NCBI GenBank assembly: GCA_964520325.1
Contig: CAZFOB010000002.1
Location: 58,723-122,722 of the forward strand
Length of the DNA stretch: 64,000 nt
Direction of reading: 5' to 3'
Source: an uncultured Actinomycetes bacterium
Lineage (GTDB): Bacteria; Actinomycetota; JAICYB01
Shown: positions 1 to 64,000 of the stretch, one piece after another
Layout of the letters: each line of letters starts with the position of its first letter
How positions within the stretch are numbered: position 1 is the stretch's first letter
Notes under the pieces: model-generated
Database searches by the model: none
Seen by the model: only the letters and a program-made list of their open reading frames with translations
Told to the model about the DNA's origin: nothing
Translations under genes and position numbers: made by a program

Positions 1-490
1 TGTTTCCGGCAGCGACCAGGACGCCGTCCTCGAAGATTCCCCAGAGGTCGTCGGCCGCATGAACGAAGCCGCCTTCCGCCCACTCGTCGGGATGCACCGA
101 CAGGCGTAGGGTCTCGATGGCATTGGCGTCCGTCGGGCCGAGTCGCCGAGCATCACACGGGCCGGGGTGGATGAATGCGGCAGCATCGACGTAGGCGTGG
201 ATCGATGGACCGAGGACAAGCCCGGCGTCGGCGCCGGCGAGCGCACGCACGGCCTCGGGCCGAAATACCTCATCGGGCTCTCTGTTCTGAGCGCCCTCGA
301 GGACGTGCCGAGCGATGTCGGCCGCCGCGCTGATCGTGCAGCCGTCGCCGAGGCGCAGGACGTAGAGACCACGGTAGTCGGCAAGACCGGGCGGGTCGGC
401 GATGACGCGCGTACCGGCACCGAGCAGCTCGCCCGGGGCCACGCCGAACACATCGGCCCAGGTCTCTCCGACGAAGTCGGCAAGCTTCAC
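1..490 (-). CDS. GNAT-family N-acetyltransferase (partial, runs off window)
   Basis: Manual translation from GTG at 490: MKLADFVGETWADVFG...DEWAEGGF...LWGIFEDGVLVAAGN, open to the window edge. Resembles the start of a GNAT domain. Confidence 0.55.
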   Translation of the reverse strand, partial: MKLADFVGETWADVFGVAPGELLGAGTRVIADPPGLADYRGLYVLRLGDGCTISAAADIARHVLEGAQNREPDEVFRPEAVRALAGADAGLVLGPSIHAYVDAAAFIHPGPCDARRLGPTDANAIETLRLSVHPDEWAEGGFVHAADDLWGIFEDGVLVAAGN

Positions 491-550
491 GGCGTAAAAG
501 CAGGCGCATCTGGGTATGCGTTGCAGGATCTCGATAAAAGGGAGGCGAAC

Positions 551-706
551 ATGCTGATCTTGATACTGCTCGTTGTTCTGATCGTTATGGCGTTCGGCGG
601 CGGCTTGGGCTACGGCGACGGACGCTACCGCGGCCACGGGATCAGTCTTGGAGGGATCCTGTTGATCGTGCTGCTGGTGCTTCTGCTGACGGGAAGATTG
701 ACGTAG
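551..706 (+). CDS. Small hydrophobic membrane protein (DUF3309-like)
   Basis: GGGAGG RBS then ATG at 551. MLILILLVVLIVMAFGGG...GGILLIVLLVLLLTGRLT has two hydrophobic segments. Confidence 0.7.
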   Translation: MLILILLVVLIVMAFGGGLGYGDGRYRGHGISLGGILLIVLLVLLLTGRLT

Positions 707-716
707 CCGGGGCCGG

Positions 717-917
717 CTACTCGCCGCCCTTTTGGACGTAGTTCTTGATGAACTCTTCGGCGTTCTCTTCCAGGACTGAGTCGATCTCGTCCAGCAGCTT
801 GTCCATGTCTTCCTTGAGGCGCTTGCCCTTCGTCTGCGCCGCAGGGTTGGCTGCGCCGCCCTCGTCCGCAGGCGGCGGTGCCTTCTTCTTCTTCTGCTGC
901 TGGTCGCGTTGTGGCAT
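717..917 (-). CDS. pup: Prokaryotic ubiquitin-like protein Pup
   Basis: C-terminal DKLLDEIDSVLEENAEEFIKNYVQKGGE signature, immediately downstream of dop. Confidence 0.97.
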   Translation of the reverse strand: MPQRDQQQKKKKAPPPADEGGAANPAAQTKGKRLKEDMDKLLDEIDSVLEENAEEFIKNYVQKGGE

Positions 918-960
918 CGGCCTCTAAGGATATCGGTCCCTGCGACGTTTGCAGGAGAAG

Positions 961-2466
961 CTAGCCCGACAGCGCGGCCACCAGCCCCGACGGCTCCGCG
1001 TTGGCCTCGAGCAGGGCTTTCGTGCCCGCGGCCGTCCCCTTGAAAGGGTCGAGCATGGGGACGCGCTTGAGCGTCTGGCCGTCGAGATCGAAGATCAGCG
1101 CGTCCCACGAGGCGGCGACGAGACTCGAGGCGTATCGCGCGAGGCAGCTTCCACGGAAGTACGCCCTGGTGTCGAGAGGCGGAGAGATCATCGCGGCCGT
1201 GACCTCCTCGTCGGTGACGAGGCGCTCCACCCGCTCTCCCTGCACGAGCTTGTGGTACAGCCCGCGCACCGGATCGACGTCGTGGTACTGCAGATCGATC
1301 AGTCGGAGCTTCGGGTCGTTCCACTTGAGCCCGTGTCGTTCACGGTACCCATCGAGCAGCTCCCGCTTGGCGATCCAGTCGATCTGGTGCGAGAGCGATG
1401 ACGGGTCGGACTCGAGGCCGTTGAGGACGTGCTCCCATCGCGTTGCAACCTCGTGCGGCCACTCGGCACCCTCGAGGACGTCGTCGAGGACGCCGGTCTT
1501 CAGATAGGTCTTCACAGCATCGAGGTACTCCCATTGGACGTCGAGCGCGCTCGCGTGCCGGCCGTCCGCGAGCTCGAGCGTGCGCCCGAGTGTCAGGTCG
1601 CGGGACACCGCCTTGAACGCGTCGACGGGCGAGGCGAGCGTGAACGCGTCGACATCGAGTGCTTCGTCCTCGATGAGCATGAGTAACAAGGCCGTCGTGC
1701 CGACCTTGAGGAACGTGGCGACTTCGCAGAGGTTCGCGTCGCCGCAGATGACATGCAGACGGCGGAAGCGCTCCGGGTCGGCGTGCGGTTCGTCGCGTGT
1801 ATTGACGATCGGACGCTTGAGCGTCGTTTCGAGCCCGACCTCGGCCTCCATGAAGTCGGCGCGCTGAGAGATCTGGAAGTCGATCCCGTCGACGCCCGAC
1901 TCCTCGCACCCGACCTTGCCAGCTCCGCCGAAGACCTGGCGGGTGACGAAGAACGGGATAAGGGATGCCGCCAGCCTCGCGAACGGGACGTTGCGATCGA
2001 GGAGGTAGTTCTCGTGAGTGCCGTAGGAGTTCCCCTTGCCGTCGGAGTTGTTCTTGTACACGTGGACACGCGCGCCGGGGGGCAGGATCTCGAGCGTGCG
2101 CTTGATCGACGCCGCAAGGATCGCTTCGCCGGCCTTGTCCCACAACACGCAGTCGCGCGGATTGGTCGTTTCCGGCGTCGAGAACTCGGGATGGGCGTGG
2201 TCGACGTAATAGCGCGCGCCGTTGGTGAGCACAAGATTGACGAGCGCGCCCTCTTCCTCGGCCGCCTCACGGTTGCGAGCGGCCTCGAAGCCTCGCGCGT
2301 CCCGAAGCGGATTCTCTTCCTGGAAGTCCCACTTCACGCGACGCAGCTCGGCTTGTCCGTACTGTCCGACGAGCATGCTCGCGACGAGCACGGCAGAGAC
2401 CTCGCCGGGACCCGACACAGTCACGCCGTATTCGGTTTCGGTACCGAGGATCTTCTTGAGCGCCAT
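961..2466 (-). CDS. dop: Depupylase/deamidase Dop
   Basis: GTETEYG, LTNGARYYVDHAHPEFSTPE, KNNSDGKGNSYGTHENYL, NTRDEPHAD and AASWD motifs; adjacent to pup. Confidence 0.95.
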   Translation of the reverse strand: MALKKILGTETEYGVTVSGPGEVSAVLVASMLVGQYGQAELRRVKWDFQEENPLRDARGFEAARNREAAEEEGALVNLVLTNGARYYVDHAHPEFSTPETTNPRDCVLWDKAGEAILAASIKRTLEILPPGARVHVYKNNSDGKGNSYGTHENYLLDRNVPFARLAASLIPFFVTRQVFGGAGKVGCEESGVDGIDFQISQRADFMEAEVGLETTLKRPIVNTRDEPHADPERFRRLHVICGDANLCEVATFLKVGTTALLLMLIEDEALDVDAFTLASPVDAFKAVSRDLTLGRTLELADGRHASALDVQWEYLDAVKTYLKTGVLDDVLEGAEWPHEVATRWEHVLNGLESDPSSLSHQIDWIAKRELLDGYRERHGLKWNDPKLRLIDLQYHDVDPVRGLYHKLVQGERVERLVTDEEVTAAMISPPLDTRAYFRGSCLARYASSLVAASWDALIFDLDGQTLKRVPMLDPFKGTAAGTKALLEANAEPSGLVAALSG

Positions 2467-2505
2467 CGGGCCATGTTACGCCGGGTGCCCGTGCGTGACG
2501 GGACC

Positions 2506-3888
2506 TCATCTGGGAACGACCTTCCCTGGGTTCATGATCCCGTTCGGGTCGAGTGCGTTCTTGATCGCCGCCATGGCGGCGAGTGCGGCGGGGTCGTGCT
2601 CGGCCCGCATGAAGTCGAGCTTCCCGTAGCCGATGCCGTGCTCGCCGGTGCAGGTGCCGCCCATGTCGAGCGCGCGTCTCACCATGCGGTCGTGAACACC
2701 GAGCGCGCTGTCCTTCTCGCCACGGTCTTCGGAATCGAACAGGATGATCACGTGGAAGTTGCCGTCACCGACGTGCCCGACGATCGGCGCTACTAACCCA
2801 GATGAGTCGATGTCGTGCCGGGTCTCCTCGATGCACTGCGCGAGTCGCGAGATCGGCACGCAGACATCGGTCGATACCGCACGGCAGCCCGGACGCAGCG
2901 CCAAGGCCGCGTAGTACGCACCGTGGCGTGCCTTCCACAGCGTCGTGCGCTCGGACTGATCGGTCGACCAGCTCCACCCCGTTGCACCGTGATCTCTGAC
3001 GATGCGCTCGACGGCTGCCGCATGGTCGGCGACGACGACCGGCGAGCCGTGGAACTCGAGCAACAGGAGCGGCTGTACCGGCAGGTCGAGTTCGCTGTAC
3101 CGGTTACACGCGTCAACCTGCACCTCGTCGAGGAACTCGATCCGCGCAACCGGCACGCCGAGCTGGATCGTCTCGATCACGGCGCTCACGGCGTCGGAGA
3201 TCGATCCGAACGAGCACACCGCTCCGGCGATGCACTCAGGGATGCCGTGGACGCGGAGCGTCAGCTCTGTGATCACGGCGAGTGTTCCTTCAGAGCCGAT
3301 GAGGAGTCTGGTCAAGTCGTAGCCGGCCGATGACTTCCGTGCACGGCCACCGGTGTGGATGATCTCACCCGAAGCGAGAACTGCCGTCAGTCCGAGGACG
3401 TTGTCCCGCATCGTCCCGTAGCGAACGGCGTTCGTCCCTGACGCACGTGTCGCCGCCATACCGCCGAGGGTTGGATCGCTCCCCGGATCGATCGGAAAGA
3501 ACAGCCCGTCGTTCTTCAGGCGGTCGTTCAGCGCGTTGCGCCGTACGCCCGCTTGCACGCGGCAATCGAGGTCTTCTGTATTCACCTCGATGATCTGCGT
3601 CATCCGACCGAGGTCGAGGCTGATGCCTCCGTACAGCGCGGCGACGTGTCCCTCGAGCGAGGTTCCAGCGCCGAACGGGATCAGCGGGACGCCGTAACGG
3701 TTGCACGCGCGCACCACGGCGACGACCTCGGCGGTGGACATCGCCTCTACGACCGCATCGGGCGCCACCGGCGCATGCCAGCTCTCGTCGGTGCCGTGAG
3801 CGGTGCGCACGTCCCGGCCGGTCTGAACCCGCTCACCGATCTCAGCCTCGATCTCTTCGACCGCACGATCGAGCAGCACAGTCATCAC
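2506..3888 (-). CDS. FAD-linked oxidase (D-lactate dehydrogenase/GlcD family)
   Basis: PFGAGTSLEG, GSEGTL, GHVGDGNFH, GEHGIG and NPGK motifs. Confidence 0.9.
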   Translation of the reverse strand: MMTVLLDRAVEEIEAEIGERVQTGRDVRTAHGTDESWHAPVAPDAVVEAMSTAEVVAVVRACNRYGVPLIPFGAGTSLEGHVAALYGGISLDLGRMTQIIEVNTEDLDCRVQAGVRRNALNDRLKNDGLFFPIDPGSDPTLGGMAATRASGTNAVRYGTMRDNVLGLTAVLASGEIIHTGGRARKSSAGYDLTRLLIGSEGTLAVITELTLRVHGIPECIAGAVCSFGSISDAVSAVIETIQLGVPVARIEFLDEVQVDACNRYSELDLPVQPLLLLEFHGSPVVVADHAAAVERIVRDHGATGWSWSTDQSERTTLWKARHGAYYAALALRPGCRAVSTDVCVPISRLAQCIEETRHDIDSSGLVAPIVGHVGDGNFHVIILFDSEDRGEKDSALGVHDRMVRRALDMGGTCTGEHGIGYGKLDFMRAEHDPAALAAMAAIKNALDPNGIMNPGKVVPR

Positions 3889-4541
3889 GTCTGCCGGCGC
3901 ATGCGCGTCAGGATCAGCGCTCCCGCTCCGGCAGCGATGATTCCGGCTCCGATGCCGAGTGGGAGCCAGGGGAACCCGTCATCTTCCTCCTCCACCGGCA
4001 ACGCAGCCGCCGATCCGATCGGCGAGAGCGTGGGGCTCGCAACGTCGGTTGCCGCCGGTGACGGCGTTTCGGTTGCTGCGGCGGTGGCCGTTAGAGCGGC
4101 CGTCGGAGAGCTCGTCGCCGGCGCTTTGTCGTCGTCCTTGATCGAGATCGCCTCGGGCGCCCCGTACTGGAAGTTAGGGTTCACCGTGCACCCTTCTCCG
4201 GCGCTCACACGGACCGCGAAGCCCTCGCTCCCCTCAGTAACGGCGTCATTGGTGGTCTGGACCATCACAACCCTTGATGTTTCGTTCGTGAACTGCACGC
4301 GCTGATCGACGGCCGTGAAGTCGCCGGGCGACTTCGCCTTCCCGTCCACGGTTGTCAGGCGAACAGACGACGGGTTCACCGCGGCGTCACGAGACACCTT
4401 GACCGGTACCTTGTTTCCTTCGGACACGGAGTCGGGTGCCGAAACCGAGAAGGAATGACAACCGGCAACAACGCTTGGGCCGAGGGTGAGGACCGACCCC
4501 CCGACCAACAACGCCACGACTCCCCTCATCAACTTGCGCAT
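3885..4541 (-). CDS. Secreted/anchored Calx-beta domain protein
   Basis: Signal peptide, Calx-beta-like TVDGKAKSPGDF...EGSEGFAV...IKDDD, Thr/Ala linker, C-terminal TM helix with basic tail. Confidence 0.7.
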   Translation of the reverse strand: MRKLMRGVVALLVGGSVLTLGPSVVAGCHSFSVSAPDSVSEGNKVPVKVSRDAAVNPSSVRLTTVDGKAKSPGDFTAVDQRVQFTNETSRVVMVQTTNDAVTEGSEGFAVRVSAGEGCTVNPNFQYGAPEAISIKDDDKAPATSSPTAALTATAAATETPSPAATDVASPTLSPIGSAAALPVEEEDDGFPWLPLGIGAGIIAAGAGALILTRMRRQT

Positions 4542-4556
4542 GACAACCCCTTCGCT

Positions 4557-5510
4557 CTAGAGGAACAACCCGCTGATGCTTTCGCGGTTATGGATGCGCC
4601 GGATCGCTTCGGCGATCAGAGGTGCGAGGGAGACGATCCGGACCTTCTCTGAGAACTGGACCGGCTGAGTCTCCACGGTATCCGTACAAAAGAGAACCTC
4701 GATCGGACTTGCGTCGATCGTTTCCATCGAGCCGGGTCCGAACACGCCGTGCGTGACGACGGCGTAGACCGAGCGCGCGCCGCGGTCGACGAGGGCGTGC
4801 GCCGCAGCCGCCAACGTGCTCCCCGAGGTTGTGAAGTCGTCAACGAGCAATGCATTGCGCCCGTCCACGTCTCCGATGATTTCAACGATCTCCGCGCTCC
4901 CGTCGTGCCCTTTGCGTTCCTTGTCTGCGATCACCAGCGGCGTCCCGAGACGGTTCGCGTAGAGGCGCGCTTTCTTGGCGAACCCTGCATCGGGCGCAAC
5001 GACGACGAGATCTGAGAGGCCAAGAACCATCACTGCGTCGCAGAGGGCGGGCGCGGCGTAGAGATCGTCGACCGGAACCTTGAAAAAACCCTGGATCTGG
5101 GGAGCGTGGAGGTCCACCGTGATGAGCCGATCGACGCCCGTTGCTTCGATCGCGTCCGCGCAGACGCGAGCTCGGATCGAAACACGAGGCTCATCCTTCT
5201 TGTCGCCCTTGGCGTAGCTGAAGTAGGGGACGACTGCCGTCACTCGTTCGGCACTGGAGCGCTTGAACGCGTCGATCCAGAAGAGCAGCTCCATGAAGTG
5301 GTCGTTCGCCGGAAAGACGGTGGACTGCACGAGGTAGACGTGTCGCCCGCGGACGTTCTCCAAGATTCGGACGAAGAGGTTGCCCTCGGAGAATCGGAGA
5401 GTCTCACCGCTCCCAAGATCCGTTCCAAGTTCGGCGCAGATGTCCTGTGCGAGCTTGCGGCTCGCAGACCCACCGAACACAAGGATGTCTTCGTCGTTCT
5501 GGCGACTCAC
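4557..5510 (-). CDS. prs: Ribose-phosphate pyrophosphokinase
   Basis: FSEGN, PYFSYAKGDKK, VDLHAPQIQGFF, VVAPDAG and LLVDDFTTSGST motifs. Confidence 0.93.
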   Translation of the reverse strand: MSRQNDEDILVFGGSASRKLAQDICAELGTDLGSGETLRFSEGNLFVRILENVRGRHVYLVQSTVFPANDHFMELLFWIDAFKRSSAERVTAVVPYFSYAKGDKKDEPRVSIRARVCADAIEATGVDRLITVDLHAPQIQGFFKVPVDDLYAAPALCDAVMVLGLSDLVVVAPDAGFAKKARLYANRLGTPLVIADKERKGHDGSAEIVEIIGDVDGRNALLVDDFTTSGSTLAAAAHALVDRGARSVYAVVTHGVFGPGSMETIDASPIEVLFCTDTVETQPVQFSEKVRIVSLAPLIAEAIRRIHNRESISGLFL

Positions 5511-7246
5511 TACAGATATTGGCCGGGGCTGATCGTTTCGACTTGACGGTGTTCGCGGCCTGGGCCGAGCAAGGTGCGGATGAACACGATGCGCTCACCC
5601 TTCTTCCCGGAGATGCGGGCCCAGTCGTCGGGGTTGGTCGTGTTCGGGAGGTCTTCGTTCTCCTTGAACTCCTCGCGGATCGCCACCAGCACGTCGTCGG
5701 TCTTGATGCCCCGCTCTCCGTCCTCGAGGAAGCGCTTGATGGCCGCCTTCTTCGCGCGCGAGACGATCGAGTCGATCATCGCGCCGGACGAGAAGTCCTT
5801 GAAGTACATGATCTCCTTGTCACCGGAGGCGTAGGTCACTTCGAGGAATCGGTTCTCCTCGGTCGTTGCGTACATCTTCTCGACAACCTGATCGATGATC
5901 GCTTCGCACGCCTTCGCCGCGTCACCTCCGTACTGCGACATCACCTCTTCGTGGAACGGAAGATCGGGCTCGAGGTAGATCCTGAAGATCGCGCGCGCGG
6001 CCTCGAGGTCCGGACGGTCGATGCGGATCTTCACGTCGAGGCGTCCCGGACGAAGGATGGCTGGGTCGATGAGGTCCTCGCGGTTGGACGCGCCGATGAC
6101 GATCACGTTGCGCAGAGACTCCACACCGTCGATCTCCGCAAGCAGCTGCGGGACGATCGTCGCCTCCATATCCGAGCTGATGCCGGTGCCTCGCGTGCGG
6201 AACAGTGAATCCATCTCGTCGAAGAACACGATGACCGGCACCCCCTCGGTCGCCTTCTCCTTGGCCCGCTGGAAGATGAGGCGGATCTGCCGCTCGGTCT
6301 CACCGACGTACTTGTTCAACAGCTCCGGTCCCTTGATGTTCAGGAAGTAGCTCTTCGCATCGGAGCGTCCCGTCTTCTCGGCCACGCGTTCGGCGAGAGC
6401 GTGCGCGACGGCCTTGGCGATCATGGTCTTGCCGCACCCCGGCGGCCCGTACAAGAGCACGCCCTTGGGCGCGCGCAGCTTGTGCTCGGCGAAGAGCTCG
6501 GGGTGCATGTACGGGAGCTCGACGGCGTCCTGGATGGCCACGATCTGGATGCCCAGGCCGCCGACGTCGTCCCATGCGATGTCGGGGATCTCCTCGAGGA
6601 CGAGCTCGTCGACCTCGGGCTTGGGAAGCTTCTCCAGGAGATACCCCGACCGCGTATCGAAGAGGAGATGGTCGCCGGCACGCATCGGGACGTCCTTCAG
6701 TGGTTCGGCGATGAGAGCGATGCGCTCTTCGTCGGCACGAGAGACGATCGAGGCACGCTCGGCATCGATGACTTCCTTGAGCGTGACCACCTCGCCGGCC
6801 TGTTCGAAGCCGCACGATTCGACGACGTTCAGCGCCTCGTTCAGCATCACTTCCTGGCCGTGGACGATCCCTTTCGCGTCGATCTGCGGATGGACGTTGA
6901 CGCGGAGCTTGCGTCCTCCGGTGAAGACGTTGACGGTGCCGTCAGGGTTCAGACCGAGGAAGACGCCGAAACCCGAGGGAGGCGCGGTGAGCTTCTCGAC
7001 CTCTTCTCGCAGCAGTGACACCTGCTGGCGGGTCTCCTGGAGCATGCCGACGAGCCGCTCGTTCTGCTGGAGCGACTGGACGAGCCGTCCCTGGATCTCG
7101 CGGAGCCGCTCTTCGAGCAGACGGATCGAACGCGTGTCGCCCCGGCGGAAGGGTTGCTCCGAGGCGCGCTTGAGCTGGTCGCGGAGCTCCGTCAGCTCAC
7201 GCTTGATGTCGTCGAAATGCGCGTCCTGCTGCTCGCCCTCGGTCAC
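5510..7246 (-). CDS. arc: Proteasome-associated AAA ATPase ARC/Mpa
   Basis: N-terminal coiled coil, GPPGCGKT Walker A, VFFDEMD Walker [19 protein letters not shown]-terminal GQYL proteasome-docking motif. Confidence 0.97.
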
Positions 7247-7415
7247 CTGCGCGCCACCTCAATCTTCGTCCCGAGACGTGTCACGCCTCTTGATCGGAAT
7301 CGGGCGCCTGCACTCTCAGTATAGGAACGCATCCGACAGCTTCCCGGTATCTCCGAGCTTCCGGAAACGCGTCCCGAAAGCGCTCTCGTGCTAACAACCG
7401 ATAACATCTGGACTC

Positions 7416-8099
7416 GTGAGCGGGGAAGACCGGTTCGAGGGGTTCGGCGCGACGCTGACCGCCCACGAACGCGAAGATCTCATCTCCCGGGGCGTCCGGC
7501 GTCCCTTCCGGCGCGGGGCTTTCATCATGACCGAGGGAGAAGCATCCGACCACGTTGTCGTACTCCTGGCAGGACGCGCCAAGGTCTCGAGCTACACCCA
7601 GGACGGCAAGGAAGTCGTGCTCGCCGTCCGGGGGCCGGGCGAGTTGCTCGGAGACTTCTCCGCACTCGACGGAGGGTCACGTTCGGCAACGGTCTCAGCG
7701 CTCGAGGCGATCGAGGCGCTCATCATCCCGGCCGACCGTTTCAAGCTGTACCTCGAGGACCACGCTCGCCTCGCTGTCATGCTGTTGCAGACCTGGAGCC
7801 GGCGCGTGCGGGACGCCGACCGCAAGCGGGTTGAGTTCGGCGCCTACGACACACCGGGACGGGTTGCGCGCAGGCTCATCGAATTGGTCGAACGATACGG
7901 CGAGGGTGACGGCACCGACGGAAACTCGGTTCGCATCAGCCTGTCGTTGACCCAGGACGAGCTCGCCGGCTGGACGGGGGCATCCCGGGAAGCCGTGAGC
8001 AAGGCACTGCGTGAGTTCCGGGATCGCAACTGGATCGTCACGGGACGCCGGGCGATCACCGTCCTGGACGTTGACGCGCTTCGCGCCCGAGCTGTGTAG
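7416..8099 (+). CDS. Crp/Fnr-family transcriptional regulator
   Basis: cNMP domain (GELLGDFSALDGGSRSATV) plus HTH (LTQDELAGWTGASREAVSKAL). Confidence 0.92.
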   Translation: MSGEDRFEGFGATLTAHEREDLISRGVRRPFRRGAFIMTEGEASDHVVVLLAGRAKVSSYTQDGKEVVLAVRGPGELLGDFSALDGGSRSATVSALEAIEALIIPADRFKLYLEDHARLAVMLLQTWSRRVRDADRKRVEFGAYDTPGRVARRLIELVERYGEGDGTDGNSVRISLSLTQDELAGWTGASREAVSKALREFRDRNWIVTGRRAITVLDVDALRARAV

Positions 8100-8109
8100 C
8101 TACCGCGAG

Positions 8110-8138
8110 CGTCCGACCGCCGTCCGACCGCCGTCCGC
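8110..8138. repeat. 11-bp tandem repeat between convergent genes
   Basis: CGTCCGACCGC x about 2.5. Confidence 0.6.
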
Positions 8139-8140
8139 AA

Positions 8141-8575
8141 CTACATGGGCGCCTTTTCCACGCGGCGCAGGCGCTGTGCGATCGCCTTCATGATCTTGCG
8201 CGTCACGGTCGGCGCTTCTTCGCACAGACCCCAGAAGCTTCGGGAGTCCACAACGAAGAGCACCATCTCGGTCTCAGCGGTGATCGTTGCCGCCCGCGGT
8301 TCGTTGTCGAGGAGCGACATCTCGCCGAAGACATCCCCAGGGCCATACGCCGCCAGGCGCTTGCCCCGCAGGGTGCACTTCGCTTTGCCCTCTGAGACGA
8401 CGAAGCATTCGCGTCCGGGCATGCCCTCCTTCGTGAGGACGGTGCCCTTGTCGACCTCGATCTCGTCGGCAAGCGACGCGATCTTCGACAGCTCCTTCTG
8501 ACTGCACTCGGCGAACAGCGGCACCTTGCCGAGCAACTGGACCTTCCGGTCGGAACCTCCGCGCCTGATCGGCAT
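8141..8575 (-). CDS. Stand-alone cyclic-nucleotide-binding domain protein
   Basis: RBS then ATG at 8575. VPLFAECS...GDVFGEMSLLDNEPRAATITA. Confidence 0.88.
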   Translation of the reverse strand: MPIRRGGSDRKVQLLGKVPLFAECSQKELSKIASLADEIEVDKGTVLTKEGMPGRECFVVSEGKAKCTLRGKRLAAYGPGDVFGEMSLLDNEPRAATITAETEMVLFVVDSRSFWGLCEEAPTVTRKIMKAIAQRLRRVEKAPM

Positions 8576-8911
8576 CGCTCTCCCCTTCTCCGACGACCTC
8601 GGCCCTGACCTTAGGGCTTCCCGCCCTGCTCGCGCCAGCCTCCTGCACAAGTTCATCGGTTCTTCTGTGGAATACGACATAGAACTCACGTGAAGTTGGC
8701 CCCACAATGTGGCCATGCCGAGCGCCCGCGTCCTCGAGACCCCAACCTCGAGGAAGCAGCGTCTCGGTGCCTTGGATGGGGAACCATCGCCGTCTGAGGA
8801 CCGGCTCACGCATCATCCGCTCCCCGCGGCGCAGGGAACGTGGATCTTTCACGATCTTTGGCGTGAGCCGGTCCAGACGGCGGGGGCCGAATGAAAACAA
8901 ACGGAGGAAGC

Positions 8912-9322
8912 ATGAAGACCGCTGAGGACCTCAAGACCAAGATGACCCTGATCGGCCGGCTCCCGCTGTTCGCACGGTGTAACGGCGACGACATCCGGCA
9001 GCTGGCGAGGGCGGCGCATCCCGTCGCATTCCACCCCGGCGAAAGGTTGTGCGTCGCCGGGACGGATTCGCCGGAGTGCTACGTCGTCGCCGAGGGTGAG
9101 GCCGCCGTGACCGTCGGCAACGTCACGATCTCCGTCGTCGGCCCGTCCGACGTCGTCGGCGAACGGGGGCCGATCACCGGACGTCCTCGCGCGGCGACCG
9201 TCACCGCGAAGTCGCACATGGTGACCTACGCGATCGCACGCGAAGAGATCCTCGAACTGATCCGGCGGAGCCCCTCCGCCGCCGCGTCGATGCGCGACGA
9301 GATCCTCAGACGCTACGGATAG
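8912..9322 (+). CDS. Stand-alone cyclic-nucleotide-binding domain protein
   Basis: GGAGG then ATG at 8912. LPLFARC...DVVGERGPITGRPRAATVTA. Confidence 0.85.
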   Translation: MKTAEDLKTKMTLIGRLPLFARCNGDDIRQLARAAHPVAFHPGERLCVAGTDSPECYVVAEGEAAVTVGNVTISVVGPSDVVGERGPITGRPRAATVTAKSHMVTYAIAREEILELIRRSPSAAASMRDEILRRYG

Positions 9323-10513
9323 CTAGCGCGTGAGGGCTCTGCTGATCACCAGCCGCTGGATCTCGCTCGTTCCCTCGAACAGGGTGTAGATCTTCGCGTC
9401 GCGGTACCACTTCTCAACCGGAAAGTCCTTGATGTAGCCGTAGCCGCCGAGGACCTGGATCGCGCGCTCGGTCGTCCGGACGGCTGTTTCGCCGGCCATC
9501 AGCTTGCACATCGATCCCTCGGCTTTGGTGAATGGCTGGGCGTTCGCGGCCATCCACGCCGCGCGATGGACGAGCAACCGCGATGCGTCGACCTCGAGCG
9601 CCATGTCGGCGAGCTGAAATCCGACGCCCTGATATTCAGCGATCGGTGTTCCGAAGGTCTTGCGCTCTTTCGCGTAGCCGATCGCGAACTCGAGTGCGGC
9701 CCTCGCGATGCCGACGGCTTGGCAGGCCACGAGCGGCCGCGTGATCTCGAACGTGCGAAGCGCAACCGACTGGGTGCCATGTCCTCCGCTGCGGGCGCGC
9801 TCGAGCTTGCCGTCGAGCTTCTCCTGTCCCCCGACGAGCTGTTCGTCGGGAACGAAGCAGTCCTCGAGGATCACTTCTGCGGTGTGCGACGCCCGGATGC
9901 CGAGCTTCTTCTCCTTTTTACCCTGCGTGATGCCCTTGTTGTCCTCGCGGGAGACGATGAAGGAAGCCTGGCCGCGGATCCCGAGAGCCGGATCGACGGT
10001 TGCCACGACAACGTGGACGTCGGCGATGCCGCCGTTGGTGGCAAAGACCTTCGTCCCGTTGAGGACCCAGCCGCCGTCGACCTTCTCGGCCTTGGTGGCA
10101 AGCGACGAGACGTCTGAGCCGGCGTTCGGCTCGGTCACGCAGAAGGCTGCGACCTTCGGGTCTTCCACGGTGCCGAACATCCGCGGAGCCCATGTCATGA
10201 GCTGATCCGGCGTGCCCGCCGCGGAGAGCGCGGAGAGCGGAAGACCCGTTCCGAAGATCGCGAGACCGATGCCGGCGCAGCCCCAGCTGATCTCTTCCAT
10301 CACGAGTGGAAGACCAAGACCCGAGGTGTCGGTCAGCGTGTTCGCGAAGATGTCGAATCCGTACATCCCGATCGTTGCGGCCTTCTTGACGACCGGCCAC
10401 GGGAACTCCTCGGACTCGTCGTACTGACTCGCCACGGGACGGATCTCGTTCTCGGCGAAATCGTGGGCCCACTTCTGGAGCTCTTTCTGTTCCTCACTCA
10501 GCGAGAAATCCAT
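9323..10513 (-). CDS. Acyl-CoA dehydrogenase
   Basis: FCVTEPNAGSD, LNGTKVFATNG, KLGIRAS, QVLGGYGY and IYTLFEGTSEIQR motifs. Confidence 0.95.
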   Translation of the reverse strand: MDFSLSEEQKELQKWAHDFAENEIRPVASQYDESEEFPWPVVKKAATIGMYGFDIFANTLTDTSGLGLPLVMEEISWGCAGIGLAIFGTGLPLSALSAAGTPDQLMTWAPRMFGTVEDPKVAAFCVTEPNAGSDVSSLATKAEKVDGGWVLNGTKVFATNGGIADVHVVVATVDPALGIRGQASFIVSREDNKGITQGKKEKKLGIRASHTAEVILEDCFVPDEQLVGGQEKLDGKLERARSGGHGTQSVALRTFEITRPLVACQAVGIARAALEFAIGYAKERKTFGTPIAEYQGVGFQLADMALEVDASRLLVHRAAWMAANAQPFTKAEGSMCKLMAGETAVRTTERAIQVLGGYGYIKDFPVEKWYRDAKIYTLFEGTSEIQRLVISRALTR

Positions 10514-10541
10514 CTCGACCCCCTTCTCTCACGACCTCAGA

Positions 10542-11966
10542 TCAACGTTGTGCGTTGCCGGTCCGATCCCGGAAGACGTCGCGGATCGTGAAGACATCGT
10601 CACCAGAGAGGATTCCAGAACGGCCGATGATGCGCCCGCGCTCCCAATTCGAGAGTCCGAGCTCGGGACGGTCCCACGCCCACTGACCGTCCACCCATCT
10701 CGTGAACCCGTCACCGACGTACGGTGCGTCGACGCGCGCGTAGAACCGCTCGAAACGTTCGGGATCGGTCGTGATGATCGAGGCGACGAACCTCGGACTG
10801 TAGGTGTTGATCAACGATATCGCGTCGTCGTCGTCGCGAGCGATGACGAGGCTCACCTCTGGGGTGGTTTCCCATTCCCATTCGCGGCGCAGATCGGCGA
10901 GCGAAATGATGTCCACTTGAGTCAGGACCTCAGGCGGGACGTCGTTCTCAGATCCTGCGACGACGTGCAAGCGAAGCAACGGATCCCTGCTCGCGAGTGT
11001 CTCGATCGCAAAAGGGACGAGCTCGCGAGCGCGCCGCGCATCGATCACGAGGGTGTTCAACGTGTTGCACACCTTTCGATCGAGCGACGCGGCGATGGCG
11101 CCGGCGGCGGTGCGGCGGTCGGCGTCGTCGGCCAGGTACATCCATGCGCCGCCCGTCCCGTGCAGAGAGACCGGGATCCCGTGCTGTGCGGCGATCGCGC
11201 CGAGAAGCGTTGTCGCCGGTCCCGAGCCGCGGGCGATCGCGAGCCTGACGTCCGGCATCGTGAACAGTGCGTGTGCCGCTGCGTGTGACGCAGACCGGAC
11301 GAGCGTGACTGCTCCCTCCGGCAGACCCGAGGAACGCAACGCCGGATCGATGGCGCTGCTCTCGATCGAGCCCGCCGTGCGCAACGCGTCGCTTCCGATC
11401 CGCATCACCGAGGTGTTGCCACCACGAAGCACTCCAACGCCGTCCGCGAAGACGTTCGGACGTCCCTCGAAGACGAATGCAACGACGCCGAGTGGCGCGC
11501 GACGGCGCTCGACGGTCCAATCGGGACCTTGGCGGCGTTCGACGATCTCGCCGCGCCGCGAAGTGGCGTTGGCCCAGCCGCGGAGACCTTCGATCATCCC
11601 CTCACGCATCGATGCGCTCGCGACCAGCCGGGCCACCAAGCGTCCTTTCGTGCGAGCGGCCTCGACGTCGGCGTCGTTTGCCTCGACGATCGTGGACCAC
11701 ACGGTTTCGTCCGCCAAGCGGTCGGCGAACGCGCGGAAGAACCCGGAGATCTGCTCGTCGGTGACGTCGGCCATCTCGCGGAACGCTCGGTGAGTCCTGG
11801 CGACGGCGTCCGCGACCGTCTGCTGTTCGGCGATCGGGATCGTGAGGATCTCGCCGGCGGCGTGAACGGGCAGCACGCGATCGCCGTCCGCGATCCGAGG
11901 CATCGTGCATACCTTGTCGCCGACGACGACGGGAGTGCCTGCTGCGACGTCCCGCAGATCAGTCAT
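10542..11966 (-). CDS. proA: Gamma-glutamyl phosphate reductase (ProA-like)
   Basis: PLGVVAFVFEGRPNV, ARGSG and catalytic VCNTLN. Divergent N-terminus. Confidence 0.75.
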   Translation of the reverse strand: MTDLRDVAAGTPVVVGDKVCTMPRIADGDRVLPVHAAGEILTIPIAEQQTVADAVARTHRAFREMADVTDEQISGFFRAFADRLADETVWSTIVEANDADVEAARTKGRLVARLVASASMREGMIEGLRGWANATSRRGEIVERRQGPDWTVERRRAPLGVVAFVFEGRPNVFADGVGVLRGGNTSVMRIGSDALRTAGSIESSAIDPALRSSGLPEGAVTLVRSASHAAAHALFTMPDVRLAIARGSGPATTLLGAIAAQHGIPVSLHGTGGAWMYLADDADRRTAAGAIAASLDRKVCNTLNTLVIDARRARELVPFAIETLASRDPLLRLHVVAGSENDVPPEVLTQVDIISLADLRREWEWETTPEVSLVIARDDDDAISLINTYSPRFVASIITTDPERFERFYARVDAPYVGDGFTRWVDGQWAWDRPELGLSNWERGRIIGRSGILSGDDVFTIRDVFRDRTGNAQR

Positions 11967-12741
11967 CGTCGATCACGCGCCGAGCCACGATGAGGAATCC
12001 CGTGTGGGCGACCATGCGGTGGTCGGGTCTGACCGAGAGGCCATCGACCGTCCATCCACGCTGCATCGTCTCGAAGGACCGCACCATCGTCCATCCACGA
12101 CCGAGTGCAGCGACAAGGTTCTGCACCTGCGGCACCGTGGGGACGAAGGAAAGCAGGATGCCCCCGGGGCGCAGGCATCGGTTCACATTCTCGAGCGCAC
12201 GCCACGGTTCGGTCAGATCGAAGACGACGCGGTCGACCTCGACGTTGATCTCGTCCTCGTAGAGGTCACCGATCTTCGCAACGAGTGTTCCGTAGTTGGG
12301 GTCGGCACCGATGTAACGCTCGATATTCTCCAGCGCCTTGGAGTGGAAGTCATCGCGGACGTCGAAGGTGTGCACGGTCCCTTTCGGTCCGACGGAGCGC
12401 AGCAGCGCAAGCGTGAGGGACCCGGATCCCGTGCCGGCTTCGAGGACGCATGCGCCCGGAAAGATGTCGGCTTCGATCAGGATGGGGCCGAGATCCTTCG
12501 GGTAGATGACTTGCGCGCCGCGCGGCATCTTGAGGACGTACTCGGCGAGCGTCGGACGCAAGACTCGCATCCGCCGCCCCATCGACGATGTGACCTCGCC
12601 CCCTTCTTCGCTGCCGATCACGACATCGTGCTCGAGTGTGCCGTGGTGGGAGTGGAAGACCATGCCGGATTCGAGCGTCACGAGGTAGCGGCGTCCCTTT
12701 CGATCGACGAGGAGCACCAGTTCTCCGTCGGCGAGCGTCAT
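11959..12741 (-). CDS. trmI: tRNA (adenine58-N1)-methyltransferase
   Basis: MPRGAQVIYPKD, VLEAGTGSGSLT and VRPDHRMVAHTGFL. ATG at 12741 overlaps the upstream stop (ATGA). Confidence 0.93.
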   Translation of the reverse strand: MTLADGELVLLVDRKGRRYLVTLESGMVFHSHHGTLEHDVVIGSEEGGEVTSSMGRRMRVLRPTLAEYVLKMPRGAQVIYPKDLGPILIEADIFPGACVLEAGTGSGSLTLALLRSVGPKGTVHTFDVRDDFHSKALENIERYIGADPNYGTLVAKIGDLYEDEINVEVDRVVFDLTEPWRALENVNRCLRPGGILLSFVPTVPQVQNLVAALGRGWTMVRSFETMQRGWTVDGLSVRPDHRMVAHTGFLIVARRVIDDD

Positions 12742-13856
12742 GCCTTCCTCGACTTGTGAAGCTCGCCCATCCGGCAAAAGGCGCAGACGTCGCCCGGGGT
12801 GGGCATGCCGCAGCTCGTACACGCGTGGAGCTCGATGGGCTTCTGCTGCTGCACGAACTGGCTCTTCGCGCGCTCGAGGAATCCCAAGTAGAACGAAGAC
12901 TTCGTCCCCGGTGAGCGCCTCTCGAGAAGATCGAGCGCCTCCTTGTAGCGGAGCTGTGTATTGCCGGAAACGAGCGGGCATTCCTCGACCTGATAATCGA
13001 TGCCGCGCAGGAACGCGTACGCGGCGGTCTCGCGCTCGGACAGCCGATACAGCGGCTTGACCTTCTTCACGAAACCCTCATGTGATGCGGGAAGCACAGG
13101 CGATTGCCGGGCGAGGTACTCGCCCTCCCACCGCAGGACGTTGCCGAGGAGCACCGCGGCTTCGTCGTCGAGGTTGTGTCCGATCGCAACGACGTCGAAG
13201 CCGAGGTCGTAGGCTGACTTGGCGATCAGATGGCGCTTGGTCAGACCGCAGGCACCGCACGTTGGACGTCCAGTCGTCTTCGCGAGCCCTGGGATGTCGA
13301 AGTCGTTCTCATCGCGCACGTCGTGCTTGACGAGCTTGACGCCACGCGAATCGGCGAAGGCCTGTGAGATGCGGAGCGACTCCGGGGCGTAATCCTCGCC
13401 CGTCCACAAGACGATGTGAAAACCTGTCGTGTCGTAGCCGAGCTCGATGAGCACGTCCCACAGCGCGAGCGAATCCTTCCCGCCGGAGATCGCGATGAGC
13501 ACGCGATCCGTTTTGTCGAACATCGACTCGTGATGGACGGCCCGACGAACCTGCTCCCGGAAGAAGTGGATGAAGCAGTCCTTGCAGAACGCCGCGTTGT
13601 GGCGCCGCAACTCGATCGTGGCTTTGCCCCTGCAACTCTTGCACTTGGTGATGTTCTCCGCGCCACCGGAGATCACCGGGCGGATCTCGATCTCGTCGTC
13701 GGCCCCCACGAGATCTTCCCTCGTGAGCAGCTCTTCGCCACGGATGACGAGCACTGCTTCTGGTTCGATACCGAGATCGCGGAGCAACGCCTTGACGCGC
13801 AAGCTGCCCTCGATGATGACCTCGCGTTTGGGATTGCGGAGAACGACCCGTGGCAT
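12738..13856 (-). CDS. ttuA: Fusion of ThiS/MoaD (TtuB-like) sulfur carrier and TtuA-type tRNA 2-thiouridylase
   Basis: 65-aa beta-grasp domain ending IEIRPVISGG, continuing in frame (AENIT) into KCKSC..CKDC Zn finger, PP-loop ISGGKDS, CGAC, GHNLDDE and a C-terminal CxxC..CxxC. Confidence 0.85.
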   Translation of the reverse strand: MPRVVLRNPKREVIIEGSLRVKALLRDLGIEPEAVLVIRGEELLTREDLVGADDEIEIRPVISGGAENITKCKSCRGKATIELRRHNAAFCKDCFIHFFREQVRRAVHHESMFDKTDRVLIAISGGKDSLALWDVLIELGYDTTGFHIVLWTGEDYAPESLRISQAFADSRGVKLVKHDVRDENDFDIPGLAKTTGRPTCGACGLTKRHLIAKSAYDLGFDVVAIGHNLDDEAAVLLGNVLRWEGEYLARQSPVLPASHEGFVKKVKPLYRLSERETAAYAFLRGIDYQVEECPLVSGNTQLRYKEALDLLERRSPGTKSSFYLGFLERAKSQFVQQQKPIELHACTSCGMPTPGDVCAFCRMGELHKSRKA

Positions 13857-14884
13857 CAGGACGCCGCCATCTTTGTCCGGACGATCTCCTCGTCGAGCAC
13901 TCCGCGCACGACGCCCTCGCCGTCGACGACCACGACGATCGGCGCCCGCTCGTTCGCGAGCTTCTCCAGTGCGCGGACGAGCGAGGTGTCGGAGGACACA
14001 TTGAGGTCGGCGCTCCAGGGGATCATCACATCGGCCACCTTCACACCAGGGATGGCGGGCGCCTGCGTGAGTACGCCGGTGAGGCGACCGTCGGATGAGA
14101 CTGCGAACGGGCCTCCCGAGGCCGGCGCCTCCGCGTTGCCGTCGATGCGTCCGGTGAACGGACGCGCCCACGCGCCCGCGGTCTGTTTGTCCAGGGCATG
14201 GAGCGGCGAAGCGACGGCTGTGGCGGTCTTGCTCCGCACAACGACGAAGAGTCCGGTCAGCGCCAGCCAGAGGCCGAATGCGGTTTCCGCGACGAGCTCG
14301 GGGTCTCGGAGCAGCAGGTAGGAGCCTGCAACAAGCGCGACCGCACCGGCGAGGCGGCCGAGGCGCTCGGTCAGCTTGCGACGCCGTCCGGCGGCGGCGA
14401 CGATCTGGCCGCCGTCGAGCGGGAACGCAGGGAGAAGGTTCAGGGCCGCGATCGCGGCGTTCGCCAGACCGATCGTCCGCAGGAGACTACTCATCGAGGC
14501 GTCGGTCGTAGCCGACGCGAATAGGAAGGCCGCAGCCAGGACTGCGCTGACGATCGGACCCGAGAGAGCCGTCCAGATACGGCTGCGGCCGGTGCTCTCA
14601 GGCATCACGGCGACGTCACCGAAGATGAACACGCTCACGGCGGACGGCTGAGTTCCCGTGATGCGTCCCACAACGATGTGCGCAAGCGCGTGGACGAGCA
14701 CGCAGACGAAGTAGGCCAGCAGCGTCACAGCACCGAGGCTCAATGCCGCGAGGAGTCCCTGGTCGCCGTAGGCGATGAACGAGAGATGGGTGGCCAGCAG
14801 CGCGCCCGCCGGGAGCCACGATAGGTGGACGGAGAGCGCCGACCCGAGCGGCCGGCCCAACGCAAAGCCGCGAGTGGGTTGCAT
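13856..14884 (-). CDS. Site-2 protease (M50)-like membrane protein with degenerate CBS domains
   Basis: NLLPAFPLDGG and multiple TM segments. The HExxH position reads HALAH. Confidence 0.75.
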   Translation of the reverse strand: MQPTRGFALGRPLGSALSVHLSWLPAGALLATHLSFIAYGDQGLLAALSLGAVTLLAYFVCVLVHALAHIVVGRITGTQPSAVSVFIFGDVAVMPESTGRSRIWTALSGPIVSAVLAAAFLFASATTDASMSSLLRTIGLANAAIAALNLLPAFPLDGGQIVAAAGRRRKLTERLGRLAGAVALVAGSYLLLRDPELVAETAFGLWLALTGLFVVVRSKTATAVASPLHALDKQTAGAWARPFTGRIDGNAEAPASGGPFAVSSDGRLTGVLTQAPAIPGVKVADVMIPWSADLNVSSDTSLVRALEKLANERAPIVVVVDGEGVVRGVLDEEIVRTKMAAS

Positions 14885-14907
14885 AGCGGAGCCCGTAGCC
14901 TACCATC

Positions 14908-15681
14908 GTGGCTTTGCGCTCCCTTGTTCTTGTGCTCGTCCTGATCGCGGGTGCGTGCACGCGTCCGCCCGGACGGACGTCGTGCACCGGCACCTCGGTC
15001 GACCTGCTCGAGGGCGGAGAGCTGGTCCTCGGATCCGACCTCACCTATCCGCCGTTCGGCTATCACCCGACCGGCAAAGATCCCAAGGGCTTCGAGATCG
15101 ATCTGGTGCGGGCCGTCGCCCGCGACCTCAAGCTCGAGCTCATCGTGGCCAACCGGGCGTCGGGGGCACTGATCACAGGAGTGTTGGCGCACCGCCACGA
15201 CCTGGCAGCGGCGGGCCTGCGTGATACGGAGGAGTTGCAGGAGCAAGCGTGCCTGTCGGCACCGTACATGGACGCTGATCTCGGGATCCTCACACCGAAC
15301 CCCGACCCCCGTGACATCACCGAACCCGGCGACCTCGCGGGACGTACCGTCGCGGTGCTCGAAGGCAGCCGGGCGGAGGCGTGGGCGAAGGAGCATCTGG
15401 ACGAGAGCGTCCTCGCGTCACTACCGACGACCGATGATCTGCTCGAGGCGGTTCTGCAACGCCAGGCTGAAGCCGCCATCGATGACCTGGTCATCGCCAG
15501 GTTCGCTGCGAAGGAGTCGAAGGAGTTGGCCGTCGCGGCCTCGATCGGGACAGCAGAGAGCTACGTGCTCGCGGCCGCGCGTGACAACGGAGGTCTGATC
15601 GCGAGGGTCAACAAGGCACTCGCGCGATTGAAGGCGCGCGGAGGCTTGTCCGAGATCGAGGCAAAGTGGTTCGGGGGCTGA
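14908..15681 (+). CDS. Polar amino-acid ABC transporter substrate-binding lipoprotein
   Basis: Lipobox IAGAC, YPPFG, GFEIDL and C-terminal KWFG. Confidence 0.88.
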   Translation: MALRSLVLVLVLIAGACTRPPGRTSCTGTSVDLLEGGELVLGSDLTYPPFGYHPTGKDPKGFEIDLVRAVARDLKLELIVANRASGALITGVLAHRHDLAAAGLRDTEELQEQACLSAPYMDADLGILTPNPDPRDITEPGDLAGRTVAVLEGSRAEAWAKEHLDESVLASLPTTDDLLEAVLQRQAEAAIDDLVIARFAAKESKELAVAASIGTAESYVLAAARDNGGLIARVNKALARLKARGGLSEIEAKWFGG

Positions 15682-15687
15682 GTGTGT

Positions 15688-16836
15688 TCAGACCAACCGG
15701 CTCGCCGCGTGACCGATGAGCTTCTGCGCCTCGTCGAGGATGTGGTTGCCGTACAGCGAACGCACGAGAGTGTCGTTCGCATGCCCGAGGAAGCGACCGA
15801 CCTGCAGCGGCGAGAGCCTCAAGTCGAGCAGCTCTGTGGCGACGTAATGACGAAACGAGTGTGGGGTAATATGCCGCAGACCCGTACGCTTCAGTGCGTC
15901 ATCGAGCCGCCGCTTAACGCTCCACGAGTTCCAACATGGCAGCGGCGATCGGGCTCCGGGACGCGTGTTCGATGGGAACAGGAAGACTTCTGGATCGCCC
16001 GGCAATACTTCCGCGATCTGATCGAAGAATTCGATGGCGAGATGGAGAGTGCGGACGCTCGACGGTGTCTTCGGTCGCTTGAGCCGGCCCGCCACACGGT
16101 CGGCGCTCCACTCGATCCGTACGGAGCCCTGCGTCTCGCAGACGTGCTTCCGCTGCAACGCACAGATCTCTCCGGGCCGCGCTCCCGTTGCGATCGCGAA
16201 TCTCAGGTAGAGCCACCAAGTCGGGTCGCGGCGGGCCTCTGCGTCCACGATGAGCTTCTCGAGCTCAATGCGCGTCGGTATGTCCTTGTCACTGACAGGC
16301 CGGATGCGATCGTCGGTACCGAAGAAGCCGTCATGATCTATCGACGAACGCCGCGAAGGTCGCACGACGAGGCAAGGGTTGGAGTCGCGCACAAGGATGC
16401 CGTTGCGAATCCCCCAGTCGAAGGCCTGCCGCAAGATGTTGTGCGACTCCTTCGCCGACTTCCATCGCAGTGCCCCGTAGAAGATCTCTAGCTCGAGTGG
16501 TCGAATGGTGTTCGCGTCGATCTGGCCGATCCGAGGCTTGATGTGAACACGAATGTGAATGCCGTACTGCTGGACGGTCGCCGGAGCGATGAACGGCTTC
16601 TTTGAGCGGTACCAGTTCTCACAGAGGGCGGCGACCGACGTGGGCCGTCGCGCCGCGGTCTGATCGTCAGCCCTTGCCAAAGCCCGAACGTCGAGAAACT
16701 CGTCAAGCGAACTCATCGCTAATCCGGCGCTGGTACCGCCGCCGACGACGACTTTGCCGCCGTGATCGCGCGCGCGCCAACGCCATCGCTTTCTGTGTTT
16801 CTCGATCTTCACTCCGCGATGGCTGAACGCTTGCAT
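15688..16836 (-). CDS. Tyrosine recombinase/integrase
   Basis: TGARPGEICAL (R), PKT (K), HSFRH (HxxR), LGHA (H) and SLYG (Y) all present; core-binding region present. Confidence 0.9.
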   Translation of the reverse strand: MQAFSHRGVKIEKHRKRWRWRARDHGGKVVVGGGTSAGLAMSSLDEFLDVRALARADDQTAARRPTSVAALCENWYRSKKPFIAPATVQQYGIHIRVHIKPRIGQIDANTIRPLELEIFYGALRWKSAKESHNILRQAFDWGIRNGILVRDSNPCLVVRPSRRSSIDHDGFFGTDDRIRPVSDKDIPTRIELEKLIVDAEARRDPTWWLYLRFAIATGARPGEICALQRKHVCETQGSVRIEWSADRVAGRLKRPKTPSSVRTLHLAIEFFDQIAEVLPGDPEVFLFPSNTRPGARSPLPCWNSWSVKRRLDDALKRTGLRHITPHSFRHYVATELLDLRLSPLQVGRFLGHANDTLVRSLYGNHILDEAQKLIGHAASRLV

Positions 16837-16917
16837 CGGGTCTCCATGAGCGAACCGGTGTTCGTATCATGACGGTAGGTGATGACATCGAAGAAGGACG
16901 CATCGGGATTTCAGAAG

Positions 16918-16958
16918 TGGGTCACGAATGGGTCACATCGCGTGACCCATGTGACTCA
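16918..16958. promoter_or_regulatory. Four 8-bp boxes (two direct, two inverted), candidate integrase arm-type or operator sites
   Basis: TGGGTCAC at 16918 and 16929; GTGACCCA at 16942; GTGACTCA at 16951. Confidence 0.5.
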
Positions 16959-16977
16959 ATCGATATCATCGCCGCAC

Positions 16978-17062
16978 GTCGGAGTGGCGGAACTTGGTAG
17001 ACGCGCATGGTTGAGGGCCATGTGGGAGCAATCCTGTGGGGGTTCAAATCCCCCCTCCGACA
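16978..17062 (+). tRNA. tRNA-Leu(GAG)
   Basis: Acceptor GTCGGAG/CTCCGAC; anticodon arm CATGG-TTGAGGG-CCATG; long variable arm; T-arm GGGGG-TTCAAAT-CCCCC; discriminator A. CCA not encoded. Confidence 0.96.
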
Positions 17063-18693
17063 CGCACAGTCACCCACCCCCTCGCCTCGGCTCGCACCAC
17101 GCGCCGGACGGGGTCGAATGTGAGGCTCAGGCCGAGCGACTCGTAGAGCTTTCGCTTCTCGTCGCGCTCGGCCGTCTGTAACGCCTCGCGGATGTCGGTC
17201 TGCAAGACCAACTCGCGCAGCTCTTTCCGTGTGAACTTGCGGTGCTCACGTGAATCGGCGACTACCTGCTCGGCAGCCATGCGCTTGCCCTGGACCTCGG
17301 CTATCCAGGTCGTGACGACCTTCGGGTCGGCACCGGCTTCGAGAGCCGCACGGTACTTCGCGAGCTGAGCATCACAGCTCGCAAGGGTTCGGCGAGCACC
17401 CTCCACGCGGGCATCCTGCGGAGGGTCGTGTCGCTGCGCCGCGTCTAGCGCGTCCAGCGTCTCGTCGATGTTTGCGGGGTCGAAGCACCGGAGCAGCCAG
17501 TCGTCGAGCCGCTCAACGATGACGGCCTCGCCGACGCTCACCGAGAGTGGGTGCTCGATTCCCTTGCGGATCGCGTACTGTTCGGGATAGCGGCAGCGGT
17601 ACAAGTGACGGGAACCGTTGCGCTGTGATCCCATCGTGCGGCTGCACACGTCGCAGCGGATGAACCCCCGGAGCAGATAAGTCTCCCGTGTAGCTCCCCG
17701 CTTGCCTGCGAGCGGGCGGTTACGGCCGGCGAGCATATGCGCCTGAGCACTTGCAAACAGCTCCGGCGAGACGATCTCCTCGTGCATGTTCTCCGCCGAC
17801 CAAATCCAGTCGGCCGGATCGTTCCACCGCATTCGCGAGTTGTGGCCGAGCGCGACGTTATCGACATCGACCAGCTCCTCGTGCCGACCCTGACGGTTCC
17901 ACACCTGCCGTCCTGTGTAGCGCGGGTTGCGCAGGATCGCGCGGACGGCGGACTTGGACCACGCGCCGCGGCTCGACTGCCGGTGACGGTTGCGCTCCGG
18001 GTCGTATCCGGACGGCGATGGGATGCCATCGCGCGTGAGCCCTTCGGCGATCGCGTAGAGGCCGGCGCCTTTCACGTACTCGTCGAAAATGCGCTCGACG
18101 ATTCTCGCCGCGACCGGGTCACGCGCGAGCTTGTGCAGACGCACGCCGGACGCGGCCTTGCTCGTGTTCGGGTGCGGCCCCGCGTCGGAGAGTCCGTACC
18201 CGTACGGCGGCCTACCGCCGAGAAAGCGACCCTCGGTGCGAGCCTGCGTGCTCATAGCTGTGCGGACGCGGATCTTGATGCGGTTGCGTTCGCCCTTCGA
18301 CATACCACCAAACAGGAGCATGACGAGGTCGTGAGCCTCCGAGCCTGGATCGACCCGGCCGCCGACCTCGGGCACCCACAGCTCGACGCCCCAGTGAGTG
18401 AACACCGGAAAGACGAGCGCGAACTCCGCGCCCGAGAACGCGCGAGCCGGCTCGCCGATCACGACTGCGTCGAAGCCGCGAGCTTGGTCCGGTAAGACGT
18501 CGAGCAACGCGGACGCCTCCGGACGCCGGCGCCACGGCAACGCGCGCGACTGGCCGACGTCGAAGAATTCCCGAACGACTTCGCCGCCGTGCGGTTCGAT
18601 GAGCTGCGTTGCGCGCGCGAGCTGCCACGCTCGCGACGACTGGGGGTCTTGTTGATCTTCGGTGCTCGTTCGTAGGTAGGCCGCGAATCTCAT
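17044..18693 (-). CDS. Large serine recombinase (integrase)
   Basis: AYLRTSTEDQ catalytic Ser motif, GGRPPYGY, ILRNPRYTG, zinc ribbon (CDVC...YRC), coiled coil. The 3' end overlaps the tRNA 3' end. Confidence 0.95.
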   Translation of the reverse strand: MRFAAYLRTSTEDQQDPQSSRAWQLARATQLIEPHGGEVVREFFDVGQSRALPWRRRPEASALLDVLPDQARGFDAVVIGEPARAFSGAEFALVFPVFTHWGVELWVPEVGGRVDPGSEAHDLVMLLFGGMSKGERNRIKIRVRTAMSTQARTEGRFLGGRPPYGYGLSDAGPHPNTSKAASGVRLHKLARDPVAARIVERIFDEYVKGAGLYAIAEGLTRDGIPSPSGYDPERNRHRQSSRGAWSKSAVRAILRNPRYTGRQVWNRQGRHEELVDVDNVALGHNSRMRWNDPADWIWSAENMHEEIVSPELFASAQAHMLAGRNRPLAGKRGATRETYLLRGFIRCDVCSRTMGSQRNGSRHLYRCRYPEQYAIRKGIEHPLSVSVGEAVIVERLDDWLLRCFDPANIDETLDALDAAQRHDPPQDARVEGARRTLASCDAQLAKYRAALEAGADPKVVTTWIAEVQGKRMAAEQVVADSREHRKFTRKELRELVLQTDIREALQTAERDEKRKLYESLGLSLTFDPVRRVVRAEARGWVTVRVGGGI

Positions 18694-19415
18694 CGTTTCC
18701 GTCTCCCTTGCTCTCTCAGCACTTTGCGTGCTTCGTCCGTGAGTCCCCCGCCGACCCGGCCCTGCGTGGGGCGCGTGAGCATCCCTTTGCGTCGCGCGCC
18801 TTCGACCCGGTCACGTGCTTGCGTATCGCTGAGTCCCCACGCTGCCGCGAGTGTCTTGATAGGCGTCTTAGACTTCCGCCGCGCCGCCACGTACGCCGCC
18901 GCGATCTCCGCGTAATGCCGAGGGGGCAGGGAGCCGGTAGCGTCGGGCTTGCTCTTGCGGATGCGGTATCCGAGGTGTTCGACCTCCTCAGAGAAGTCCG
19001 CCTCGAGAACGCCACGCAGCTGTTGAATGTCGCTCCCCGGCCGGAGCTGGCGCAACTGCCGAGCCGATAGTCCTCCCGCCGGCAGGTCGGCACCTTCTCG
19101 CAGTCCGATCACGATCGCCGCAACGACGATCTCGCCGTCCTGAGGCACGCACTCGTACTCGACCTCCCACGGCGAGCCCCAACTTCTTCGCCCTTCCTCC
19201 GCCGACTTCGGTGGCGGCGCCGGACGCACCCGCACGATTCCATCTGCGTCCTTGAAGCGCTTTCCGACCGGTGGCAGCAGCCTTCGGACAACGTTCAACG
19301 TCGTCCGACGCTTTGCGAGGGACCAAACGCGCCTGAGCACCGGACCGGGACCAGGCGAGTCGTCGAGGGCCGGCAGGCTCCAGCCCGGTCGTGGGGTTCC
19401 GATGCGCTGAGGCAT
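18690..19415 (-). CDS. Putative DNA-binding regulator translationally coupled to the LSR
   Basis: C-terminal HTH-like YAEIAAAY...TLAAAWGLSDTQARDRVEGARRKGML. Stop overlaps the LSR ATG. Start uncertain. Confidence 0.6.
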   Translation of the reverse strand: MPQRIGTPRPGWSLPALDDSPGPGPVLRRVWSLAKRRTTLNVVRRLLPPVGKRFKDADGIVRVRPAPPPKSAEEGRRSWGSPWEVEYECVPQDGEIVVAAIVIGLREGADLPAGGLSARQLRQLRPGSDIQQLRGVLEADFSEEVEHLGYRIRKSKPDATGSLPPRHYAEIAAAYVAARRKSKTPIKTLAAAWGLSDTQARDRVEGARRKGMLTRPTQGRVGGGLTDEARKVLREQGRRKR

Positions 19416-19519
19416 ACCAATAGCGTACCGGATCGAGTCAACGGTGCAGCGCGCTATTGAATCGGTGCACCGTCAGAGGGGGTTCCCCATGGTCCGATAC
19501 CGTGCCACGCTATCGACCT

Positions 19520-19768
19520 GTGACAACCATCACGCCCGATGAGCTTGTAAGGAAGGCGCGTGCCCGTCGCCGTCTGCCAGCGCCTCCCCTCCGCCGGGTC
19601 ATTCGCGAGCGCGCAGGAGTCAGTCGGCGAGAGGTCGCCGAAGCTCTCGGCGTGACGGTGCCTTCCGTCACGCGGTGGGAACTCGGGAGGCGCGAGCCGC
19701 GAGCAGACCTTGCCGAGCGGTACGCGGGTTTGCTCGACCGCTTGATCGACGTCGGCGCCGGACAATGA
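19520..19768 (+). CDS. XRE/Cro-like HTH protein
   Basis: RRVIRERAGVSRREVAEALGVTVPSVTRWELGRREP. Confidence 0.85.
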   Translation: MTTITPDELVRKARARRRLPAPPLRRVIRERAGVSRREVAEALGVTVPSVTRWELGRREPRADLAERYAGLLDRLIDVGAGQ

Positions 19769-19968
19769 GTCGCGCTGACGCTTCAAGTGGGCGGGACGCG
19801 GTCGAGGTCATCGTGCCCGCCGAACCTCCGCGCATCGAGGGTGCGAGCGCAGGCGCGTTGCTTCGCATCCTGCTCGCCGCCGCAGCGGATTCAGGCGACG
19901 AGTCATCGCCAAACGGCTGCGAGAGGAAGCCGCGTGGCGCGAAGGCGCGACACAGTACGTCCGCATGA
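19765..19968 (+). CDS. Small hypothetical protein
   Basis: ATGA overlap with the HTH gene; PAEPPRIEGASAGALLRILL segment. Confidence 0.5.
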   Translation: MSRADASSGRDAVEVIVPAEPPRIEGASAGALLRILLAAAADSGDESSPNGCERKPRGAKARHSTSA

Positions 19969-20005
19969 GGATGCGAGCGCCCGCGCCTTACGAAGCGAGG
20001 GTCGC

Positions 20006-20449
20006 ATGACTGGCGAAGTTCGCTGGGTGCCGAATCATCTGGTTCCCATCGAGGCCGAGCGCGAGGTTGTTTCCGGTGCGCTACGGGCGGCGATGGTCTT
20101 GCAGGAGCACCCCCAACATCGAGCAGCGCGCGCCGCCATGAACGTCATCACCGGAATCGACCCGGCGATCTTCGCCGACAAGAGCATCGGGATCATCGTG
20201 GCCGCGATCCAGACTGTCTATGTCGAGGCTGGCTCCGTCACGTTTTCGGCCGTTCTGGCCAAGCTTCACCACCGGCGCGAGCCCCAAGACGTGTTCCGTT
20301 GTCTCGACGCGACCTACGACTACGGGCTCGCGCCGATCGTCGGCATGGCGAAAACGGTCGAGCAAGTCCGCGCCGCCGCATCAGGTCGGAAGGCCTACAA
20401 CGACAGCCTCGACACGGCCGCGCGTATCTATCAGGGGGATACGCCGTGA
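20006..20449 (+). CDS. Hypothetical protein, weakly DnaB N-terminal-like
   Basis: PIEAEREVVSGAL resembles the DnaB-N start; couples to the next gene by GTGA overlap. Confidence 0.45.
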   Translation: MTGEVRWVPNHLVPIEAEREVVSGALRAAMVLQEHPQHRAARAAMNVITGIDPAIFADKSIGIIVAAIQTVYVEAGSVTFSAVLAKLHHRREPQDVFRCLDATYDYGLAPIVGMAKTVEQVRAAASGRKAYNDSLDTAARIYQGDTP

Positions 20450-21849
20450 GCCCGCTCATCGACCGCAACAATCATCTGATCGACACGCCCGACTCTGAAG
20501 GCGACGATCACGGTCGGCCGCCTCGCTTATACCCCCGCGCGACTGCTGCACAGCTGCACACCCCCCCACCGCTCGCTCGTGAGGAGGACATTCTTGGTCG
20601 CTTCGCTGACACGCTGACGCTGTGCGGCGTCGTTGGCGAAGACCGCAACGGCAAGGTGATGTTCCTCGCGTTGACAAGCCGGGTCCTGGACGAGCCGGTC
20701 TCGCTCGCTGTGAAAGGCGTGTCTAGTTCGGGGAAGTCGTACACCGTCGACACCACGTTGAGGTTCTTTCCGGAAGCGGCGTATATCCCCATGACCGCCA
20801 TGTCCGAGAAGGCGCTCATCTACATGAAGGAGGACTTCGCCCACCGGACTCTCGTGTTGTACGAGGCCGTGGCGCTCCGCGAGCAGCGAGAGAAGGTCGA
20901 GAGCAACCAGACCGCCTACTTCGTGCGGTCGCTGCTGAGTGAGGGTCGCATCTCCTATCCCGTCACGCAGAGGGACAAAGACGGGAACTTCGTGACGAGG
21001 ACCATCGTCAAGAACGGACCCACGAACCTCATCGTGACCACGACAGCAACGAGCCTGCACGGTGAAAACGAGACACGGCTGATATCGCTGCCGACCAACG
21101 ACAGCAACGATCAGACACGGGCGATCCTCGCGCAGCTGGCCGGGGTACGCACAGCCGGCGTCGACTTCACCGAGTGGCATCGGCTTCAGGAGTGGATCGA
21201 GACGGCCGAGCGTCGCGTCGTGATCCCTTATGCGCCCTACCTCGCCGAGAACGTTCCGCCGGTCGCTGTCCGTCTGCGCAGGGACTTTCGCTCGATTCTG
21301 CGCCTCATCGACACGCACGCCATCCTGCATCAGCTGAACCGGGACCGCGACGCGGACGGCCGGATCGTCGCCATCGAGGCCGATTACCTCGCGGTTCTCG
21401 GGCTCGTCGCCGACCTCATCGGCGACGGCGTCGGCGCGACCGTGCCGGACACGATGAGAGAAACCGTCGAGGCTGTCCGCGACCTGGGCGACGGAGCCGG
21501 CGCGACCGTGCTCAGCGTCGCAGAACGGTTGACGCTCGATCGGTCGGCCGCACAGCGACGACTGCGAGCCGCACGTGAGCGCGGCTATCTCGCGAACCAG
21601 GAAGAACGTCGAGGCCGGCCAGCGCGCTACGTGATTGGCGATCCGTTGCCGGACGAACTGATCCTGCTTCCGCACAGCTGCACACCCCCGGAGGATGAAC
21701 CCGCAGGTCAGGAGGGCGTGTGCACGTGTGCAGTCGATGCGGAGGGGAATGAGTGCTCCGAGGTCGCGAACACCTCGCCCGACCTGTTCACGTCCGGGAA
21801 CGGATCGACCGGCACCGTGGCGCACAAGTGCGAGCAAGGTGCGCCATGA
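20446..21849 (+). CDS. P-loop NTPase, putative replication helicase/primase-associated protein
   Basis: Walker A GVSSSGKS, LVLYE Walker B-like, ENETR, C-terminal winged-helix-like segment. Confidence 0.7.
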   Translation: MSPLIDRNNHLIDTPDSEGDDHGRPPRLYPRATAAQLHTPPPLAREEDILGRFADTLTLCGVVGEDRNGKVMFLALTSRVLDEPVSLAVKGVSSSGKSYTVDTTLRFFPEAAYIPMTAMSEKALIYMKEDFAHRTLVLYEAVALREQREKVESNQTAYFVRSLLSEGRISYPVTQRDKDGNFVTRTIVKNGPTNLIVTTTATSLHGENETRLISLPTNDSNDQTRAILAQLAGVRTAGVDFTEWHRLQEWIETAERRVVIPYAPYLAENVPPVAVRLRRDFRSILRLIDTHAILHQLNRDRDADGRIVAIEADYLAVLGLVADLIGDGVGATVPDTMRETVEAVRDLGDGAGATVLSVAERLTLDRSAAQRRLRAARERGYLANQEERRGRPARYVIGDPLPDELILLPHSCTPPEDEPAGQEGVCTCAVDAEGNECSEVANTSPDLFTSGNGSTGTVAHKCEQGAP

Positions 21850-22427
21850 GCATCCCCGCGATGATGTCGTCGGCATCGGTCGAATGGCCGACGCCACCCG
21901 ATCTGTTCGCCGCGCTCGACACCGAGTTCGCCTTCACGCTCGATCCGTGTGCGACCCGGGAGAACGCAAAGTGCTCCACGTATTACACGGCCACCGACGA
22001 CGGCCTAGCCCGGCCCTGGGCGCCACACCGCGTGTTCTGCAACCCGCCTTACGGCGCTAAAGCGACCGCGCGATGGGTTGAGAAAGGCTGGAACGAGGCG
22101 CAGCGCGGAGCCGTTGTCGTGCTCCTCATCCCGTCTCGTACGTGTACGAAGTGGTGGCATCGCTACGTTCAGCGAGCCGACGATCTCTGCTTCCTGCGGG
22201 GACGGCAGCGATTCGTCGGTGCCAGTGGCGCCGCTCCGTTCCCGTCGGCGGTAGTCGTCTTCCGCGGCCCTCGCAACGTTACGGCTCCGCCGGTGATTCG
22301 TAACGCCTGCGCCGAGTGCGGATGGCCCGTGTGGGGTCACCGCACCGACGCAATCTACTGCTCAGACGCACACCGGATGCGCGCGTATCGACGACGCCGG
22401 CAGAACGAACGAGGTCGCCGTGGGTAA
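21846..22427 (+). CDS. Phage-type DNA N6-adenine methyltransferase with C-terminal Zn-ribbon
   Basis: EWPTP, FTLDPCA, FCNPPY, LRGRQRF and APFPS, then CAEC...YCSDAH. Confidence 0.85.
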   Translation: MSIPAMMSSASVEWPTPPDLFAALDTEFAFTLDPCATRENAKCSTYYTATDDGLARPWAPHRVFCNPPYGAKATARWVEKGWNEAQRGAVVVLLIPSRTCTKWWHRYVQRADDLCFLRGRQRFVGASGAAPFPSAVVVFRGPRNVTAPPVIRNACAECGWPVWGHRTDAIYCSDAHRMRAYRRRRQNERGRRG

Positions 22428-22604
22428 GGTCGCCGCGCTCGGACAGGTGCCAGGCGACGACGAGATGCGCGGTCGCGCCGTCGATAGTCCGCGTCCGTCG
22501 AAACGATGCGCGCGCGAGGGTGGGCATGGTGCGTGTCGGACATCCGAGCGTTCCCACGCCCACGTCAAATGGGCCTGGCGCCCACGAGCAGCCGGAGGGT
22601 CGCA

Positions 22605-23156
22605 GTGAGTGCCGGCGAGTCCGGGCATGGTCGTGGCGCGAACTGGACACCGTCTCCTGCCTCTGGCGACCTGGCTCGGGGGTACTCATGGGAGGCGTTC
22701 ACGGACGGGAACGCTGCCGCGGTACGGCACGGAGCGTACTCGGAGCGCGCCGTAGATCCGCTTGCCCGGCTGGCACATGCCACGCTGAAGGAAGCTGCGC
22801 CGTGGATCACCGCGCCGGCCTTCTCGCACTCGCTGGCCGCGCTTTCGCGCGTAACCGCCCAAGTCACTCTGGTCGACCGCTATGTGACCGACGTCGGGCC
22901 GCTCGACGCAGATGGCAAGCCACGGGCAGCCGTCGAGCTACAGGTCCGGCTCGAACGTCTTGCCGCCGACCTGCGCTCACGACTCGGGCTCGACCCCTCG
23001 AGCTACGCCAAGATTCAGGCTGACCTCGCTGGCGCCGCCCGCGACGTCGGGCTCGAAGCTCTCCGCGCTGAAGGTGAGGCGATTCTTCGTGCCCGCGACC
23101 TGCGCCTAGAGGGGAGCGGACGTGATGCCGACGATTGTGCGAAGGAGCCTGAATGA
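22605..23156 (+). CDS. Terminase small subunit-like protein
   Basis: GGAGG then GTG; FTDGNAAAVRHGAYS and RLGLDPSS motifs; directly upstream of TerL. Confidence 0.55.
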   Translation: MSAGESGHGRGANWTPSPASGDLARGYSWEAFTDGNAAAVRHGAYSERAVDPLARLAHATLKEAAPWITAPAFSHSLAALSRVTAQVTLVDRYVTDVGPLDADGKPRAAVELQVRLERLAADLRSRLGLDPSSYAKIQADLAGAARDVGLEALRAEGEAILRARDLRLEGSGRDADDCAKEPE

Positions 23157-24638
23157 TGCGTCTAGGCGGCCTCGCTCGCTCCGTCCGGAAGCCGGCGCTC
23201 AGTCGTGCGCTCTCGATCCTGTTCGCTCTCGTGCTTGAGGACGGGCGTCGCTGGGAGACGCCGCTACGGGCTGGCAGGTCTCCGACGCGGAAGCCATCCT
23301 CGACCGTCGTCGCCGTCGCTTCTACCTGACACGACCCCGCGGCGGCTCCAAGACGACCGACCTCGCGGCCGTCGCGATCGTCATGCTCCTCGAACAGCTC
23401 CCCGAGAACAGTCGCTCATACGTCGTCGCCGTCGATCGTGATCAGGGCCGGCTATTCCGTGACGCCGTGCTCGGGTTCGTCGCACGGGACGCGTCCGGCG
23501 AGCTGGGACGTCTGCTCGCGGTCGACGCGTGGACGATTGCGAACGCGAGGAACGGTGCATCGGTGGAGATACTCGCCGCCGACGCAGCGGGCGCATGGGG
23601 CAAGCGGCCGCATCTGCTCATCGTCGACGAGTTCGCACAATGGCCGGCCACCCAACACACCAGCAGCTCTGGCGCGCGCTCTACTCCGCGCTCGGCAAGG
23701 TGTCGGACTCTCGGCTCGTCATCCTCACCACAGCCGGCGATCCCAGCTCTCACGCTTACAAGCTCCTAGAGCGTGCCCGGACGTCGCCGGAGTGGTTGGT
23801 CAACGAGGTCCCCGGCCCGGCACCGTGGATAGCGGCGTCCGATCTCGCCGAGGACCGTGCGGAGCTGCCGGCGTGGGAGTACGACCGTCTACACCGAAAC
23901 ATCTGGACGGCATCGGCCGACCGTCTCGTGCGTCCCGACGACCTGGCCCGCTGCGTTCGAGAGGTTGGCGACCTACCACCACGCCACGCGGTGCGATACG
24001 TCATCACCGTTGACGTTGGACTGGTTCATGACCGCACGGCCGTCGCGATCTGTCACGCTGAGCCGCAGCGACGGTCGAGCGCAATGCGACCCACGGAGTC
24101 GGCGGACGATGACCCGTACGGCTTCCGACGGTGGCAGCGATCGCAACGCGGTCCGGTCGACGACGCGCGCATCGTGCTCGACCGCTTGCAGGTGTGGGAG
24201 GGCACTCGTGACCGGCGCGTGTCGCTTGCCACTGTCGAGGACTGGATCGTCGGTGCGTCGCGCCTCTACAACGGCGCCGCCGTCTACTACGACCCGTTGC
24301 AGATGGAGCGGTTGGCCGAAAGTCTGCGCGACTTCGGTATCCGCACGCAGCGGGTGACGTTCAGCCTTCGCGAGAACTCGGAGCGAGCGATCCTTCTGCA
24401 CAAGCTCATCGCGGAAGCGCTGCTCTCGCTGCCGGACGACGTCGGACTCCTGGACGAGCTGGCGCACGTTCGCCTCGTCGAGTCATCGCCCGGCGTGTAC
24501 CGGCTCGACCATGACCGCAACCGCCACGACGATCGAGCCGTCGCGCTCGCAATGGCCGCTCAGGTGTTGGAGGGAGGAGGTCGGACGCGGGCAGGACCAC
24601 TGCAAATACAGGACCGCCGCCTAGCAGGGCGACGGTAA
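23153..24638 (+). pseudogene. Terminase large subunit, two frameshifts
   Basis: RPRGGSKT (Walker A), LLIVDEFA (Walker B), ILTTAG, VDVGLVHDRTAV and HDDRAVALA spread over three reading-frame segments; shifts at about 23255 and 23652. Confidence 0.8.
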
Positions 24639-24654
24639 GACGAGAGGAGGCAAC

Positions 24655-24855
24655 GTGTCGTGGACCGATGAAAAACTCGTCGCGAGTTCGCTAGGCCCGT
24701 CGTCAGCAGACACCGAGTGGGTCCTCGCGATTCACGCGCTGGGCGCGACGGCCGTACCGAACACCGCCGAGCGCTCCAAGCTCGTATGGCTCCGAGCGCG
24801 AAGCATTTCTGACCGACTGACGGCCGTCATCGACGCCGTACTCGCACGGAGTTAG
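24655..24855 (+). CDS. Hypothetical protein
   Basis: GAGGAGG RBS then GTG; lies in the element operon. Confidence 0.5.
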   Translation: MSWTDEKLVASSLGPSSADTEWVLAIHALGATAVPNTAERSKLVWLRARSISDRLTAVIDAVLARS

Positions 24856-24864
24856 GAGGAGACG

Positions 24865-25179
24865 ATGGAGCTTCGAGAATGGTTCCAGTCGCAGGAGCAT
24901 CCGCTCACAGACGGTGAGCAGGAAGCGATACGCGACCCGGAGAACATGACGGCCGAGACGCGAGGACGTCTGCGCGCACGCGGTGGGCTCGATCAGGTGC
25001 AGCGCGTAGCGACGGACCGCGCGATTGCACGGAGCGAGGCCGCGACCCCCGGCAAGAGCCCGACGCGAGCTGAGCTAGCCGATCGGAAGGACGCTTTCGA
25101 GCGCGGGCGGGAGCGGGCAAGGACCCACGCACCGCGGCGCTCATACGAGTTCGGCCCACGCGGAGGCGACGCAGCATGA
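24865..25179 (+). CDS. Hypothetical protein
   Basis: AGGAG RBS then ATG; ends GGDAA overlapping the next ATG, a phage-like operon pattern. Confidence 0.55.
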   Translation: MELREWFQSQEHPLTDGEQEAIRDPENMTAETRGRLRARGGLDQVQRVATDRAIARSEAATPGKSPTRAELADRKDAFERGRERARTHAPRRSYEFGPRGGDAA

Positions 25180-25430
25180 CGACCGAAACGAAACTCATTG
25201 ACTCGCCGGAGCTGGACGCTGCCAACGAGGAGTGTCGGCGATGCGCGGAAGCCTACGGAGACGCGATGCGCAAGTGGACCGAACTTGACCACCGCGTCCG
25301 TGCGATGCCTCGGTGGTCAGAGGAACGATCCGCGGCCGAGGCCGAGTTCCCCGCGGTGCAACGTAACGTCGAGCGAACGCGGTATGAGCGCGATGAGGCC
25401 TTCCGCGCTCGTGACGCTCGATGCGGCGCG
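25176..25430 (+). pseudogene. Coiled-coil hypothetical protein truncated by the LSR fragment
   Basis: Helical N-terminal part runs into antisense LSR sequence at about 25430. Confidence 0.4.
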
Positions 25431-25869
25431 GCGCGAGCGGTCGGTTCTTCCCTGAGCGAAGGTGCTGCTGCGCCCGCGCGAACAGCTCGGGCGAGACGAT
25501 CTCGTCATGGACGATCTCTGACGACCAGACCCAGTCCTCCGTGCTGTTCCAGACCATCTTCGTCTCGTAGCCCAACGAAACGTCTTCGAGGCTCTTCAGT
25601 CGTTCGTCCCGACGCTGACGGTTCCATACCTGTCGGCCGGTGTAGCGCGGGTTCCGGAGGATCGCCGCGACTGCGCTCTTCGCCCACGCACCGCCGCTCG
25701 ACTGGCGATGACGATTGCGAGCAGGATCGGCGGCAGACGGTGATGGCACGCCGTCAGCAGTGAGCCCCTCGGCGATCGCGTAGAAGCCGCGACCAGCGAT
25801 GTACTCGCGGAAGATCCGCTCCACGATCGGAGCCGTCGTGGGCTCGGCTTCGAGGCGATGCAGTCGCTG
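25420..25869 (-). pseudogene. Internal fragment of a paralogous large serine recombinase
   Basis: ERIFREYIAGRGFYAIAEGLTADGVPSPSAADPARNRHRQSSGGAWAKSAVAAILRNPRYTGRQVWNRQ closely matches the 17044-18693 protein. Confidence 0.9.
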
Positions 25870-25888
25870 ACCGATCGCCGCATGAGAA

Positions 25889-25957
25889 ACTGTGGCTCAG
25901 GAGGCCGGGCAGTTCTCGTGATCGCCAACACCGGGGTTCAAGTCCCCTCAGCCACCC
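25889..25957 (+). other. Interrupted 3' half of tRNA-His(GTG), probable att remnant
   Basis: CT-GTG-GC-TCAGG-AGGCC-GGG, an insert of about 23 nt, then GGGG-TTCAAGT-CCCCT-CAGCCAC-CC. Confidence 0.6.
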
Positions 25958-26407
25958 TCGGTACACCGCAGGTCGTGTCGTGGTCCGCGCGGTGGCGCAC
26001 GGGTACGAACAGCGTTCGGTGTCAGCCCCTATCAACGGGAGCGCAGATCGTGACCGTTTTTGGAACCGACGTGGGCGGCGAAACCGGTGAACAGCTTCGC
26101 CACGCCGACGCCATCCTCGACTACGGCACGCTTCGCACTACCTAAGGCACGGGTGGGAACCGTCGCCCGGAAGCGCAGCTCACGACGGGAAAGCATGGCC
26201 CGAAGACATGAGGGCGACGGTTGGCCGCGTCGTTATCGACTGCGTCGGCATTCCGTGAAGCGCCCTACGCTTCGCGCGGTGGCGACATGCGCAACGACCG
26301 CGACGGGATCTTCGCACAGAGCGGTGGCCACATCACGCTGCGTCCTACGGAGAAGTACGACGGCTACCCGACCTTCGAGGTCGGCCTGCACCTGCGGTAG
26401 TACACGA

Positions 26408-26761
26408 TTACACGTTGTGCAACATGTAAGGAACCCCGAAGAACGTGTCGCCCAGAAATTCTCTGATCTCGCTGCGCGTCTCTACGTTGTCGTAGGTAAT
26501 CTCAACAACGGCCTTTTCGCGACACGCTTGACGGGGGCTCGACGCCTGGACCCAAACGGAGCCGCCTGTGTTTGGCAGGTCCTCAAGCTTAGAAATTGCG
26601 TCCACGTGTGACCGGAGGACGCGATTCACTAGTGCCCGCGATGGTAGCTCGGAGCACGGAGGGGTGGACGGCACGTGCGAGGAAGCGAGCACTAGCCACG
26701 TTCCGATCCCGAGCGTTGCCAAGGTGACGACAGCCGCGAGCCCCCACCGACGGCTTCTCAT
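26408..26761 (-). CDS. Small membrane-anchored hypothetical protein
   Basis: N-terminal TM helix, two Cys, ends FFGVPYMLHNV. Confidence 0.6.
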   Translation of the reverse strand: MRSRRWGLAAVVTLATLGIGTWLVLASSHVPSTPPCSELPSRALVNRVLRSHVDAISKLEDLPNTGGSVWVQASSPRQACREKAVVEITYDNVETRSEIREFLGDTFFGVPYMLHNV

Positions 26762-26874
26762 TCGGCCCAAACAGTCGTTCTCGGACCGGACATCGAGCTG
26801 AGGACGGTCACCACACCGGGCCATTCCAGCCGACATCGCGGGAAATAGGCACGGGACTCCAGAGAGTCGACCAA

Positions 26875-27777
26875 CTAATGGTGCGCATGCCACCATCGAA
26901 CGTACAGTGGCCATACGGCATACGGCCATGGACCTGAACGCCAAATCTCCGGGTTCGGTTCACCTCCAGGATCCACCGTGTAGTTCTGCTCGCGAATGTT
27001 GCCGTTATTCATGATGTAAGCGTGGTCGCGGTACGTCGACAGCCCACAGATCGACGAACTGTACGTCTGAGGTCGCGTCCATCCGCCTCCCCATATCCCG
27101 CCTGGTGTCCGGTGATACCCAATCTCGGTCAGCCGAGCGGTCGCCTGCGGAATGCTCGTGTACTCGGTGAATGTGTTCCAGCGGTCTGCTGTTCGCGGGA
27201 AGGGTCGCCACCACGAGCCGCACCGGTAGTACGGATTGAACCGCTGCCAAAACGGGTCCGACTGGGAAGCGTCGTTGGTCGTCAGCAGATTGATCTTGAC
27301 TGCGACGGGCCAGAGATCGAGATACGTCACTTCGTCCATAGTCGGGGCGCCGTTGTCCTCCTCCGGTTTCGTTAGCGTCTGCACGAGCATGTCCACAGTT
27401 CCAGTAGTCACATCGTCATCCGAGAGATAATCCTGCATCGCAGCCGGTGGGTCGGGTTCGTTGAGCAGAATGTTGGCGACTTCGACGACTTGATAACTAA
27501 GTTCCGCTACCTTCGGATCGAGAACATAGGTCAGCAGATCTATCTCGTCTTCACAAGTGAACTCGACGGTCCCGTTATTCAGGTCTGAACAAGATGCGAG
27601 CACAGCGATGACCTGAGCGCCGATCGGTAGTCGACGAGCCTCGGCTCGAAGCTCGCGTAGGTCAATCCCCTTCGCCGCCACCACTGAACCTCTCGCCGTC
27701 GACAGAGGTGCGGCTGCAGCAAGCAACGCAACGATTGAGCTAACGACGACGAACCTTAAGTGTGCGCGTGTCTTCAT
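26875..27777 (-). CDS. Secreted protein with Trp/Tyr/Pro-rich C-terminal domain
   Basis: Signal peptide; C-terminus EPNPEIWRSGPWPYAVWPLYVRWWHAHH; visibly more AT-rich than core genes. Confidence 0.7.
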   Translation of the reverse strand: MKTRAHLRFVVVSSIVALLAAAAPLSTARGSVVAAKGIDLRELRAEARRLPIGAQVIAVLASCSDLNNGTVEFTCEDEIDLLTYVLDPKVAELSYQVVEVANILLNEPDPPAAMQDYLSDDDVTTGTVDMLVQTLTKPEEDNGAPTMDEVTYLDLWPVAVKINLLTTNDASQSDPFWQRFNPYYRCGSWWRPFPRTADRWNTFTEYTSIPQATARLTEIGYHRTPGGIWGGGWTRPQTYSSSICGLSTYRDHAYIMNNGNIREQNYTVDPGGEPNPEIWRSGPWPYAVWPLYVRWWHAHH

Positions 27778-28029
27778 CCTCGACCCCGTGTGTCGTTGAG
27801 CCTGTCCGTCCGCGAGAAAAGCGGGAGAGGTAATTTCTTATACCCATTCGACGGAGCCGCTCAAACAACTCGCGCTGATGGATCGGATGCCACCGACAGT
27901 TCTGGCGCGTCACGAGCAACCGAACGCGCTACTGGGCGAGCGCCAGCTGGCGCACCTGCGTGAAACGGACCGCCATGTGCTTGATCCCAGCGGTGAAATT
28001 CGAGCGCAGATGCGAGATGTCGCCGACCG

Positions 28030-28170
28030 GATCCTTCCCGGACTTGACGGCTTTGACGCTGCGCCTCAGGGCCTCTATCAGATCGGCGGCGGCAGCCGGT
28101 TCCGGACCGCTCTGTGGAACGACGATGTCCTTGCCCGCGACCTTCTTCCGTACAGCCGCCTTGAGGGCCT
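28030..28170 (-). pseudogene. Ku (NHEJ) C-terminal fragment
   Basis: ALKAAVRKKVAGKDIVVP...ADLIEALRRSV resembles the Ku tail. Confidence 0.55.
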
Positions 28171-28333
28171 TTTTAGTACTCGTCCCGCACGCTGACAAAC
28201 CAGAGGACGGCCCGCAGTAGTGTGACGCGGTGCTGACGACGGAGCTCGAGATCGACGCGCGTGAGATCGACAGCGAGTGGACGCGTCATAGCGGCGCGTC
28301 TAGCAGAACCCGGCAGTCCGTGCTCGCGAGGAC

Positions 28334-28615
28334 TCACGAGCCTCCTTCGCGCTCGTAGAGCCGCTCGACTTCGTCCGATGTCAGCTCGCGAGATGAGATG
28401 AGCCTGGCACCTTCGCCGGGGACCGACGTGTCGATCGTCCACGTCACATCGCACGTCGCACAACCGCTCTGGCGCCGCTCCATGTGATCGCGTACGGCGT
28501 CAGGTGCAAGTTCGGTGCGATGAACTTCCAGGACTCCATCGAGCCGTCGCAGACCGGGCACAAAGCTCTCGGAGACGCGAGCGATGGCCTTTGGGAGTCC
28601 GGATAGCGAAGTCAT
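28334..28615 (-). CDS. Hypothetical protein
   Basis: 93-aa ORF directly after the att-tail stop; ends EGGS with GTGA overlap. Confidence 0.4.
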   Translation of the reverse strand: MTSLSGLPKAIARVSESFVPGLRRLDGVLEVHRTELAPDAVRDHMERRQSGCATCDVTWTIDTSVPGEGARLISSRELTSDEVERLYEREGGS

Positions 28616-28625
28616 TTCGGCTTCA

Positions 28626-28930
28626 TCATCGTTGCACCGTCGGGAGAATCAAGTCCGCTGTGATCGAGGGTGGGTTACATGGAGCAAACGCCCCTCCGAC
28701 ACGTCCATCGGTATACATGCCGAGCGGTAACTCGACCGATACCTGGTCGCGAATCTTCGGGCTCCACTCGATCCTGAGCCCGAGTCCTCGGTAGAGCTCG
28801 GCCTTTCGATCTGGTGCGGCGGACCGGAGCGCCTTCACCGGATCTCGCAGGCCAAGTACCAGCCCACGTATGCGGCTTTCGGTCAGCGGTTCAGCATCAC
28901 CAGCCTTGAGGTGCAGCTGAGCGGAGCCTC
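28626..28930 (-). pseudogene. LSR C-terminal remnant reading through an att core
   Basis: LRDPVKALRSAAPDRKAELYRGLGLRIEWSP...RVGG matches LSR KRKLYESLGLSLTFDP...RVGG. Confidence 0.8.
28691..28702 (+). repeat. att core copy 2 (tRNA-Leu 3' end)
   Basis: CCCCTCCGACAC, exact. Confidence 0.85.
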
Positions 28931-29109
28931 CGGCGCGCCCCTACTTGCCATCCGCACGCTCCTCGGTCTCGACGCGGACGGCGGATCTCTTGCGTCGAAG
29001 GCACACCTCCCCGACCAGGTGAACAGGCTTGCACTGCGGAACGTCGCCTTCCGGGGCACAAGGATCGACGTCTCGTAAAGCGCGTTGTTGCCGACTCGAT
29101 CTCAGCGCT

Positions 29110-29510
29110 CACCGCCGACCAGACGCGAGAAGTCGATCGGGTCATGGTCTCCGACCTCCACATCGGCCTCGTTCAGATGATGGAGAACGCCGGGCGGAAT
29201 CTCGCGGACCTGGTGCCACACCCTTCGCGCCCGCGCCCGCCGGTCCGGCGGCACCGGTGGCGGCGGTCTCGTCCAGGTCGTTGTCGCGCGACGCGACAAG
29301 GCGCTGGATCCGGTAACAGCCGACCAGCTCAACATCGTCCGGCGCATGGACCTCCTCGTTTCCGACGAGCCGGTGGAGGCCGACGTCGTCTTCGACGCCA
29401 TCATCGGATGCAGCTTCCTCTTGGGAGCTGTCAGAGGCCCAACCGCGGGCCTTGCCGGAGCCGCCGCGTGGGCGGAGGCGACGCAGCGACTACCCGGACC
29501 GCCGGAGGTG
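29110..29510 (+). pseudogene. NAD(P)HX epimerase (YjeF-N) remnant
   Basis: LVQMMENAGRNLA and DVVFDAIIG fragments in different frames. Confidence 0.55.
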
Positions 29511-29603
29511 TGAGGAGGATCGAACGCATAGGGATGACACTCACCGGGTATGGGGTTGACCAGGCCGCTTAGCAGATCCGAGACGCACAGGAGGTACTCA
29601 CGC

Positions 29604-29819
29604 ATGACCGAAGAGCAGGCCACCATCACGCCGAGCGACGACGGGCCGATCATCGTCCGCGGACCGCTACGGCTCGTCGACGCCGACGGCAACGAGTGGG
29701 ACGTCTCCGGCCGCGAGGTCGTTGCGCTCTGTCGATGCGGCCGGTCTGAGAACAAGCCGTTCTGTGACGGCACCCACTCCAAGGTCGGCTTCTCGTCCAA
29801 GCCGCGGGCCGACGGCTGA
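29604..29819 (+). CDS. CDGSH iron-sulfur domain protein
   Basis: AGGAGG then ATG; LCRCGRSENKPFCDGTH. Confidence 0.9.
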   Translation: MTEEQATITPSDDGPIIVRGPLRLVDADGNEWDVSGREVVALCRCGRSENKPFCDGTHSKVGFSSKPRADG

Positions 29820-29851
29820 GCCTTCCGGTGACCCCCGGACGGGGGACGTGA

Positions 29852-30050
29852 TTGAGTCGCCTGCAGCAGCTGCATCGGGCGGGCCAGGCCGTCTGGCTCG
29901 ACTACCTGCGTCGGGGGCTCGTGACATCGGGGCGAGCTCGGACGGAGCGTGCTCCGGGACTCCCTTACCGGGGTCACGTCGAACCCCACCATCTTCGGAC
30001 AGGCCATCGGTGGGTCCACCGACTACGACGACGCCCTGCGCGCTTGGCGG
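29852..30050 (+). pseudogene. tal: Transaldolase N-terminal fragment
   Basis: GQAVWLDYLRRGL and GVTSNPTIF, frameshifted and truncated. Confidence 0.8.
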
Positions 30051-30065
30051 ACGCCGGCGCGCGTG

Positions 30066-30290
30066 TACAGCGTCCGCGTCGGCGCGGAACTGCCGGTAGT
30101 CCACGGGCGGAGCGGTGCGGAAGAGCGCGACGGCAGCTTCGGCGTTCACGAACCGGTGCCTCCGCAGCGGCATGAGTTCGCCGACGGGAACGCCGTTGCG
30201 GGTTACGACGAAACTCTCGCCTTCGTCGAGTCGACGCATGATCTCTCCGCTCTCGTTGCGCAGCTCCCGCTGAGTGATTTCTCGGCTCAT
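30066..30290 (-). pseudogene. Phd/YefM-type antitoxin, 3'-truncated, toxin lost
   Basis: MSREITQRELRNESGEIMRRLDEGESFVVTRNGVPVGEL, identical start to 32671-32925. Confidence 0.8.
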
Positions 30291-30299
30291 GCGGCGAGC

Positions 30300-30316
30300 G
30301 TAGCACCCCGTGCTAC
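30300..30316. promoter_or_regulatory. TA operator palindrome
   Basis: GTAGCAC-ccc-GTGCTAC just upstream of the antitoxin. Confidence 0.7.
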
Positions 30317-30390
30317 GCCATGCAAAGGTGCGTGGGCCTCCGGTGAAGGCAACGTGAACACCGGATGAAGGTGCATCGCTCGTGGTCTAC

Positions 30391-30417
30391 GGGTTGAAAT
30401 CGCCCCCTCCGACACGC
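30391..30417 (+). repeat. att core copy 3
   Basis: GGGTTGAAATCGCCCCCTCCGACACGC versus tRNA GGGTTCAAATCCCCCCTCCGACACGC. Confidence 0.85.
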
Positions 30418-30439
30418 CGGATGGTCCCGCCGTTGAGTC

Positions 30440-30470
30440 TGATAGCACTCAGCGCCTCATTTGCTATCAT
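30440..30470 (+). promoter_or_regulatory. TA operator/promoter
   Basis: Inverted repeat TGATAGCA (30440) / TGCTATCA (30462) overlapping a TATCAT -10-like box close to the ATG. Confidence 0.6.
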
Positions 30471-30477
30471 GTTCGTC

Positions 30478-30765
30478 ATGCGACAGCTCATCACGCGCAT
30501 CGATGATCGCCTGCATAAGGAGCTGAAAGCCCGTGCGGCCGCGGAAGGGCGGTCGGTGAATGCGCTCGTGAACGAGTTGCTCTCATCGGTCCTTGCGAGT
30601 GGCGACGGGCGCGCGGCTGTTCGTGCTCGCGCGAAAGCAGCCGGGCTCGTCGTTGCGCTTCAGCCAACCAAGCGTCCACCGTCTCGCGACGCGACGATCG
30701 CGTTGACGAAGGGTGCGGGAAGGGCGGCGAGTCGGGCCCTGGCGAGGGAAAGATCTCGTAGCTGA
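30478..30765 (+). CDS. vapB: RHH antitoxin (FitA/VapB-like)
   Basis: MRQLITRIDDRLHKELKARAAAEGRSVNALVNELL. Confidence 0.8.
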   Translation: MRQLITRIDDRLHKELKARAAAEGRSVNALVNELLSSVLASGDGRAAVRARAKAAGLVVALQPTKRPPSRDATIALTKGAGRAASRALARERSRS

Positions 30766-31205
30766 CTCTCCTCTACGCCGACTCCAGTGCGATCCTGCGA
30801 GCCTACTTCGCCGACGAGCCGGAACATGCTTCGCTCCGAGCGCTCCTCCTCGAAGGTGATCGATCCGTCGTCACCAGCGAGCTCGCTCGAGTCGAGATCG
30901 CCAGTGCCGTGCGTTCCGCCGCCTCAGCCGGACGACTGAGAAGGTGGCGGACGCTGCTCGCTGGGATAGAAGCCGACTTCGCCGAGGGGGGGCCGATCAC
31001 ACTCCTCGCTCTGCGTGCGGCACCCATCCTGCCCGCTGCGTACGAACTCGTCGTGGAACATCGGCTCCGGACCCTCGACGCGATACATCTCGCGGTCGCT
31101 GTCCATGAGTGTCCGCAGCTCGCCGGCGACGGAGAGTTTACTTTCATCACGCGCGACGAGGACCAAGCGCGCGCTGCCCGTCAGCTCGGCATCGCAGTCG
31201 CCTGA
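30762..31205 (+). CDS. vapC: PIN-domain toxin (CTG start)
   Basis: TLLYADSSAIL, ELARVEI, LRTLDAIHLAVA and FITRDEDQ; upstream in-frame TAG forces a CTG start. Confidence 0.85.
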   Translation: MTLLYADSSAILRAYFADEPEHASLRALLLEGDRSVVTSELARVEIASAVRSAASAGRLRRWRTLLAGIEADFAEGGPITLLALRAAPILPAAYELVVEHRLRTLDAIHLAVAVHECPQLAGDGEFTFITRDEDQARAARQLGIAVA

Positions 31206-31287
31206 GGTATCGGCAGCCGCGCCGATCCTAGGCCAAGACCGCGTTCCGTCCTCCCAGGTGAGGTGAGTGGACAAGGGTTGAGTGCGG

Positions 31288-31298
31288 CCCTCCGACAC
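31288..31298 (+). repeat. att core copy 4
   Basis: CCCTCCGACAC preceded by GGGTTGAG. Confidence 0.8.
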
Positions 31299-31313
31299 GA
31301 AGCTGCGACCGCG

Positions 31314-32081
31314 CTATCGGATCGCGTCGTATTGGCTGCGCATCCCTTCGAGCCATCCCTCAAGGTTGTTCGCTTTGCCCTCGATCCATCCCTTCGAAAC
31401 CTCGTCCGTCAGGATGAGGAAGCGCTCCTCCCCGATCGCTTCGACCACGACGTCGGCGACCTGAGTCGGCTCCTTGACCAGGGGCGCAAGCAAGGACAGC
31501 AAAGGCGACGACGTGTCGACCATCGGCGTGCGGACCAATAACGGGGCGAGGAGCGACACGCGGATCCCGCGGTTGTGGTACGCGATCGACATCCACTCAG
31601 CGAACCCGACGACGGCGTGTTTGGTTGTCGAATAGACGGCGTTGTCGGGGTTGGTGAGGATGCCCGCGATCGACGAAGTGAACAGAATGTAGCCCGTCCC
31701 GCGTTCCAACATGCTGGGTAGGACCGCACGCGTGACATAGACGTGCGCCATGACATTCACGGACCACTGCCGGTTCCAGACTTCGGGAGGCGCGTCGAGA
31801 GGGGTGCCACCGAGTTCGTAGATGCCTGCATTGCTGAGACACACATCCACCGGTCCTAGCTGCTCCTCGACAGAGCGGACCATCGCATTTACGGACTCTT
31901 CGTTCCCCACGTCACACGTGACGGATATCCCTCCGACCCGATCTGCCACGGTGCGCGCGCCGTCAGTGTTCTGATCCACCACCGCGATCGCTGCTCCTTC
32001 TCGTGCGAACGCCTCGCAGCATGCTTCCCCGATTCCGCTCGCACCGCCGGTAATGATCGATACTTTGCCGTTCAGGTTCAC
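31314..32081 (-). CDS. SDR-family oxidoreductase
   Basis: TGGASGIG, SNAG and YSTTK motifs. Confidence 0.92.
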   Translation of the reverse strand: MNLNGKVSIITGGASGIGEACCEAFAREGAAIAVVDQNTDGARTVADRVGGISVTCDVGNEESVNAMVRSVEEQLGPVDVCLSNAGIYELGGTPLDAPPEVWNRQWSVNVMAHVYVTRAVLPSMLERGTGYILFTSSIAGILTNPDNAVYSTTKHAVVGFAEWMSIAYHNRGIRVSLLAPLLVRTPMVDTSSPLLSLLAPLVKEPTQVADVVVEAIGEERFLILTDEVSKGWIEGKANNLEGWLEGMRSQYDAIR

Positions 32082-32212
32082 GAGTAGACGGTAGCGAACT
32101 CACACCTACGCCTGGGCCCCAAGTACCGCTCTTGCTCCCCGCCTCGTCGCCAACTATGCGCTCAAGTCGAGAAATCGCCTGGCTGGTCCGGGTAGGGCTA
32201 ACGGAGCAATCG

Positions 32213-32224
32213 CCCCTCCGACGC
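32213..32224 (+). repeat. att core copy 5
   Basis: GGAGCAATCG-CCCCTCCGACGC; same flank as copy 2 (GGAGCAAACG). Confidence 0.8.
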
Positions 32225-32264
32225 CAGTTGAACCCCGCGGCGTCAGCGAGCTCGTGAACTTCGA

Positions 32265-32678
32265 TCAGACGCTGATGACTTCGACCAAGTCCTTGATCGC
32301 CCGGAAGTCGTCGGCGTTCCGTGTGTAGAGCGGAAGGTTCGCGGCACAAGCGGTCGCGGCGACGAGCAGATCCACGGCCCTCGCTCCTCTCGCCTTGCGT
32401 CCGGATCCGACGACTGCCGAATAGATCCTTCCGTAAGCACGGGCTGCTTCGCCGTCGAAGGGCAACGGGTCGAACGCTGCTTCTGCTCGCTGAAGCCGGT
32501 CTTGTCGACGACCGCGCTCAGCCGGATCCTTCGTCGCATGAGGGCCGGCGGCCAGCTCGGCCATAGTGATGGCGCTGACAGCGATCTCCACAGGCAATTG
32601 CGAAGCGTCGATCGCCTCAAGATCGATCACGACGGACGTGTCGAGGATTCCCCGTTGCGCTCTCCCGCCGTCAGCCAC
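32265..32678 (-). CDS. vapC: PIN-domain toxin (Mtb VapC5-like)
   Basis: ILDTSVVID, SAITMAELAAG, DLLVAATA and LYTRNADDF motifs. Confidence 0.92.
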   Translation of the reverse strand: MADGGRAQRGILDTSVVIDLEAIDASQLPVEIAVSAITMAELAAGPHATKDPAERGRRQDRLQRAEAAFDPLPFDGEAARAYGRIYSAVVGSGRKARGARAVDLLVAATACAANLPLYTRNADDFRAIKDLVEVISV

Positions 32679-32925
32679 GAGGTGTCGCGTCCTCGTCGGC
32701 AACGGCGTCCAGGTCGGCGCGGAACTGCTTGTAGTCGACGCGGGGAGCACTGCGGAAGAGCGTTAGAGCAGCTTCGGCGCTGACGAACCGGTGCCTTCGC
32801 AACGGCATGAGTTCGCCCACGGGGACGCCGTTGCGGGTCACGACGAAACTCTCGCCTTCGTCGAGTCGGCGCATGATCTCCCCGCTCTCGTTGCGCAGCT
32901 CACGCTGAGTGATCTCTCGGCTCAC
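32671..32925 (-). CDS. vapB: Phd/YefM-type antitoxin
   Basis: ITQRELRN...VVTRNGVPVGEL; overlaps the vapC start. Confidence 0.9.
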   Translation of the reverse strand: MSREITQRELRNESGEIMRRLDEGESFVVTRNGVPVGELMPLRRHRFVSAEAALTLFRSAPRVDYKQFRADLDAVADEDATPRG

Positions 32926-32934
32926 TGTGCAAAC

Positions 32935-32951
32935 GTAGCACGGCGTGCTAC
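32935..32951. promoter_or_regulatory. TA operator palindrome
   Basis: GTAGCAC-ggc-GTGCTAC, same arms as at 30300. Confidence 0.72.
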
Positions 32952-33033
32952 ACCACGCAAGTGGCCCGTCACGGGTGTGCTAGTGCTAGGCCAACGTGAG
33001 CAGCACGGAGAGGCGGATCGCTCGTTGGCTATC

Positions 33034-33054
33034 GGTTGAGATCGGTCCTCCGAC
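33034..33054 (+). repeat. att core copy 6 (degenerate)
   Basis: GGTTGAGATCGGTCCTCCGAC; its left flank is homologous to the flank of copy 3. Confidence 0.65.
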
Positions 33055-33124
33055 GGCGGAGCTGTCCAGATGTACGCGTGTCTCAGGGGTTAGCGTGGTG
33101 TATATACACCACCAGACGCGCGGA

Positions 33125-33751
33125 TCAGAACTTCGGGAACGACGGTGCGCTGGGGTGGTCGGGGTCGTGCGCCGGGTCGTCCGCGGGTAGCGTCCCCTCG
33201 AACCAGGGGTCGAGCTTCCAGTCGGGGACGGGAGGCTCGGTCCCCGCAGTGGGCACGAACACGGACCGCTCAACGGGTTGGTGCCGATGCACGTAGCGCC
33301 GGCAGTTCGGGAACACTTCGGCGGCCCGGACCCGGACGACGAACCGGGCGCCCGGGTACGTGCGGGTGAGCGGGTCGTCATGGTCGATGGAAGCTTGGCC
33401 GTTCAGGCGCAGCCGTGTGCCGGTCTCCCAGTCGATGAAGAGCATGCCGATGCGCCCGTTGACGCTGATGTTGCCCGCCGTCAGGAACATGCCGTTGCCG
33501 TCGTACACGGGGAAGGCCAGGGTGTGCTCGTCGAGCACGCGTACGAAGCCCGGGTCTCCACCCTTGTAAGAGACCTGCGGCCATCCGTGCTCGTCGGCGG
33601 TGGCGATGAAGAACATGTCCCGCCGCTCGATGAAGGCTTTGAGGTTGTCCGAGATGGCGTCCGAGGTGCCCTCGGCGAGGCGGTCGGCGAGGCGGCGCGT
33701 GTCGAAGCGGTCCTGGAAGACTCGTTGTCCGTCGTGGTAGTCCTGGCTCAC
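33125..33751 (-). CDS. Pyridoxamine 5'-phosphate oxidase-family FMN-binding protein
   Basis: FFIATAD, SYKGGDPGFVRV, YDGNGMF and FPNCRRY motifs. Confidence 0.88.
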   Translation of the reverse strand: MSQDYHDGQRVFQDRFDTRRLADRLAEGTSDAISDNLKAFIERRDMFFIATADEHGWPQVSYKGGDPGFVRVLDEHTLAFPVYDGNGMFLTAGNISVNGRIGMLFIDWETGTRLRLNGQASIDHDDPLTRTYPGARFVVRVRAAEVFPNCRRYVHRHQPVERSVFVPTAGTEPPVPDWKLDPWFEGTLPADDPAHDPDHPSAPSFPKF

Positions 33752-33846
33752 GGTCTCGTCCCGACGCCGAGGCTATCTCACCTCCCAATTCCGCTCCCCC
33801 GGGTGGTGTTGTGGACATTCCATCTTTCCGACAGTACGATTCTCGA

Positions 33847-34152
33847 ATGACTCGAATGACTCTACGGGCGAAGGGACAATTAACGCTTCCCGAAGAGATC
33901 CGAGAGGCTGCCCGCCTCGAAGAGGGCGACCTGCTGGACGCCGAGCTCACGGAAGAGGGCATCCTGCTGCGCCCCCAGAAGATCATCGACGCCACGCAGG
34001 CCTGGTATTGGACGCCCGCGTGGCAGGCGGGCGAGCGGGAGGCGGAAGCAGACCTCGCAGCTGGCCGAGTAGAGACCTTCGCGTCCGGTGAAGATCTCAT
34101 CGCGGGGTTGAAGAGACGCTCGAAGCGCGCAGGACGACCACGGTCGCGTTAG
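33847..34152 (+). CDS. AbrB/MazE-family antitoxin
   Basis: LRAKGQLTLPEEIREAARLEEGD and QAWYWTPAWQAGEREAEAD. Confidence 0.85.
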   Translation: MTRMTLRAKGQLTLPEEIREAARLEEGDLLDAELTEEGILLRPQKIIDATQAWYWTPAWQAGEREAEADLAAGRVETFASGEDLIAGLKRRSKRAGRPRSR

Positions 34153-34159
34153 CTGCCGA

Positions 34160-34450
34160 TTGCCCACCTTCGAATGGCTGGCTCGGTTCGGTTCCGACTT
34201 CGATGCGCTGACTCGCGCGCAGCAGGCAGCCTTCCTCCTTGCTGTTGAGCAGTTCGTCGACGACCTCAGGACGGGTCAGTTCCGGAAAGGTCTTCGCGTC
34301 AAGGGAGTCAAGGGCGCCAAGGGCGTCTTTGAGATGACATGGGCCGACGACGGCCGGGCGACGTTCCAGTACGGAGATCCGTTGTCCGAGGGCGAACCGC
34401 ACGTCATCTGGCGACGGATCGGGACGCACGCCATCTTCCGCGAACCCTGA
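34160..34450 (+). CDS. RelE/ParE-superfamily-like toxin
   Basis: LRVKGVKG..VFEMTWADDGRATF..IWRRIGTH; directly downstream of the antitoxin. Confidence 0.7.
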   Translation: MPTFEWLARFGSDFDALTRAQQAAFLLAVEQFVDDLRTGQFRKGLRVKGVKGAKGVFEMTWADDGRATFQYGDPLSEGEPHVIWRRIGTHAIFREP

Positions 34451-34509
34451 GTCGGCCGTCAGAGATCCGAATCAAGCAGTCATCGAACGACCGAGGACTT
34501 GCGCAAGCG

Positions 34510-35546
34510 TCAGGACGATCGGTATGCAGCGACGATCGGGACAAGTTCGATCGGTGAGGCCCCGTGCAGGATGACGGCATCGGCGCCGAGGTCGAGTTGT
34601 CCGCGGATCGCTCTTGCACACTGCTCGGGGGATCCCGTTGCGGCCGGCGCGAGCCATTCGTTCGGGAGCAGGTCTGCGATGTGCTGGAGCTGTTCGGTCG
34701 TCGCGACTTGATCGATCGCTCCACGCATACTCGTCACGACCTCGTCGGCACGGAACCGTTGGAGCGGCGCGGGGTTCCAGCGGTTGGTCTCCACCATCAG
34801 GTCGCCATAGCCCTGCAGGTACGTCGCCATACGCCCAACGGTCTTCTTGAGACGCACATCCTCGGGGAGGTGGTCGCCGACAGTCGCGAAACACGACCAC
34901 ACCGTGACGTCAGCGGGGTCACGACCGGCGCGCTCCGCGGCGTCCTTCACGGTCTTGACGCATCGCTGCAAGGTCTCGTCCGTAAAGAAGGTGTGCAGCA
35001 CGACGGTGTCGAACATCCGTCCTGCGAGGTCAAGCGTGCGCGGACCGAATGCGGTGATCGCGAGTGGTATGTCCTCGTCGAATGATGCGTCGAGGTGGAG
35101 GATCGGGAAGCGGCCGATCGGACCGTCGTGGCCGATCACGACTTCGCCCTTCCAGAGACGACGCATCAACAGGGCGAAGTCCTCGAGTTGGGCTGTCGTG
35201 ATCTGCGGTATCCCGAACGCATCGAACATCGGCTTGATCCCTCGACCCAAACCGAGCGTGAACCGTCCGTTCGTGAGCCGGTGCATCGTGGTCGCGTATG
35301 ACGCGGTCACCATTGGGTGCCGGTGTTGTGGTTCGTTGCTGCCGTCGCGATCTGGATCCTTGTCGAAACGGCGCCCGCGGCGCCGGACAAGGTGGCTGCT
35401 TCCTTGATGTTGAAGCGCTCGGAGATGAAGGCCGTCCCGAGGCCCAGTTCCTCAGCGCTACGGACTTCTTCGATGATGTCGCGCGGTGACTTCGGCGCAC
35501 CGGCGAGCAGGTAGCAACCCAGCTCCTCGGAGACCTGGTCGGACAT
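34510..35546 (-). pseudogene. F420-dependent LLM-class oxidoreductase, frameshifted
   Basis: ISERFNIKEA..ATNHNT then RHPMVTASYATTMH in another frame; one base missing near 35322. Confidence 0.8.
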
Positions 35547-35706
35547 CGCGACAGTTTGGCAGAAACGACCTACTGCATCGGGGCGTGAGCACCAAGAACG
35601 TTGCGGCGCCGTATGGAGCCGCTGGCCTATCGCTTGCGGCACGGTAGCGGTACGGGTTGACCTCAGGCACCGAGGCCCCCTACTTTCGTAATGGTCGCGT
35701 AATAGC

Positions 35707-37494
35707 TTGAGCCTTCTCACCCGACAGGACACTCCCGTGCATCTCTACGCCTCAAGGTTCCTCGCCGCTCTCGATCCCGTCCCGATCGACGGGCCGCGCG
35801 GCAGCGCCTTGGCCGACTGGTGGCCGCTCTACATCTTCGCGGGCGTCTTCGTCGCCATCCTCGTCGGCGCGTTCGTCGCCGGACGGAGCCGAGGCAGCGG
35901 CCTCATGAGGATCCCCGCCGGCCTGCAACACGTCAGCGGAGTTCCCGATTGGGCGGCGACGACGTTGCTCTTCAGCATCTACGGACTCGCGGTCGCCGGG
36001 TTCGGCTTCTACAACGACGTCGAGTGGCACGTCGGACTCGGCCGCGACGACGACCTGTTCACTTCCCCGCACACCGCGATCCTGGTCGGCCTCGTGATGA
36101 TCGCGTGCGCGCCGCTCGCCGGAGAGATCGTCGCATCGATCCGTAAGCGGCCCGGCGGACTTCGCGTCGGCCCGTTGCGGTTCCCGTGGTCGACCGTGCC
36201 GCTCCTCGCACTCGGCACGGCGGCGCTGATTGGGTTCCCGATCGACGAGCTCTGGCACCGACGTTTCGGTGTGGACGTGACGATGTGGAGTCCGCCGCAC
36301 CTGATCATGATCTTGGCCGCGTCTTTCTCCGGACTCGCATCGTGGCTGGTGCTCGCGGAGGCGGGCGTCCGTCCTGCCGGCCGATGGGGACGTGGATTGC
36401 ACGTCGTAGCGGGCGCACTCACGCTCCAAGGGCTCTCGAGCCTCCAGGGAGAGTTCAGTTTCGGCGTCCCGCAATGGCAACAGCTCTACCACCCCGTCCT
36501 GATCTGCCTCGCCGCCGGATTCGCGCTCGTCGCGATCCGCATCGTCCACGGACCGTGGTGGGCCTTCGGGGTCGCAACGGGGATCCTCGTGGTCCAACTA
36601 CTGGACACGCTCGACGAGGGTGGCCCGGTGCAGACGCGCCCCGGCGCCGTATACGTCGGATCCGCGATCGTGGTCGAACTCGTGGCGCGCGTGCTCGGCA
36701 CCGATCGCCGTCTCCGATTCGCACTCGCGTCGGGACTCGGTGTCCTCGCCGTCGGATTGCCCGTCGAATGGGCGTGGAACCAGGGCGCTCACCAGCCCTG
36801 GACGGCCGCGCTCTTTCCCGATGCCGTGCTCGTCGGCGGACTTGCAGCGCTGGGAGGAGCCGTGCTCGGCGCGGCCGCCGCCGGCGCCATCTCGGACGCA
36901 CTCACAACCCGCCGCGATCGACGCGCCGTCCCGGTCGCGGCCGTGTTGCTCGCTCTTCTCGGCGTGGGCGTCGCGCTCGGACTACCGAACCCGCGGCGCG
37001 TTGGCGACGTCCGGGCAGACGTACACCTCGAATGGACGGACGATGAGCACGCGCGTGTCCACGCGACGCTCGACCCACCGGACGCTGCGGTCGGCGCACG
37101 TTGGTTCACCGCGGGCAGCTGGCAATGGGGCGGCCGGACCATCGCGCACATGCAGCGCACGGGCAACGGCACCTACGTCGCGGACGAACCTCTGCTCATG
37201 ACCGGACGGGCCAAGAGTCTCCTCCGGCTGCATCGTGGCGCCGAGATGATGGCGATCGCGATCCGGCTGCCGGCAGATCCGAAGTACGACCTCGCAGAAG
37301 TGCCGGCGGAAGACCGCCGTTCCCGCTTCGTGGCCGAGCAGCGTTTCCTGCAGCGCGAAGCCGACCGTCCCGTCGGCTGGTTCGCGATCCTCGTCTATGC
37401 GTTGGCCGTCGGTCTCGCTCTGGCGTGGATCGTGTCGTTCGCCGTGGCGTGCAACCGTGTCCGACAACGGACGCCTGCGTCAGCACCCGCCTAA
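35707..37494 (+). CDS. Multi-pass membrane protein
   Basis: 595-aa ORF with many TM segments and repeated DxxWH...PH motifs (DVEWH/SPH, DELWH/SPPH). Confidence 0.8.
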   Translation: MSLLTRQDTPVHLYASRFLAALDPVPIDGPRGSALADWWPLYIFAGVFVAILVGAFVAGRSRGSGLMRIPAGLQHVSGVPDWAATTLLFSIYGLAVAGFGFYNDVEWHVGLGRDDDLFTSPHTAILVGLVMIACAPLAGEIVASIRKRPGGLRVGPLRFPWSTVPLLALGTAALIGFPIDELWHRRFGVDVTMWSPPHLIMILAASFSGLASWLVLAEAGVRPAGRWGRGLHVVAGALTLQGLSSLQGEFSFGVPQWQQLYHPVLICLAAGFALVAIRIVHGPWWAFGVATGILVVQLLDTLDEGGPVQTRPGAVYVGSAIVVELVARVLGTDRRLRFALASGLGVLAVGLPVEWAWNQGAHQPWTAALFPDAVLVGGLAALGGAVLGAAAAGAISDALTTRRDRRAVPVAAVLLALLGVGVALGLPNPRRVGDVRADVHLEWTDDEHARVHATLDPPDAAVGARWFTAGSWQWGGRTIAHMQRTGNGTYVADEPLLMTGRAKSLLRLHRGAEMMAIAIRLPADPKYDLAEVPAEDRRSRFVAEQRFLQREADRPVGWFAILVYALAVGLALAWIVSFAVACNRVRQRTPASAPA

Positions 37495-37511
37495 CGTGTC
37501 CTGTCTCTGAA

Positions 37512-37800
37512 CTAATGGTCGTCCAGCGCGAGCTCGCCATGGAGGGCCAGCGCTGTACTCAGGGGTCTATACGCCCCTCCGACACAAACCTTTAGCCACC
37601 GAGATGGTGCGGCCTCGCGGCGAGCGGGCTTGTAGGTCAAGCGGAGTCCGAGATCCTCGTAGAAGCGCTTTTGGACGACGCGTTCCGGTGAGGCAAGTCC
37701 ATCGCGAACGTTCAAGTCGCTTAGGAACTCGCGGAACTCATCGGCGTTGAGATCGGCCGGCGACGGTTCCGAGCGCAGCGGTTGAAGGCCTGCGAGAAGA
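37512..37800 (-). pseudogene. LSR C-terminal remnant reading through an att core
   Basis: DEFREFLSDLNVRDGLAS..QKRFYEDLGLRLTYKP..WLKVCVGG. Confidence 0.75.
37574..37585 (+). repeat. att core copy 7
   Basis: CCCCTCCGACAC, exact. Confidence 0.85.
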
Positions 37801-37841
37801 GACGATGCTCAAAGCACTCTCTTCTCGCGCGCCCAAGGCCG

Positions 37842-37869
37842 GGGACTTCGCCCCTTAGGGCGAAGTCCC
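37842..37869. terminator. Perfect 12-bp hairpin after a minus-strand operon
   Basis: GGGACTTCGCCC-CTTA-GGGCGAAGTCCC; no U-tract. Confidence 0.55.
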
Positions 37870-37870
37870 G

Positions 37871-38167
37871 TTAGAGATCGTCCTCGCGGAGTACGTCGAG
37901 GTTCCGGAACTTCAGGTCACCTTCGCTGATCTCGGAGAGGAAGGCGGCGAACTCGCCTGTCTCGGGGCGGCTCGAGTTCTCCATGCCCTGTTCGTAGGAT
38001 CCGAACTCCACCAGGAGCAGGTACACGCTCTCGGCGTCACGGTCGCGGCGAAGAACAGCGCGGTGAGGGATGCGATGTCCTTCGGAGTTGCGTATCCACG
38101 CATTGAGCTTGCTGTTGAACTCGTCGATCCGACTCGTTGTGAACTCGATGATCTGTGTGAACTTCAT
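37871..38167 (-). CDS. Dimeric alpha/beta-barrel (ABM-like) protein
   Basis: FTQIIEF...VEFGSYEQGMENSSRPET...FRNLDV. Confidence 0.65.
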   Translation of the reverse strand: MKFTQIIEFTTSRIDEFNSKLNAWIRNSEGHRIPHRAVLRRDRDAESVYLLLVEFGSYEQGMENSSRPETGEFAAFLSEISEGDLKFRNLDVLREDDL

Positions 38168-38174
38168 CGTCTGC

Positions 38175-39221
38175 TCACGCCTTGGCTTCGAGGACGATGT
38201 TGAACGGCGTCTCGGCCACGCGCTTCAGCGTCGTGAAGCCGGCGCTGGTGACGATCTCGCGGAGGCGAGCCTCGCCGGCCTGGGCGCCCAGTGCCGCTCC
38301 GACCTCTTGGGACAACGAACTGGGCGTGCACAGGAGCGTCGAATAGCCGTAGTAGGCGGCGCCGACCGGGTTGAGGTTGTCGGCCAGGTCGTCGTTGGCG
38401 AACGGCTCGATGAGCATGAGCGTCCCGCCGGGGGCGAGGTGGTCCAGAACATGTGCGCACGCACCGGCCGGGTCACCCATGTCGTGCAGGCAATCGAAAA
38501 AGCACACGAGGTCATAGGTCCCGGAGAACGTCGTGGCCGCGGCCACATCAAAGCGCACTCGGTCGGCGAGTCCGGCGTCGGCGGCGCGCTTGCGAGCGGC
38601 GTCGACGGAACCCTCGTGCGCGTCAAAGCCGACGACAGTGGACTCGGGGTAGGCCTCAGCGAACAGCAGGGTCGACGCGCCATGGCCACAACCGACGTCG
38701 GCGATCCGGGCCCCGGCGGTGAGCTTGGCCTCGACGCCGTCGAGCGCGGGTATCCATGCGCTGGCCAGGTGATTGAGGTAGCCAGGCCGGAAGAACCGCT
38801 CGCAACCGCCGAGGACGTGTTGGTCGTGAGCCCCCCACGCGAACCCGTCACCGGTCCGGAACCGCTCGGCGATCGTGTCGGTGGCGTAGACGGCTCCAAC
38901 TGCGGTCTCGAACGCGCCGATGACGCACGCCGGGCTGGTCTCGTCGGTGAGTGGTACCGCATGTTCGTCGGGCAACGAGAAACGGCCGTCGCCGTCGTAG
39001 GACACATACCCTCGCGCCGCCTGCGCGCTCAACCACTCACGCACGTAGCGCTCGGCGGTGCCGGTTCGGTCCGCCAGCTCCGCCGGGGTGAGCGATCCGG
39101 CACCGGCCATGGACCGGTAGAGACCGAGCTTGTCGCCGATCACGACCATCGCACCGCCGAGCACTGCGCCGACATCACCGACGGCCCTGCCCACGAACTC
39201 CATCATCTTGGTCTCGTCCAT
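38175..39221 (-). CDS. Class I SAM methyltransferase with N-terminal wHTH (Rv2258c-like)
   Basis: GDKLGLY, ERYVREWL, ADVGCGHG, FDCLHDMGDP and LGAQAGE motifs. Confidence 0.92.
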   Translation of the reverse strand: MDETKMMEFVGRAVGDVGAVLGGAMVVIGDKLGLYRSMAGAGSLTPAELADRTGTAERYVREWLSAQAARGYVSYDGDGRFSLPDEHAVPLTDETSPACVIGAFETAVGAVYATDTIAERFRTGDGFAWGAHDQHVLGGCERFFRPGYLNHLASAWIPALDGVEAKLTAGARIADVGCGHGASTLLFAEAYPESTVVGFDAHEGSVDAARKRAADAGLADRVRFDVAAATTFSGTYDLVCFFDCLHDMGDPAGACAHVLDHLAPGGTLMLIEPFANDDLADNLNPVGAAYYGYSTLLCTPSSLSQEVGAALGAQAGEARLREIVTSAGFTTLKRVAETPFNIVLEAKA

Positions 39222-39236
39222 AGCCAATTCCTTTCC

Positions 39237-39509
39237 TTAAGCGCCCTGGGGCGACGGGGTACGCGGGATGCGGTGTCGGGTGGCCGACAGAACGCCGAAG
39301 TTGGACACAAACAGTGGCGTCAGGTACGTCAGCGCCACCTTGAGCCAGACGATCGCGTCGGCTCGTCCCGCGACGATGGGGCTGAGCTGATTCATCGCGA
39401 AGAACGTCGAGCCGACTATTAACGCGATCGACACCGTTCGCTTCAGGTGTTGCGGCGAAGCAACGACTGAGACCGCTTCACGCCACGTGGACCACGTCGG
39501 TTCGCTCAT
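39237..39509 (-). CDS. NrtS-like small membrane protein
   Basis: ALIVGSTFFAMNQ...KVALTYLTPLFVSNFG. Confidence 0.7.
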   Translation of the reverse strand: MSEPTWSTWREAVSVVASPQHLKRTVSIALIVGSTFFAMNQLSPIVAGRADAIVWLKVALTYLTPLFVSNFGVLSATRHRIPRTPSPQGA

Positions 39510-39564
39510 GCGACGAACGTACCGCTCCCCAGCCGGCGCTACCTCCGTATAGGTACGGGACTTT

Positions 39565-40620
39565 TCACGAAATTCCGAGCTCGGCGGCGCGCCGAATCAA
39601 TTCGGTCTTGGCACTGACGCCGAGCTTGGCGTAGATGCTCACCAAATGCGACTCCACGGTGCGCTTGCTCATGACCAGCTGATCGGCGATCGCCTGCGCG
39701 GTCGCACCGCGTGAAGCCAGCACCGCCACCTCGCGTTCGCGCTGGCTCAACGCGTCGGCGCCGACACTCGTCCGCCTTCGCGGCCGGCTCTTCTGGCCGG
39801 TCAGGAAGACCTCGATCTCATCAGCGATCGCGTCGACATCGCCGAGCCATGCGCGGTGCTCCGATCCGGGCAGCTCCACGTAGGTCGCGTTCGGAATGTG
39901 CTGCGCCATGTAGCGCGAGTGGCCGACGTCGATCCACGTGTCGCCGGCCCGATGCAGGATCAGCGTGGGTGAGGTGATCCGCGGCAAGACGTCGCGTATG
40001 TCCAGCCGCATGTTCATGCGGATCACGTTCTGGGCCATAGCGGGACTGGCGGCCATGCGCAGATAGCGAGCCCACCATTCGCGGTGCCGCTCGTCGTCGA
40101 ACGCATTCGACTGCCCACCGTCCCACCACTCGCCCGAGGCCCAGGCCCGCTCCATCCCGTCGACAACCTCTTCGAGCTGTTCCTCCGTGGGACCGTAGGG
40201 GTAGTCCGGCCCGACGAGCTGGCGGGACCACGAGCCGTAGAGCACCACGGCTTGCGTCCGCTCCGGATGCGCCTCGCCGAACAGCAGGCTTAGTGTGCCG
40301 CCCTCTGAGATGCCGAGGATCGCCGCCCGTGTCGAGCCGGCCGCGTCCATCACCGCGCCGATGTCGTCCATTCGTTCATCGATCGATGGCGGGCTCGGGA
40401 CGGGATCCGACATGCCGGTGCCGCGCTTGTCAAACACGATCAGGCGCGAGAACGACGCCAGCCTGGTGAGGAACCGTGCCAACCGCGGCTCCTCCCATGC
40501 CACCTCGACGTGAGAGACGAAACCGGGGACGAGCACGAGATCCATGTCGCCCTCGCCGATCACCTGATAGGCGACGTTGACCGGACCACTCCTGGCGTAC
40601 CTCGTGTCTGGCCGCAGCAT
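39565..40620 (-). CDS. Alpha/beta hydrolase-LuxR HTH fusion regulator
   Basis: FDKRGTGMSD and GISEGG; C-terminal LSQREREVA..KRTVESHLVSIYAKLG. Confidence 0.9.
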   Translation of the reverse strand: MLRPDTRYARSGPVNVAYQVIGEGDMDLVLVPGFVSHVEVAWEEPRLARFLTRLASFSRLIVFDKRGTGMSDPVPSPPSIDERMDDIGAVMDAAGSTRAAILGISEGGTLSLLFGEAHPERTQAVVLYGSWSRQLVGPDYPYGPTEEQLEEVVDGMERAWASGEWWDGGQSNAFDDERHREWWARYLRMAASPAMAQNVIRMNMRLDIRDVLPRITSPTLILHRAGDTWIDVGHSRYMAQHIPNATYVELPGSEHRAWLGDVDAIADEIEVFLTGQKSRPRRRTSVGADALSQREREVAVLASRGATAQAIADQLVMSKRTVESHLVSIYAKLGVSAKTELIRRAAELGIS

Positions 40621-40623
40621 GCT

Positions 40624-40790
40624 CTACACGCCGTCCACGGCGACCATCCGCCATATGCCCGCGCCTTCACGAATTGCGCACGCGGGGCGGTAGTCCTCCG
40701 AGGCGTACCAGTCGCGGGCTGCTTGCGCCGACTCGAACTCGATCACGTGACGCTGTGGCTCCCAATCGCCCTCTAGAATGCTGATGGGTC
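40624..40790 (-). pseudogene. DUF1330-family C-terminal fragment
   Basis: ILEGDWEPQRHVIEFESAQAARDWYASEDY; N-terminus replaced by att-flank DNA. Confidence 0.7.
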
Positions 40791-40851
40791 CCCCATGGAA
40801 GCGGTTGGACCTCGGCAGTCGTGACGAAGCCCTTCGAGCTGTACCTCTGAG

Positions 40852-40921
40852 CAGCACGAACCAAACTACACAGCACGAGCCACCACGCCGCCAGCACGAG
40901 TTCAAGTCCCCCTCCGGCACC
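40852..40921 (+). repeat. att copy 8: T-loop to 3' end of tRNA-Leu-like sequence with CAGCACGA arm-like repeats
   Basis: CAGCACGA at 40852, 40871 and 40892, then TTCAAGTCCCCCTCCGGCACC. Confidence 0.75.
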
Positions 40922-40963
40922 CAGTTGAACCCCCTCAGTGTCAGCGACGCTCGTGAACACCGA

Positions 40964-41026
40964 TCAGACGCTGATGACTTCGACCAAGTCCTGGATCGCC
41001 CGGAAGTCGTCGGCGTTCCGTGTGTA
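40964..41026 (-). pseudogene. 3' end of vapC duplicated from 32265-32327
   Basis: Near-identical DNA encoding YTRNADDFRAIQDLVEVISV*. Confidence 0.85.
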
Positions 41027-41740
41027 TTGCGCGGCAGAGTCGTCTACGGTTGCACGATGCGCGAAACACCCCAACCCTGTAGCGGCTCTTCGTTGTGAGG
41101 TGTTTCGAGGTCCCTATCATCATCCTCGCGCCGGTGGCGATCCCACCAGTCCGACCAGGACAAACTCGTCGACTCAGCCTCAGCATCAATCCACGGCGCG
41201 GTGCGGCCACTCCAGCTATGAAGCCCATACGACGGAGATAGCTCTCTTCCGTAGGACGCATGAGGCGACGCCCCTCAGGGCAAAGAAGCTGTTGCCTCCT
41301 CACCCGCGGCGGTCGCTGGCCGACTTTCGTATCGATCCTGTGGGAACGCAGGCAATGTCCTCCAGATCCGGGGAACATCGCATGATCGACCTTCCCATGG
41401 CCTTTCGACGTAGTTCGGCAAACGCTCGTCGTCGCTTGGAGGGGCCGGGTCCTCGACAATATCGATGAGCCTCAGTCGCAAACCCGCGTCTATCAAGGCA
41501 TAGAGAAGTCTGTGCATGATTCAACTCGAGCCTGGTGGCCCGTTCGCTCCCTGCGGACACGACACCACGGCAGTTGGCGAACTCGCAAATCGCCGGGCAA
41601 CTCGATTGACGAGGCAGAGCGCGCATCGGAAGTGCGCTCACGCAAGCATGTTTCCCGAACAGGTCAGCGGGCCAATGATCCGAGATCGAATCGTCGAGCT
41701 CCGCCGCGTTCCGGCCGGAGCTCTCCGACCTACCAGCGCT

Positions 41741-41752
41741 CCCCTCCGACAC
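41741..41752 (+). repeat. att core copy 9, probable right island boundary
   Basis: CCCCTCCGACAC, exact; intact genes resume at 41766. Confidence 0.8.
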
Positions 41753-41765
41753 TAGAATCCGGCCG

Positions 41766-42557
41766 ATGAGCGGCACCGACGTCCCGCAGTCCGATCGGGT
41801 CACTGTGGATCTTGACCCGGCGCGCGTCCTCGCGGCCTACGTCCAGCACCGGCGCCGGTTCGCGGCATCTGTCGCCGACCTCGACCACGCGGTGCTGGCC
41901 TCGCCGTCCCGGTGCTCGAAATGGAGTGTCGCGGATGTCCTCCGTCATGGAGCCGACGTCGATGACTGGATGCACGCCCTGTGGGTCGGGGAGTCTCCCT
42001 TCTCCGCCTTCGACCCGAACACGACGCCACATGAGTTCGTGATCGCCGGACGAGCGATGTCCGACATCGATGCGCGCGATCGGTTCGTCGCGTCGAGCGA
42101 AGGGATGGCGGCGGACATCGAATCAAGCGGTCGCGACCGGTGGTCGGTTCCTTCCGTGTCGCCGATGGGCAACGTTGCGTGGTGGATGAGTGCGTTACAC
42201 GTTTTCTTTGACTCATGGTTGCACGAGCGCGACGTCTTCATCCCGATGGGGATCGAGCCGGTCGTGGAGCCCGATGAAGTCGTGGCCGTCTTGACGTACT
42301 CTCTCGCTCTCGTCGGTGGGCTCATGCGAGAGCCGATCGACGTCGTGGTCGGTGGGGTCCGGCTCGTCGTCGGCAACGGCCCGGTTTCAGCCTCACCGGT
42401 TTCGCCGGGTGACACGATCGCGAGTGCTCCTATCGTGGACGCGTTGTCGGGTCGCGGTGCGATGGAGGCGGCCCTCCCGGACCTCCCACCCGAAACGCTC
42501 GGCGCGCTGGGGCCGCTGAGCCGGATCCTGACACCCGCGACTCGCAAAGTCATGTGA
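41766..42557 (+). CDS. Mycothiol-dependent maleylpyruvate isomerase (DinB-like) family protein
   Basis: SRCSKWSVADVLRH and DSWLHERD motifs. Confidence 0.8.
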   Translation: MSGTDVPQSDRVTVDLDPARVLAAYVQHRRRFAASVADLDHAVLASPSRCSKWSVADVLRHGADVDDWMHALWVGESPFSAFDPNTTPHEFVIAGRAMSDIDARDRFVASSEGMAADIESSGRDRWSVPSVSPMGNVAWWMSALHVFFDSWLHERDVFIPMGIEPVVEPDEVVAVLTYSLALVGGLMREPIDVVVGGVRLVVGNGPVSASPVSPGDTIASAPIVDALSGRGAMEAALPDLPPETLGALGPLSRILTPATRKVM

Positions 42558-42667
42558 CGAGGTTGTCCGGCCTGCCAAAAGACCTCATGACCGAACCGCT
42601 CCACCCAGCTTTTGTTCCCTACGTCATGTCGAAACGTTCGTAAGCGTCGGCGTAGGCGCAGGCGCTC

Positions 42668-43591
42668 TCAGATCGCTGCGAGGGTTGATCGGTGGATCCA
42701 CGTCGAGAGTTCTGGATCCGCGAGTGATCTGACGCGTTCCGCGTAGCGCCGCATCCCGTCGGCGTCGAGCAGGGTTTGCCATTGCCCATTGGTCCCGCTG
42801 TAGAAGAACTTCTCTGGATCACGCCAGATCGAAGCGGCCGGCCCAGGCGCGCGTTCTTCGGCTCGAGCTTTCATCGAGGCGAAGGTCGCAGCCTCGACCA
42901 GGGAGGGCCAGCGGTCCTCGGGCACATCGATCTCGACCCGCTTCGCGAGTGTTCGCATCTGGCCTTCGAGATCGGCTTTGAGGTCGCCGTAATGCAGGAG
43001 CACGATGTTCGGCTTCTCGCGCGCCTGCCAGAACGTATCGAGGTGATGCACAAGGTCGACGAGTCCGCCCATGCCGGCGTCGCTGTCGACCCATCCCCAG
43101 AAGCGCTCAGCTTCAGATCCGGGGCGGACCGGGATTCCGTCCGGCATCAGCTCGGCGAGATCGTCGAGGCCGACGGCCGCGCTGCGCTGCTCCATGAACA
43201 CGTTCATGTCCATGTTCGCGAAGTGGTGATCCCACGAGATGGCGACATCGCGAGGATCGCGTGCCACCGTGATGTACGTGACGCGATCGTCGAACGGAAG
43301 ACCATCGAGCGGGGTGTGGGACTTGATGAACCGCCGGTGCTGCTGTCCTTCGAGCTGGGCTCGAACGTCGTCGATCTTGTCGAGCAGCATGTCGGGCCAC
43401 GGCGATAGGACCGTGAGCGGAAGAGGAAGGTCGGGCGACTTGAAGACCAGCAAGGCACAGATCATCTGCGTCCACGTCGTTCCGCATTTGGACGGTGTCG
43501 AGATGACGATGTCGCCGTCGCGGAACGCGAAGCCGTCCCAGCGAGCGTTGTCCATGACGAGGTTGCGATAACGAACGAGCGGTGCGTCCAA
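42668..43591 (-). CDS. Sulfotransferase
   Basis: ISTPSKCGTTW (PAPS loop), RFIKSHTP and RDPRDVAIS. Confidence 0.92.
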   Translation of the reverse strand: MDAPLVRYRNLVMDNARWDGFAFRDGDIVISTPSKCGTTWTQMICALLVFKSPDLPLPLTVLSPWPDMLLDKIDDVRAQLEGQQHRRFIKSHTPLDGLPFDDRVTYITVARDPRDVAISWDHHFANMDMNVFMEQRSAAVGLDDLAELMPDGIPVRPGSEAERFWGWVDSDAGMGGLVDLVHHLDTFWQAREKPNIVLLHYGDLKADLEGQMRTLAKRVEIDVPEDRWPSLVEAATFASMKARAEERAPGPAASIWRDPEKFFYSGTNGQWQTLLDADGMRRYAERVRSLADPELSTWIHRSTLAAI

Positions 43592-43750
43592 GATTGCCTT
43601 CCTGGTGGTGATGGTGCCCGGTGACCTCACGTCGGGCCGTGATGGCCCCGCCGAAGAGATGCTAGACGGAACGACGTTCATCGCATAGACAGAGACACGC
43701 AATCATTGGTCGACTGCTCGAGATTCATCGGCCCGGAGAAGGAGGCGCAC

Positions 43751-44191
43751 ATGAAGCTCGTACGCGTTCTGGTCGCACTTGTACTTGCGCTTGCGTCGCC
43801 GCTCTACTTCGGCTCCCATGTTTCGGCCGCAACGTCGCTGAGCGCGACCTTGAGCGGCGACAACGAGGTCCCCGCGTCGTCGGGGGACTCGAACGGCACA
43901 GGAAGCGCGAACGTCACGCTGAAGACGAGGAAGAAGCAGGTCTGCTGGCTGATCACCCACGACAAGATCGACGCTCCGACCGCCGGGCACATCCACCAGG
44001 GCGTGGCCGGAACGGAGGGATCGATCCTGGTTTCGCTCTTCAGCAGCACCGGCCTGGTCTCGGGAGCGAAGAGTTGCGTCCGCGCGCCGCGTCGTGTGAT
44101 CCAGCAGATCGCGGCGAACCCGAGCGCCTTCTACGTCAACCTGCACAACGGCGCGTTCCCGGACGGCGCGATCAGAGGACAGCTCGGCTGA
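43751..44191 (+). CDS. Secreted CHRD-domain protein
   Basis: LSGDNEVP, AGHIH and FYVNLHNGAFPDGAIRGQL. Confidence 0.92.
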   Translation: MKLVRVLVALVLALASPLYFGSHVSAATSLSATLSGDNEVPASSGDSNGTGSANVTLKTRKKQVCWLITHDKIDAPTAGHIHQGVAGTEGSILVSLFSSTGLVSGAKSCVRAPRRVIQQIAANPSAFYVNLHNGAFPDGAIRGQLG

Positions 44192-44236
44192 GCTATGCAG
44201 CGTTGGGCCAAACCTGAGGACGAAGGAGTGAACGCA

Positions 44237-44758
44237 TCAGGGAGTAGCTGCGACAACTGTTGTGCGAGATATCCAGTCGTAGAGTGTGCGGCCTCGACGC
44301 ACAAAGAGCGACACCACGTAAACAGCGGGCAGAACATATGCGGCCGCCGTTGCCACCGATAGCCACCCAGGAATGTAGCCAGCCTCGCTTGACCGGAATA
44401 TCCCGAACGCGACCACGTGCCCGAGTGTCCACGGAACGGCAATCTTGACCGCGTTGCGGAGCAGCGCGCGTCGGAACGGCACCCGCGAGCCGGTGTCCGC
44501 GTCAACGACATGAAGGCGAAGTGCGCGCTTTCCGATGGTGGCTTCTCGGGCACCCGATTCGAGCCAGGCTAAAGCGCCCGTCAGCGGTACGACGATGATG
44601 GTGGCCGCAATGATGTTGAGGGCGCCTGCGCTCAAACCATCAGTGATTCCAGCTAAGAACAACGGCACGCCCACGGCTGCGGTGACTGCCACCCATGCCA
44701 AGGCACACAGCCAGTCGATGAGCCAAGCGACCAGACGATTCCACGGGTGCCGATTCAT
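44237..44758 (-). CDS. RDD-family membrane protein
   Basis: RLVAWLID, TIGKRALRLHVV and LYDWISRTTVV. Confidence 0.85.
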   Translation of the reverse strand: MNRHPWNRLVAWLIDWLCALAWVAVTAAVGVPLFLAGITDGLSAGALNIIAATIIVVPLTGALAWLESGAREATIGKRALRLHVVDADTGSRVPFRRALLRNAVKIAVPWTLGHVVAFGIFRSSEAGYIPGWLSVATAAAYVLPAVYVVSLFVRRGRTLYDWISRTTVVAATP

Positions 44759-44779
44759 GGATCCCGTCGCTCAGCGCTT

Positions 44780-45268
44780 TCAGGCATCTGGCATCGGTAC
44801 CGACTGACGGCGATCGATGGCGGGATGTGTGGCACCGAAGGTATCGCGGGCAGCCGGATCGTCGAACCACACCAGCGCCCACGCCTCGCGCTCTCCCGCC
44901 CGGACCAAAGCCTCGTACCGGTGGTTGCCGTCTTGGAGCAGAAGCTCGCCGTCGCGATCCTCGACGAGTACGGGCGGCGGTTCCCAGCCCTGCTCGAGAC
45001 TCTCCTCCATCGCGTCGACGTCCTGCTCCCACTCCTCTGGTTCGATCGGGCAGGTGGCGTCATCCTCCGGTCCGGCAAGGCGGATGAGATCATCGACCGG
45101 CAGCCGCACCGGACCGAGCCACCAGTGCCGACGGGTGGCGAGCCCGGCCGCGAGCGTCGCATTGTCGCTTCCTCGGCTGGCGAGGAACTCCCCGACCCAG
45201 AGCGCAAGCCGATCCTGCTCGGCAGCTTCGAACGCAGACGCGAGGCTGAAGCGGCGATCTCGACCCAT
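44780..45268 (-). CDS. ParB/Srx N-terminal-like domain protein
   Basis: PPVLV...LQDGNHRYEAL. Confidence 0.7.
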   Translation of the reverse strand: MGRDRRFSLASAFEAAEQDRLALWVGEFLASRGSDNATLAAGLATRRHWWLGPVRLPVDDLIRLAGPEDDATCPIEPEEWEQDVDAMEESLEQGWEPPPVLVEDRDGELLLQDGNHRYEALVRAGEREAWALVWFDDPAARDTFGATHPAIDRRQSVPMPDA

Positions 45269-45306
45269 GGGTTGGTGGGTACCCGACGGCGCGTCACCGA
45301 ACCCAC

Positions 45307-46026
45307 CTACTCGCTGTCGGACTCCCGGATGCGCGCCGCGAGGTCGGCGAGGGAAGCGACACCTTCGTAATCGGCCCCTTCATGCAACCCGAGCGGATCC
45401 ATGATGAACGGCCGCAGACCGGCACGTCGCGCGCCGACGACATCGATGGCCGGCATGTCACCGATGTACCACGCGTCGTCTGCCACGACCGCCATCGCTT
45501 CGAGCGCGAGACGGAAGATACGGACATCAGGCTTCATCACCCCGACGGCGCCCGAATCGATGACGCAGTCGACCGGGACACCCATGCCGGGTCCGACCTG
45601 CAGGATCTCGAGTTCGGCCAAGCGGGCCGCCATCACACCGTCGGCGTTCGACACGATCCCAAGGCGCACCCCGGCATTCGCGATGGCCCGCAGACCGTCA
45701 CGGCTGCCCGGGATAACGTGCATCCACAGAGCGGCATCAGCGAACTCGCTGTCGAGGTGACGGTGGACCTCCTCGCGGTCCTCGAGCGGGACGCCGCACG
45801 CCTCGATGTAACGATCGAGATAGCCGCGCCAGCACCCAGACCAATCCGCTTCGACGTCGAGGTCCGTGGTGAACCGCGATGCAGCCACGTAGTGAACGGA
45901 GTCGAGCAGGTCGGCGGCCGGCGAGCACGGGCACTCGGCGCGTGAGAACGCGCCAAGGATGCGGTCGTGATCCGGCAGGAGGAATATCCCTCCGACGTCG
46001 AGCAGCACTGCCTTCGGACGCGGCAT
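45307..46026 (-). CDS. HAD-family hydrolase
   Basis: LLDVGG, IVSN, KPD and YIGD..IDVVGA motifs. Confidence 0.88.
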   Translation of the reverse strand: MPRPKAVLLDVGGIFLLPDHDRILGAFSRAECPCSPAADLLDSVHYVAASRFTTDLDVEADWSGCWRGYLDRYIEACGVPLEDREEVHRHLDSEFADAALWMHVIPGSRDGLRAIANAGVRLGIVSNADGVMAARLAELEILQVGPGMGVPVDCVIDSGAVGVMKPDVRIFRLALEAMAVVADDAWYIGDMPAIDVVGARRAGLRPFIMDPLGLHEGADYEGVASLADLAARIRESDSE

Positions 46027-46050
46027 CCCCCGCACGCTACTGTTTTCGTT

Positions 46051-46809
46051 GTGAGGCTCGAGGGCAAGAACGTCATCATCACGGGCGCCGGATCAGGGAT
46101 CGGTCGGGCTGCGTGCGAGCGGTTCGCTGCGGAAGGCGCCTACATCGTTGCCGTCGACCTCGATGCGGGGGCGGTGTCCTCGGTGGCGACGTTGGTCGGC
46201 GGTCACGCAGTGGCGGGAAGTGTTGCCGATCCCGTCCCGTGGGACGAGGCCGTTGCCGCCGTGGCGGCCCGTCCAGGCGGGCTTGATGTGGTCTTCCTCA
46301 ACGCCGGCGTCTACGGCTTCCACGGGCCGATCGAAGAGCTGCCCCTCGACGTCTTCCAGCGCACGATCAACGCCAACATCGGCGGTGTCGTGCTCGGCAC
46401 TCGCGCAACCGTGCCCGCGCTGCGTGCCAACGGCGGCGGGGCCATCGTCGTGACCGCGTCCGTGGCCGGCGTGGTCGCGTTTCCGGGGAACCCGATCTAC
46501 ACGCTGACGAAACAGGCGGTCACCGGTTTCGTCCGAGCCGTCGCTCCAACGCTCACGGCCGACGGCATCAGCATCGATGCGGTGTGTCCCGGGGTGGTCG
46601 ACACTCCGATGACGGTCGAGGCGCTCGGCGGTGCCAGCGCATCTGAGCTGGGCATCAGGCTGATCGATCCGGTGGCTATCGCCGACGTCGCTCTGCTCTT
46701 GGCGACCACGGAAGGGACCGGTCGGTGTCGAGTTGTACGCGAGCACGCCGACACGATCGACTGGGCGTTCCCAACGTGGGAGGACCTCGGTCGGGCATCG
46801 AGCGGCTGA
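46051..46809 (+). CDS. SDR-family oxidoreductase
   Basis: TGAGSGIG, LNAG and YTLTK motifs. Confidence 0.9.
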   Translation: MRLEGKNVIITGAGSGIGRAACERFAAEGAYIVAVDLDAGAVSSVATLVGGHAVAGSVADPVPWDEAVAAVAARPGGLDVVFLNAGVYGFHGPIEELPLDVFQRTINANIGGVVLGTRATVPALRANGGGAIVVTASVAGVVAFPGNPIYTLTKQAVTGFVRAVAPTLTADGISIDAVCPGVVDTPMTVEALGGASASELGIRLIDPVAIADVALLLATTEGTGRCRVVREHADTIDWAFPTWEDLGRASSG

Positions 46810-46938
46810 GCTGAACGCGCCGCTCCCCGAGCGCTGGCGCTCCCATCAGGAGCGGCGTACGATTGACGGGTACGGGAACCAAAGCGAGAGGCGCGCTTTG
46901 GTTCAACTGAAGACTCAACATGGGTTCCGGGAGACGGG

Positions 46939-47655
46939 ATGGCAGTGAGGGCGCCCAATAAGTCGACTCGAAAGAAGGTTCTGACCCGCGTCGTTCTCGT
47001 GGACGAGGTGCCCATCTTCTCGGAGGCGCTCGGTGTGGTCATCTCGTTGGAGGACGACCTCGAGTACATCGGGTCCGCAACGACGGCAGAAGATGCAGTG
47101 GAGCTCGTCCTGCGACATTCGCCGGATGTTGCGGTGGTCGACGTGGACCTGCCCACTCCGGGCAACGGAGACTTCGACGGGATCGGCGTCACGATGCAGA
47201 TCAAGGCGGCTCGGCCCGAGACGCGCGTGCTCATCTTGACCTCGCAGATGGAACTGAACACGATGGCAAGAGCGGCGTCGGAAGGCGCATGCGGATTCCT
47301 GTCGAAAGCAAGCAACCTGCAGGACATCTGCCGGGCGATCAGAACGGCCAAGGATGGCGGGATGTTCGTTGAGCGAGAGCTCGTGGCTCCCCTCGTTGAG
47401 CGCGTGCGTGGCTCGGTGCGAAAGCCGATCAGGGGAGGGTCGGCGCGTGCAGCCCTCACCCCCCGCGAGCAGGAAGTGCTGACGCTGCTCGGAGAGGGGC
47501 TTGACGTCGCAGTGATCAGCCGACGACTAGGGATCAGCCTGAGCACATCTCGCGGACACGTGAAGAGCCTCCTTGTCAAGCTCGGCAGCCACAGCCAGCT
47601 CGAGGCCGTCGTCGAGGCCGTCCATCAGGGACTGCTTCCTCACCTCACGCACTGA
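46939..47655 (+). CDS. NarL/LuxR-family response regulator
   Basis: Receiver domain (VVDVDLP) plus LTPREQEVL HTH. Confidence 0.9.
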   Translation: MAVRAPNKSTRKKVLTRVVLVDEVPIFSEALGVVISLEDDLEYIGSATTAEDAVELVLRHSPDVAVVDVDLPTPGNGDFDGIGVTMQIKAARPETRVLILTSQMELNTMARAASEGACGFLSKASNLQDICRAIRTAKDGGMFVERELVAPLVERVRGSVRKPIRGGSARAALTPREQEVLTLLGEGLDVAVISRRLGISLSTSRGHVKSLLVKLGSHSQLEAVVEAVHQGLLPHLTH

Positions 47656-47794
47656 GCATCCAAGCTCGAACGCCCTCCCAACACCCTCAATTCTGGGGGT
47701 ACGGTCGCACCGCGCCGAGGTCTGTGCGCGCCGTTCGTGTGCATGTAATCTGCGGATAAGCGAGGTTCCACAGGTAGGAGTCAAGGGGTCAGGT

Positions 47795-48124
47795 ATGAGC
47801 GCGAACACCGATCTTCCCGTGCTCTTTGCCGTCGAGACCAGCTGCTCTCATGATGAGGCCGTGCTCATCTTGCACGGTGAGCTCGATCTCTCGACGCAGC
47901 CGGAGCTCGTGTCGGCGCTCGCCGATATCGAAGGCAAGTTCGCGTGTGTCGTTCTCGATCTCGCCGATCTGACCTTCATCGACGCCGGCAATATCGGCGT
48001 GATCCACCGGGCTTGTCGTGTCGCGAGGATGCGGGGATCGGAGGTCGTCTTGCGTTCGCCGAATCTCCATCTGCTCCGGATCCTGGAACTAACGGGCCTC
48101 GGTCCGGCCGTTTCAACGGTGTAG
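47795..48124 (+). CDS. STAS-domain anti-sigma-factor antagonist
   Basis: LHGELDL, VLDLADLTFIDAG and RILELTGL. Confidence 0.85.
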   Translation: MSANTDLPVLFAVETSCSHDEAVLILHGELDLSTQPELVSALADIEGKFACVVLDLADLTFIDAGNIGVIHRACRVARMRGSEVVLRSPNLHLLRILELTGLGPAVSTV

Positions 48125-48137
48125 GACCGGAACCTCT

Positions 48138-49421
48138 TTAGCGGAGCTCGCGCACGGCGGGCTGCGTCGCGAGCGCGACCACACCGGTCGCCGCGATGAA
48201 CGCTCCGCAGGCGGCGATCCACGTCGCAGCACTGAAGGCTTCGGCTCCCGCCCCGGCGATCAACGCTCCGATCGGGCCGATGCCGGCGAAAGCGATCGTC
48301 GAGACGCTCATCACGCGCCCCATCAGCTCGTGCGGTGTGCGCGTCTGGATCAACGTCTGGTTGAGATTGATGAACAGCCCACCGCCCATCCCCCAGAAGA
48401 ACAAGACCACGATCGTGAGCGCGTACGACCTCGACAGACCGATCGCCGCGAACCCGACGCCACCAACGATGTAGTTGATCGTGAAGATCAGCCCCTTGCG
48501 ACGCAGGTCTGTCGTCGACGCGAGGATGAGCGACGTCACGAGCATGCCCGTGCCGAGCGCGGCGAATAGGACTCCCGTGCCGAGCGCTCCGCGTCCAAGG
48601 GTGTCACGCGCGATGATCGGGAGCAGAGCTTGGAACGGGCCGATCATCAGTAACCCGAACACCATCAGTAACAAGACCAGCACTCTGATCCCGCGATCGT
48701 GGACGACGAAAGCGATCCCCTCACCGATCTCACGCCTCATGTGGCGCTCCGCTCGTTTGACGACGGCCGGCAGTCGAAGGCCGGCCAGCGGAACCAGGGC
48801 GATCGCGTAGATCGCGGTTTGCACCGCGTACGAGGTACCGATCCCCCACCAGGCGATCATCGCCCCGCCCAGGGCCGGACCGATCATGAATGAGGTGTTC
48901 ATCGCGAGTGTCGTGAGTGCGATCGCGTTCTGCAGCCGGTGGATGGGGACGATGGAGGGGACGATCGCCTGTCGCACCGGTTGGCCGTAAGCCGTCGTAG
49001 CACCCATCGCCGCTGCAAGAACGTACGTGCTGCCGATCGTGATCCGCTCCGTCAGGATGAGGACTGCCGTTGCGGCGCTGATCGTAAGAGCGCCGAACTG
49101 GCTCCAGGCGAGAAGCTTCCGTCTGTCCATGCGGTCGGACAGCACTCCGGCGGGAAGCGAGAGGAACAGGATCGGGATACCCATGGCAAACGCGACGATG
49201 CCGGCTTCGCGCACTTGACCCCCGAGCTCGAGGACCAGCCACACGTAGGCGAAACGTTGCGTCGACTGGATGAGCATGAACGCAACGGTGTTCAGCCAGA
49301 GCGCGCGGAACGAGTGCTCCGAGAGGATCGAGAACGGGTGGCGCGGGCGAACCAGCTCTGCGGGGCCGACTCGAGAACCCTCCCCGTCGCGCTCATCGTC
49401 GACACCTACGAGATCCGCCAT
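48138..49421 (-). CDS. MFS transporter
   Basis: GVLSDRMDRRKL motif; about 12 TM segments; MGRVMS. Confidence 0.9.
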   Translation of the reverse strand: MADLVGVDDERDGEGSRVGPAELVRPRHPFSILSEHSFRALWLNTVAFMLIQSTQRFAYVWLVLELGGQVREAGIVAFAMGIPILFLSLPAGVLSDRMDRRKLLAWSQFGALTISAATAVLILTERITIGSTYVLAAAMGATTAYGQPVRQAIVPSIVPIHRLQNAIALTTLAMNTSFMIGPALGGAMIAWWGIGTSYAVQTAIYAIALVPLAGLRLPAVVKRAERHMRREIGEGIAFVVHDRGIRVLVLLLMVFGLLMIGPFQALLPIIARDTLGRGALGTGVLFAALGTGMLVTSLILASTTDLRRKGLIFTINYIVGGVGFAAIGLSRSYALTIVVLFFWGMGGGLFINLNQTLIQTRTPHELMGRVMSVSTIAFAGIGPIGALIAGAGAEAFSAATWIAACGAFIAATGVVALATQPAVRELR

Positions 49422-49449
49422 CCTCCGACCGTACACCGACGAGAGGTTG

Positions 49450-50865
49450 TCAGGTCGCGCGACGGAGAACAGTAGAAACGCGGAGGAGCAGCGTGACGCC
49501 CGATACCGCCGTCAGGGCCATGAGTGCCACAAGTGGGTAGCCCCACGCTGACAGCGCTGCGACGATCAGCAGCCGGCCGTCGCGGCCCCCGAGCAGCCAA
49601 CCAAGCGCTCGCTCAGGCGCCGGGAACAGTCCCAAAGCCGTGATGCGATCCTTGGACGCCATCGAAAGGATCGCCGTGGCCGTCGCGGCGCCGACGAGCA
49701 GGACGGCAGTCGTCGGAACGACGCCGTCCCGCAACGCCCAGATCCCGAGCGCCGCGATCACCGCCGCGTCAACGACTCGATCAAGGACACCGTCGAGCAG
49801 AGCGCCGCGAGCACTCGCCCTCAGCCGCAGGCGTGCCACCTCGCCGTCAACGCCGTCGAGCACGGAGGACCCGTGCACGGCCAGTGCTCCGGCAACGCCG
49901 GAGCCGCGCGCGAGCAACCATGCACCGATCGATCCGAGCGCAGCACTGAACAGAGACAGGACGTCCGCGGAGATTCCGAGGGAGGCGGCCAGCATCGACA
50001 GCCGCGTTGAGAGCGGCCGATTCAGGTATCGAGAGACCGGACCGTCGCCGGCTTTGACGAGCGAGCGACGCAGCCGACGTTTGGCCACCCGCATATCGTC
50101 CGGCGTGTCGATGTCCTGCCACCACCCCTTGCGCGGCAGCGGAACAGCACGCAGGGGACGCTTGCGCGCGAGACGCGTGATCGCGGAGGCCAGCAAGTGC
50201 TCGCCTTCAAGCGCCGCTTCGCGTTGAGCTGCGAACACGTCCCGAGGGAGGAGGAACGCGCCGCAATCCACGGGCGGCTCCTCGATCTCCTTGCTGAACG
50301 CATACGCGGCCCCTCTCCGGATTCGCACGCGCGTGCCCTCGGCCCACACCGCGTCTTTCGGTGAGCCGTCGACGAGAACCGCGGGCGCGCCCGTACGGAC
50401 GAGCTGCTCGATAGTCCCATCCCCGAAGAGATGATCCATCGTGACCAGTACGAAGAGATCGTCGTCTACGTCGAGGAGTCGTTCGGCTGCTGCAAGCGAC
50501 GAGCCATTTCCTTGCGCCCAGTCGCGCGCGTACACGGCCCGGACGCGGCCGGGCGCCAGTCGCTTCACGACTGCGGCGACCGGGCCGGCCTGGTATCCGA
50601 CAACGACGACAACTTTCTCGATGCCGGCCCGCAACAGCCCGCGAACAGCGCGCTCAACGAGAGGGACGCCGCCAACGCGAAGGAGCGCCTTCGACCCGCC
50701 ACCGGTGAGTTTGCCCAAACGCTGGGAGCTTCCGGCGGCCAGCACGATCCCGAGCCGCGGTAACGGAGTGATCGGGGTGGCGGACCGGGGCGTGCGCTGA
50801 GAGGACGATCGACCGCGAATAGGCTCTTGCATCACGACATGACTATCAGACTCCGAACCGATCAC
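49450..50865 (-). CDS. Bifunctional NTP-transferase / CDP-alcohol phosphotransferase (IPCT/DIPPS-like)
   Basis: IVLAAG..R..KALL and WQDIDT; C-terminal DGVDGEVAR...GALLDGVLD. Confidence 0.82.
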   Translation of the reverse strand: MIGSESDSHVVMQEPIRGRSSSQRTPRSATPITPLPRLGIVLAAGSSQRLGKLTGGGSKALLRVGGVPLVERAVRGLLRAGIEKVVVVVGYQAGPVAAVVKRLAPGRVRAVYARDWAQGNGSSLAAAERLLDVDDDLFVLVTMDHLFGDGTIEQLVRTGAPAVLVDGSPKDAVWAEGTRVRIRRGAAYAFSKEIEEPPVDCGAFLLPRDVFAAQREAALEGEHLLASAITRLARKRPLRAVPLPRKGWWQDIDTPDDMRVAKRRLRRSLVKAGDGPVSRYLNRPLSTRLSMLAASLGISADVLSLFSAALGSIGAWLLARGSGVAGALAVHGSSVLDGVDGEVARLRLRASARGALLDGVLDRVVDAAVIAALGIWALRDGVVPTTAVLLVGAATATAILSMASKDRITALGLFPAPERALGWLLGGRDGRLLIVAALSAWGYPLVALMALTAVSGVTLLLRVSTVLRRAT

Positions 50866-52151
50866 GGATAGCGGCCGCGCGCCCTCAGCGCTTTCGCGAC
50901 ACGCTCGATCGCCAGAGAGAGCGCTTCGAGCCGCAGGTGCCAGCCGTCGGATGCGGCCCAGACCTCCTCGACGGCTCGCATCATCGTGCGTTCCAGCCGG
51001 TCATTCACCTCGGCCTCCGTCCAGGCGTAACCCTCGCGATGCTGTACCCACTCGAGGTGAGAGACGACGACTCCGCCGGCGTTGGCGAGGACGTCGGGCA
51101 CCACGCGGATGCCGCGGTCGGCAAGGACCTCATCGGCCTTTGGAGTGATCGGCCCGTTCGCCGCTTCGACGATGAGCCACGGGCTCACGCGCTCCGCATT
51201 GCGGACGTCGATGACGCGCTCGACGGATGCTGGGATCAATACGTCGCACGGCGCTTCGAGAACTTCGGCTGCGGTGACCGATTCGGTCCCCGGACATCCC
51301 GCCACAGTGCCTTGCTTCGATGCATGGGGAACGAGGACCTCAGGATCGACGCCGCTCTCGCAGTACGCGCCGCCATTCGCATCGCCGACCGCGATCACGC
51401 GCATGCCCAGCGCGATCAGCATCGGGACGAGGTTGCTCCCGACGTTGCCGTAGCCGTGCACCGCCACGGTCAGCCCCAACGGGTCTCGGCCGAGGCGTCG
51501 CAGCACGTCGCGCAACACCATCGTCACACCGGCGGCGGTGGCCGAGGCTCGTCCAAGCGACCCGCCGAGCGCAGTCGGTTTTCCCGTCACTGCCCCGAGC
51601 GCGGCGTGACCGGCGCGCACGGAGTAGGCGTCGGCGAACCATCCCATGACGCGATCGTCGGTACCGACATCGGGTGCCGGTATGTCGATGTCGGGACCGA
51701 TCACGTCCGCGATCGCGAAGGCGAACTCTCGGGTGACGCGTTCAAGCTCTCGGATGGACAGCTCCTCGGGGTCGCACACCACACCGCCCTTCGCACCACC
51801 GAACGGCAGATCCACCACTGCGCACTTCCACGTCATCTCCATCGCCAGCGCGCGCAGATCGTCGACGGTCATCCGCGGGTGGTAGCGCAGCCCCCCCTTG
51901 CCCGGCCCGCGAGCAACGCTGTGCTGAACGCGGAAGCCGTTGAAGACGCCGATCGATCCGGAGTCCATCCGAACGGGGAACGAGACCTCCACCACCCTGT
52001 GCGGGCGCGCAACGATCTGGTAGAGGGCCGGATCCATCTGCGTGGCTTCCGCTACAGCGTCGAGCTGCGCGAGTGATTGCTGCCACAGGGTCGTCTCCGA
52101 AACAGCGTCCGGCTCGGTGATCCTCTGGATCGGCTTCTTCCCTGCGGTCAT
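50862..52151 (-). CDS. Glu/Leu/Phe/Val dehydrogenase
   Basis: GPGKGGLRY, GGAKGG, PAPDVGT, GYGNVG, EAANGP and NAGGV motifs. Confidence 0.92.
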   Translation of the reverse strand: MTAGKKPIQRITEPDAVSETTLWQQSLAQLDAVAEATQMDPALYQIVARPHRVVEVSFPVRMDSGSIGVFNGFRVQHSVARGPGKGGLRYHPRMTVDDLRALAMEMTWKCAVVDLPFGGAKGGVVCDPEELSIRELERVTREFAFAIADVIGPDIDIPAPDVGTDDRVMGWFADAYSVRAGHAALGAVTGKPTALGGSLGRASATAAGVTMVLRDVLRRLGRDPLGLTVAVHGYGNVGSNLVPMLIALGMRVIAVGDANGGAYCESGVDPEVLVPHASKQGTVAGCPGTESVTAAEVLEAPCDVLIPASVERVIDVRNAERVSPWLIVEAANGPITPKADEVLADRGIRVVPDVLANAGGVVVSHLEWVQHREGYAWTEAEVNDRLERTMMRAVEEVWAASDGWHLRLEALSLAIERVAKALRARGRYP

Positions 52152-52352
52152 GGGTCGGCTCAACCATAGATGGGAGACCGTTCGCGGCGGGGACAGCCGG
52201 AGGCAGGTCATATCGAACCTCCCGCAGGCCCAGCTACCTTCTGCGCACAGACGTCGAGGGTTCAACGCAGCTTTGAGAGCGGGATCGCGACGGCTTTGAC
52301 TGGGTCAAGACCCCCTGTTAGCGTCGGTCTTGAGCGCATCCCGCGCATCCCT

Positions 52353-53399
52353 ATGGCGTCGAAACCCGTGAACAAACGCGTACTCGTCTCGGCGCTTCTG
52401 TGCGCCCTCGCTCTTGTCTGCATCCCGACTCGGACGTCGGCTCAAAGCACAAGCTCGCAGCTCCAAGAGGCTCGTCGTCGCGCCCAGAGCGTGAAGAGCA
52501 ATTACCAGCGCATCGCGGAGGCGTATGCCGAAGGCGAAACTCAGCTGGGGGTGACTCGCGAACGCCTCGACCGGTCGCGCTCCGATATCGGGCGCACTCG
52601 GGACGAGATGAGTGATCTGCAAGGAGCACTGAAGGGTCGCGTCCGCGCGATGTACCGGATGCGTGGCATCGGGTTCTTCCAGATGCTGCTCGCCGCCGAC
52701 TCGTTCAGAGATCTCAACGTCCGGCTTACGACCTTGCAACGACAGTCACTGGCGGATGAAGACATCATCCTTCAGCTACGGCGCAAACGCGCTGAGCTCG
52801 AGCTCAAGGAGCGCACACTCGCGCAGCAAGAAGGCGTGCGCACCGCGCAGCAGAAAGACCTTCAGGCGCAAGGTCGTCGTTTGACGATCAGCTTGCAACA
52901 AGCGAGCGAGTTGGTGAATCAGTTGCGCGGGCGCTTAGCGCGGGAAGAGATCGCGCGGTTGTTCCAAGTCTCAACGGGGGCAGGTGGAGGTGGCAGGGTC
53001 GTGCCGCTCAGTTCGTGCGCGGTCGATCCGCCCAACGTGGTGACGAACAGCTGGGGCGCACCCCGCGGCGGAGGCTCGAGAAGGCACCAGGGCAACGACA
53101 TCATGGCTCCCTTCGGGACCCCGGTCCGTGCCGTCAACGGAGGGACGATCAGCAGAACCGGAAGCGGTGGTCTCGGCGGTCTATCCATCTACCTCTGGGA
53201 CGGGTCTACGGAGTACTACTACGCACACCTCCAGAGGATCGATGTCCGCTCGGGACAAAAGGTCGCCGCGGGTGCGCTCGTCGGAACGAACGGGGATACG
53301 GGAAACGCGGAGGGGGGACCGCCGCACGTCCACTTCGAGATCCATCCCGGCGGAGGTGGCGCGATCGACCCGTACCCGTCTCTCAGCCGCGTCTGTTAG
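52353..53399 (+). CDS. Secreted coiled-coil M23 peptidase
   Basis: Signal peptide, coiled coil, HQGND, YAHL and PHVHFE. Confidence 0.9.
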   Translation: MASKPVNKRVLVSALLCALALVCIPTRTSAQSTSSQLQEARRRAQSVKSNYQRIAEAYAEGETQLGVTRERLDRSRSDIGRTRDEMSDLQGALKGRVRAMYRMRGIGFFQMLLAADSFRDLNVRLTTLQRQSLADEDIILQLRRKRAELELKERTLAQQEGVRTAQQKDLQAQGRRLTISLQQASELVNQLRGRLAREEIARLFQVSTGAGGGGRVVPLSSCAVDPPNVVTNSWGAPRGGGSRRHQGNDIMAPFGTPVRAVNGGTISRTGSGGLGGLSIYLWDGSTEYYYAHLQRIDVRSGQKVAAGALVGTNGDTGNAEGGPPHVHFEIHPGGGGAIDPYPSLSRVC

Positions 53400-53461
53400 A
53401 CCGCGTCACCTCTCCGTGGTCACACCGGCTCCGCCGGCCCCGAAGCAGAGCTCGATGACGC

Positions 53462-54331
53462 TCAGCCGACGGGCATCGGGAAGATCGAGGGCCGCGCCGC
53501 CGCGGAGGTGATCGCGTCCTCGCGAGCAGATCCGTCGAGCGGAGTGAAACGCTCCGCTGCGTGAAGCGATAGATCGAGCGTTGCAACGTCGCCCGGAGTA
53601 CAGAACGCGTGGACTCCGGGGATCGAGAGCGTGAAGGCCACTCCCCCGTCGATGTCAACGGCATCGTCGAACGGTTCGTACCAGGTTGTGGCGGATCGCT
53701 CGCCGGCGTCCCATGGACCTTTCGCGACAGCCTTGATCGCCATCACACCGACGTCGCGTGCCGCGCAGAGCTCGAGGAGCTCTTCGGCGTCGGCACGATA
53801 CGTCGCATCAGCCCACATCCGAGCGTTCACCGGGAACATCACCGTGTCGAGATCCCACCGCCTCAGCGCCTCGATGAAGGCTCGGGGCGCGCCGAGATCA
53901 TGTCCGGTGATGCCCGCGAAGGAGACGATGCCTTCATCGCGTGCTTTGAGGATCTCGTCTGCGGCGGAGGCGCGTTCCTCGAGGACATCGAGGCCGGTCA
54001 CGCCGTGCATCTGGTAGAGGTCGAATCGATCGGTATGAAGCTTCTGGAGCGATTCGTCGAGCTGCGCGCGCACACCATCGGCGTTGCGTCGCGTGGTCTT
54101 GCACGCAAGGAAGAACCTGTCTCGAACAGGCTCGAGGACCGGGCCGAGCAGGTCCTCGGCGGCACCGTAGCGCGGAGCAACGTCGATGTGGTTCACGCCG
54201 TGCTCGAGGGCAACAGCGAAGGCCCGCTTGGTCTCCTCTGGGTCGGAGCGCGCGAACGCTGCACCGCCGAGGATCGCCACCGTCGAATGATGTTCGGTGC
54301 GGCCCAAGCGTCTCGTTTCCATCGGCGACAT
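53462..54331 (-). CDS. Aldo/keto reductase
   Basis: IDVAPRYG, ACKT and SLQKLHTDRFDLYQMH. Confidence 0.9.
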   Translation of the reverse strand: MSPMETRRLGRTEHHSTVAILGGAAFARSDPEETKRAFAVALEHGVNHIDVAPRYGAAEDLLGPVLEPVRDRFFLACKTTRRNADGVRAQLDESLQKLHTDRFDLYQMHGVTGLDVLEERASAADEILKARDEGIVSFAGITGHDLGAPRAFIEALRRWDLDTVMFPVNARMWADATYRADAEELLELCAARDVGVMAIKAVAKGPWDAGERSATTWYEPFDDAVDIDGGVAFTLSIPGVHAFCTPGDVATLDLSLHAAERFTPLDGSAREDAITSAAARPSIFPMPVG

Positions 54332-54343
54332 CCTACGCCCGCC

Positions 54344-55024
54344 TCAGGCAGGGGGACCGATCGCAGCGACAGCGTGGTCGCTGCCCTTGACCACGAGGAC
54401 GTCGGCGTGAGCCCGGCACGGACCGATGTGCTCGAGGAGGTTGACGCCGTTGATGCCGTCCCACGTGGCTTCCGCGATGCTGCGCACCGAATCGGCGTCC
54501 ATGTCGACGAACATCCGGTAGAAAGATGACTCATCAGTGCGGGCGGCGTCCGTGAAGCGGAGGAAGCGATCGATGAACCAGCCGCGCACAACGTCCTCGG
54601 GCGCCTCGACGTATATCCCGAAGTCGAGGTGCGGGCGCGCGTAGTGCTGGAGAGCCACGACACCCTCGAGGATGTAGAAGTCCGCGCGCTCGATCGTCAC
54701 GCTATCTCCGGGAACGATGTCGTAGACGGCATGGGAGTACACCGGCAACGCGACCTGCTCTCCGTGCTTCATCGCGTGCATCGCGGCCGCCATCGCATCG
54801 GCGTCGTACGTCTCCGGGAACCCCTTGCGCATGAGCAGGTCGCGCTGTGCGAGAACCTGGTTGGACAACAGGAACGCGTCCGTCGACACGACCGTCGCTC
54901 CGAGTTTGTCGGCCAGCTCGATCGCGATCGTCGTCTTTCCAACCGCGACGGCTCCCGCCACACCGACGATCGCCGGACGCGAAAGCTGCACGATCCGGTC
55001 GGCAAGCTCGCTGAGCGGCTTCAC
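54344..55024 (-). CDS. coaA: Type I pantothenate kinase, N-terminally short
   Basis: GAVAVGKTT, TDAFL, RKGFPETYD, PVYSHAVYDI and WFIDRF. Confidence 0.8.
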   Translation of the reverse strand: MKPLSELADRIVQLSRPAIVGVAGAVAVGKTTIAIELADKLGATVVSTDAFLLSNQVLAQRDLLMRKGFPETYDADAMAAAMHAMKHGEQVALPVYSHAVYDIVPGDSVTIERADFYILEGVVALQHYARPHLDFGIYVEAPEDVVRGWFIDRFLRFTDAARTDESSFYRMFVDMDADSVRSIAEATWDGINGVNLLEHIGPCRAHADVLVVKGSDHAVAAIGPPA

Positions 55025-56493
55025 GCCGTGAAGACCTTGACGGCGTCACGGAGCCGCACCGGCGTGACCTTCGGCTGTCTCGCGATGCAGATCGACTTGC
55101 CGTACTCGTAATTGTCGACGCCTTCCTCGTTGGTGACCTTGGCTACGCATTCGACGTCGCCGTAGAGACGTCGGAGGAACTCCTCTTCGAACCCGATGGC
55201 GATCGCGACGTGATCGGTGTCGATATCGGGCCACCAGAGGAAAGAGCTGTTCTGGCCGCTCACGGAGGGAGGGAGGTCGAACTCCTCGGCGTAGTACTCG
55301 ATCGCGGATGAGAGCGCGTAGTTCCGTCCGAGAACGATCGCTCGGTCGCGCTCATCGGCATCGAGCGAACGAGCGACTCGCGCAGTTGTCGCCGCAAGGT
55401 CGTCCCATCCGATCCGCTCGCCCAGTTCGGTCGCGTCGGCGAGGTCGGGATTGTCTCGGAGCAGCGACATCGGGACGATCGGCAGCACGAGGACGAGCGG
55501 GATCAAGAGATTGACGATGAGAGCGGCTACGAGCAGACGGCGACGGCGCCGCGACCAGGCGCTCGCGGCTACGGCGCCCGCGCACAGGATGACCGCGATC
55601 GCGGGCGCCGCGTAGTAGCCCTTGCCGGACGCGACGAAGAACGTGAGCAGCGACGTGGCGATCGCGATGCCGATCGGGCGGAACCGATCTTCGCGGAGCA
55701 GAAGAAGCATCCCGGGAACCAAGACGAACAGCCCGAACGGTCCGGGAAGGATCACGAGCGACGCGACGTACCCAAGGCGCCCTCGCAGACCGAGGACCGC
55801 TCCCCCACCTCCTTGGTTCGATACGAACTCGAGGACGGGGAGGCCGTTGGTGAGCTGCCACACCACGCTTGGGGCAACGACCAAGACCGCGATGCCGACC
55901 CCCGCCCACAGCCAGAGGGAGCCGAGGTACTTGCGCAACGGCGTGAGGAGGACCGCGACGCCGAGCCCGAAGAGGTATCCGACGAACGTGAACTTCACGA
56001 GCAGAGCGAGTCCCGATGCGGCGCCCACCGCCACCCATAGGCGAGCGTCCGCGGTGCGGATCAGGCGAACCAGGAACAGGATCACCAGCATGAACGCCGG
56101 CGTTTCGAGAGACACCGTGTTCACGGCGGTGTCCATGCCCACGAAGAGAGGAACGATGAGGAGAAAGAACGCTCCGAAGACCTGAGCGCGCCGATCCCCG
56201 GCAAGCTCGCGAGTGATCAGCGCACCGAGCACGATCGCCGCCGCCCCCGCAAGAGCCGGGATCAGGCGCAGTCCGATCAGCGATCCACCGAACGCAAGAC
56301 GCGCTACGCGCACCAACAACGGCGTCACAGGCTGGAAGTCGACGTACGACGCCGCCAGCCGCTTCGACGCCGAGATGAAGTAGAGCTCGTCGCGATGGAA
56401 GGAGAGACGCGTCGTACCCAAGTGGAGCACGACCTTCGCGACGGCCAACACCCAGACCGTCATGGGAAGCCGTGTCCGCACCGGATCCGCCAT
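55021..56493 (-). CDS. GT39/ArnT-like membrane glycosyltransferase
   Basis: FHRDELYF and YVDFQP motifs; many TM segments. Confidence 0.85.
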   Translation of the reverse strand: MADPVRTRLPMTVWVLAVAKVVLHLGTTRLSFHRDELYFISASKRLAASYVDFQPVTPLLVRVARLAFGGSLIGLRLIPALAGAAAIVLGALITRELAGDRRAQVFGAFFLLIVPLFVGMDTAVNTVSLETPAFMLVILFLVRLIRTADARLWVAVGAASGLALLVKFTFVGYLFGLGVAVLLTPLRKYLGSLWLWAGVGIAVLVVAPSVVWQLTNGLPVLEFVSNQGGGGAVLGLRGRLGYVASLVILPGPFGLFVLVPGMLLLLREDRFRPIGIAIATSLLTFFVASGKGYYAAPAIAVILCAGAVAASAWSRRRRRLLVAALIVNLLIPLVLVLPIVPMSLLRDNPDLADATELGERIGWDDLAATTARVARSLDADERDRAIVLGRNYALSSAIEYYAEEFDLPPSVSGQNSSFLWWPDIDTDHVAIAIGFEEEFLRRLYGDVECVAKVTNEEGVDNYEYGKSICIARQPKVTPVRLRDAVKVFTA

Positions 56494-56512
56494 CCGTGCA
56501 TCATGACGTGAC

Positions 56513-57211
56513 ATGACCGCGCTCGACCCGTCCGTCCTCGAAGAGCTGCGGGCCTTCAGTTCGCCGTCGATCGCCAACGGCATCGAGACTTTCGACGTCC
56601 GGCCCAGGAACGAGGGCTACATGGACGGGTCCGTGCATTGCATGTTTCCCGAGCTCGGCGTGCTCCTCGGATACGCAGCCACCGCAACCATCCGCGCCGC
56701 AACCCCAGGTGAATCGGCCAATCGTGAGCTGTGGGCCCATCTCGCCTCGTTGCCGGAGCCGAGGATCGTCGTGATCGAGGACCTCGACGCACCAAAGGGG
56801 GTCGGGTCGTTCTGGGGTGAGGTGAACGCAAACATCCACCAAGCCTTCGGCGCGCTCGGTGTGATCACCGACGGGTGCGTGCGCGATCTCGACGAGATGC
56901 GCGGGCTGGGGTTCCACGCGTTCGCCGGCAGCGTCGGCGTCTCCCACGGATACGTCCATGTGGTGGACGTCGGCGTGGCGGTGACGGTCGGAGGGCTCGT
57001 CGTGCAGCCCGGTGATCTCCTTCTTGGCGACGAGCACGGCGTTATCTCGATCCCGCCGGACATCGCGGCGGCCCTGCCCGAAGCGATCAGGAAGATCGCG
57101 GACGGCGAGTTGGGCGTCATCGCATTGTTCCGCGGTCAGGACTTCCGTCCGGAGAACTTCCTTCCGGAAACCTTCCTTCCGGAACGTCCGGGGGGCGACG
57201 TGCGTCACTAA
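56513..57211 (+). CDS. RraA/HMG-aldolase family protein
   Basis: SFWGEVN, ITDGCVRD and PGDLLLGDEHGV. Confidence 0.88.
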   Translation: MTALDPSVLEELRAFSSPSIANGIETFDVRPRNEGYMDGSVHCMFPELGVLLGYAATATIRAATPGESANRELWAHLASLPEPRIVVIEDLDAPKGVGSFWGEVNANIHQAFGALGVITDGCVRDLDEMRGLGFHAFAGSVGVSHGYVHVVDVGVAVTVGGLVVQPGDLLLGDEHGVISIPPDIAAALPEAIRKIADGELGVIALFRGQDFRPENFLPETFLPERPGGDVRH

Positions 57212-57217
57212 GTCGCG

Positions 57218-57994
57218 TCAGCGACTCTTCCAGCGAGGCTCCCGCTTCTCCGCGCGCGCGACTCCACCTTCGCGGGCGTCCTCAGAAGCCCCGACCTGGC
57301 GGCGCATGGTCTCCCCCATGCGCACGGCCTCTGACCACGCCATGTACCGGGATCGGTGCGCCATCTCCTTGGTCGCACGGATCGCCAGCGGAGCGCCCCT
57401 GCACAAGCGCGAAGCGAGCTGACGCGCTTCGTCCATCAGCTCGTCGTGGGCGACGACCTTCCAGACCAGCCCGATCTCCTTCGCGCGTTCGGCATCGATG
57501 GCGTCGCCGGTGAGAAGGAGCTCCAACGCGTTGCTCCAACCGACCTTCGGCGGCAGGCGCAACGCGCCGACGATCGTCGGGACGCCAAGCCTTACTTCGG
57601 GGTAGGAAAAGGTCGCTCGGTCGGAGCCGATCACGAAGTCGCACGCGAGAACGGCGGTCAGTCCATATCCGACGCACGGGCCGTTGACGGCGGCGATCGT
57701 CGGCTTCCAGACCTCGAGTCCACTCTCGAATGAATTGATGGTGGGGATCTCCCAGAAGCTGCCGGGCCACGTTCCCACCGCGCCGGCCGGATCGCGCAGG
57801 TCGACGCCGGCGGAGAACGCGCGTCCGGCACCGGTGAGGATCGCCACCCACGCTTGCGTGTCGTCAAGGAAGCGCTGCCACGCCGCATTGAGGCCCCGGC
57901 GCATGTCCGCGTTGATGGCGTTCAGGACGTCGGGACGGTTGTAGGTGATCGTCGCCACGTGGTCCGTGAGCTCGTAGAGCACTTCGTCGGACAC
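57218..57994 (-). CDS. Enoyl-CoA hydratase/isomerase family protein
   Basis: NRPDVLNA, FSAGVDL, KPTIAAVNG and YPEVRLG. Confidence 0.92.
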   Translation of the reverse strand: MSDEVLYELTDHVATITYNRPDVLNAINADMRRGLNAAWQRFLDDTQAWVAILTGAGRAFSAGVDLRDPAGAVGTWPGSFWEIPTINSFESGLEVWKPTIAAVNGPCVGYGLTAVLACDFVIGSDRATFSYPEVRLGVPTIVGALRLPPKVGWSNALELLLTGDAIDAERAKEIGLVWKVVAHDELMDEARQLASRLCRGAPLAIRATKEMAHRSRYMAWSEAVRMGETMRRQVGASEDAREGGVARAEKREPRWKSR

Positions 57995-57996
57995 GC

Positions 57997-58755
57997 TCAG
58001 TTCCCAAACGCGATCGTCACGGGAGCGTCCACCGACCCACGCCTCTTCTGGTACGAGTAGCGGTTGCGGTAGGTCTGTCCGGTGAGCGACGTGATCTCCC
58101 GCATCAGCTCGTCGGTGAACACTCGAAGCAGGTGTGCGTCATCATGTGCTTCCTCGGGAACGTACATCGGTCTGCCGAACTTCACCTTCACGCGCGAGAG
58201 CTTCGGTATCGTCGCGCCTTTCGGAAGCACCGCCTCGGTGCCGATCAGGCCCGTAGGGATAACGGGGCAGCCCACCTCGAGCGCCATCCGCGCGGCACCG
58301 GTCTTGCCCTTGAAGAGCCGCCCGTCCGGGGAGCGCGTGCCTTCGGGGAAAATCGTCAGCAGCTCTCCGCGCTGCAGCACCTCGATCCCGGTTTCGAGCG
58401 ACCCGCGCGCCTTCGCCGAGTCGTCACGCTCGACCGGGATCCCGCCCGCGATCTCCATGAGCCAGCGCGTTTGCCATGCGTTCCAGTACTCGGCCTTCCC
58501 GATGAACACGATGCGCCGACGGATCGCCATCGCGACGAACAGCGGGTCGATGATGCCGAGGTGGTTCGGCGTCACGATCGCCGGTCCGCTCTTCGGGACG
58601 TGCTCGAGACCCTCGGGGTGCATGCGGAAGAGCTGGCGCATGATCGGCTCGGCCGGCATGCGTATGACCGGATACATCACACGCCCGTACATCTGCAGAG
58701 CAGAACGAACGGGCGCCAACATCTGATCCGGAACCTTGATCGGACCGATCTTCAT
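57997..58755 (-). CDS. Lysophospholipid (1-acylglycerol-3-phosphate) acyltransferase
   Basis: NHLGIID and IFPEGTRS motifs. Confidence 0.9.
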   Translation of the reverse strand: MKIGPIKVPDQMLAPVRSALQMYGRVMYPVIRMPAEPIMRQLFRMHPEGLEHVPKSGPAIVTPNHLGIIDPLFVAMAIRRRIVFIGKAEYWNAWQTRWLMEIAGGIPVERDDSAKARGSLETGIEVLQRGELLTIFPEGTRSPDGRLFKGKTGAARMALEVGCPVIPTGLIGTEAVLPKGATIPKLSRVKVKFGRPMYVPEEAHDDAHLLRVFTDELMREITSLTGQTYRNRYSYQKRRGSVDAPVTIAFGN

Positions 58756-58756
58756 G

Positions 58757-58795
58757 CCATCAGTTCAATTCCATCAGTTCCATTCCATCAGTTCA
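58757..58795. repeat. 14-bp tandem repeat x about 3
   Basis: CCATCAGTTCAATT CCATCAGTTCCATT CCATCAGTTCA. Confidence 0.75.
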
Positions 58796-59351
58796 GGGAC
58801 GGGTCGAGGGGGAAGTTGGCCACCAACGCGAGCTTGCCACTCTGCCGCTTGAGAACGTCGCGCCACAGGTCGCCCGGCTCAGAGCACAGCGCGTCCTCCG
58901 GGTCTGCGTCCACCACGTACCACGCACCCTCGGCGATCTCACCCTCGACCTGACCGGACACCCATCCCGCGTACCCCGCGAACACGCGGACGCGATCGAG
59001 CTCGGTTCGCAAGTCGATGCCATCACGGCCCATATCGAGTACACCCAGGCCACCGATGATCGGCTGCCATCCTTGTGGGTGTGCGTCCGGGCTCGCGCGA
59101 GCGATGCAGACCGCCGCATTGGGCTCGACCGGACCGCCGACGAACACCACAGCCGGATGGGCCGCCAGTTGCTTCCACTCTTCGAGCGGACCATCCTCGA
59201 GCGCAGTCTCGCTCGGACGGTTGAGGACCACTCCGGCCGATCCCTCGTCCGTGTGTTCGACGATCAGGACGACCGTCCGGAAGAAGTTCGCATCGAGCAG
59301 CGCGGGCGTCGCGACAAGCAGCTTGCCCTTGAGAGTCGTCGGTTCGTCCAT
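58788..59351 (-). CDS. YqgE/AlgH-family protein
   Basis: LLVATP..NFFRTVV, GGPV, FAGYAGW and C-terminal PSLN. Confidence 0.92.
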   Translation of the reverse strand: MDEPTTLKGKLLVATPALLDANFFRTVVLIVEHTDEGSAGVVLNRPSETALEDGPLEEWKQLAAHPAVVFVGGPVEPNAAVCIARASPDAHPQGWQPIIGGLGVLDMGRDGIDLRTELDRVRVFAGYAGWVSGQVEGEIAEGAWYVVDADPEDALCSEPGDLWRDVLKRQSGKLALVANFPLDPSLN

Positions 59352-59360
59352 AGCGTGCGA

Positions 59361-59861
59361 TCAGCGCTGTTCCGCTCGCTCCTTGAGCTTCAGCAGCGTT
59401 GCCTCCATGTCTTCGACGAGCTGCGAGCGTCTGACGTCCACCATCGCGCCGCGCTCATCTTCCGGAGCCTCCAGAACCGCAGAGGTGAACCCCACCTCTT
59501 CCTTTCCGAGCTCGAACGACTCGGTGACCGTCGTCCCGCCGTTCTCGGACGCGAACACGAATCGCCAACAGCACACCTGAAAGTCCTCGGTGCCGACCAC
59601 CCACGCGAACTCACGGCCGGCTTCGGCGACCACGATCGTGTTCGGTGTCACCCATTCGTTGTCGCCGCGGCGATTGCGCCCGTGGAACTGTGCGCCGACG
59701 ACGGGCCCATCGTTTTCGTCGATAGATCCATCCATCCAATCGGCACCGAAACATTCCGGACTCCATTCCCCCATCCGCGTGACGTCGCTGACGAGAGCGT
59801 AGATCTCCTCCGCCGGTGCGTCGATGTGGATGGACGCTTGGCCGCGCATCTCGATGGTCAT
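59361..59861 (-). CDS. SRPBCC/polyketide cyclase family protein
   Basis: LVSDVTRMGEWSPEC and GTTVTESF. Confidence 0.9.
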   Translation of the reverse strand: MTIEMRGQASIHIDAPAEEIYALVSDVTRMGEWSPECFGADWMDGSIDENDGPVVGAQFHGRNRRGDNEWVTPNTIVVAEAGREFAWVVGTEDFQVCCWRFVFASENGGTTVTESFELGKEEVGFTSAVLEAPEDERGAMVDVRRSQLVEDMEATLLKLKERAEQR

Positions 59862-59926
59862 GGCTCTGTCTCCGCTTCACGCCGACTGAGGCACAGCCTA
59901 CGTCGCGTAAGCTTCCGCGCGTGGCG

Positions 59927-60100
59927 GAGGAGCTCACCAAGGCCATCGGCTGGGCACTGCGTGAGTAGACGAAGACGGACGAACACGCTGTACGTCGCTT
60001 CGTGAGCGATCACCCCGAGCTCTCACCACTCTCGCGGACCGAGGCTTTGAAGTGGCTCGGGCGCCGGACCGCGCGGACCTGTCGCTCGAGCCAGAACTGA
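59927..60100 (+). pseudogene. DNA alkylation repair (AlkD-like) C-terminal remnant
   Basis: TKAIGWALRE*TKTDEHAVRRFV..LSPLSRTEALKW with an internal TAG. Confidence 0.7.
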
Positions 60101-60107
60101 CGACGAT

Positions 60108-60905
60108 CTACCGCTTCCTTGGTGCCGCTTTCTTCTTCGCGGTGGACTTCCGTGCTGCCGGCTTGCGCGGACGCGGTCGTGGGGCAACGACTTCTTCTTC
60201 GTCGTCCTCATCATCCTCATCGGTGAACCGGGACGTCCGCGGCTCAGCGCGCGCCGCAACGGGCTCAGGGCTCGCGATATCCTCCGTCCAGCGCGACACG
60301 CCGATCGCGCTCACCACCAGGACCCACACTGCGAAGCAGATGTAGCCCGTCTCGTTGATCCACGCGTAGTTGTTGAAGATCTGCAGCCCGGCGAACGCGA
60401 GCAATACGCCGGCGAGCGGCACGCTCAGGCTCGACACCACGCGGCTTGCAGTGGGGAGTCCGTCGCACCGGACGCCGACGACTCCAGCGGCACCGATGTA
60501 CACCGCTGCTGGGAACAGCAGACCGGGGCCGTCGAAGAGCCCCGACGCGAGCGGAGCCAGATCCGAGCCCCCGTAGTTACGAGCGGCAAACAACACTGAG
60601 ACGCCCAGAGCGAGTGTGCCGGCGATGAAGGCACCCGAGCCGTTGACGGCCGCAGCCAGCCGGCCCGGCGGCCCTTCGAGCCTGCGAAGCCGAGCGGCCA
60701 GCGTCGAGCTGAACCAGAACAGGAAGACGGCGGCGAACCCCGTGAGGATCGACGCGGTACCGAACACTTCGTTGCTCGCCTTCACGTAATCGCCGGCGAG
60801 CTCGATGTCCTTCATTTCCCCAACGATCCCTACCGCGCCGAGCGCCAGCGCGAAGAAGATGCCGGTCGCCGCCGCGAGGCGGTTCCATCCGGGACCTTTG
60901 AACAA
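60108..60905 (-). CDS. Membrane protein with acidic/basic C-terminal tail
   Basis: About six TM segments, then DEDDEDDEEE and KKKAAPRKR. Confidence 0.75.
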   Translation of the reverse strand: MFKGPGWNRLAAATGIFFALALGAVGIVGEMKDIELAGDYVKASNEVFGTASILTGFAAVFLFWFSSTLAARLRRLEGPPGRLAAAVNGSGAFIAGTLALGVSVLFAARNYGGSDLAPLASGLFDGPGLLFPAAVYIGAAGVVGVRCDGLPTASRVVSSLSVPLAGVLLAFAGLQIFNNYAWINETGYICFAVWVLVVSAIGVSRWTEDIASPEPVAARAEPRTSRFTDEDDEDDEEEVVAPRPRPRKPAARKSTAKKKAAPRKR

Positions 60906-61055
60906 AGGATGCCTCCTTGAGCGAACCCTCCTTCAGCGAACCCTCAGGGGGCTGCCGAGCTGCCTATCAACAACAGGACGACTGCGAGCATAGCCCAGGC
61001 CTCAGCCAAGGCCTCAGTTGGAACAGTGTGAGGTCGAAAGCCCAGACTGTTACCG

Positions 61056-62018
61056 ATGAAAGCCGCCGTCTACTACCAAGTCGGACCTCCGGAGGTCTTT
61101 ACCTACGAGGACGTTCCGGATCCGACGTGCGGCCCCGGCTCGGTCCTCATCGACATCGCTGCGATCTCGATCGAGGGCGGCGATGTCTTGAACCGCGCGG
61201 GAGGCGCGCTCGCGAGTGAACCGCACATCGTGGGCTATCAGTGCGCCGGAACCATCAGGGAAGTGGGTGAGCACGTCACCGATCGCGAGGTCGGACAACG
61301 CGTGGTTGCAGTGAACGTCTTCGGCTCCCACGCCGAGATGATCGCGGTGCCGTGGCAAACCACGTGGGTCCTCCCCGATGATCTGACGACCGAAGAAGGT
61401 TCCGCGATCCCGGTCGCGTATGGAACCGCGCACGCGTGCTTGTTCACGTTCGGGCATCTGAGTGCCGGCGAAACGGTGTTGGTTCAGGGCGGCGCCGGCG
61501 GCGTTGGCATCGCCGCGATCCAGATGGCCAAACGAGCCGGAGCGACGACGCTTGCAACCGCGTCCTCGGACGCCAAACTCGAGCGGCTGAAGGCCGAGTT
61601 TGGCCTCGACCACGGCATCAACTACTCCGAAGTCGAGCTCGTCGAAGAGGCTCGCCGACTGACCAACGGGCGGGGCGTCGATCTCGCGGTTGACTCGGTT
61701 GGAAGCACGCTCCTCGGATCGATCGAGTCGCTCACCTATCGCGGCCGCTGCATCACCGTCGGCGATGCCGGGCGCGGCCGTCGCCCCTTCGACCCGAGCG
61801 TGCTGATGGAGCGCAACCTCACACTCATCGGCGTGTTCCTCGGAGCCGAGCTGGTGCTCGGCGATGGTCACCAGATGGTCGAGAAGATCATCACGGACAT
61901 CGCGAAGGGCGACATCCGGGTCGTCATCGACAGGACGTTCCCGCTCGCCGATGCTGCTGCTGCGCACGCGTACATCGAGAGCCGGCAGGCGTTCGGGAGA
62001 GTGCTCCTGATCCCGTGA
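61056..62018 (+). CDS. NADPH:quinone oxidoreductase (MDR family)
   Basis: GETVLVQGGAGGVG and AHAYIESRQAFGRVLL. Confidence 0.9.
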   Translation: MKAAVYYQVGPPEVFTYEDVPDPTCGPGSVLIDIAAISIEGGDVLNRAGGALASEPHIVGYQCAGTIREVGEHVTDREVGQRVVAVNVFGSHAEMIAVPWQTTWVLPDDLTTEEGSAIPVAYGTAHACLFTFGHLSAGETVLVQGGAGGVGIAAIQMAKRAGATTLATASSDAKLERLKAEFGLDHGINYSEVELVEEARRLTNGRGVDLAVDSVGSTLLGSIESLTYRGRCITVGDAGRGRRPFDPSVLMERNLTLIGVFLGAELVLGDGHQMVEKIITDIAKGDIRVVIDRTFPLADAAAAHAYIESRQAFGRVLLIP

Positions 62019-62749
62019 GCCTCCCCAGGCTCTACACCGAGCTCGCCGACTGGTTCCACGTGCTCACCTCACCCGCTGAGTACGCCGAGGGAGCCGGCAT
62101 CTACCGCGATGCTTTTCAAGCGCATACGCGCCGGCCGATCGCAACGATGCTCGAGCTCGGCGCGGGCGGCGGCAACAACGCGAGTCATCTCAAGGCGACC
62201 TACGAGATGACGCTCACGGACCTCTCCGTGGACATGCTCAGGCAGAGCGACAAGATCAACCCCGAGTGCGAGCACATCCAGGGCGATATGCGAACACTAC
62301 GGCTCGACCGAACCTTTGACGCGGTGCTGATCCATGACGCGATCGCGTACATGACCACTGAAGAAGACCTCGAGGCGGCGATCCGAACGGCTGCCGTGCA
62401 TCTGGCACCGGGAGAGATGGCGCTGCTCGTTCCGGACGAGACGACCGAGCTTTTCGATGCTCCGCACGACTCCGGCGGACACGATGACGGCGACCGGTCA
62501 TTGCGTTACGAGCTCTGGTCGTTCCCACCGAAAGCCGGTGAGACGTTCTACCAGATGGCGTTCACGATGACCATCCGCGAGGGCGACGTCGAGCGCACAG
62601 AGCACGATACCCACGTCGTCGGCATCTTCCCCCGGGATACCTGGGTGCGGCTGATCGAAGCAGTTGGCCTGGAGGCCATACAGCTCCCGTATGCGCACTC
62701 AGACTTCACTCGCGAGCACGTGATGTTCGTCGGCATCAAGTCGATCTAG
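62015..62749 (+). CDS. Class I SAM methyltransferase
   Basis: LELGAGGG, GDMRTLRL and FDAVLIHDA. Confidence 0.9.
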   Translation: MSLPRLYTELADWFHVLTSPAEYAEGAGIYRDAFQAHTRRPIATMLELGAGGGNNASHLKATYEMTLTDLSVDMLRQSDKINPECEHIQGDMRTLRLDRTFDAVLIHDAIAYMTTEEDLEAAIRTAAVHLAPGEMALLVPDETTELFDAPHDSGGHDDGDRSLRYELWSFPPKAGETFYQMAFTMTIREGDVERTEHDTHVVGIFPRDTWVRLIEAVGLEAIQLPYAHSDFTREHVMFVGIKSI

Positions 62750-62753
62750 CTAG

Positions 62754-63554
62754 CTACCAGTTCAGCTCGAGCTGCTCCCGCATCGTTGCCTCGAACTCCT
62801 CGTCGTTCATCGACGTGCGCACGGCGAGCACGAGATCGGCATCGTCGCCCACCGGCCAGCGCAGTTTCTGCTCCTTGCCTTCAACCGCGTCCGCGATCGT
62901 CTGCGCGACGACTTCGGGGCCGGGACGCTCTCCGGTGCCCGGCTGGAGCCTTGACTGGGAGGCTTCCCAGATCCGGTCGAGCTCGTCGTAGGGAGGCTCG
63001 TCAACCGCGAACGTCTTGCGGTTGGTGTCGAACCCGGTGTCGAACCCGCCGGGCTCAACGATCGCAACGCGCACGTTCCAATGTCCGAGCTCGTAGTGCA
63101 ACGATTCCGACAACGCTTCGAGCGCGAACTTGGAGGCCGAGTAGAAACCGCCGAGGGGTGAGCTCACTCGCCCCGCGATCGACGAGACGTTCACGATCAC
63201 GCCGCTCCCCCGTTCGCGCATCTGGGGCGCGACCGCCTGGATCATCCGCGTGGCTCCGATGACGTTGGTCTCGAGGAGCCGCCGGAACTCGTCGAGTGGC
63301 CCCTTCTCAACGGGCGCGTGGATGCCGTAGCCCGCGTTGTTGACAAGGACATCGATCTGCCCGACCGCCTCGACGCACGTCTCGACCGATGCGTCGTCGA
63401 CGACGTCCAACGCGATCTTCTCCGCGACATCGAGATCTTCGAGGGTCTCTGGACGCCGGGCTGTGGCGATCACGTCGAAGCCCCGTTTGGTCAGTTCGAT
63501 CGCAGCCGCGCGTCCGATGCCTGTCGAACATCCGGTGATGAGTACTCGTGCCAT
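62754..63554 (-). CDS. SDR-family oxidoreductase
   Basis: TGCSTGIG, NNAG and YSASK motifs. Confidence 0.92.
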   Translation of the reverse strand: MARVLITGCSTGIGRAAAIELTKRGFDVIATARRPETLEDLDVAEKIALDVVDDASVETCVEAVGQIDVLVNNAGYGIHAPVEKGPLDEFRRLLETNVIGATRMIQAVAPQMRERGSGVIVNVSSIAGRVSSPLGGFYSASKFALEALSESLHYELGHWNVRVAIVEPGGFDTGFDTNRKTFAVDEPPYDELDRIWEASQSRLQPGTGERPGPEVVAQTIADAVEGKEQKLRWPVGDDADLVLAVRTSMNDEEFEATMREQLELNW

Positions 63555-63586
63555 GTCGAGAGCTCCTTATCGAAGAGGTGTGCCGT

Positions 63587-63871
63587 CTACGCCAACGCGT
63601 GGAAAACCTCGAAGTCCACGAACTCAGGCTGAGACTTCCAGCCTCGGTCTCCGAGGCGCTCGTGTGCCGGGCCGACGTGTTCACCCGCCCACCGAAAGAA
63701 CGCCTCCTTCGATTCCCACACCATCACCATCTGCCAGCCGCTCTCGGTCGGACCCGCCGCGAGATACGTCCGGCCCGGAGCATCTTCATGAGCAGCTCCG
63801 ATCTCATCAACCACCGCGCGATACTGCGCCTCCGTGCCTCCGGGGTAAAACACGAGCCGTGCCCATGCCAT
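63587..63871 (-). CDS. Hypothetical ABM-like protein
   Basis: YPGGTEAQY...WQMVMVWESKEAF. Confidence 0.6.
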   Translation of the reverse strand: MAWARLVFYPGGTEAQYRAVVDEIGAAHEDAPGRTYLAAGPTESGWQMVMVWESKEAFFRWAGEHVGPAHERLGDRGWKSQPEFVDFEVFHALA

Positions 63872-63873
63872 AT

Positions 63874-64000
63874 CTAGAGCTCCCTCTCGAACCAGGCTAC
63901 GTCCCAGTACTTCCCGAACTTTCGTCCTTGCTCGGTAAAGAGCGCAACCTGACGGAAGCCGAAGGTCGCGTGCAACGCGAATGATGCCGGGTTCGGAATG
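63874..64000 (-). CDS. Phosphinothricin-acetyltransferase-like GNAT (3' part only)
   Basis: Manual translation: IPNPASFALHATFGF..GRKFGKYWDVAWFEREL*. Confidence 0.8.
   Translation of the reverse strand, partial: IPNPASFALHATFGFRQVALFTEQGRKFGKYWDVAWFEREL

Follow-up and report, generated by a model that had tools for sequence, protein, structure and literature searches.

The window analysed here, a stretch of 64,000 nucleotides, raises the question of how 25 kb behind a single tRNA gene came to be divided into modules by copies of that gene's own 3′ end. The sole tRNA recognised by ARAGORN in the window is tRNA-Leu(GAG) (anticodon gag; 16978-17063, + strand), the last 11 nt of which (17053-17063) constitute core 1. 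The exact 11-mer, CCCTCCGACAC, occurs six times in the window (at 17053, 28692, 30405, 31288, 37575, and 41742), always on the + strand, against an expectation of 0.06, and none of 100 shuffles reached six copies. A scan permitting one mismatch returned 12 matches against 2.88 expected, adding the sites at 32214 and 40910, while a further match at 31929 is probably a chance site. Core 6 (33046-33056, +; profile E 0.0046) is a further-diverged copy, with a left flank of approximately 350 bp that is 81% identical to the flank of core 3. A profile derived from the nine sites finds those nine alone (E 2.8e-05 to 0.053), the tenth-ranked match (E 0.55) lying on the opposite strand. The preliminary description had reported nine cores in one orientation, including five extra exact copies, at the boundaries of cargo genes, and this account is confirmed: the tRNA-Leu(GAG) 3′ end is present in nine same-strand copies from 17053 to 41752, each lying between credible genes or else no more than 11 nt from ORF ends. 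The motif is concentrated at this locus, as six of the seven exact 11-mers in the whole genome (3,502,349 bases, both strands) are located inside the array, and the remaining one (C4:105991, − strand) is surrounded by ordinary sequence without a neighbouring tRNA. The nine same-strand cores form a non-random array that is found nowhere else in the genome.

Module 1 (17064-28691; 11.6 kb) consists of one or more degraded phage-like elements of the large serine recombinase (LSR) type, as judged from Pfam and PHROGs matches (phrog_9, phrog_11473). In addition to recombinase sequences, it contains an HTH protein (18690-19415, −), a Dam methylase (21753-22427, +), a fragment of a terminase large subunit (23529-24638, +), and several unknown ORFs. 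Following core 2 (exact; 28692-28702, +) and an LSR remnant, the rest of module 2 (29550-30290; Pfam and translation, with 81% DNA identity to 32702-33054) encodes a zf-CDGSH protein (29550-29819, +) and an orphan copy of a Phd antitoxin (5′ end of ORF 29667-30290, −), whose PIN partner has been lost. Core 3 (exact; 30405-30415, +), which has a T-arm-like left arm, precedes the cargo of module 3, a ribbon-helix-helix antitoxin (Pfam FitA-like_RHH/HicB) followed by a PIN toxin (together 30469-31205, +), of which the C-terminal part alone (PIN positions 74-119) lies within the ORF. Module 4, bounded by core 4 (exact; 31288-31298, +) and core 5 (one mismatch; 32214-32224, +), carries only a short-chain dehydrogenase (31314-32081, −; Pfam adh_short, E 1.8e-45), which is separated from these cores by 15 nt and 132 nt, respectively. 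A PIN toxin and a Phd antitoxin (32265-32925, −; Pfam) make up the cargo of module 5.

The cargo of module 6 (33125-37494; Pfam) includes a PNPOx-like protein (33125-33751, −), a MazE-like antitoxin (33811-34152, +) with a 96-aa partner (34160-34450, +), a frameshifted luciferase-like monooxygenase (34510-35554, −), and a conserved hypothetical protein of 595 aa (35707-37494, +) with 482 homologues. Beyond core 7 (exact; 37575-37585, +), the cargo of module 7 (37871-40920, −; Pfam) comprises a 98-aa ORF, an HTH-methyltransferase (38175-39227, −), a 90-aa ORF, an alpha/beta-hydrolase-LuxR protein (39565-40620, −), and a DUF1330 protein (40624-40920, −). Module 8, which begins at core 8 (one mismatch; 40910-40920, +), contains a PIN toxin remnant of its final ~28 codons (40949-41031, −), 91-94% identical to 32250-32332, and is otherwise devoid of credible genes. 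The array ends at core 9 (exact; 41742-41752, +), located 14 nt upstream of a DinB/MDMPI gene (41766-42557, +) and homologous to a core-like site that precedes the DinB orthologue in the relative G008. Decay is evident in the orphan Phd antitoxin, the 28-codon PIN remnant, the frameshifted monooxygenase, and the terminase fragment, and no conjugation or replication genes were recognised in the array.

The recombinase adjacent to the tRNA bears on the origin of the cores. An intact LSR of 549 aa (17044-18693, −; Pfam Resolvase, Recombinase, and Zn_ribbon_recom) abuts the tRNA, its stop codon falling within the tRNA 3′ end; it aligns over its full length with homologues, and its residues S10 and R8 occupy invariant or near-invariant columns. 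Among 35 near-full-length homologous loci from public genomes of other Actinomycetota, 26 have a complete tRNA-Leu(gag) within approximately 220 nt of the LSR stop codon, whereas six have only a partial tRNA 3′ end, which we read as the LSR being second in a tandem; one ends at a contig edge and two are unclear. The LSR family is thus tied to tRNA-Leu(GAG). A family profile built from 17 sequences detected C-terminal LSR remnants directly after core 2 (about 28731-28928, −; ~65 codons, profile positions 476-540, E 1.7e-08) and core 7 (about 37614-37766, −; ~50 codons, positions 485-536, E 6.4e-04), bearing out the previous suggestion that two cores are followed by LSR 3′ remnants. An internal fragment of a second LSR (25198-25896, −; tblastn, Pfam Recombinase, profile E 7.5e-64) covers residues about 176-338 and is 65% identical to the intact protein; because no core lies beside it, module 1 appears to be a fusion of two elements. 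The same profile revealed remnants directly after cores in metagenome contigs L152, L090, and L155 and in the relative G002 (L009), and every recombinase trace found adjoining a core is an LSR.

The anatomy of the attachment sites provides further detail. The inverted-repeat arms of three LSR elements, namely module 1 and those of loci L209 and L210, centre on a C-run immediately 5′ of CTCCGACAC / CTC(C/G)G(G)ACAC. In locus L209, on a viral contig, the arms form a perfect inverted repeat of 10 bp around a 26-nt spacer; the arms of L210, a 7.8-kb LSR element between flanking cores, match at 10 of 12 positions, and those of module 1 at 11 of 13, with a 29-nt spacer. In module 1, GTCACCCACCC on the right side of core 1 pairs, as an inverted repeat, with GGGTGGGTTAC in the left arm of core 2. 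The tRNA-Leu(GAG) gene acts as attL, with a chromosomal left arm and a 3′ end supplied by the element; an element that itself supplied the last 9 bases of the tRNA would explain why the core is conserved. At least three types of left arm can be distinguished: the LSR type (cores 2 and 5), near-copies of the T-arm (cores 3, 4, 6, and 8), and a third type (core 7). Based on these arm sequences, more than one integrase family was probably involved in building the array. The sequence AGTTGAACC, which follows the tRNA itself in relatives, forms the right flank of cores 5 and 8, so core 5 appears attR-like and core 8, with its tRNA-like left arm, pseudo-attB-like. In contig L152, AGTTGAACC is located to the left of an LSR element. 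Its presence there and twice within the array is not predicted by integration at the tRNA alone, and this counts against the reading that we prefer.

Comparison with family-level relatives and soil metagenome contigs shows that similar arrays and clean insertions occur elsewhere. The distances from the tRNA to the flanking genes are much shorter in relatives; in G003, for instance, 3 kb separate the tRNA from the orthologue of 50864-52000, versus 34 kb here. Exact 11-mers number 3-9 per genome in nine family relatives, counting the tRNA copy, and the T-arm-like left flank is absent from all 19 non-tRNA 11-mer sites retrieved from family relatives. In the unpublished genome G005, contig C52 carries an empty site and contig C396 a 1.4-kb insert with one gene; homology resumes 13 nt upstream of the core, and the insert leaves 10 nt and 68 nt around its ORF. 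In contigs of soil run X3, the match to the window begins at 30406 and at 31285, preceded by 302 and 208 letters, respectively, that do not match. Modules 3 and 4 occur in this run at 92-96% identity, although their left neighbours are not those of the window. On contig L121, 6-7 cores fall within 11 kb and no recombinase trace is present at all, and two cores apiece occur in L090, L142, L152, and L155. Modules elsewhere include two in G008, one a single gene of 3.46 kb and the other a monooxygenase of 1.08 kb with a core-like site on either side, as well as a 1-kb Gp49-family toxin-antitoxin module (L090). Breakpoints in related DNA coincide with the cores.

We consider it likely that LSR-carrying elements integrated repeatedly and site-specifically at a regenerated tRNA and that internal deletion then reduced the resulting array. 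An LSR family of phage-like or integrative elements of Actinomycetota would use the 3′ end of tRNA-Leu(GAG) as its chromosomal attachment site; an incoming element would recombine within the C-run just 5′ of CTCCGACAC, bringing its own copy of the last 9 bases of the tRNA, so that the tRNA would be rebuilt and the older junction moved downstream as a core. Repeated integration would stack at least four LSR elements behind the tRNA, probably together with islands of another integrase type, after which internal deletions would strip most recombinase and element genes and leave short core-bounded modules that hold gene fragments, individual accessory genes, or toxin-antitoxin pairs, the last being resistant to loss. 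The data show the cores, the association of this LSR family with tRNA-Leu, the LSR remnants, and the decay directly; the exact crossover point and the order of these events are our inference, and cores 1 and 5 (or 8) could still serve as attL and attR for joint excision. Serial integration at an LSR-linked, regenerated attB had been proposed previously, and the association of the 26 homologous loci with tRNA-Leu(GAG), the three further LSR traces, the shorter loci in relatives, and the breakpoints at cores support it. On the other side, an LSR trace or LSR-type arm pair is present at only three of the eight junctions, the left arms are of several types, and L121 lacks any recombinase trace. 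Several modules, such as the G005 insert and module 4, are very tight single genes, for which random deletion is not an obvious source and which fit this reading poorly.

Such tight modules fit an alternative that we consider unlikely, in which the small recombinase-less modules would be units in their own right, captured, excised, and reshuffled in trans at the cores by the resident LSR or by the tyrosine integrase upstream of the tRNA, as a functional analogue of an integron. Single-gene or toxin-antitoxin modules of this kind are seen in the window (modules 3, 4, and 5), G008, G005, and L090; the gene in G005 is cleanly present or absent, L121 has its many cores without a recombinase, one PIN-Phd unit occurs as three copies or remnants whose bounds are exactly cores, and the left neighbours of modules 3 and 4 differ in run X3. 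The tyrosine integrase lies beside the tRNA and is transcribed away from the array; however, it scores 18.7 bits on the integron-integrase model (cut-off 265), and as a query it has no match upstream of the tRNA in G005, G008, or G009, all of which bear modules. Folding of the eight junction cores does not exceed that of shuffled sequences (z −1.27 to +1.81), gene orientation is mixed, and across 19 modules that are small or lack a recombinase, a module's own left and right arms show no better pairing than 420 mismatched pairs, while LSR remnants mark at least two modules as decayed full elements. The label "integron-like" used in the preliminary description is thus not upheld. The established rules for LSRs also imply that junctions composed of two element-side arms should not recombine with one another.

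A predominance of tyrosine-integrase islands targeting tRNA-Leu, with LSR elements as just some of the occupants, appears quite improbable. T-arm-like identity blocks are typical of tyrosine-integrase attP sites, and the left arms of cores 3, 4, 6, and 8, along with most L121 cores, near-copy the tRNA T-arm over ~20-25 nt; moreover, paralogues of the neighbouring integrase adjoin tRNA-Arg and tRNA-Asn in relatives, in the classical arrangement. Nevertheless, tblastn with the upstream integrase detected neither a tyrosine-integrase gene nor a remnant of one within the array (best E 1.2), and no match in the modules of relatives, and the core-adjoining traces all belong to LSRs. Chance, a dispersed repeat family, or an assembly artefact is hardly credible. 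The source genome is a MAG with 4.9% estimated contamination, and Logan contigs, an independent assembly of the probable source run, break at two points (32291/32298 and 40990/40997), both inside a 118-bp repeat, so for the placement of segment 32298-40990 the MAG assembler is the only source. These contigs are otherwise colinear with the window, with 0 differences and an even depth of 25-28, and bridge seven of the eight junction cores (2, 3, 4, 6, 7, 8, and 9). The excess of exact cores, their confinement to one strand, and the same pattern in other genomes and contigs likewise speak against an artefact.

Among known systems, the ssrA islands of Dehalococcoides are the closest precedent, with a near-identical architecture in the sections of McMurdie et al. 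2011 (PMC3146451) that describe them. Shared features include a ~540-aa serine recombinase on the reverse strand adjoining attL, tandem islands bounded by direct repeats of the 3′ end of an RNA gene, an insertion point in the T-loop/3′ region, islands that lack an integration module and are read there as cis-mobilisable and accreted, and a variable region without repeats past the last repeat. By comparison with those islands (PMC3146451), the array here has a tRNA rather than a tmRNA as its target and a host from another phylum. Its repeat measures 11 nt, versus 20 nt there; neither a DsiA-like small recombinase nor a conserved six-gene integration module was recognised; the modules are much smaller (0.8-4.5 kb); the intact LSR is only distantly CcrB-like (30 bits, cut-off 900); and related modules recur in one array, whereas no duplicate islands within a strain are described there. 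As actinobacterial elements with serine recombinases that target tRNA-Leu, Mycobacterium AICEs are also comparable: in the relevant part of Ghinet et al. 2011 (PMC3218068), eight such recombinases integrate in one tRNA-Leu gene, and tandem AICEs as well as tandem integration of other AICEs at tRNA genes are described. Those tandems comprise two elements, versus eight junctions here, and the present array has no recognised conjugation or replication genes and a phage-like module 1 with its terminase fragment. In Prochlorococcus tycheposons, according to the portion of the preprint that treats them (Hackl et al. 2020, 10.1101/2020.12.28.424599), successive integrations at one tRNA likewise shift older elements outward, partial tRNAs lie between elements, and both integrase fragments and scattered partial tRNAs are taken as traces of older events; however, most tycheposons have recombinases of the tyrosine type (910 of 937) and carry replication modules, and the hosts are cyanobacterial.

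Integrons share short, toxin-antitoxin-rich gene modules between recombination-site repeats and a head integrase pointing away from the array, but the present array lacks attC-like folding, its neighbouring integrase is not IntI, its genes lie in both orientations, a tRNA gene serves as its anchor, and the recombinase traces within it are serine recombinases. The target of staphylococcal SCC is a protein-coding gene. SCC composite islands and streptococcal CIMEs, which are also mentioned in PMC3146451, resemble the present locus in that an LSR (Ccr) inserts the elements at the 3′ end of a single conserved gene and that site repeats separate the elements of an array; their members without a recombinase probably travel with neighbours or are mobilised by them. 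The recombinase clade and host phylum differ from those of SCC, and mobility of the present array is putative. The earlier statement that this form had no description in actinobacteria stands insofar as the literature searched contained no equally dense array in Actinomycetota, but AICEs with serine recombinases at tRNA-Leu and tandem AICEs are known from the relevant part of PMC3218068.

This permafrost actinobacterial genome therefore carries 25 kb of stacked, mostly decayed mobile elements behind a tRNA-Leu gene. Such build-up is known elsewhere, and here it is unusually dense and divided into small pieces.

The sole tRNA gene in the window, tRNA-Leu(GAG) (16978-17063, + strand), ends in the 11 bases CCCTCCGACAC, and a window scan located five further exact copies on the same strand, at 28692, 30405, 31288, 37575, and 41742. 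Copies with one mismatch occur at 32214 and 40910, along with a more diverged copy at 33046. With the tRNA copy counted as core 1 (17053), an intact target gene thus stands at one end, and the eight downstream cores, all on the + strand, form same-orientation direct repeats of its 3′ end. Six exact copies compare with 0.06 expected, and none of 100 shuffles contained six or more, while a profile of the nine sites recovered only those nine when searched against the window. The array of nine co-oriented tRNA-3′-end cores proposed in the preliminary description is therefore confirmed in full by exact, one-mismatch, and profile matches. The whole 3.5-Mb genome holds seven exact matches to CCCTCCGACAC, six of them within the array, so the motif is not equally common elsewhere; the seventh appears to be a chance match, lying in ordinary sequence with no tRNA nearby. 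The relatives, which are related at the family level only, carry three to nine exact 11-mers per genome, including the tRNA copy. All 19 non-tRNA occurrences fetched from them were chance-like and lacked a tRNA-like left flank, indicating that background cannot explain the cluster in the window.

Contigs assembled independently from the source run, the probable origin of this metagenome-assembled genome (MAG), show no differences from the window, continue across seven of the eight junction cores, and have an even depth of 25-28. Their only two breaks, at 32291/32298 and 40990/40997, fall within a 118-bp repeat, and the order of the 8.7-kb segment between these breaks depends on the MAG assembler alone. 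The two copies of this repeat (32213-32327 and 40909-41026) are 91% identical and start exactly at cores 5 and 8; an alternative joining there, which may also occur and is compatible with the contig data, would yield an 8.7-kb circle and a corresponding deletion. Most candidate joints in the run contigs had sides of 21-28 letters with 85% likeness and were interpreted as noise or as paralogues and played no part in the analysis. Thin coverage of some parts of the window in the metagenome runs X3-X5 was not counted as absence.

An intact large serine recombinase (LSR) of 549 aa, with Resolvase, Recombinase, and zinc-ribbon domains, is encoded on the - strand at 17044-18693, its stop codon lying inside the tRNA. 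It opens the first of eight modules, i.e., the segments between successive cores. The remaining cargo of module 1, which extends to 28691, includes genes for an HTH protein and a Dam methylase as well as a fragment of a terminase large subunit. A second LSR is represented by an internal fragment at about 25.2-25.9 kb, which has 65% identity to the intact enzyme over residues 176-332, and we read this module as two degraded phage-like elements that have become fused. No replication gene (primase, helicase, or polymerase) was recognised in module 1 by Pfam, PHROGs, or NCBIfam, five of its ORFs being without any hit. Remnants of an LSR C-terminus lie directly past core 2 (about 28731-28928, E 1.7e-08) and core 7 (about 37614-37766, E 6.4e-04), as had been noticed for two cores before any database search. 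Both were recovered with a profile of 17 family members, which was required for this purpose, as plain tblastn with the resident LSR gave one remnant only.

Beyond module 1, the cargo is small and rich in toxin-antitoxin genes. Module 2 carries a CDGSH protein and an orphan Phd antitoxin; module 3, an RHH-PIN pair with a broken toxin (+ strand); module 4, a short-chain dehydrogenase (- strand); module 5, a PIN-Phd pair (- strand); module 6, on mixed strands, a PNPOx-like protein, a MazE-type pair, a frameshifted luciferase-like monooxygenase, and a 595-aa conserved hypothetical protein; module 7, a methyltransferase, an alpha/beta-hydrolase-LuxR protein, and a DUF1330 protein (- strand); and module 8, only the last ~28 codons of a PIN toxin. 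The PIN-Phd unit is thereby represented three times, complete in module 5, as the antitoxin alone in module 2, and as a toxin tail in module 8, and homology among these copies begins or ends at cores. Modules 3, 4, 5, 6, and 8 have a core on each side and gave no recombinase match. The monooxygenase of module 6 (34510-35554, - strand) is split between two frames, corresponding to residues 4-82 and 75-341 of its orthologue in the relative G008, which points either to a pseudogene with a frameshift or to an error of the assembly. The 595-aa protein (35707-37494, + strand) has no Pfam, PHROGs, or NCBIfam match. Among 8000 candidates scored, it has 482 homologues at E <= 0.001, of which those with a named source are annotated as hypothetical proteins from Acidimicrobiales or Actinomycetota MAGs, with two paralogues on one contig; it belongs to a conserved lineage family. 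A reading of these two genes as mobile cargo, initially based on near-identical pieces in the soil runs, was dropped and is neither affirmed nor denied here, since the 595-aa family is lineage-wide and the 78% DNA identity of the monooxygenase to that of G008 falls within the range of flanking core genes.

Relatives of the resident LSR are closely tied to the same tRNA. A scan of public genomes returned 48 loci, and the 35 near-full-length matches examined come from Actinoplanes, Krasilnikovia, Pseudonocardiaceae, Kribbellaceae, Mycobacteriales, Acidimicrobiia, and other hosts. At 26 of the 35, a complete tRNA-Leu(gag) lies on the opposite strand within about 220 nt past the LSR stop; six have a partial tRNA 3′ end alone beside the LSR, as expected of an element displaced to second place, one is cut off by the end of its contig, and two are unclear. 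No solved structure matches the LSR by sequence, and LSRs in phage records reach at most 27% identity to it. A search of viral contigs with the single LSR gave no match, and an alignment query of the same contigs gave five predicted proviral loci.

The arms, i.e., the sequences to the left and right of a core, suggest where recombination would take place. One of the five proviral loci (L209) has a perfect 10-bp inverted repeat, formed by GTGTGGATAA and its complement, whose 26-nt spacer encloses the core, and another (L210) is a 7.8-kb LSR element between cores whose arms pair at 10 of 12 positions. In module 1 of the window, 11 of 13 positions pair between the right arm of core 1 and the left arm of core 2, with a 29-nt spacer; an earlier in-register comparison, including a version with a 12-nt window, had singled out the same module as its one notable pair (10/12, equalled by 5% of shuffles). 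In all three cases, the symmetry centre is the C-run directly 5′ of CTC(C/G)G(G)ACAC. Serine integrases cut at a central dinucleotide between two half-sites, and the crossover would accordingly be placed in the C-run. It would lie about 9 nt from the tRNA 3′ end, 5′ of CTCCGACAC, with the 9 end bases supplied by the element, and the core would owe its conservation to the need of every element to restore a functional tRNA, not to a homology requirement of the enzyme. The core alignment, which is conserved to the right of the C-run with left arms free to vary, fits a 3′ end supplied by the element. Longer repeats bound two small modules on metagenome contigs, comprising the core plus about 30 nt to its right around a ~1-kb module (L090, 4059/5065) and, around a ~0.7-kb module (L152, 1009/1686), the core together with about 25 nt on its left, which implies that some elements copy much more of the site than 11 nt.

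Comparison with relatives shows how variable the region behind this tRNA is. The distance from the tRNA to the orthologue of window 50864-52000 is 3 kb in the relative G003 and 34 kb in the window, so that the variable region reaches past the last core and through the repeat-free 41.8-50.8 kb. The latter segment (41753-50860) has no cores and holds DinB/MDMPI and sulfotransferase genes. In G003, it is apparently absent from the interval that separates the tRNA from the conserved gene of the right flank, and it may represent island DNA that is older and has become fixed. Four relatives (G005, G006, G008, and G009) have additional cores behind the tRNA. In G008, a single gene for a 1103-aa cyclase-ATPase-TPR protein occupies the 3.46 kb from the tRNA to a core, followed by the monooxygenase, a core-like site, and a DinB gene. 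Two contigs of G005 (C52 and C396), an unpublished genome from another genus, have flanks that are 91-96% identical and differ by a 1.4-kb insert with a single 439-aa ORF, homology resuming 13 nt before the second core, and the alignment reads as a clean pair of occupied and empty sites. A class III adenylate/guanylate cyclase domain is encoded by the single-gene insert of G008 (L005 2333-5644; by Pfam) and, on a reading of sequence motifs, probably also by that of G005 (L085 module).

Similar sites are present in soil metagenomes. Short contigs of soil run X3 match the window from 30406 and 31285 (cores 3 and 4), after 302 and 208 unmatched letters, respectively. A pattern scan of metagenome contigs returned at least 80 loci, of which at least 22 were kept by eye as true sites, having a C-run, a T-arm-like left flank, and a CCCCCAC-type right flank; the other 58 of 80 were dropped as chance. 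Among the matches listed, the densest array outside the window is on the 10,968-nt contig L121, with six to seven same-strand tRNA-Leu-type cores in 11 kb, 160 to 3,900 nt apart. This contig encodes DUF1254/DUF1214 proteins, a transporter, an RHH protein, and a gene fragment, and neither a tRNA nor a recombinase was found on it. Four other contigs (L090, L142, L152, and L155) have two cores apiece. LSR remnants occur directly past cores in L090, L152, and L155, and past the tRNA in the relative G002. Searching the metagenome contigs with a conserved left-flank protein revealed no relative.

Taken together, an intact target with direct repeats of its 3′ end, a tRNA-linked LSR at attL, and integrase traces at inner repeats fit a history of serial integration, with attB regenerated each time, and of subsequent decay by deletion. 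The LSR-associated serial integration envisaged in the preliminary description is thus supported by both the LSR-tRNA linkage and the LSR traces at inner cores. Several features fit poorly with a purely tRNA-proximal, LSR-only history. The left arms fall into at least three types, and four of those in the window are near-copies of the T-arm, suggesting that a second integrase family, perhaps of the tyrosine type, took part. Moreover, the flank AGTTGAACC is found directly behind the tRNA in G001, G005, and G009, twice inside the window array, and left of an LSR element in L152, and several modules are strikingly tight single genes. Alternatively, the modules might constitute a tRNA-Leu(GAG) cassette bank of soil and permafrost Actinomycetota. 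In such a bank, units that lack a recombinase, consist of a single gene or toxin-antitoxin pair, and terminate in a tRNA-3′ core would be inserted, excised, and swapped between genomes, with passing elements providing the serine recombinase in trans. In a test of 21 modules against 420 mismatched control pairs, however, only two modules, both LSR-bearing, paired their arms better than controls, and this test, whose power is low, gave no sign of functional own sites in recombinase-less modules.

The comparison with integrons likewise speaks against such cassettes. When folded as DNA, the eight 91-nt junctions gave z-scores of -1.27 to +1.81, and 22-193 of 200 shuffles folded at least as well, unlike attC sites. 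The modules are not co-oriented, with module 3 on the + strand, modules 4, 5, and 7 on the - strand, and module 6 mixed. The 382-aa tyrosine integrase on the 5′ side of the tRNA (15688-16836, - strand), which is transcribed away from the tRNA and the array, scores 18.7 bits on TIGR02249 against a cut-off of 265 and is not of the IntI type. Its stop is 6 nt from a neighbouring conserved gene, and no tRNA repeat was found to its left. An intact orthologue is located at the corresponding position in G004 and a frameshifted one in G001, and the query had no match at the tRNA-Leu locus of the other seven relatives; among those with extra cores, it was not found in G005, G008, or G009, and tblastn of the G006 locus was also negative. 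A paralogue in G005 (34% identical) is located on another contig, beside tRNA-Ala. The 140-nt spacer ahead of the tRNA (16837-16977) contains direct and inverted copies of GGGTCAC. Given the folding, integrase, orientation, and arm-pairing results, we consider independent cassette mobility improbable and keep it as a minority reading, and the term integron-like, used in the preliminary description, is unsupported. If true, a cassette bank would amount to integron-like gene capture by serine rather than tyrosine recombination, and independently mobile modules would rank the finding far higher.

The array is more probably an unusually dense, fine-grained, and toxin-antitoxin-rich case of tandem island accretion. 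Composite SCC islands resemble accretion arrays of this kind, and modules 3, 4, 5, 6, and 8 share with CIMEs the feature of being att-flanked without recombination and transfer genes. The same accretion picture is described for the Dehalococcoides ssrA islands (PMC3146451), with a 540-aa serine recombinase on the reverse strand adjoining attL and tandem islands bounded by 3′-end repeats, some of which are integrase-less. Such accretion is also described for tycheposon islands, which are defined by the combination of an integrase and a replication module containing a primase, helicase, or polymerase (preprint 10.1101/2020.12.28.424599). In Actinobacteria, serine recombinases targeting a tRNA-Leu gene and tandem AICEs have already been reported (PMC3218068).

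These observations define an actinobacterial LSR family with a predictable and highly conserved target, the tRNA-Leu(GAG) 3′ end, in several orders and with a putative crossover point. The family is useful for annotating islands in MAGs and, once tested, may become an integration tool for actinomycetes that are hard to engineer. The 11-nt identity block at the LSR site would have a simple reason, namely that the element must rebuild the acceptor end of the tRNA. Dense stacks of tiny, toxin-antitoxin-rich modules behind tRNA-Leu(GAG) recur in uncultured soil lineages.
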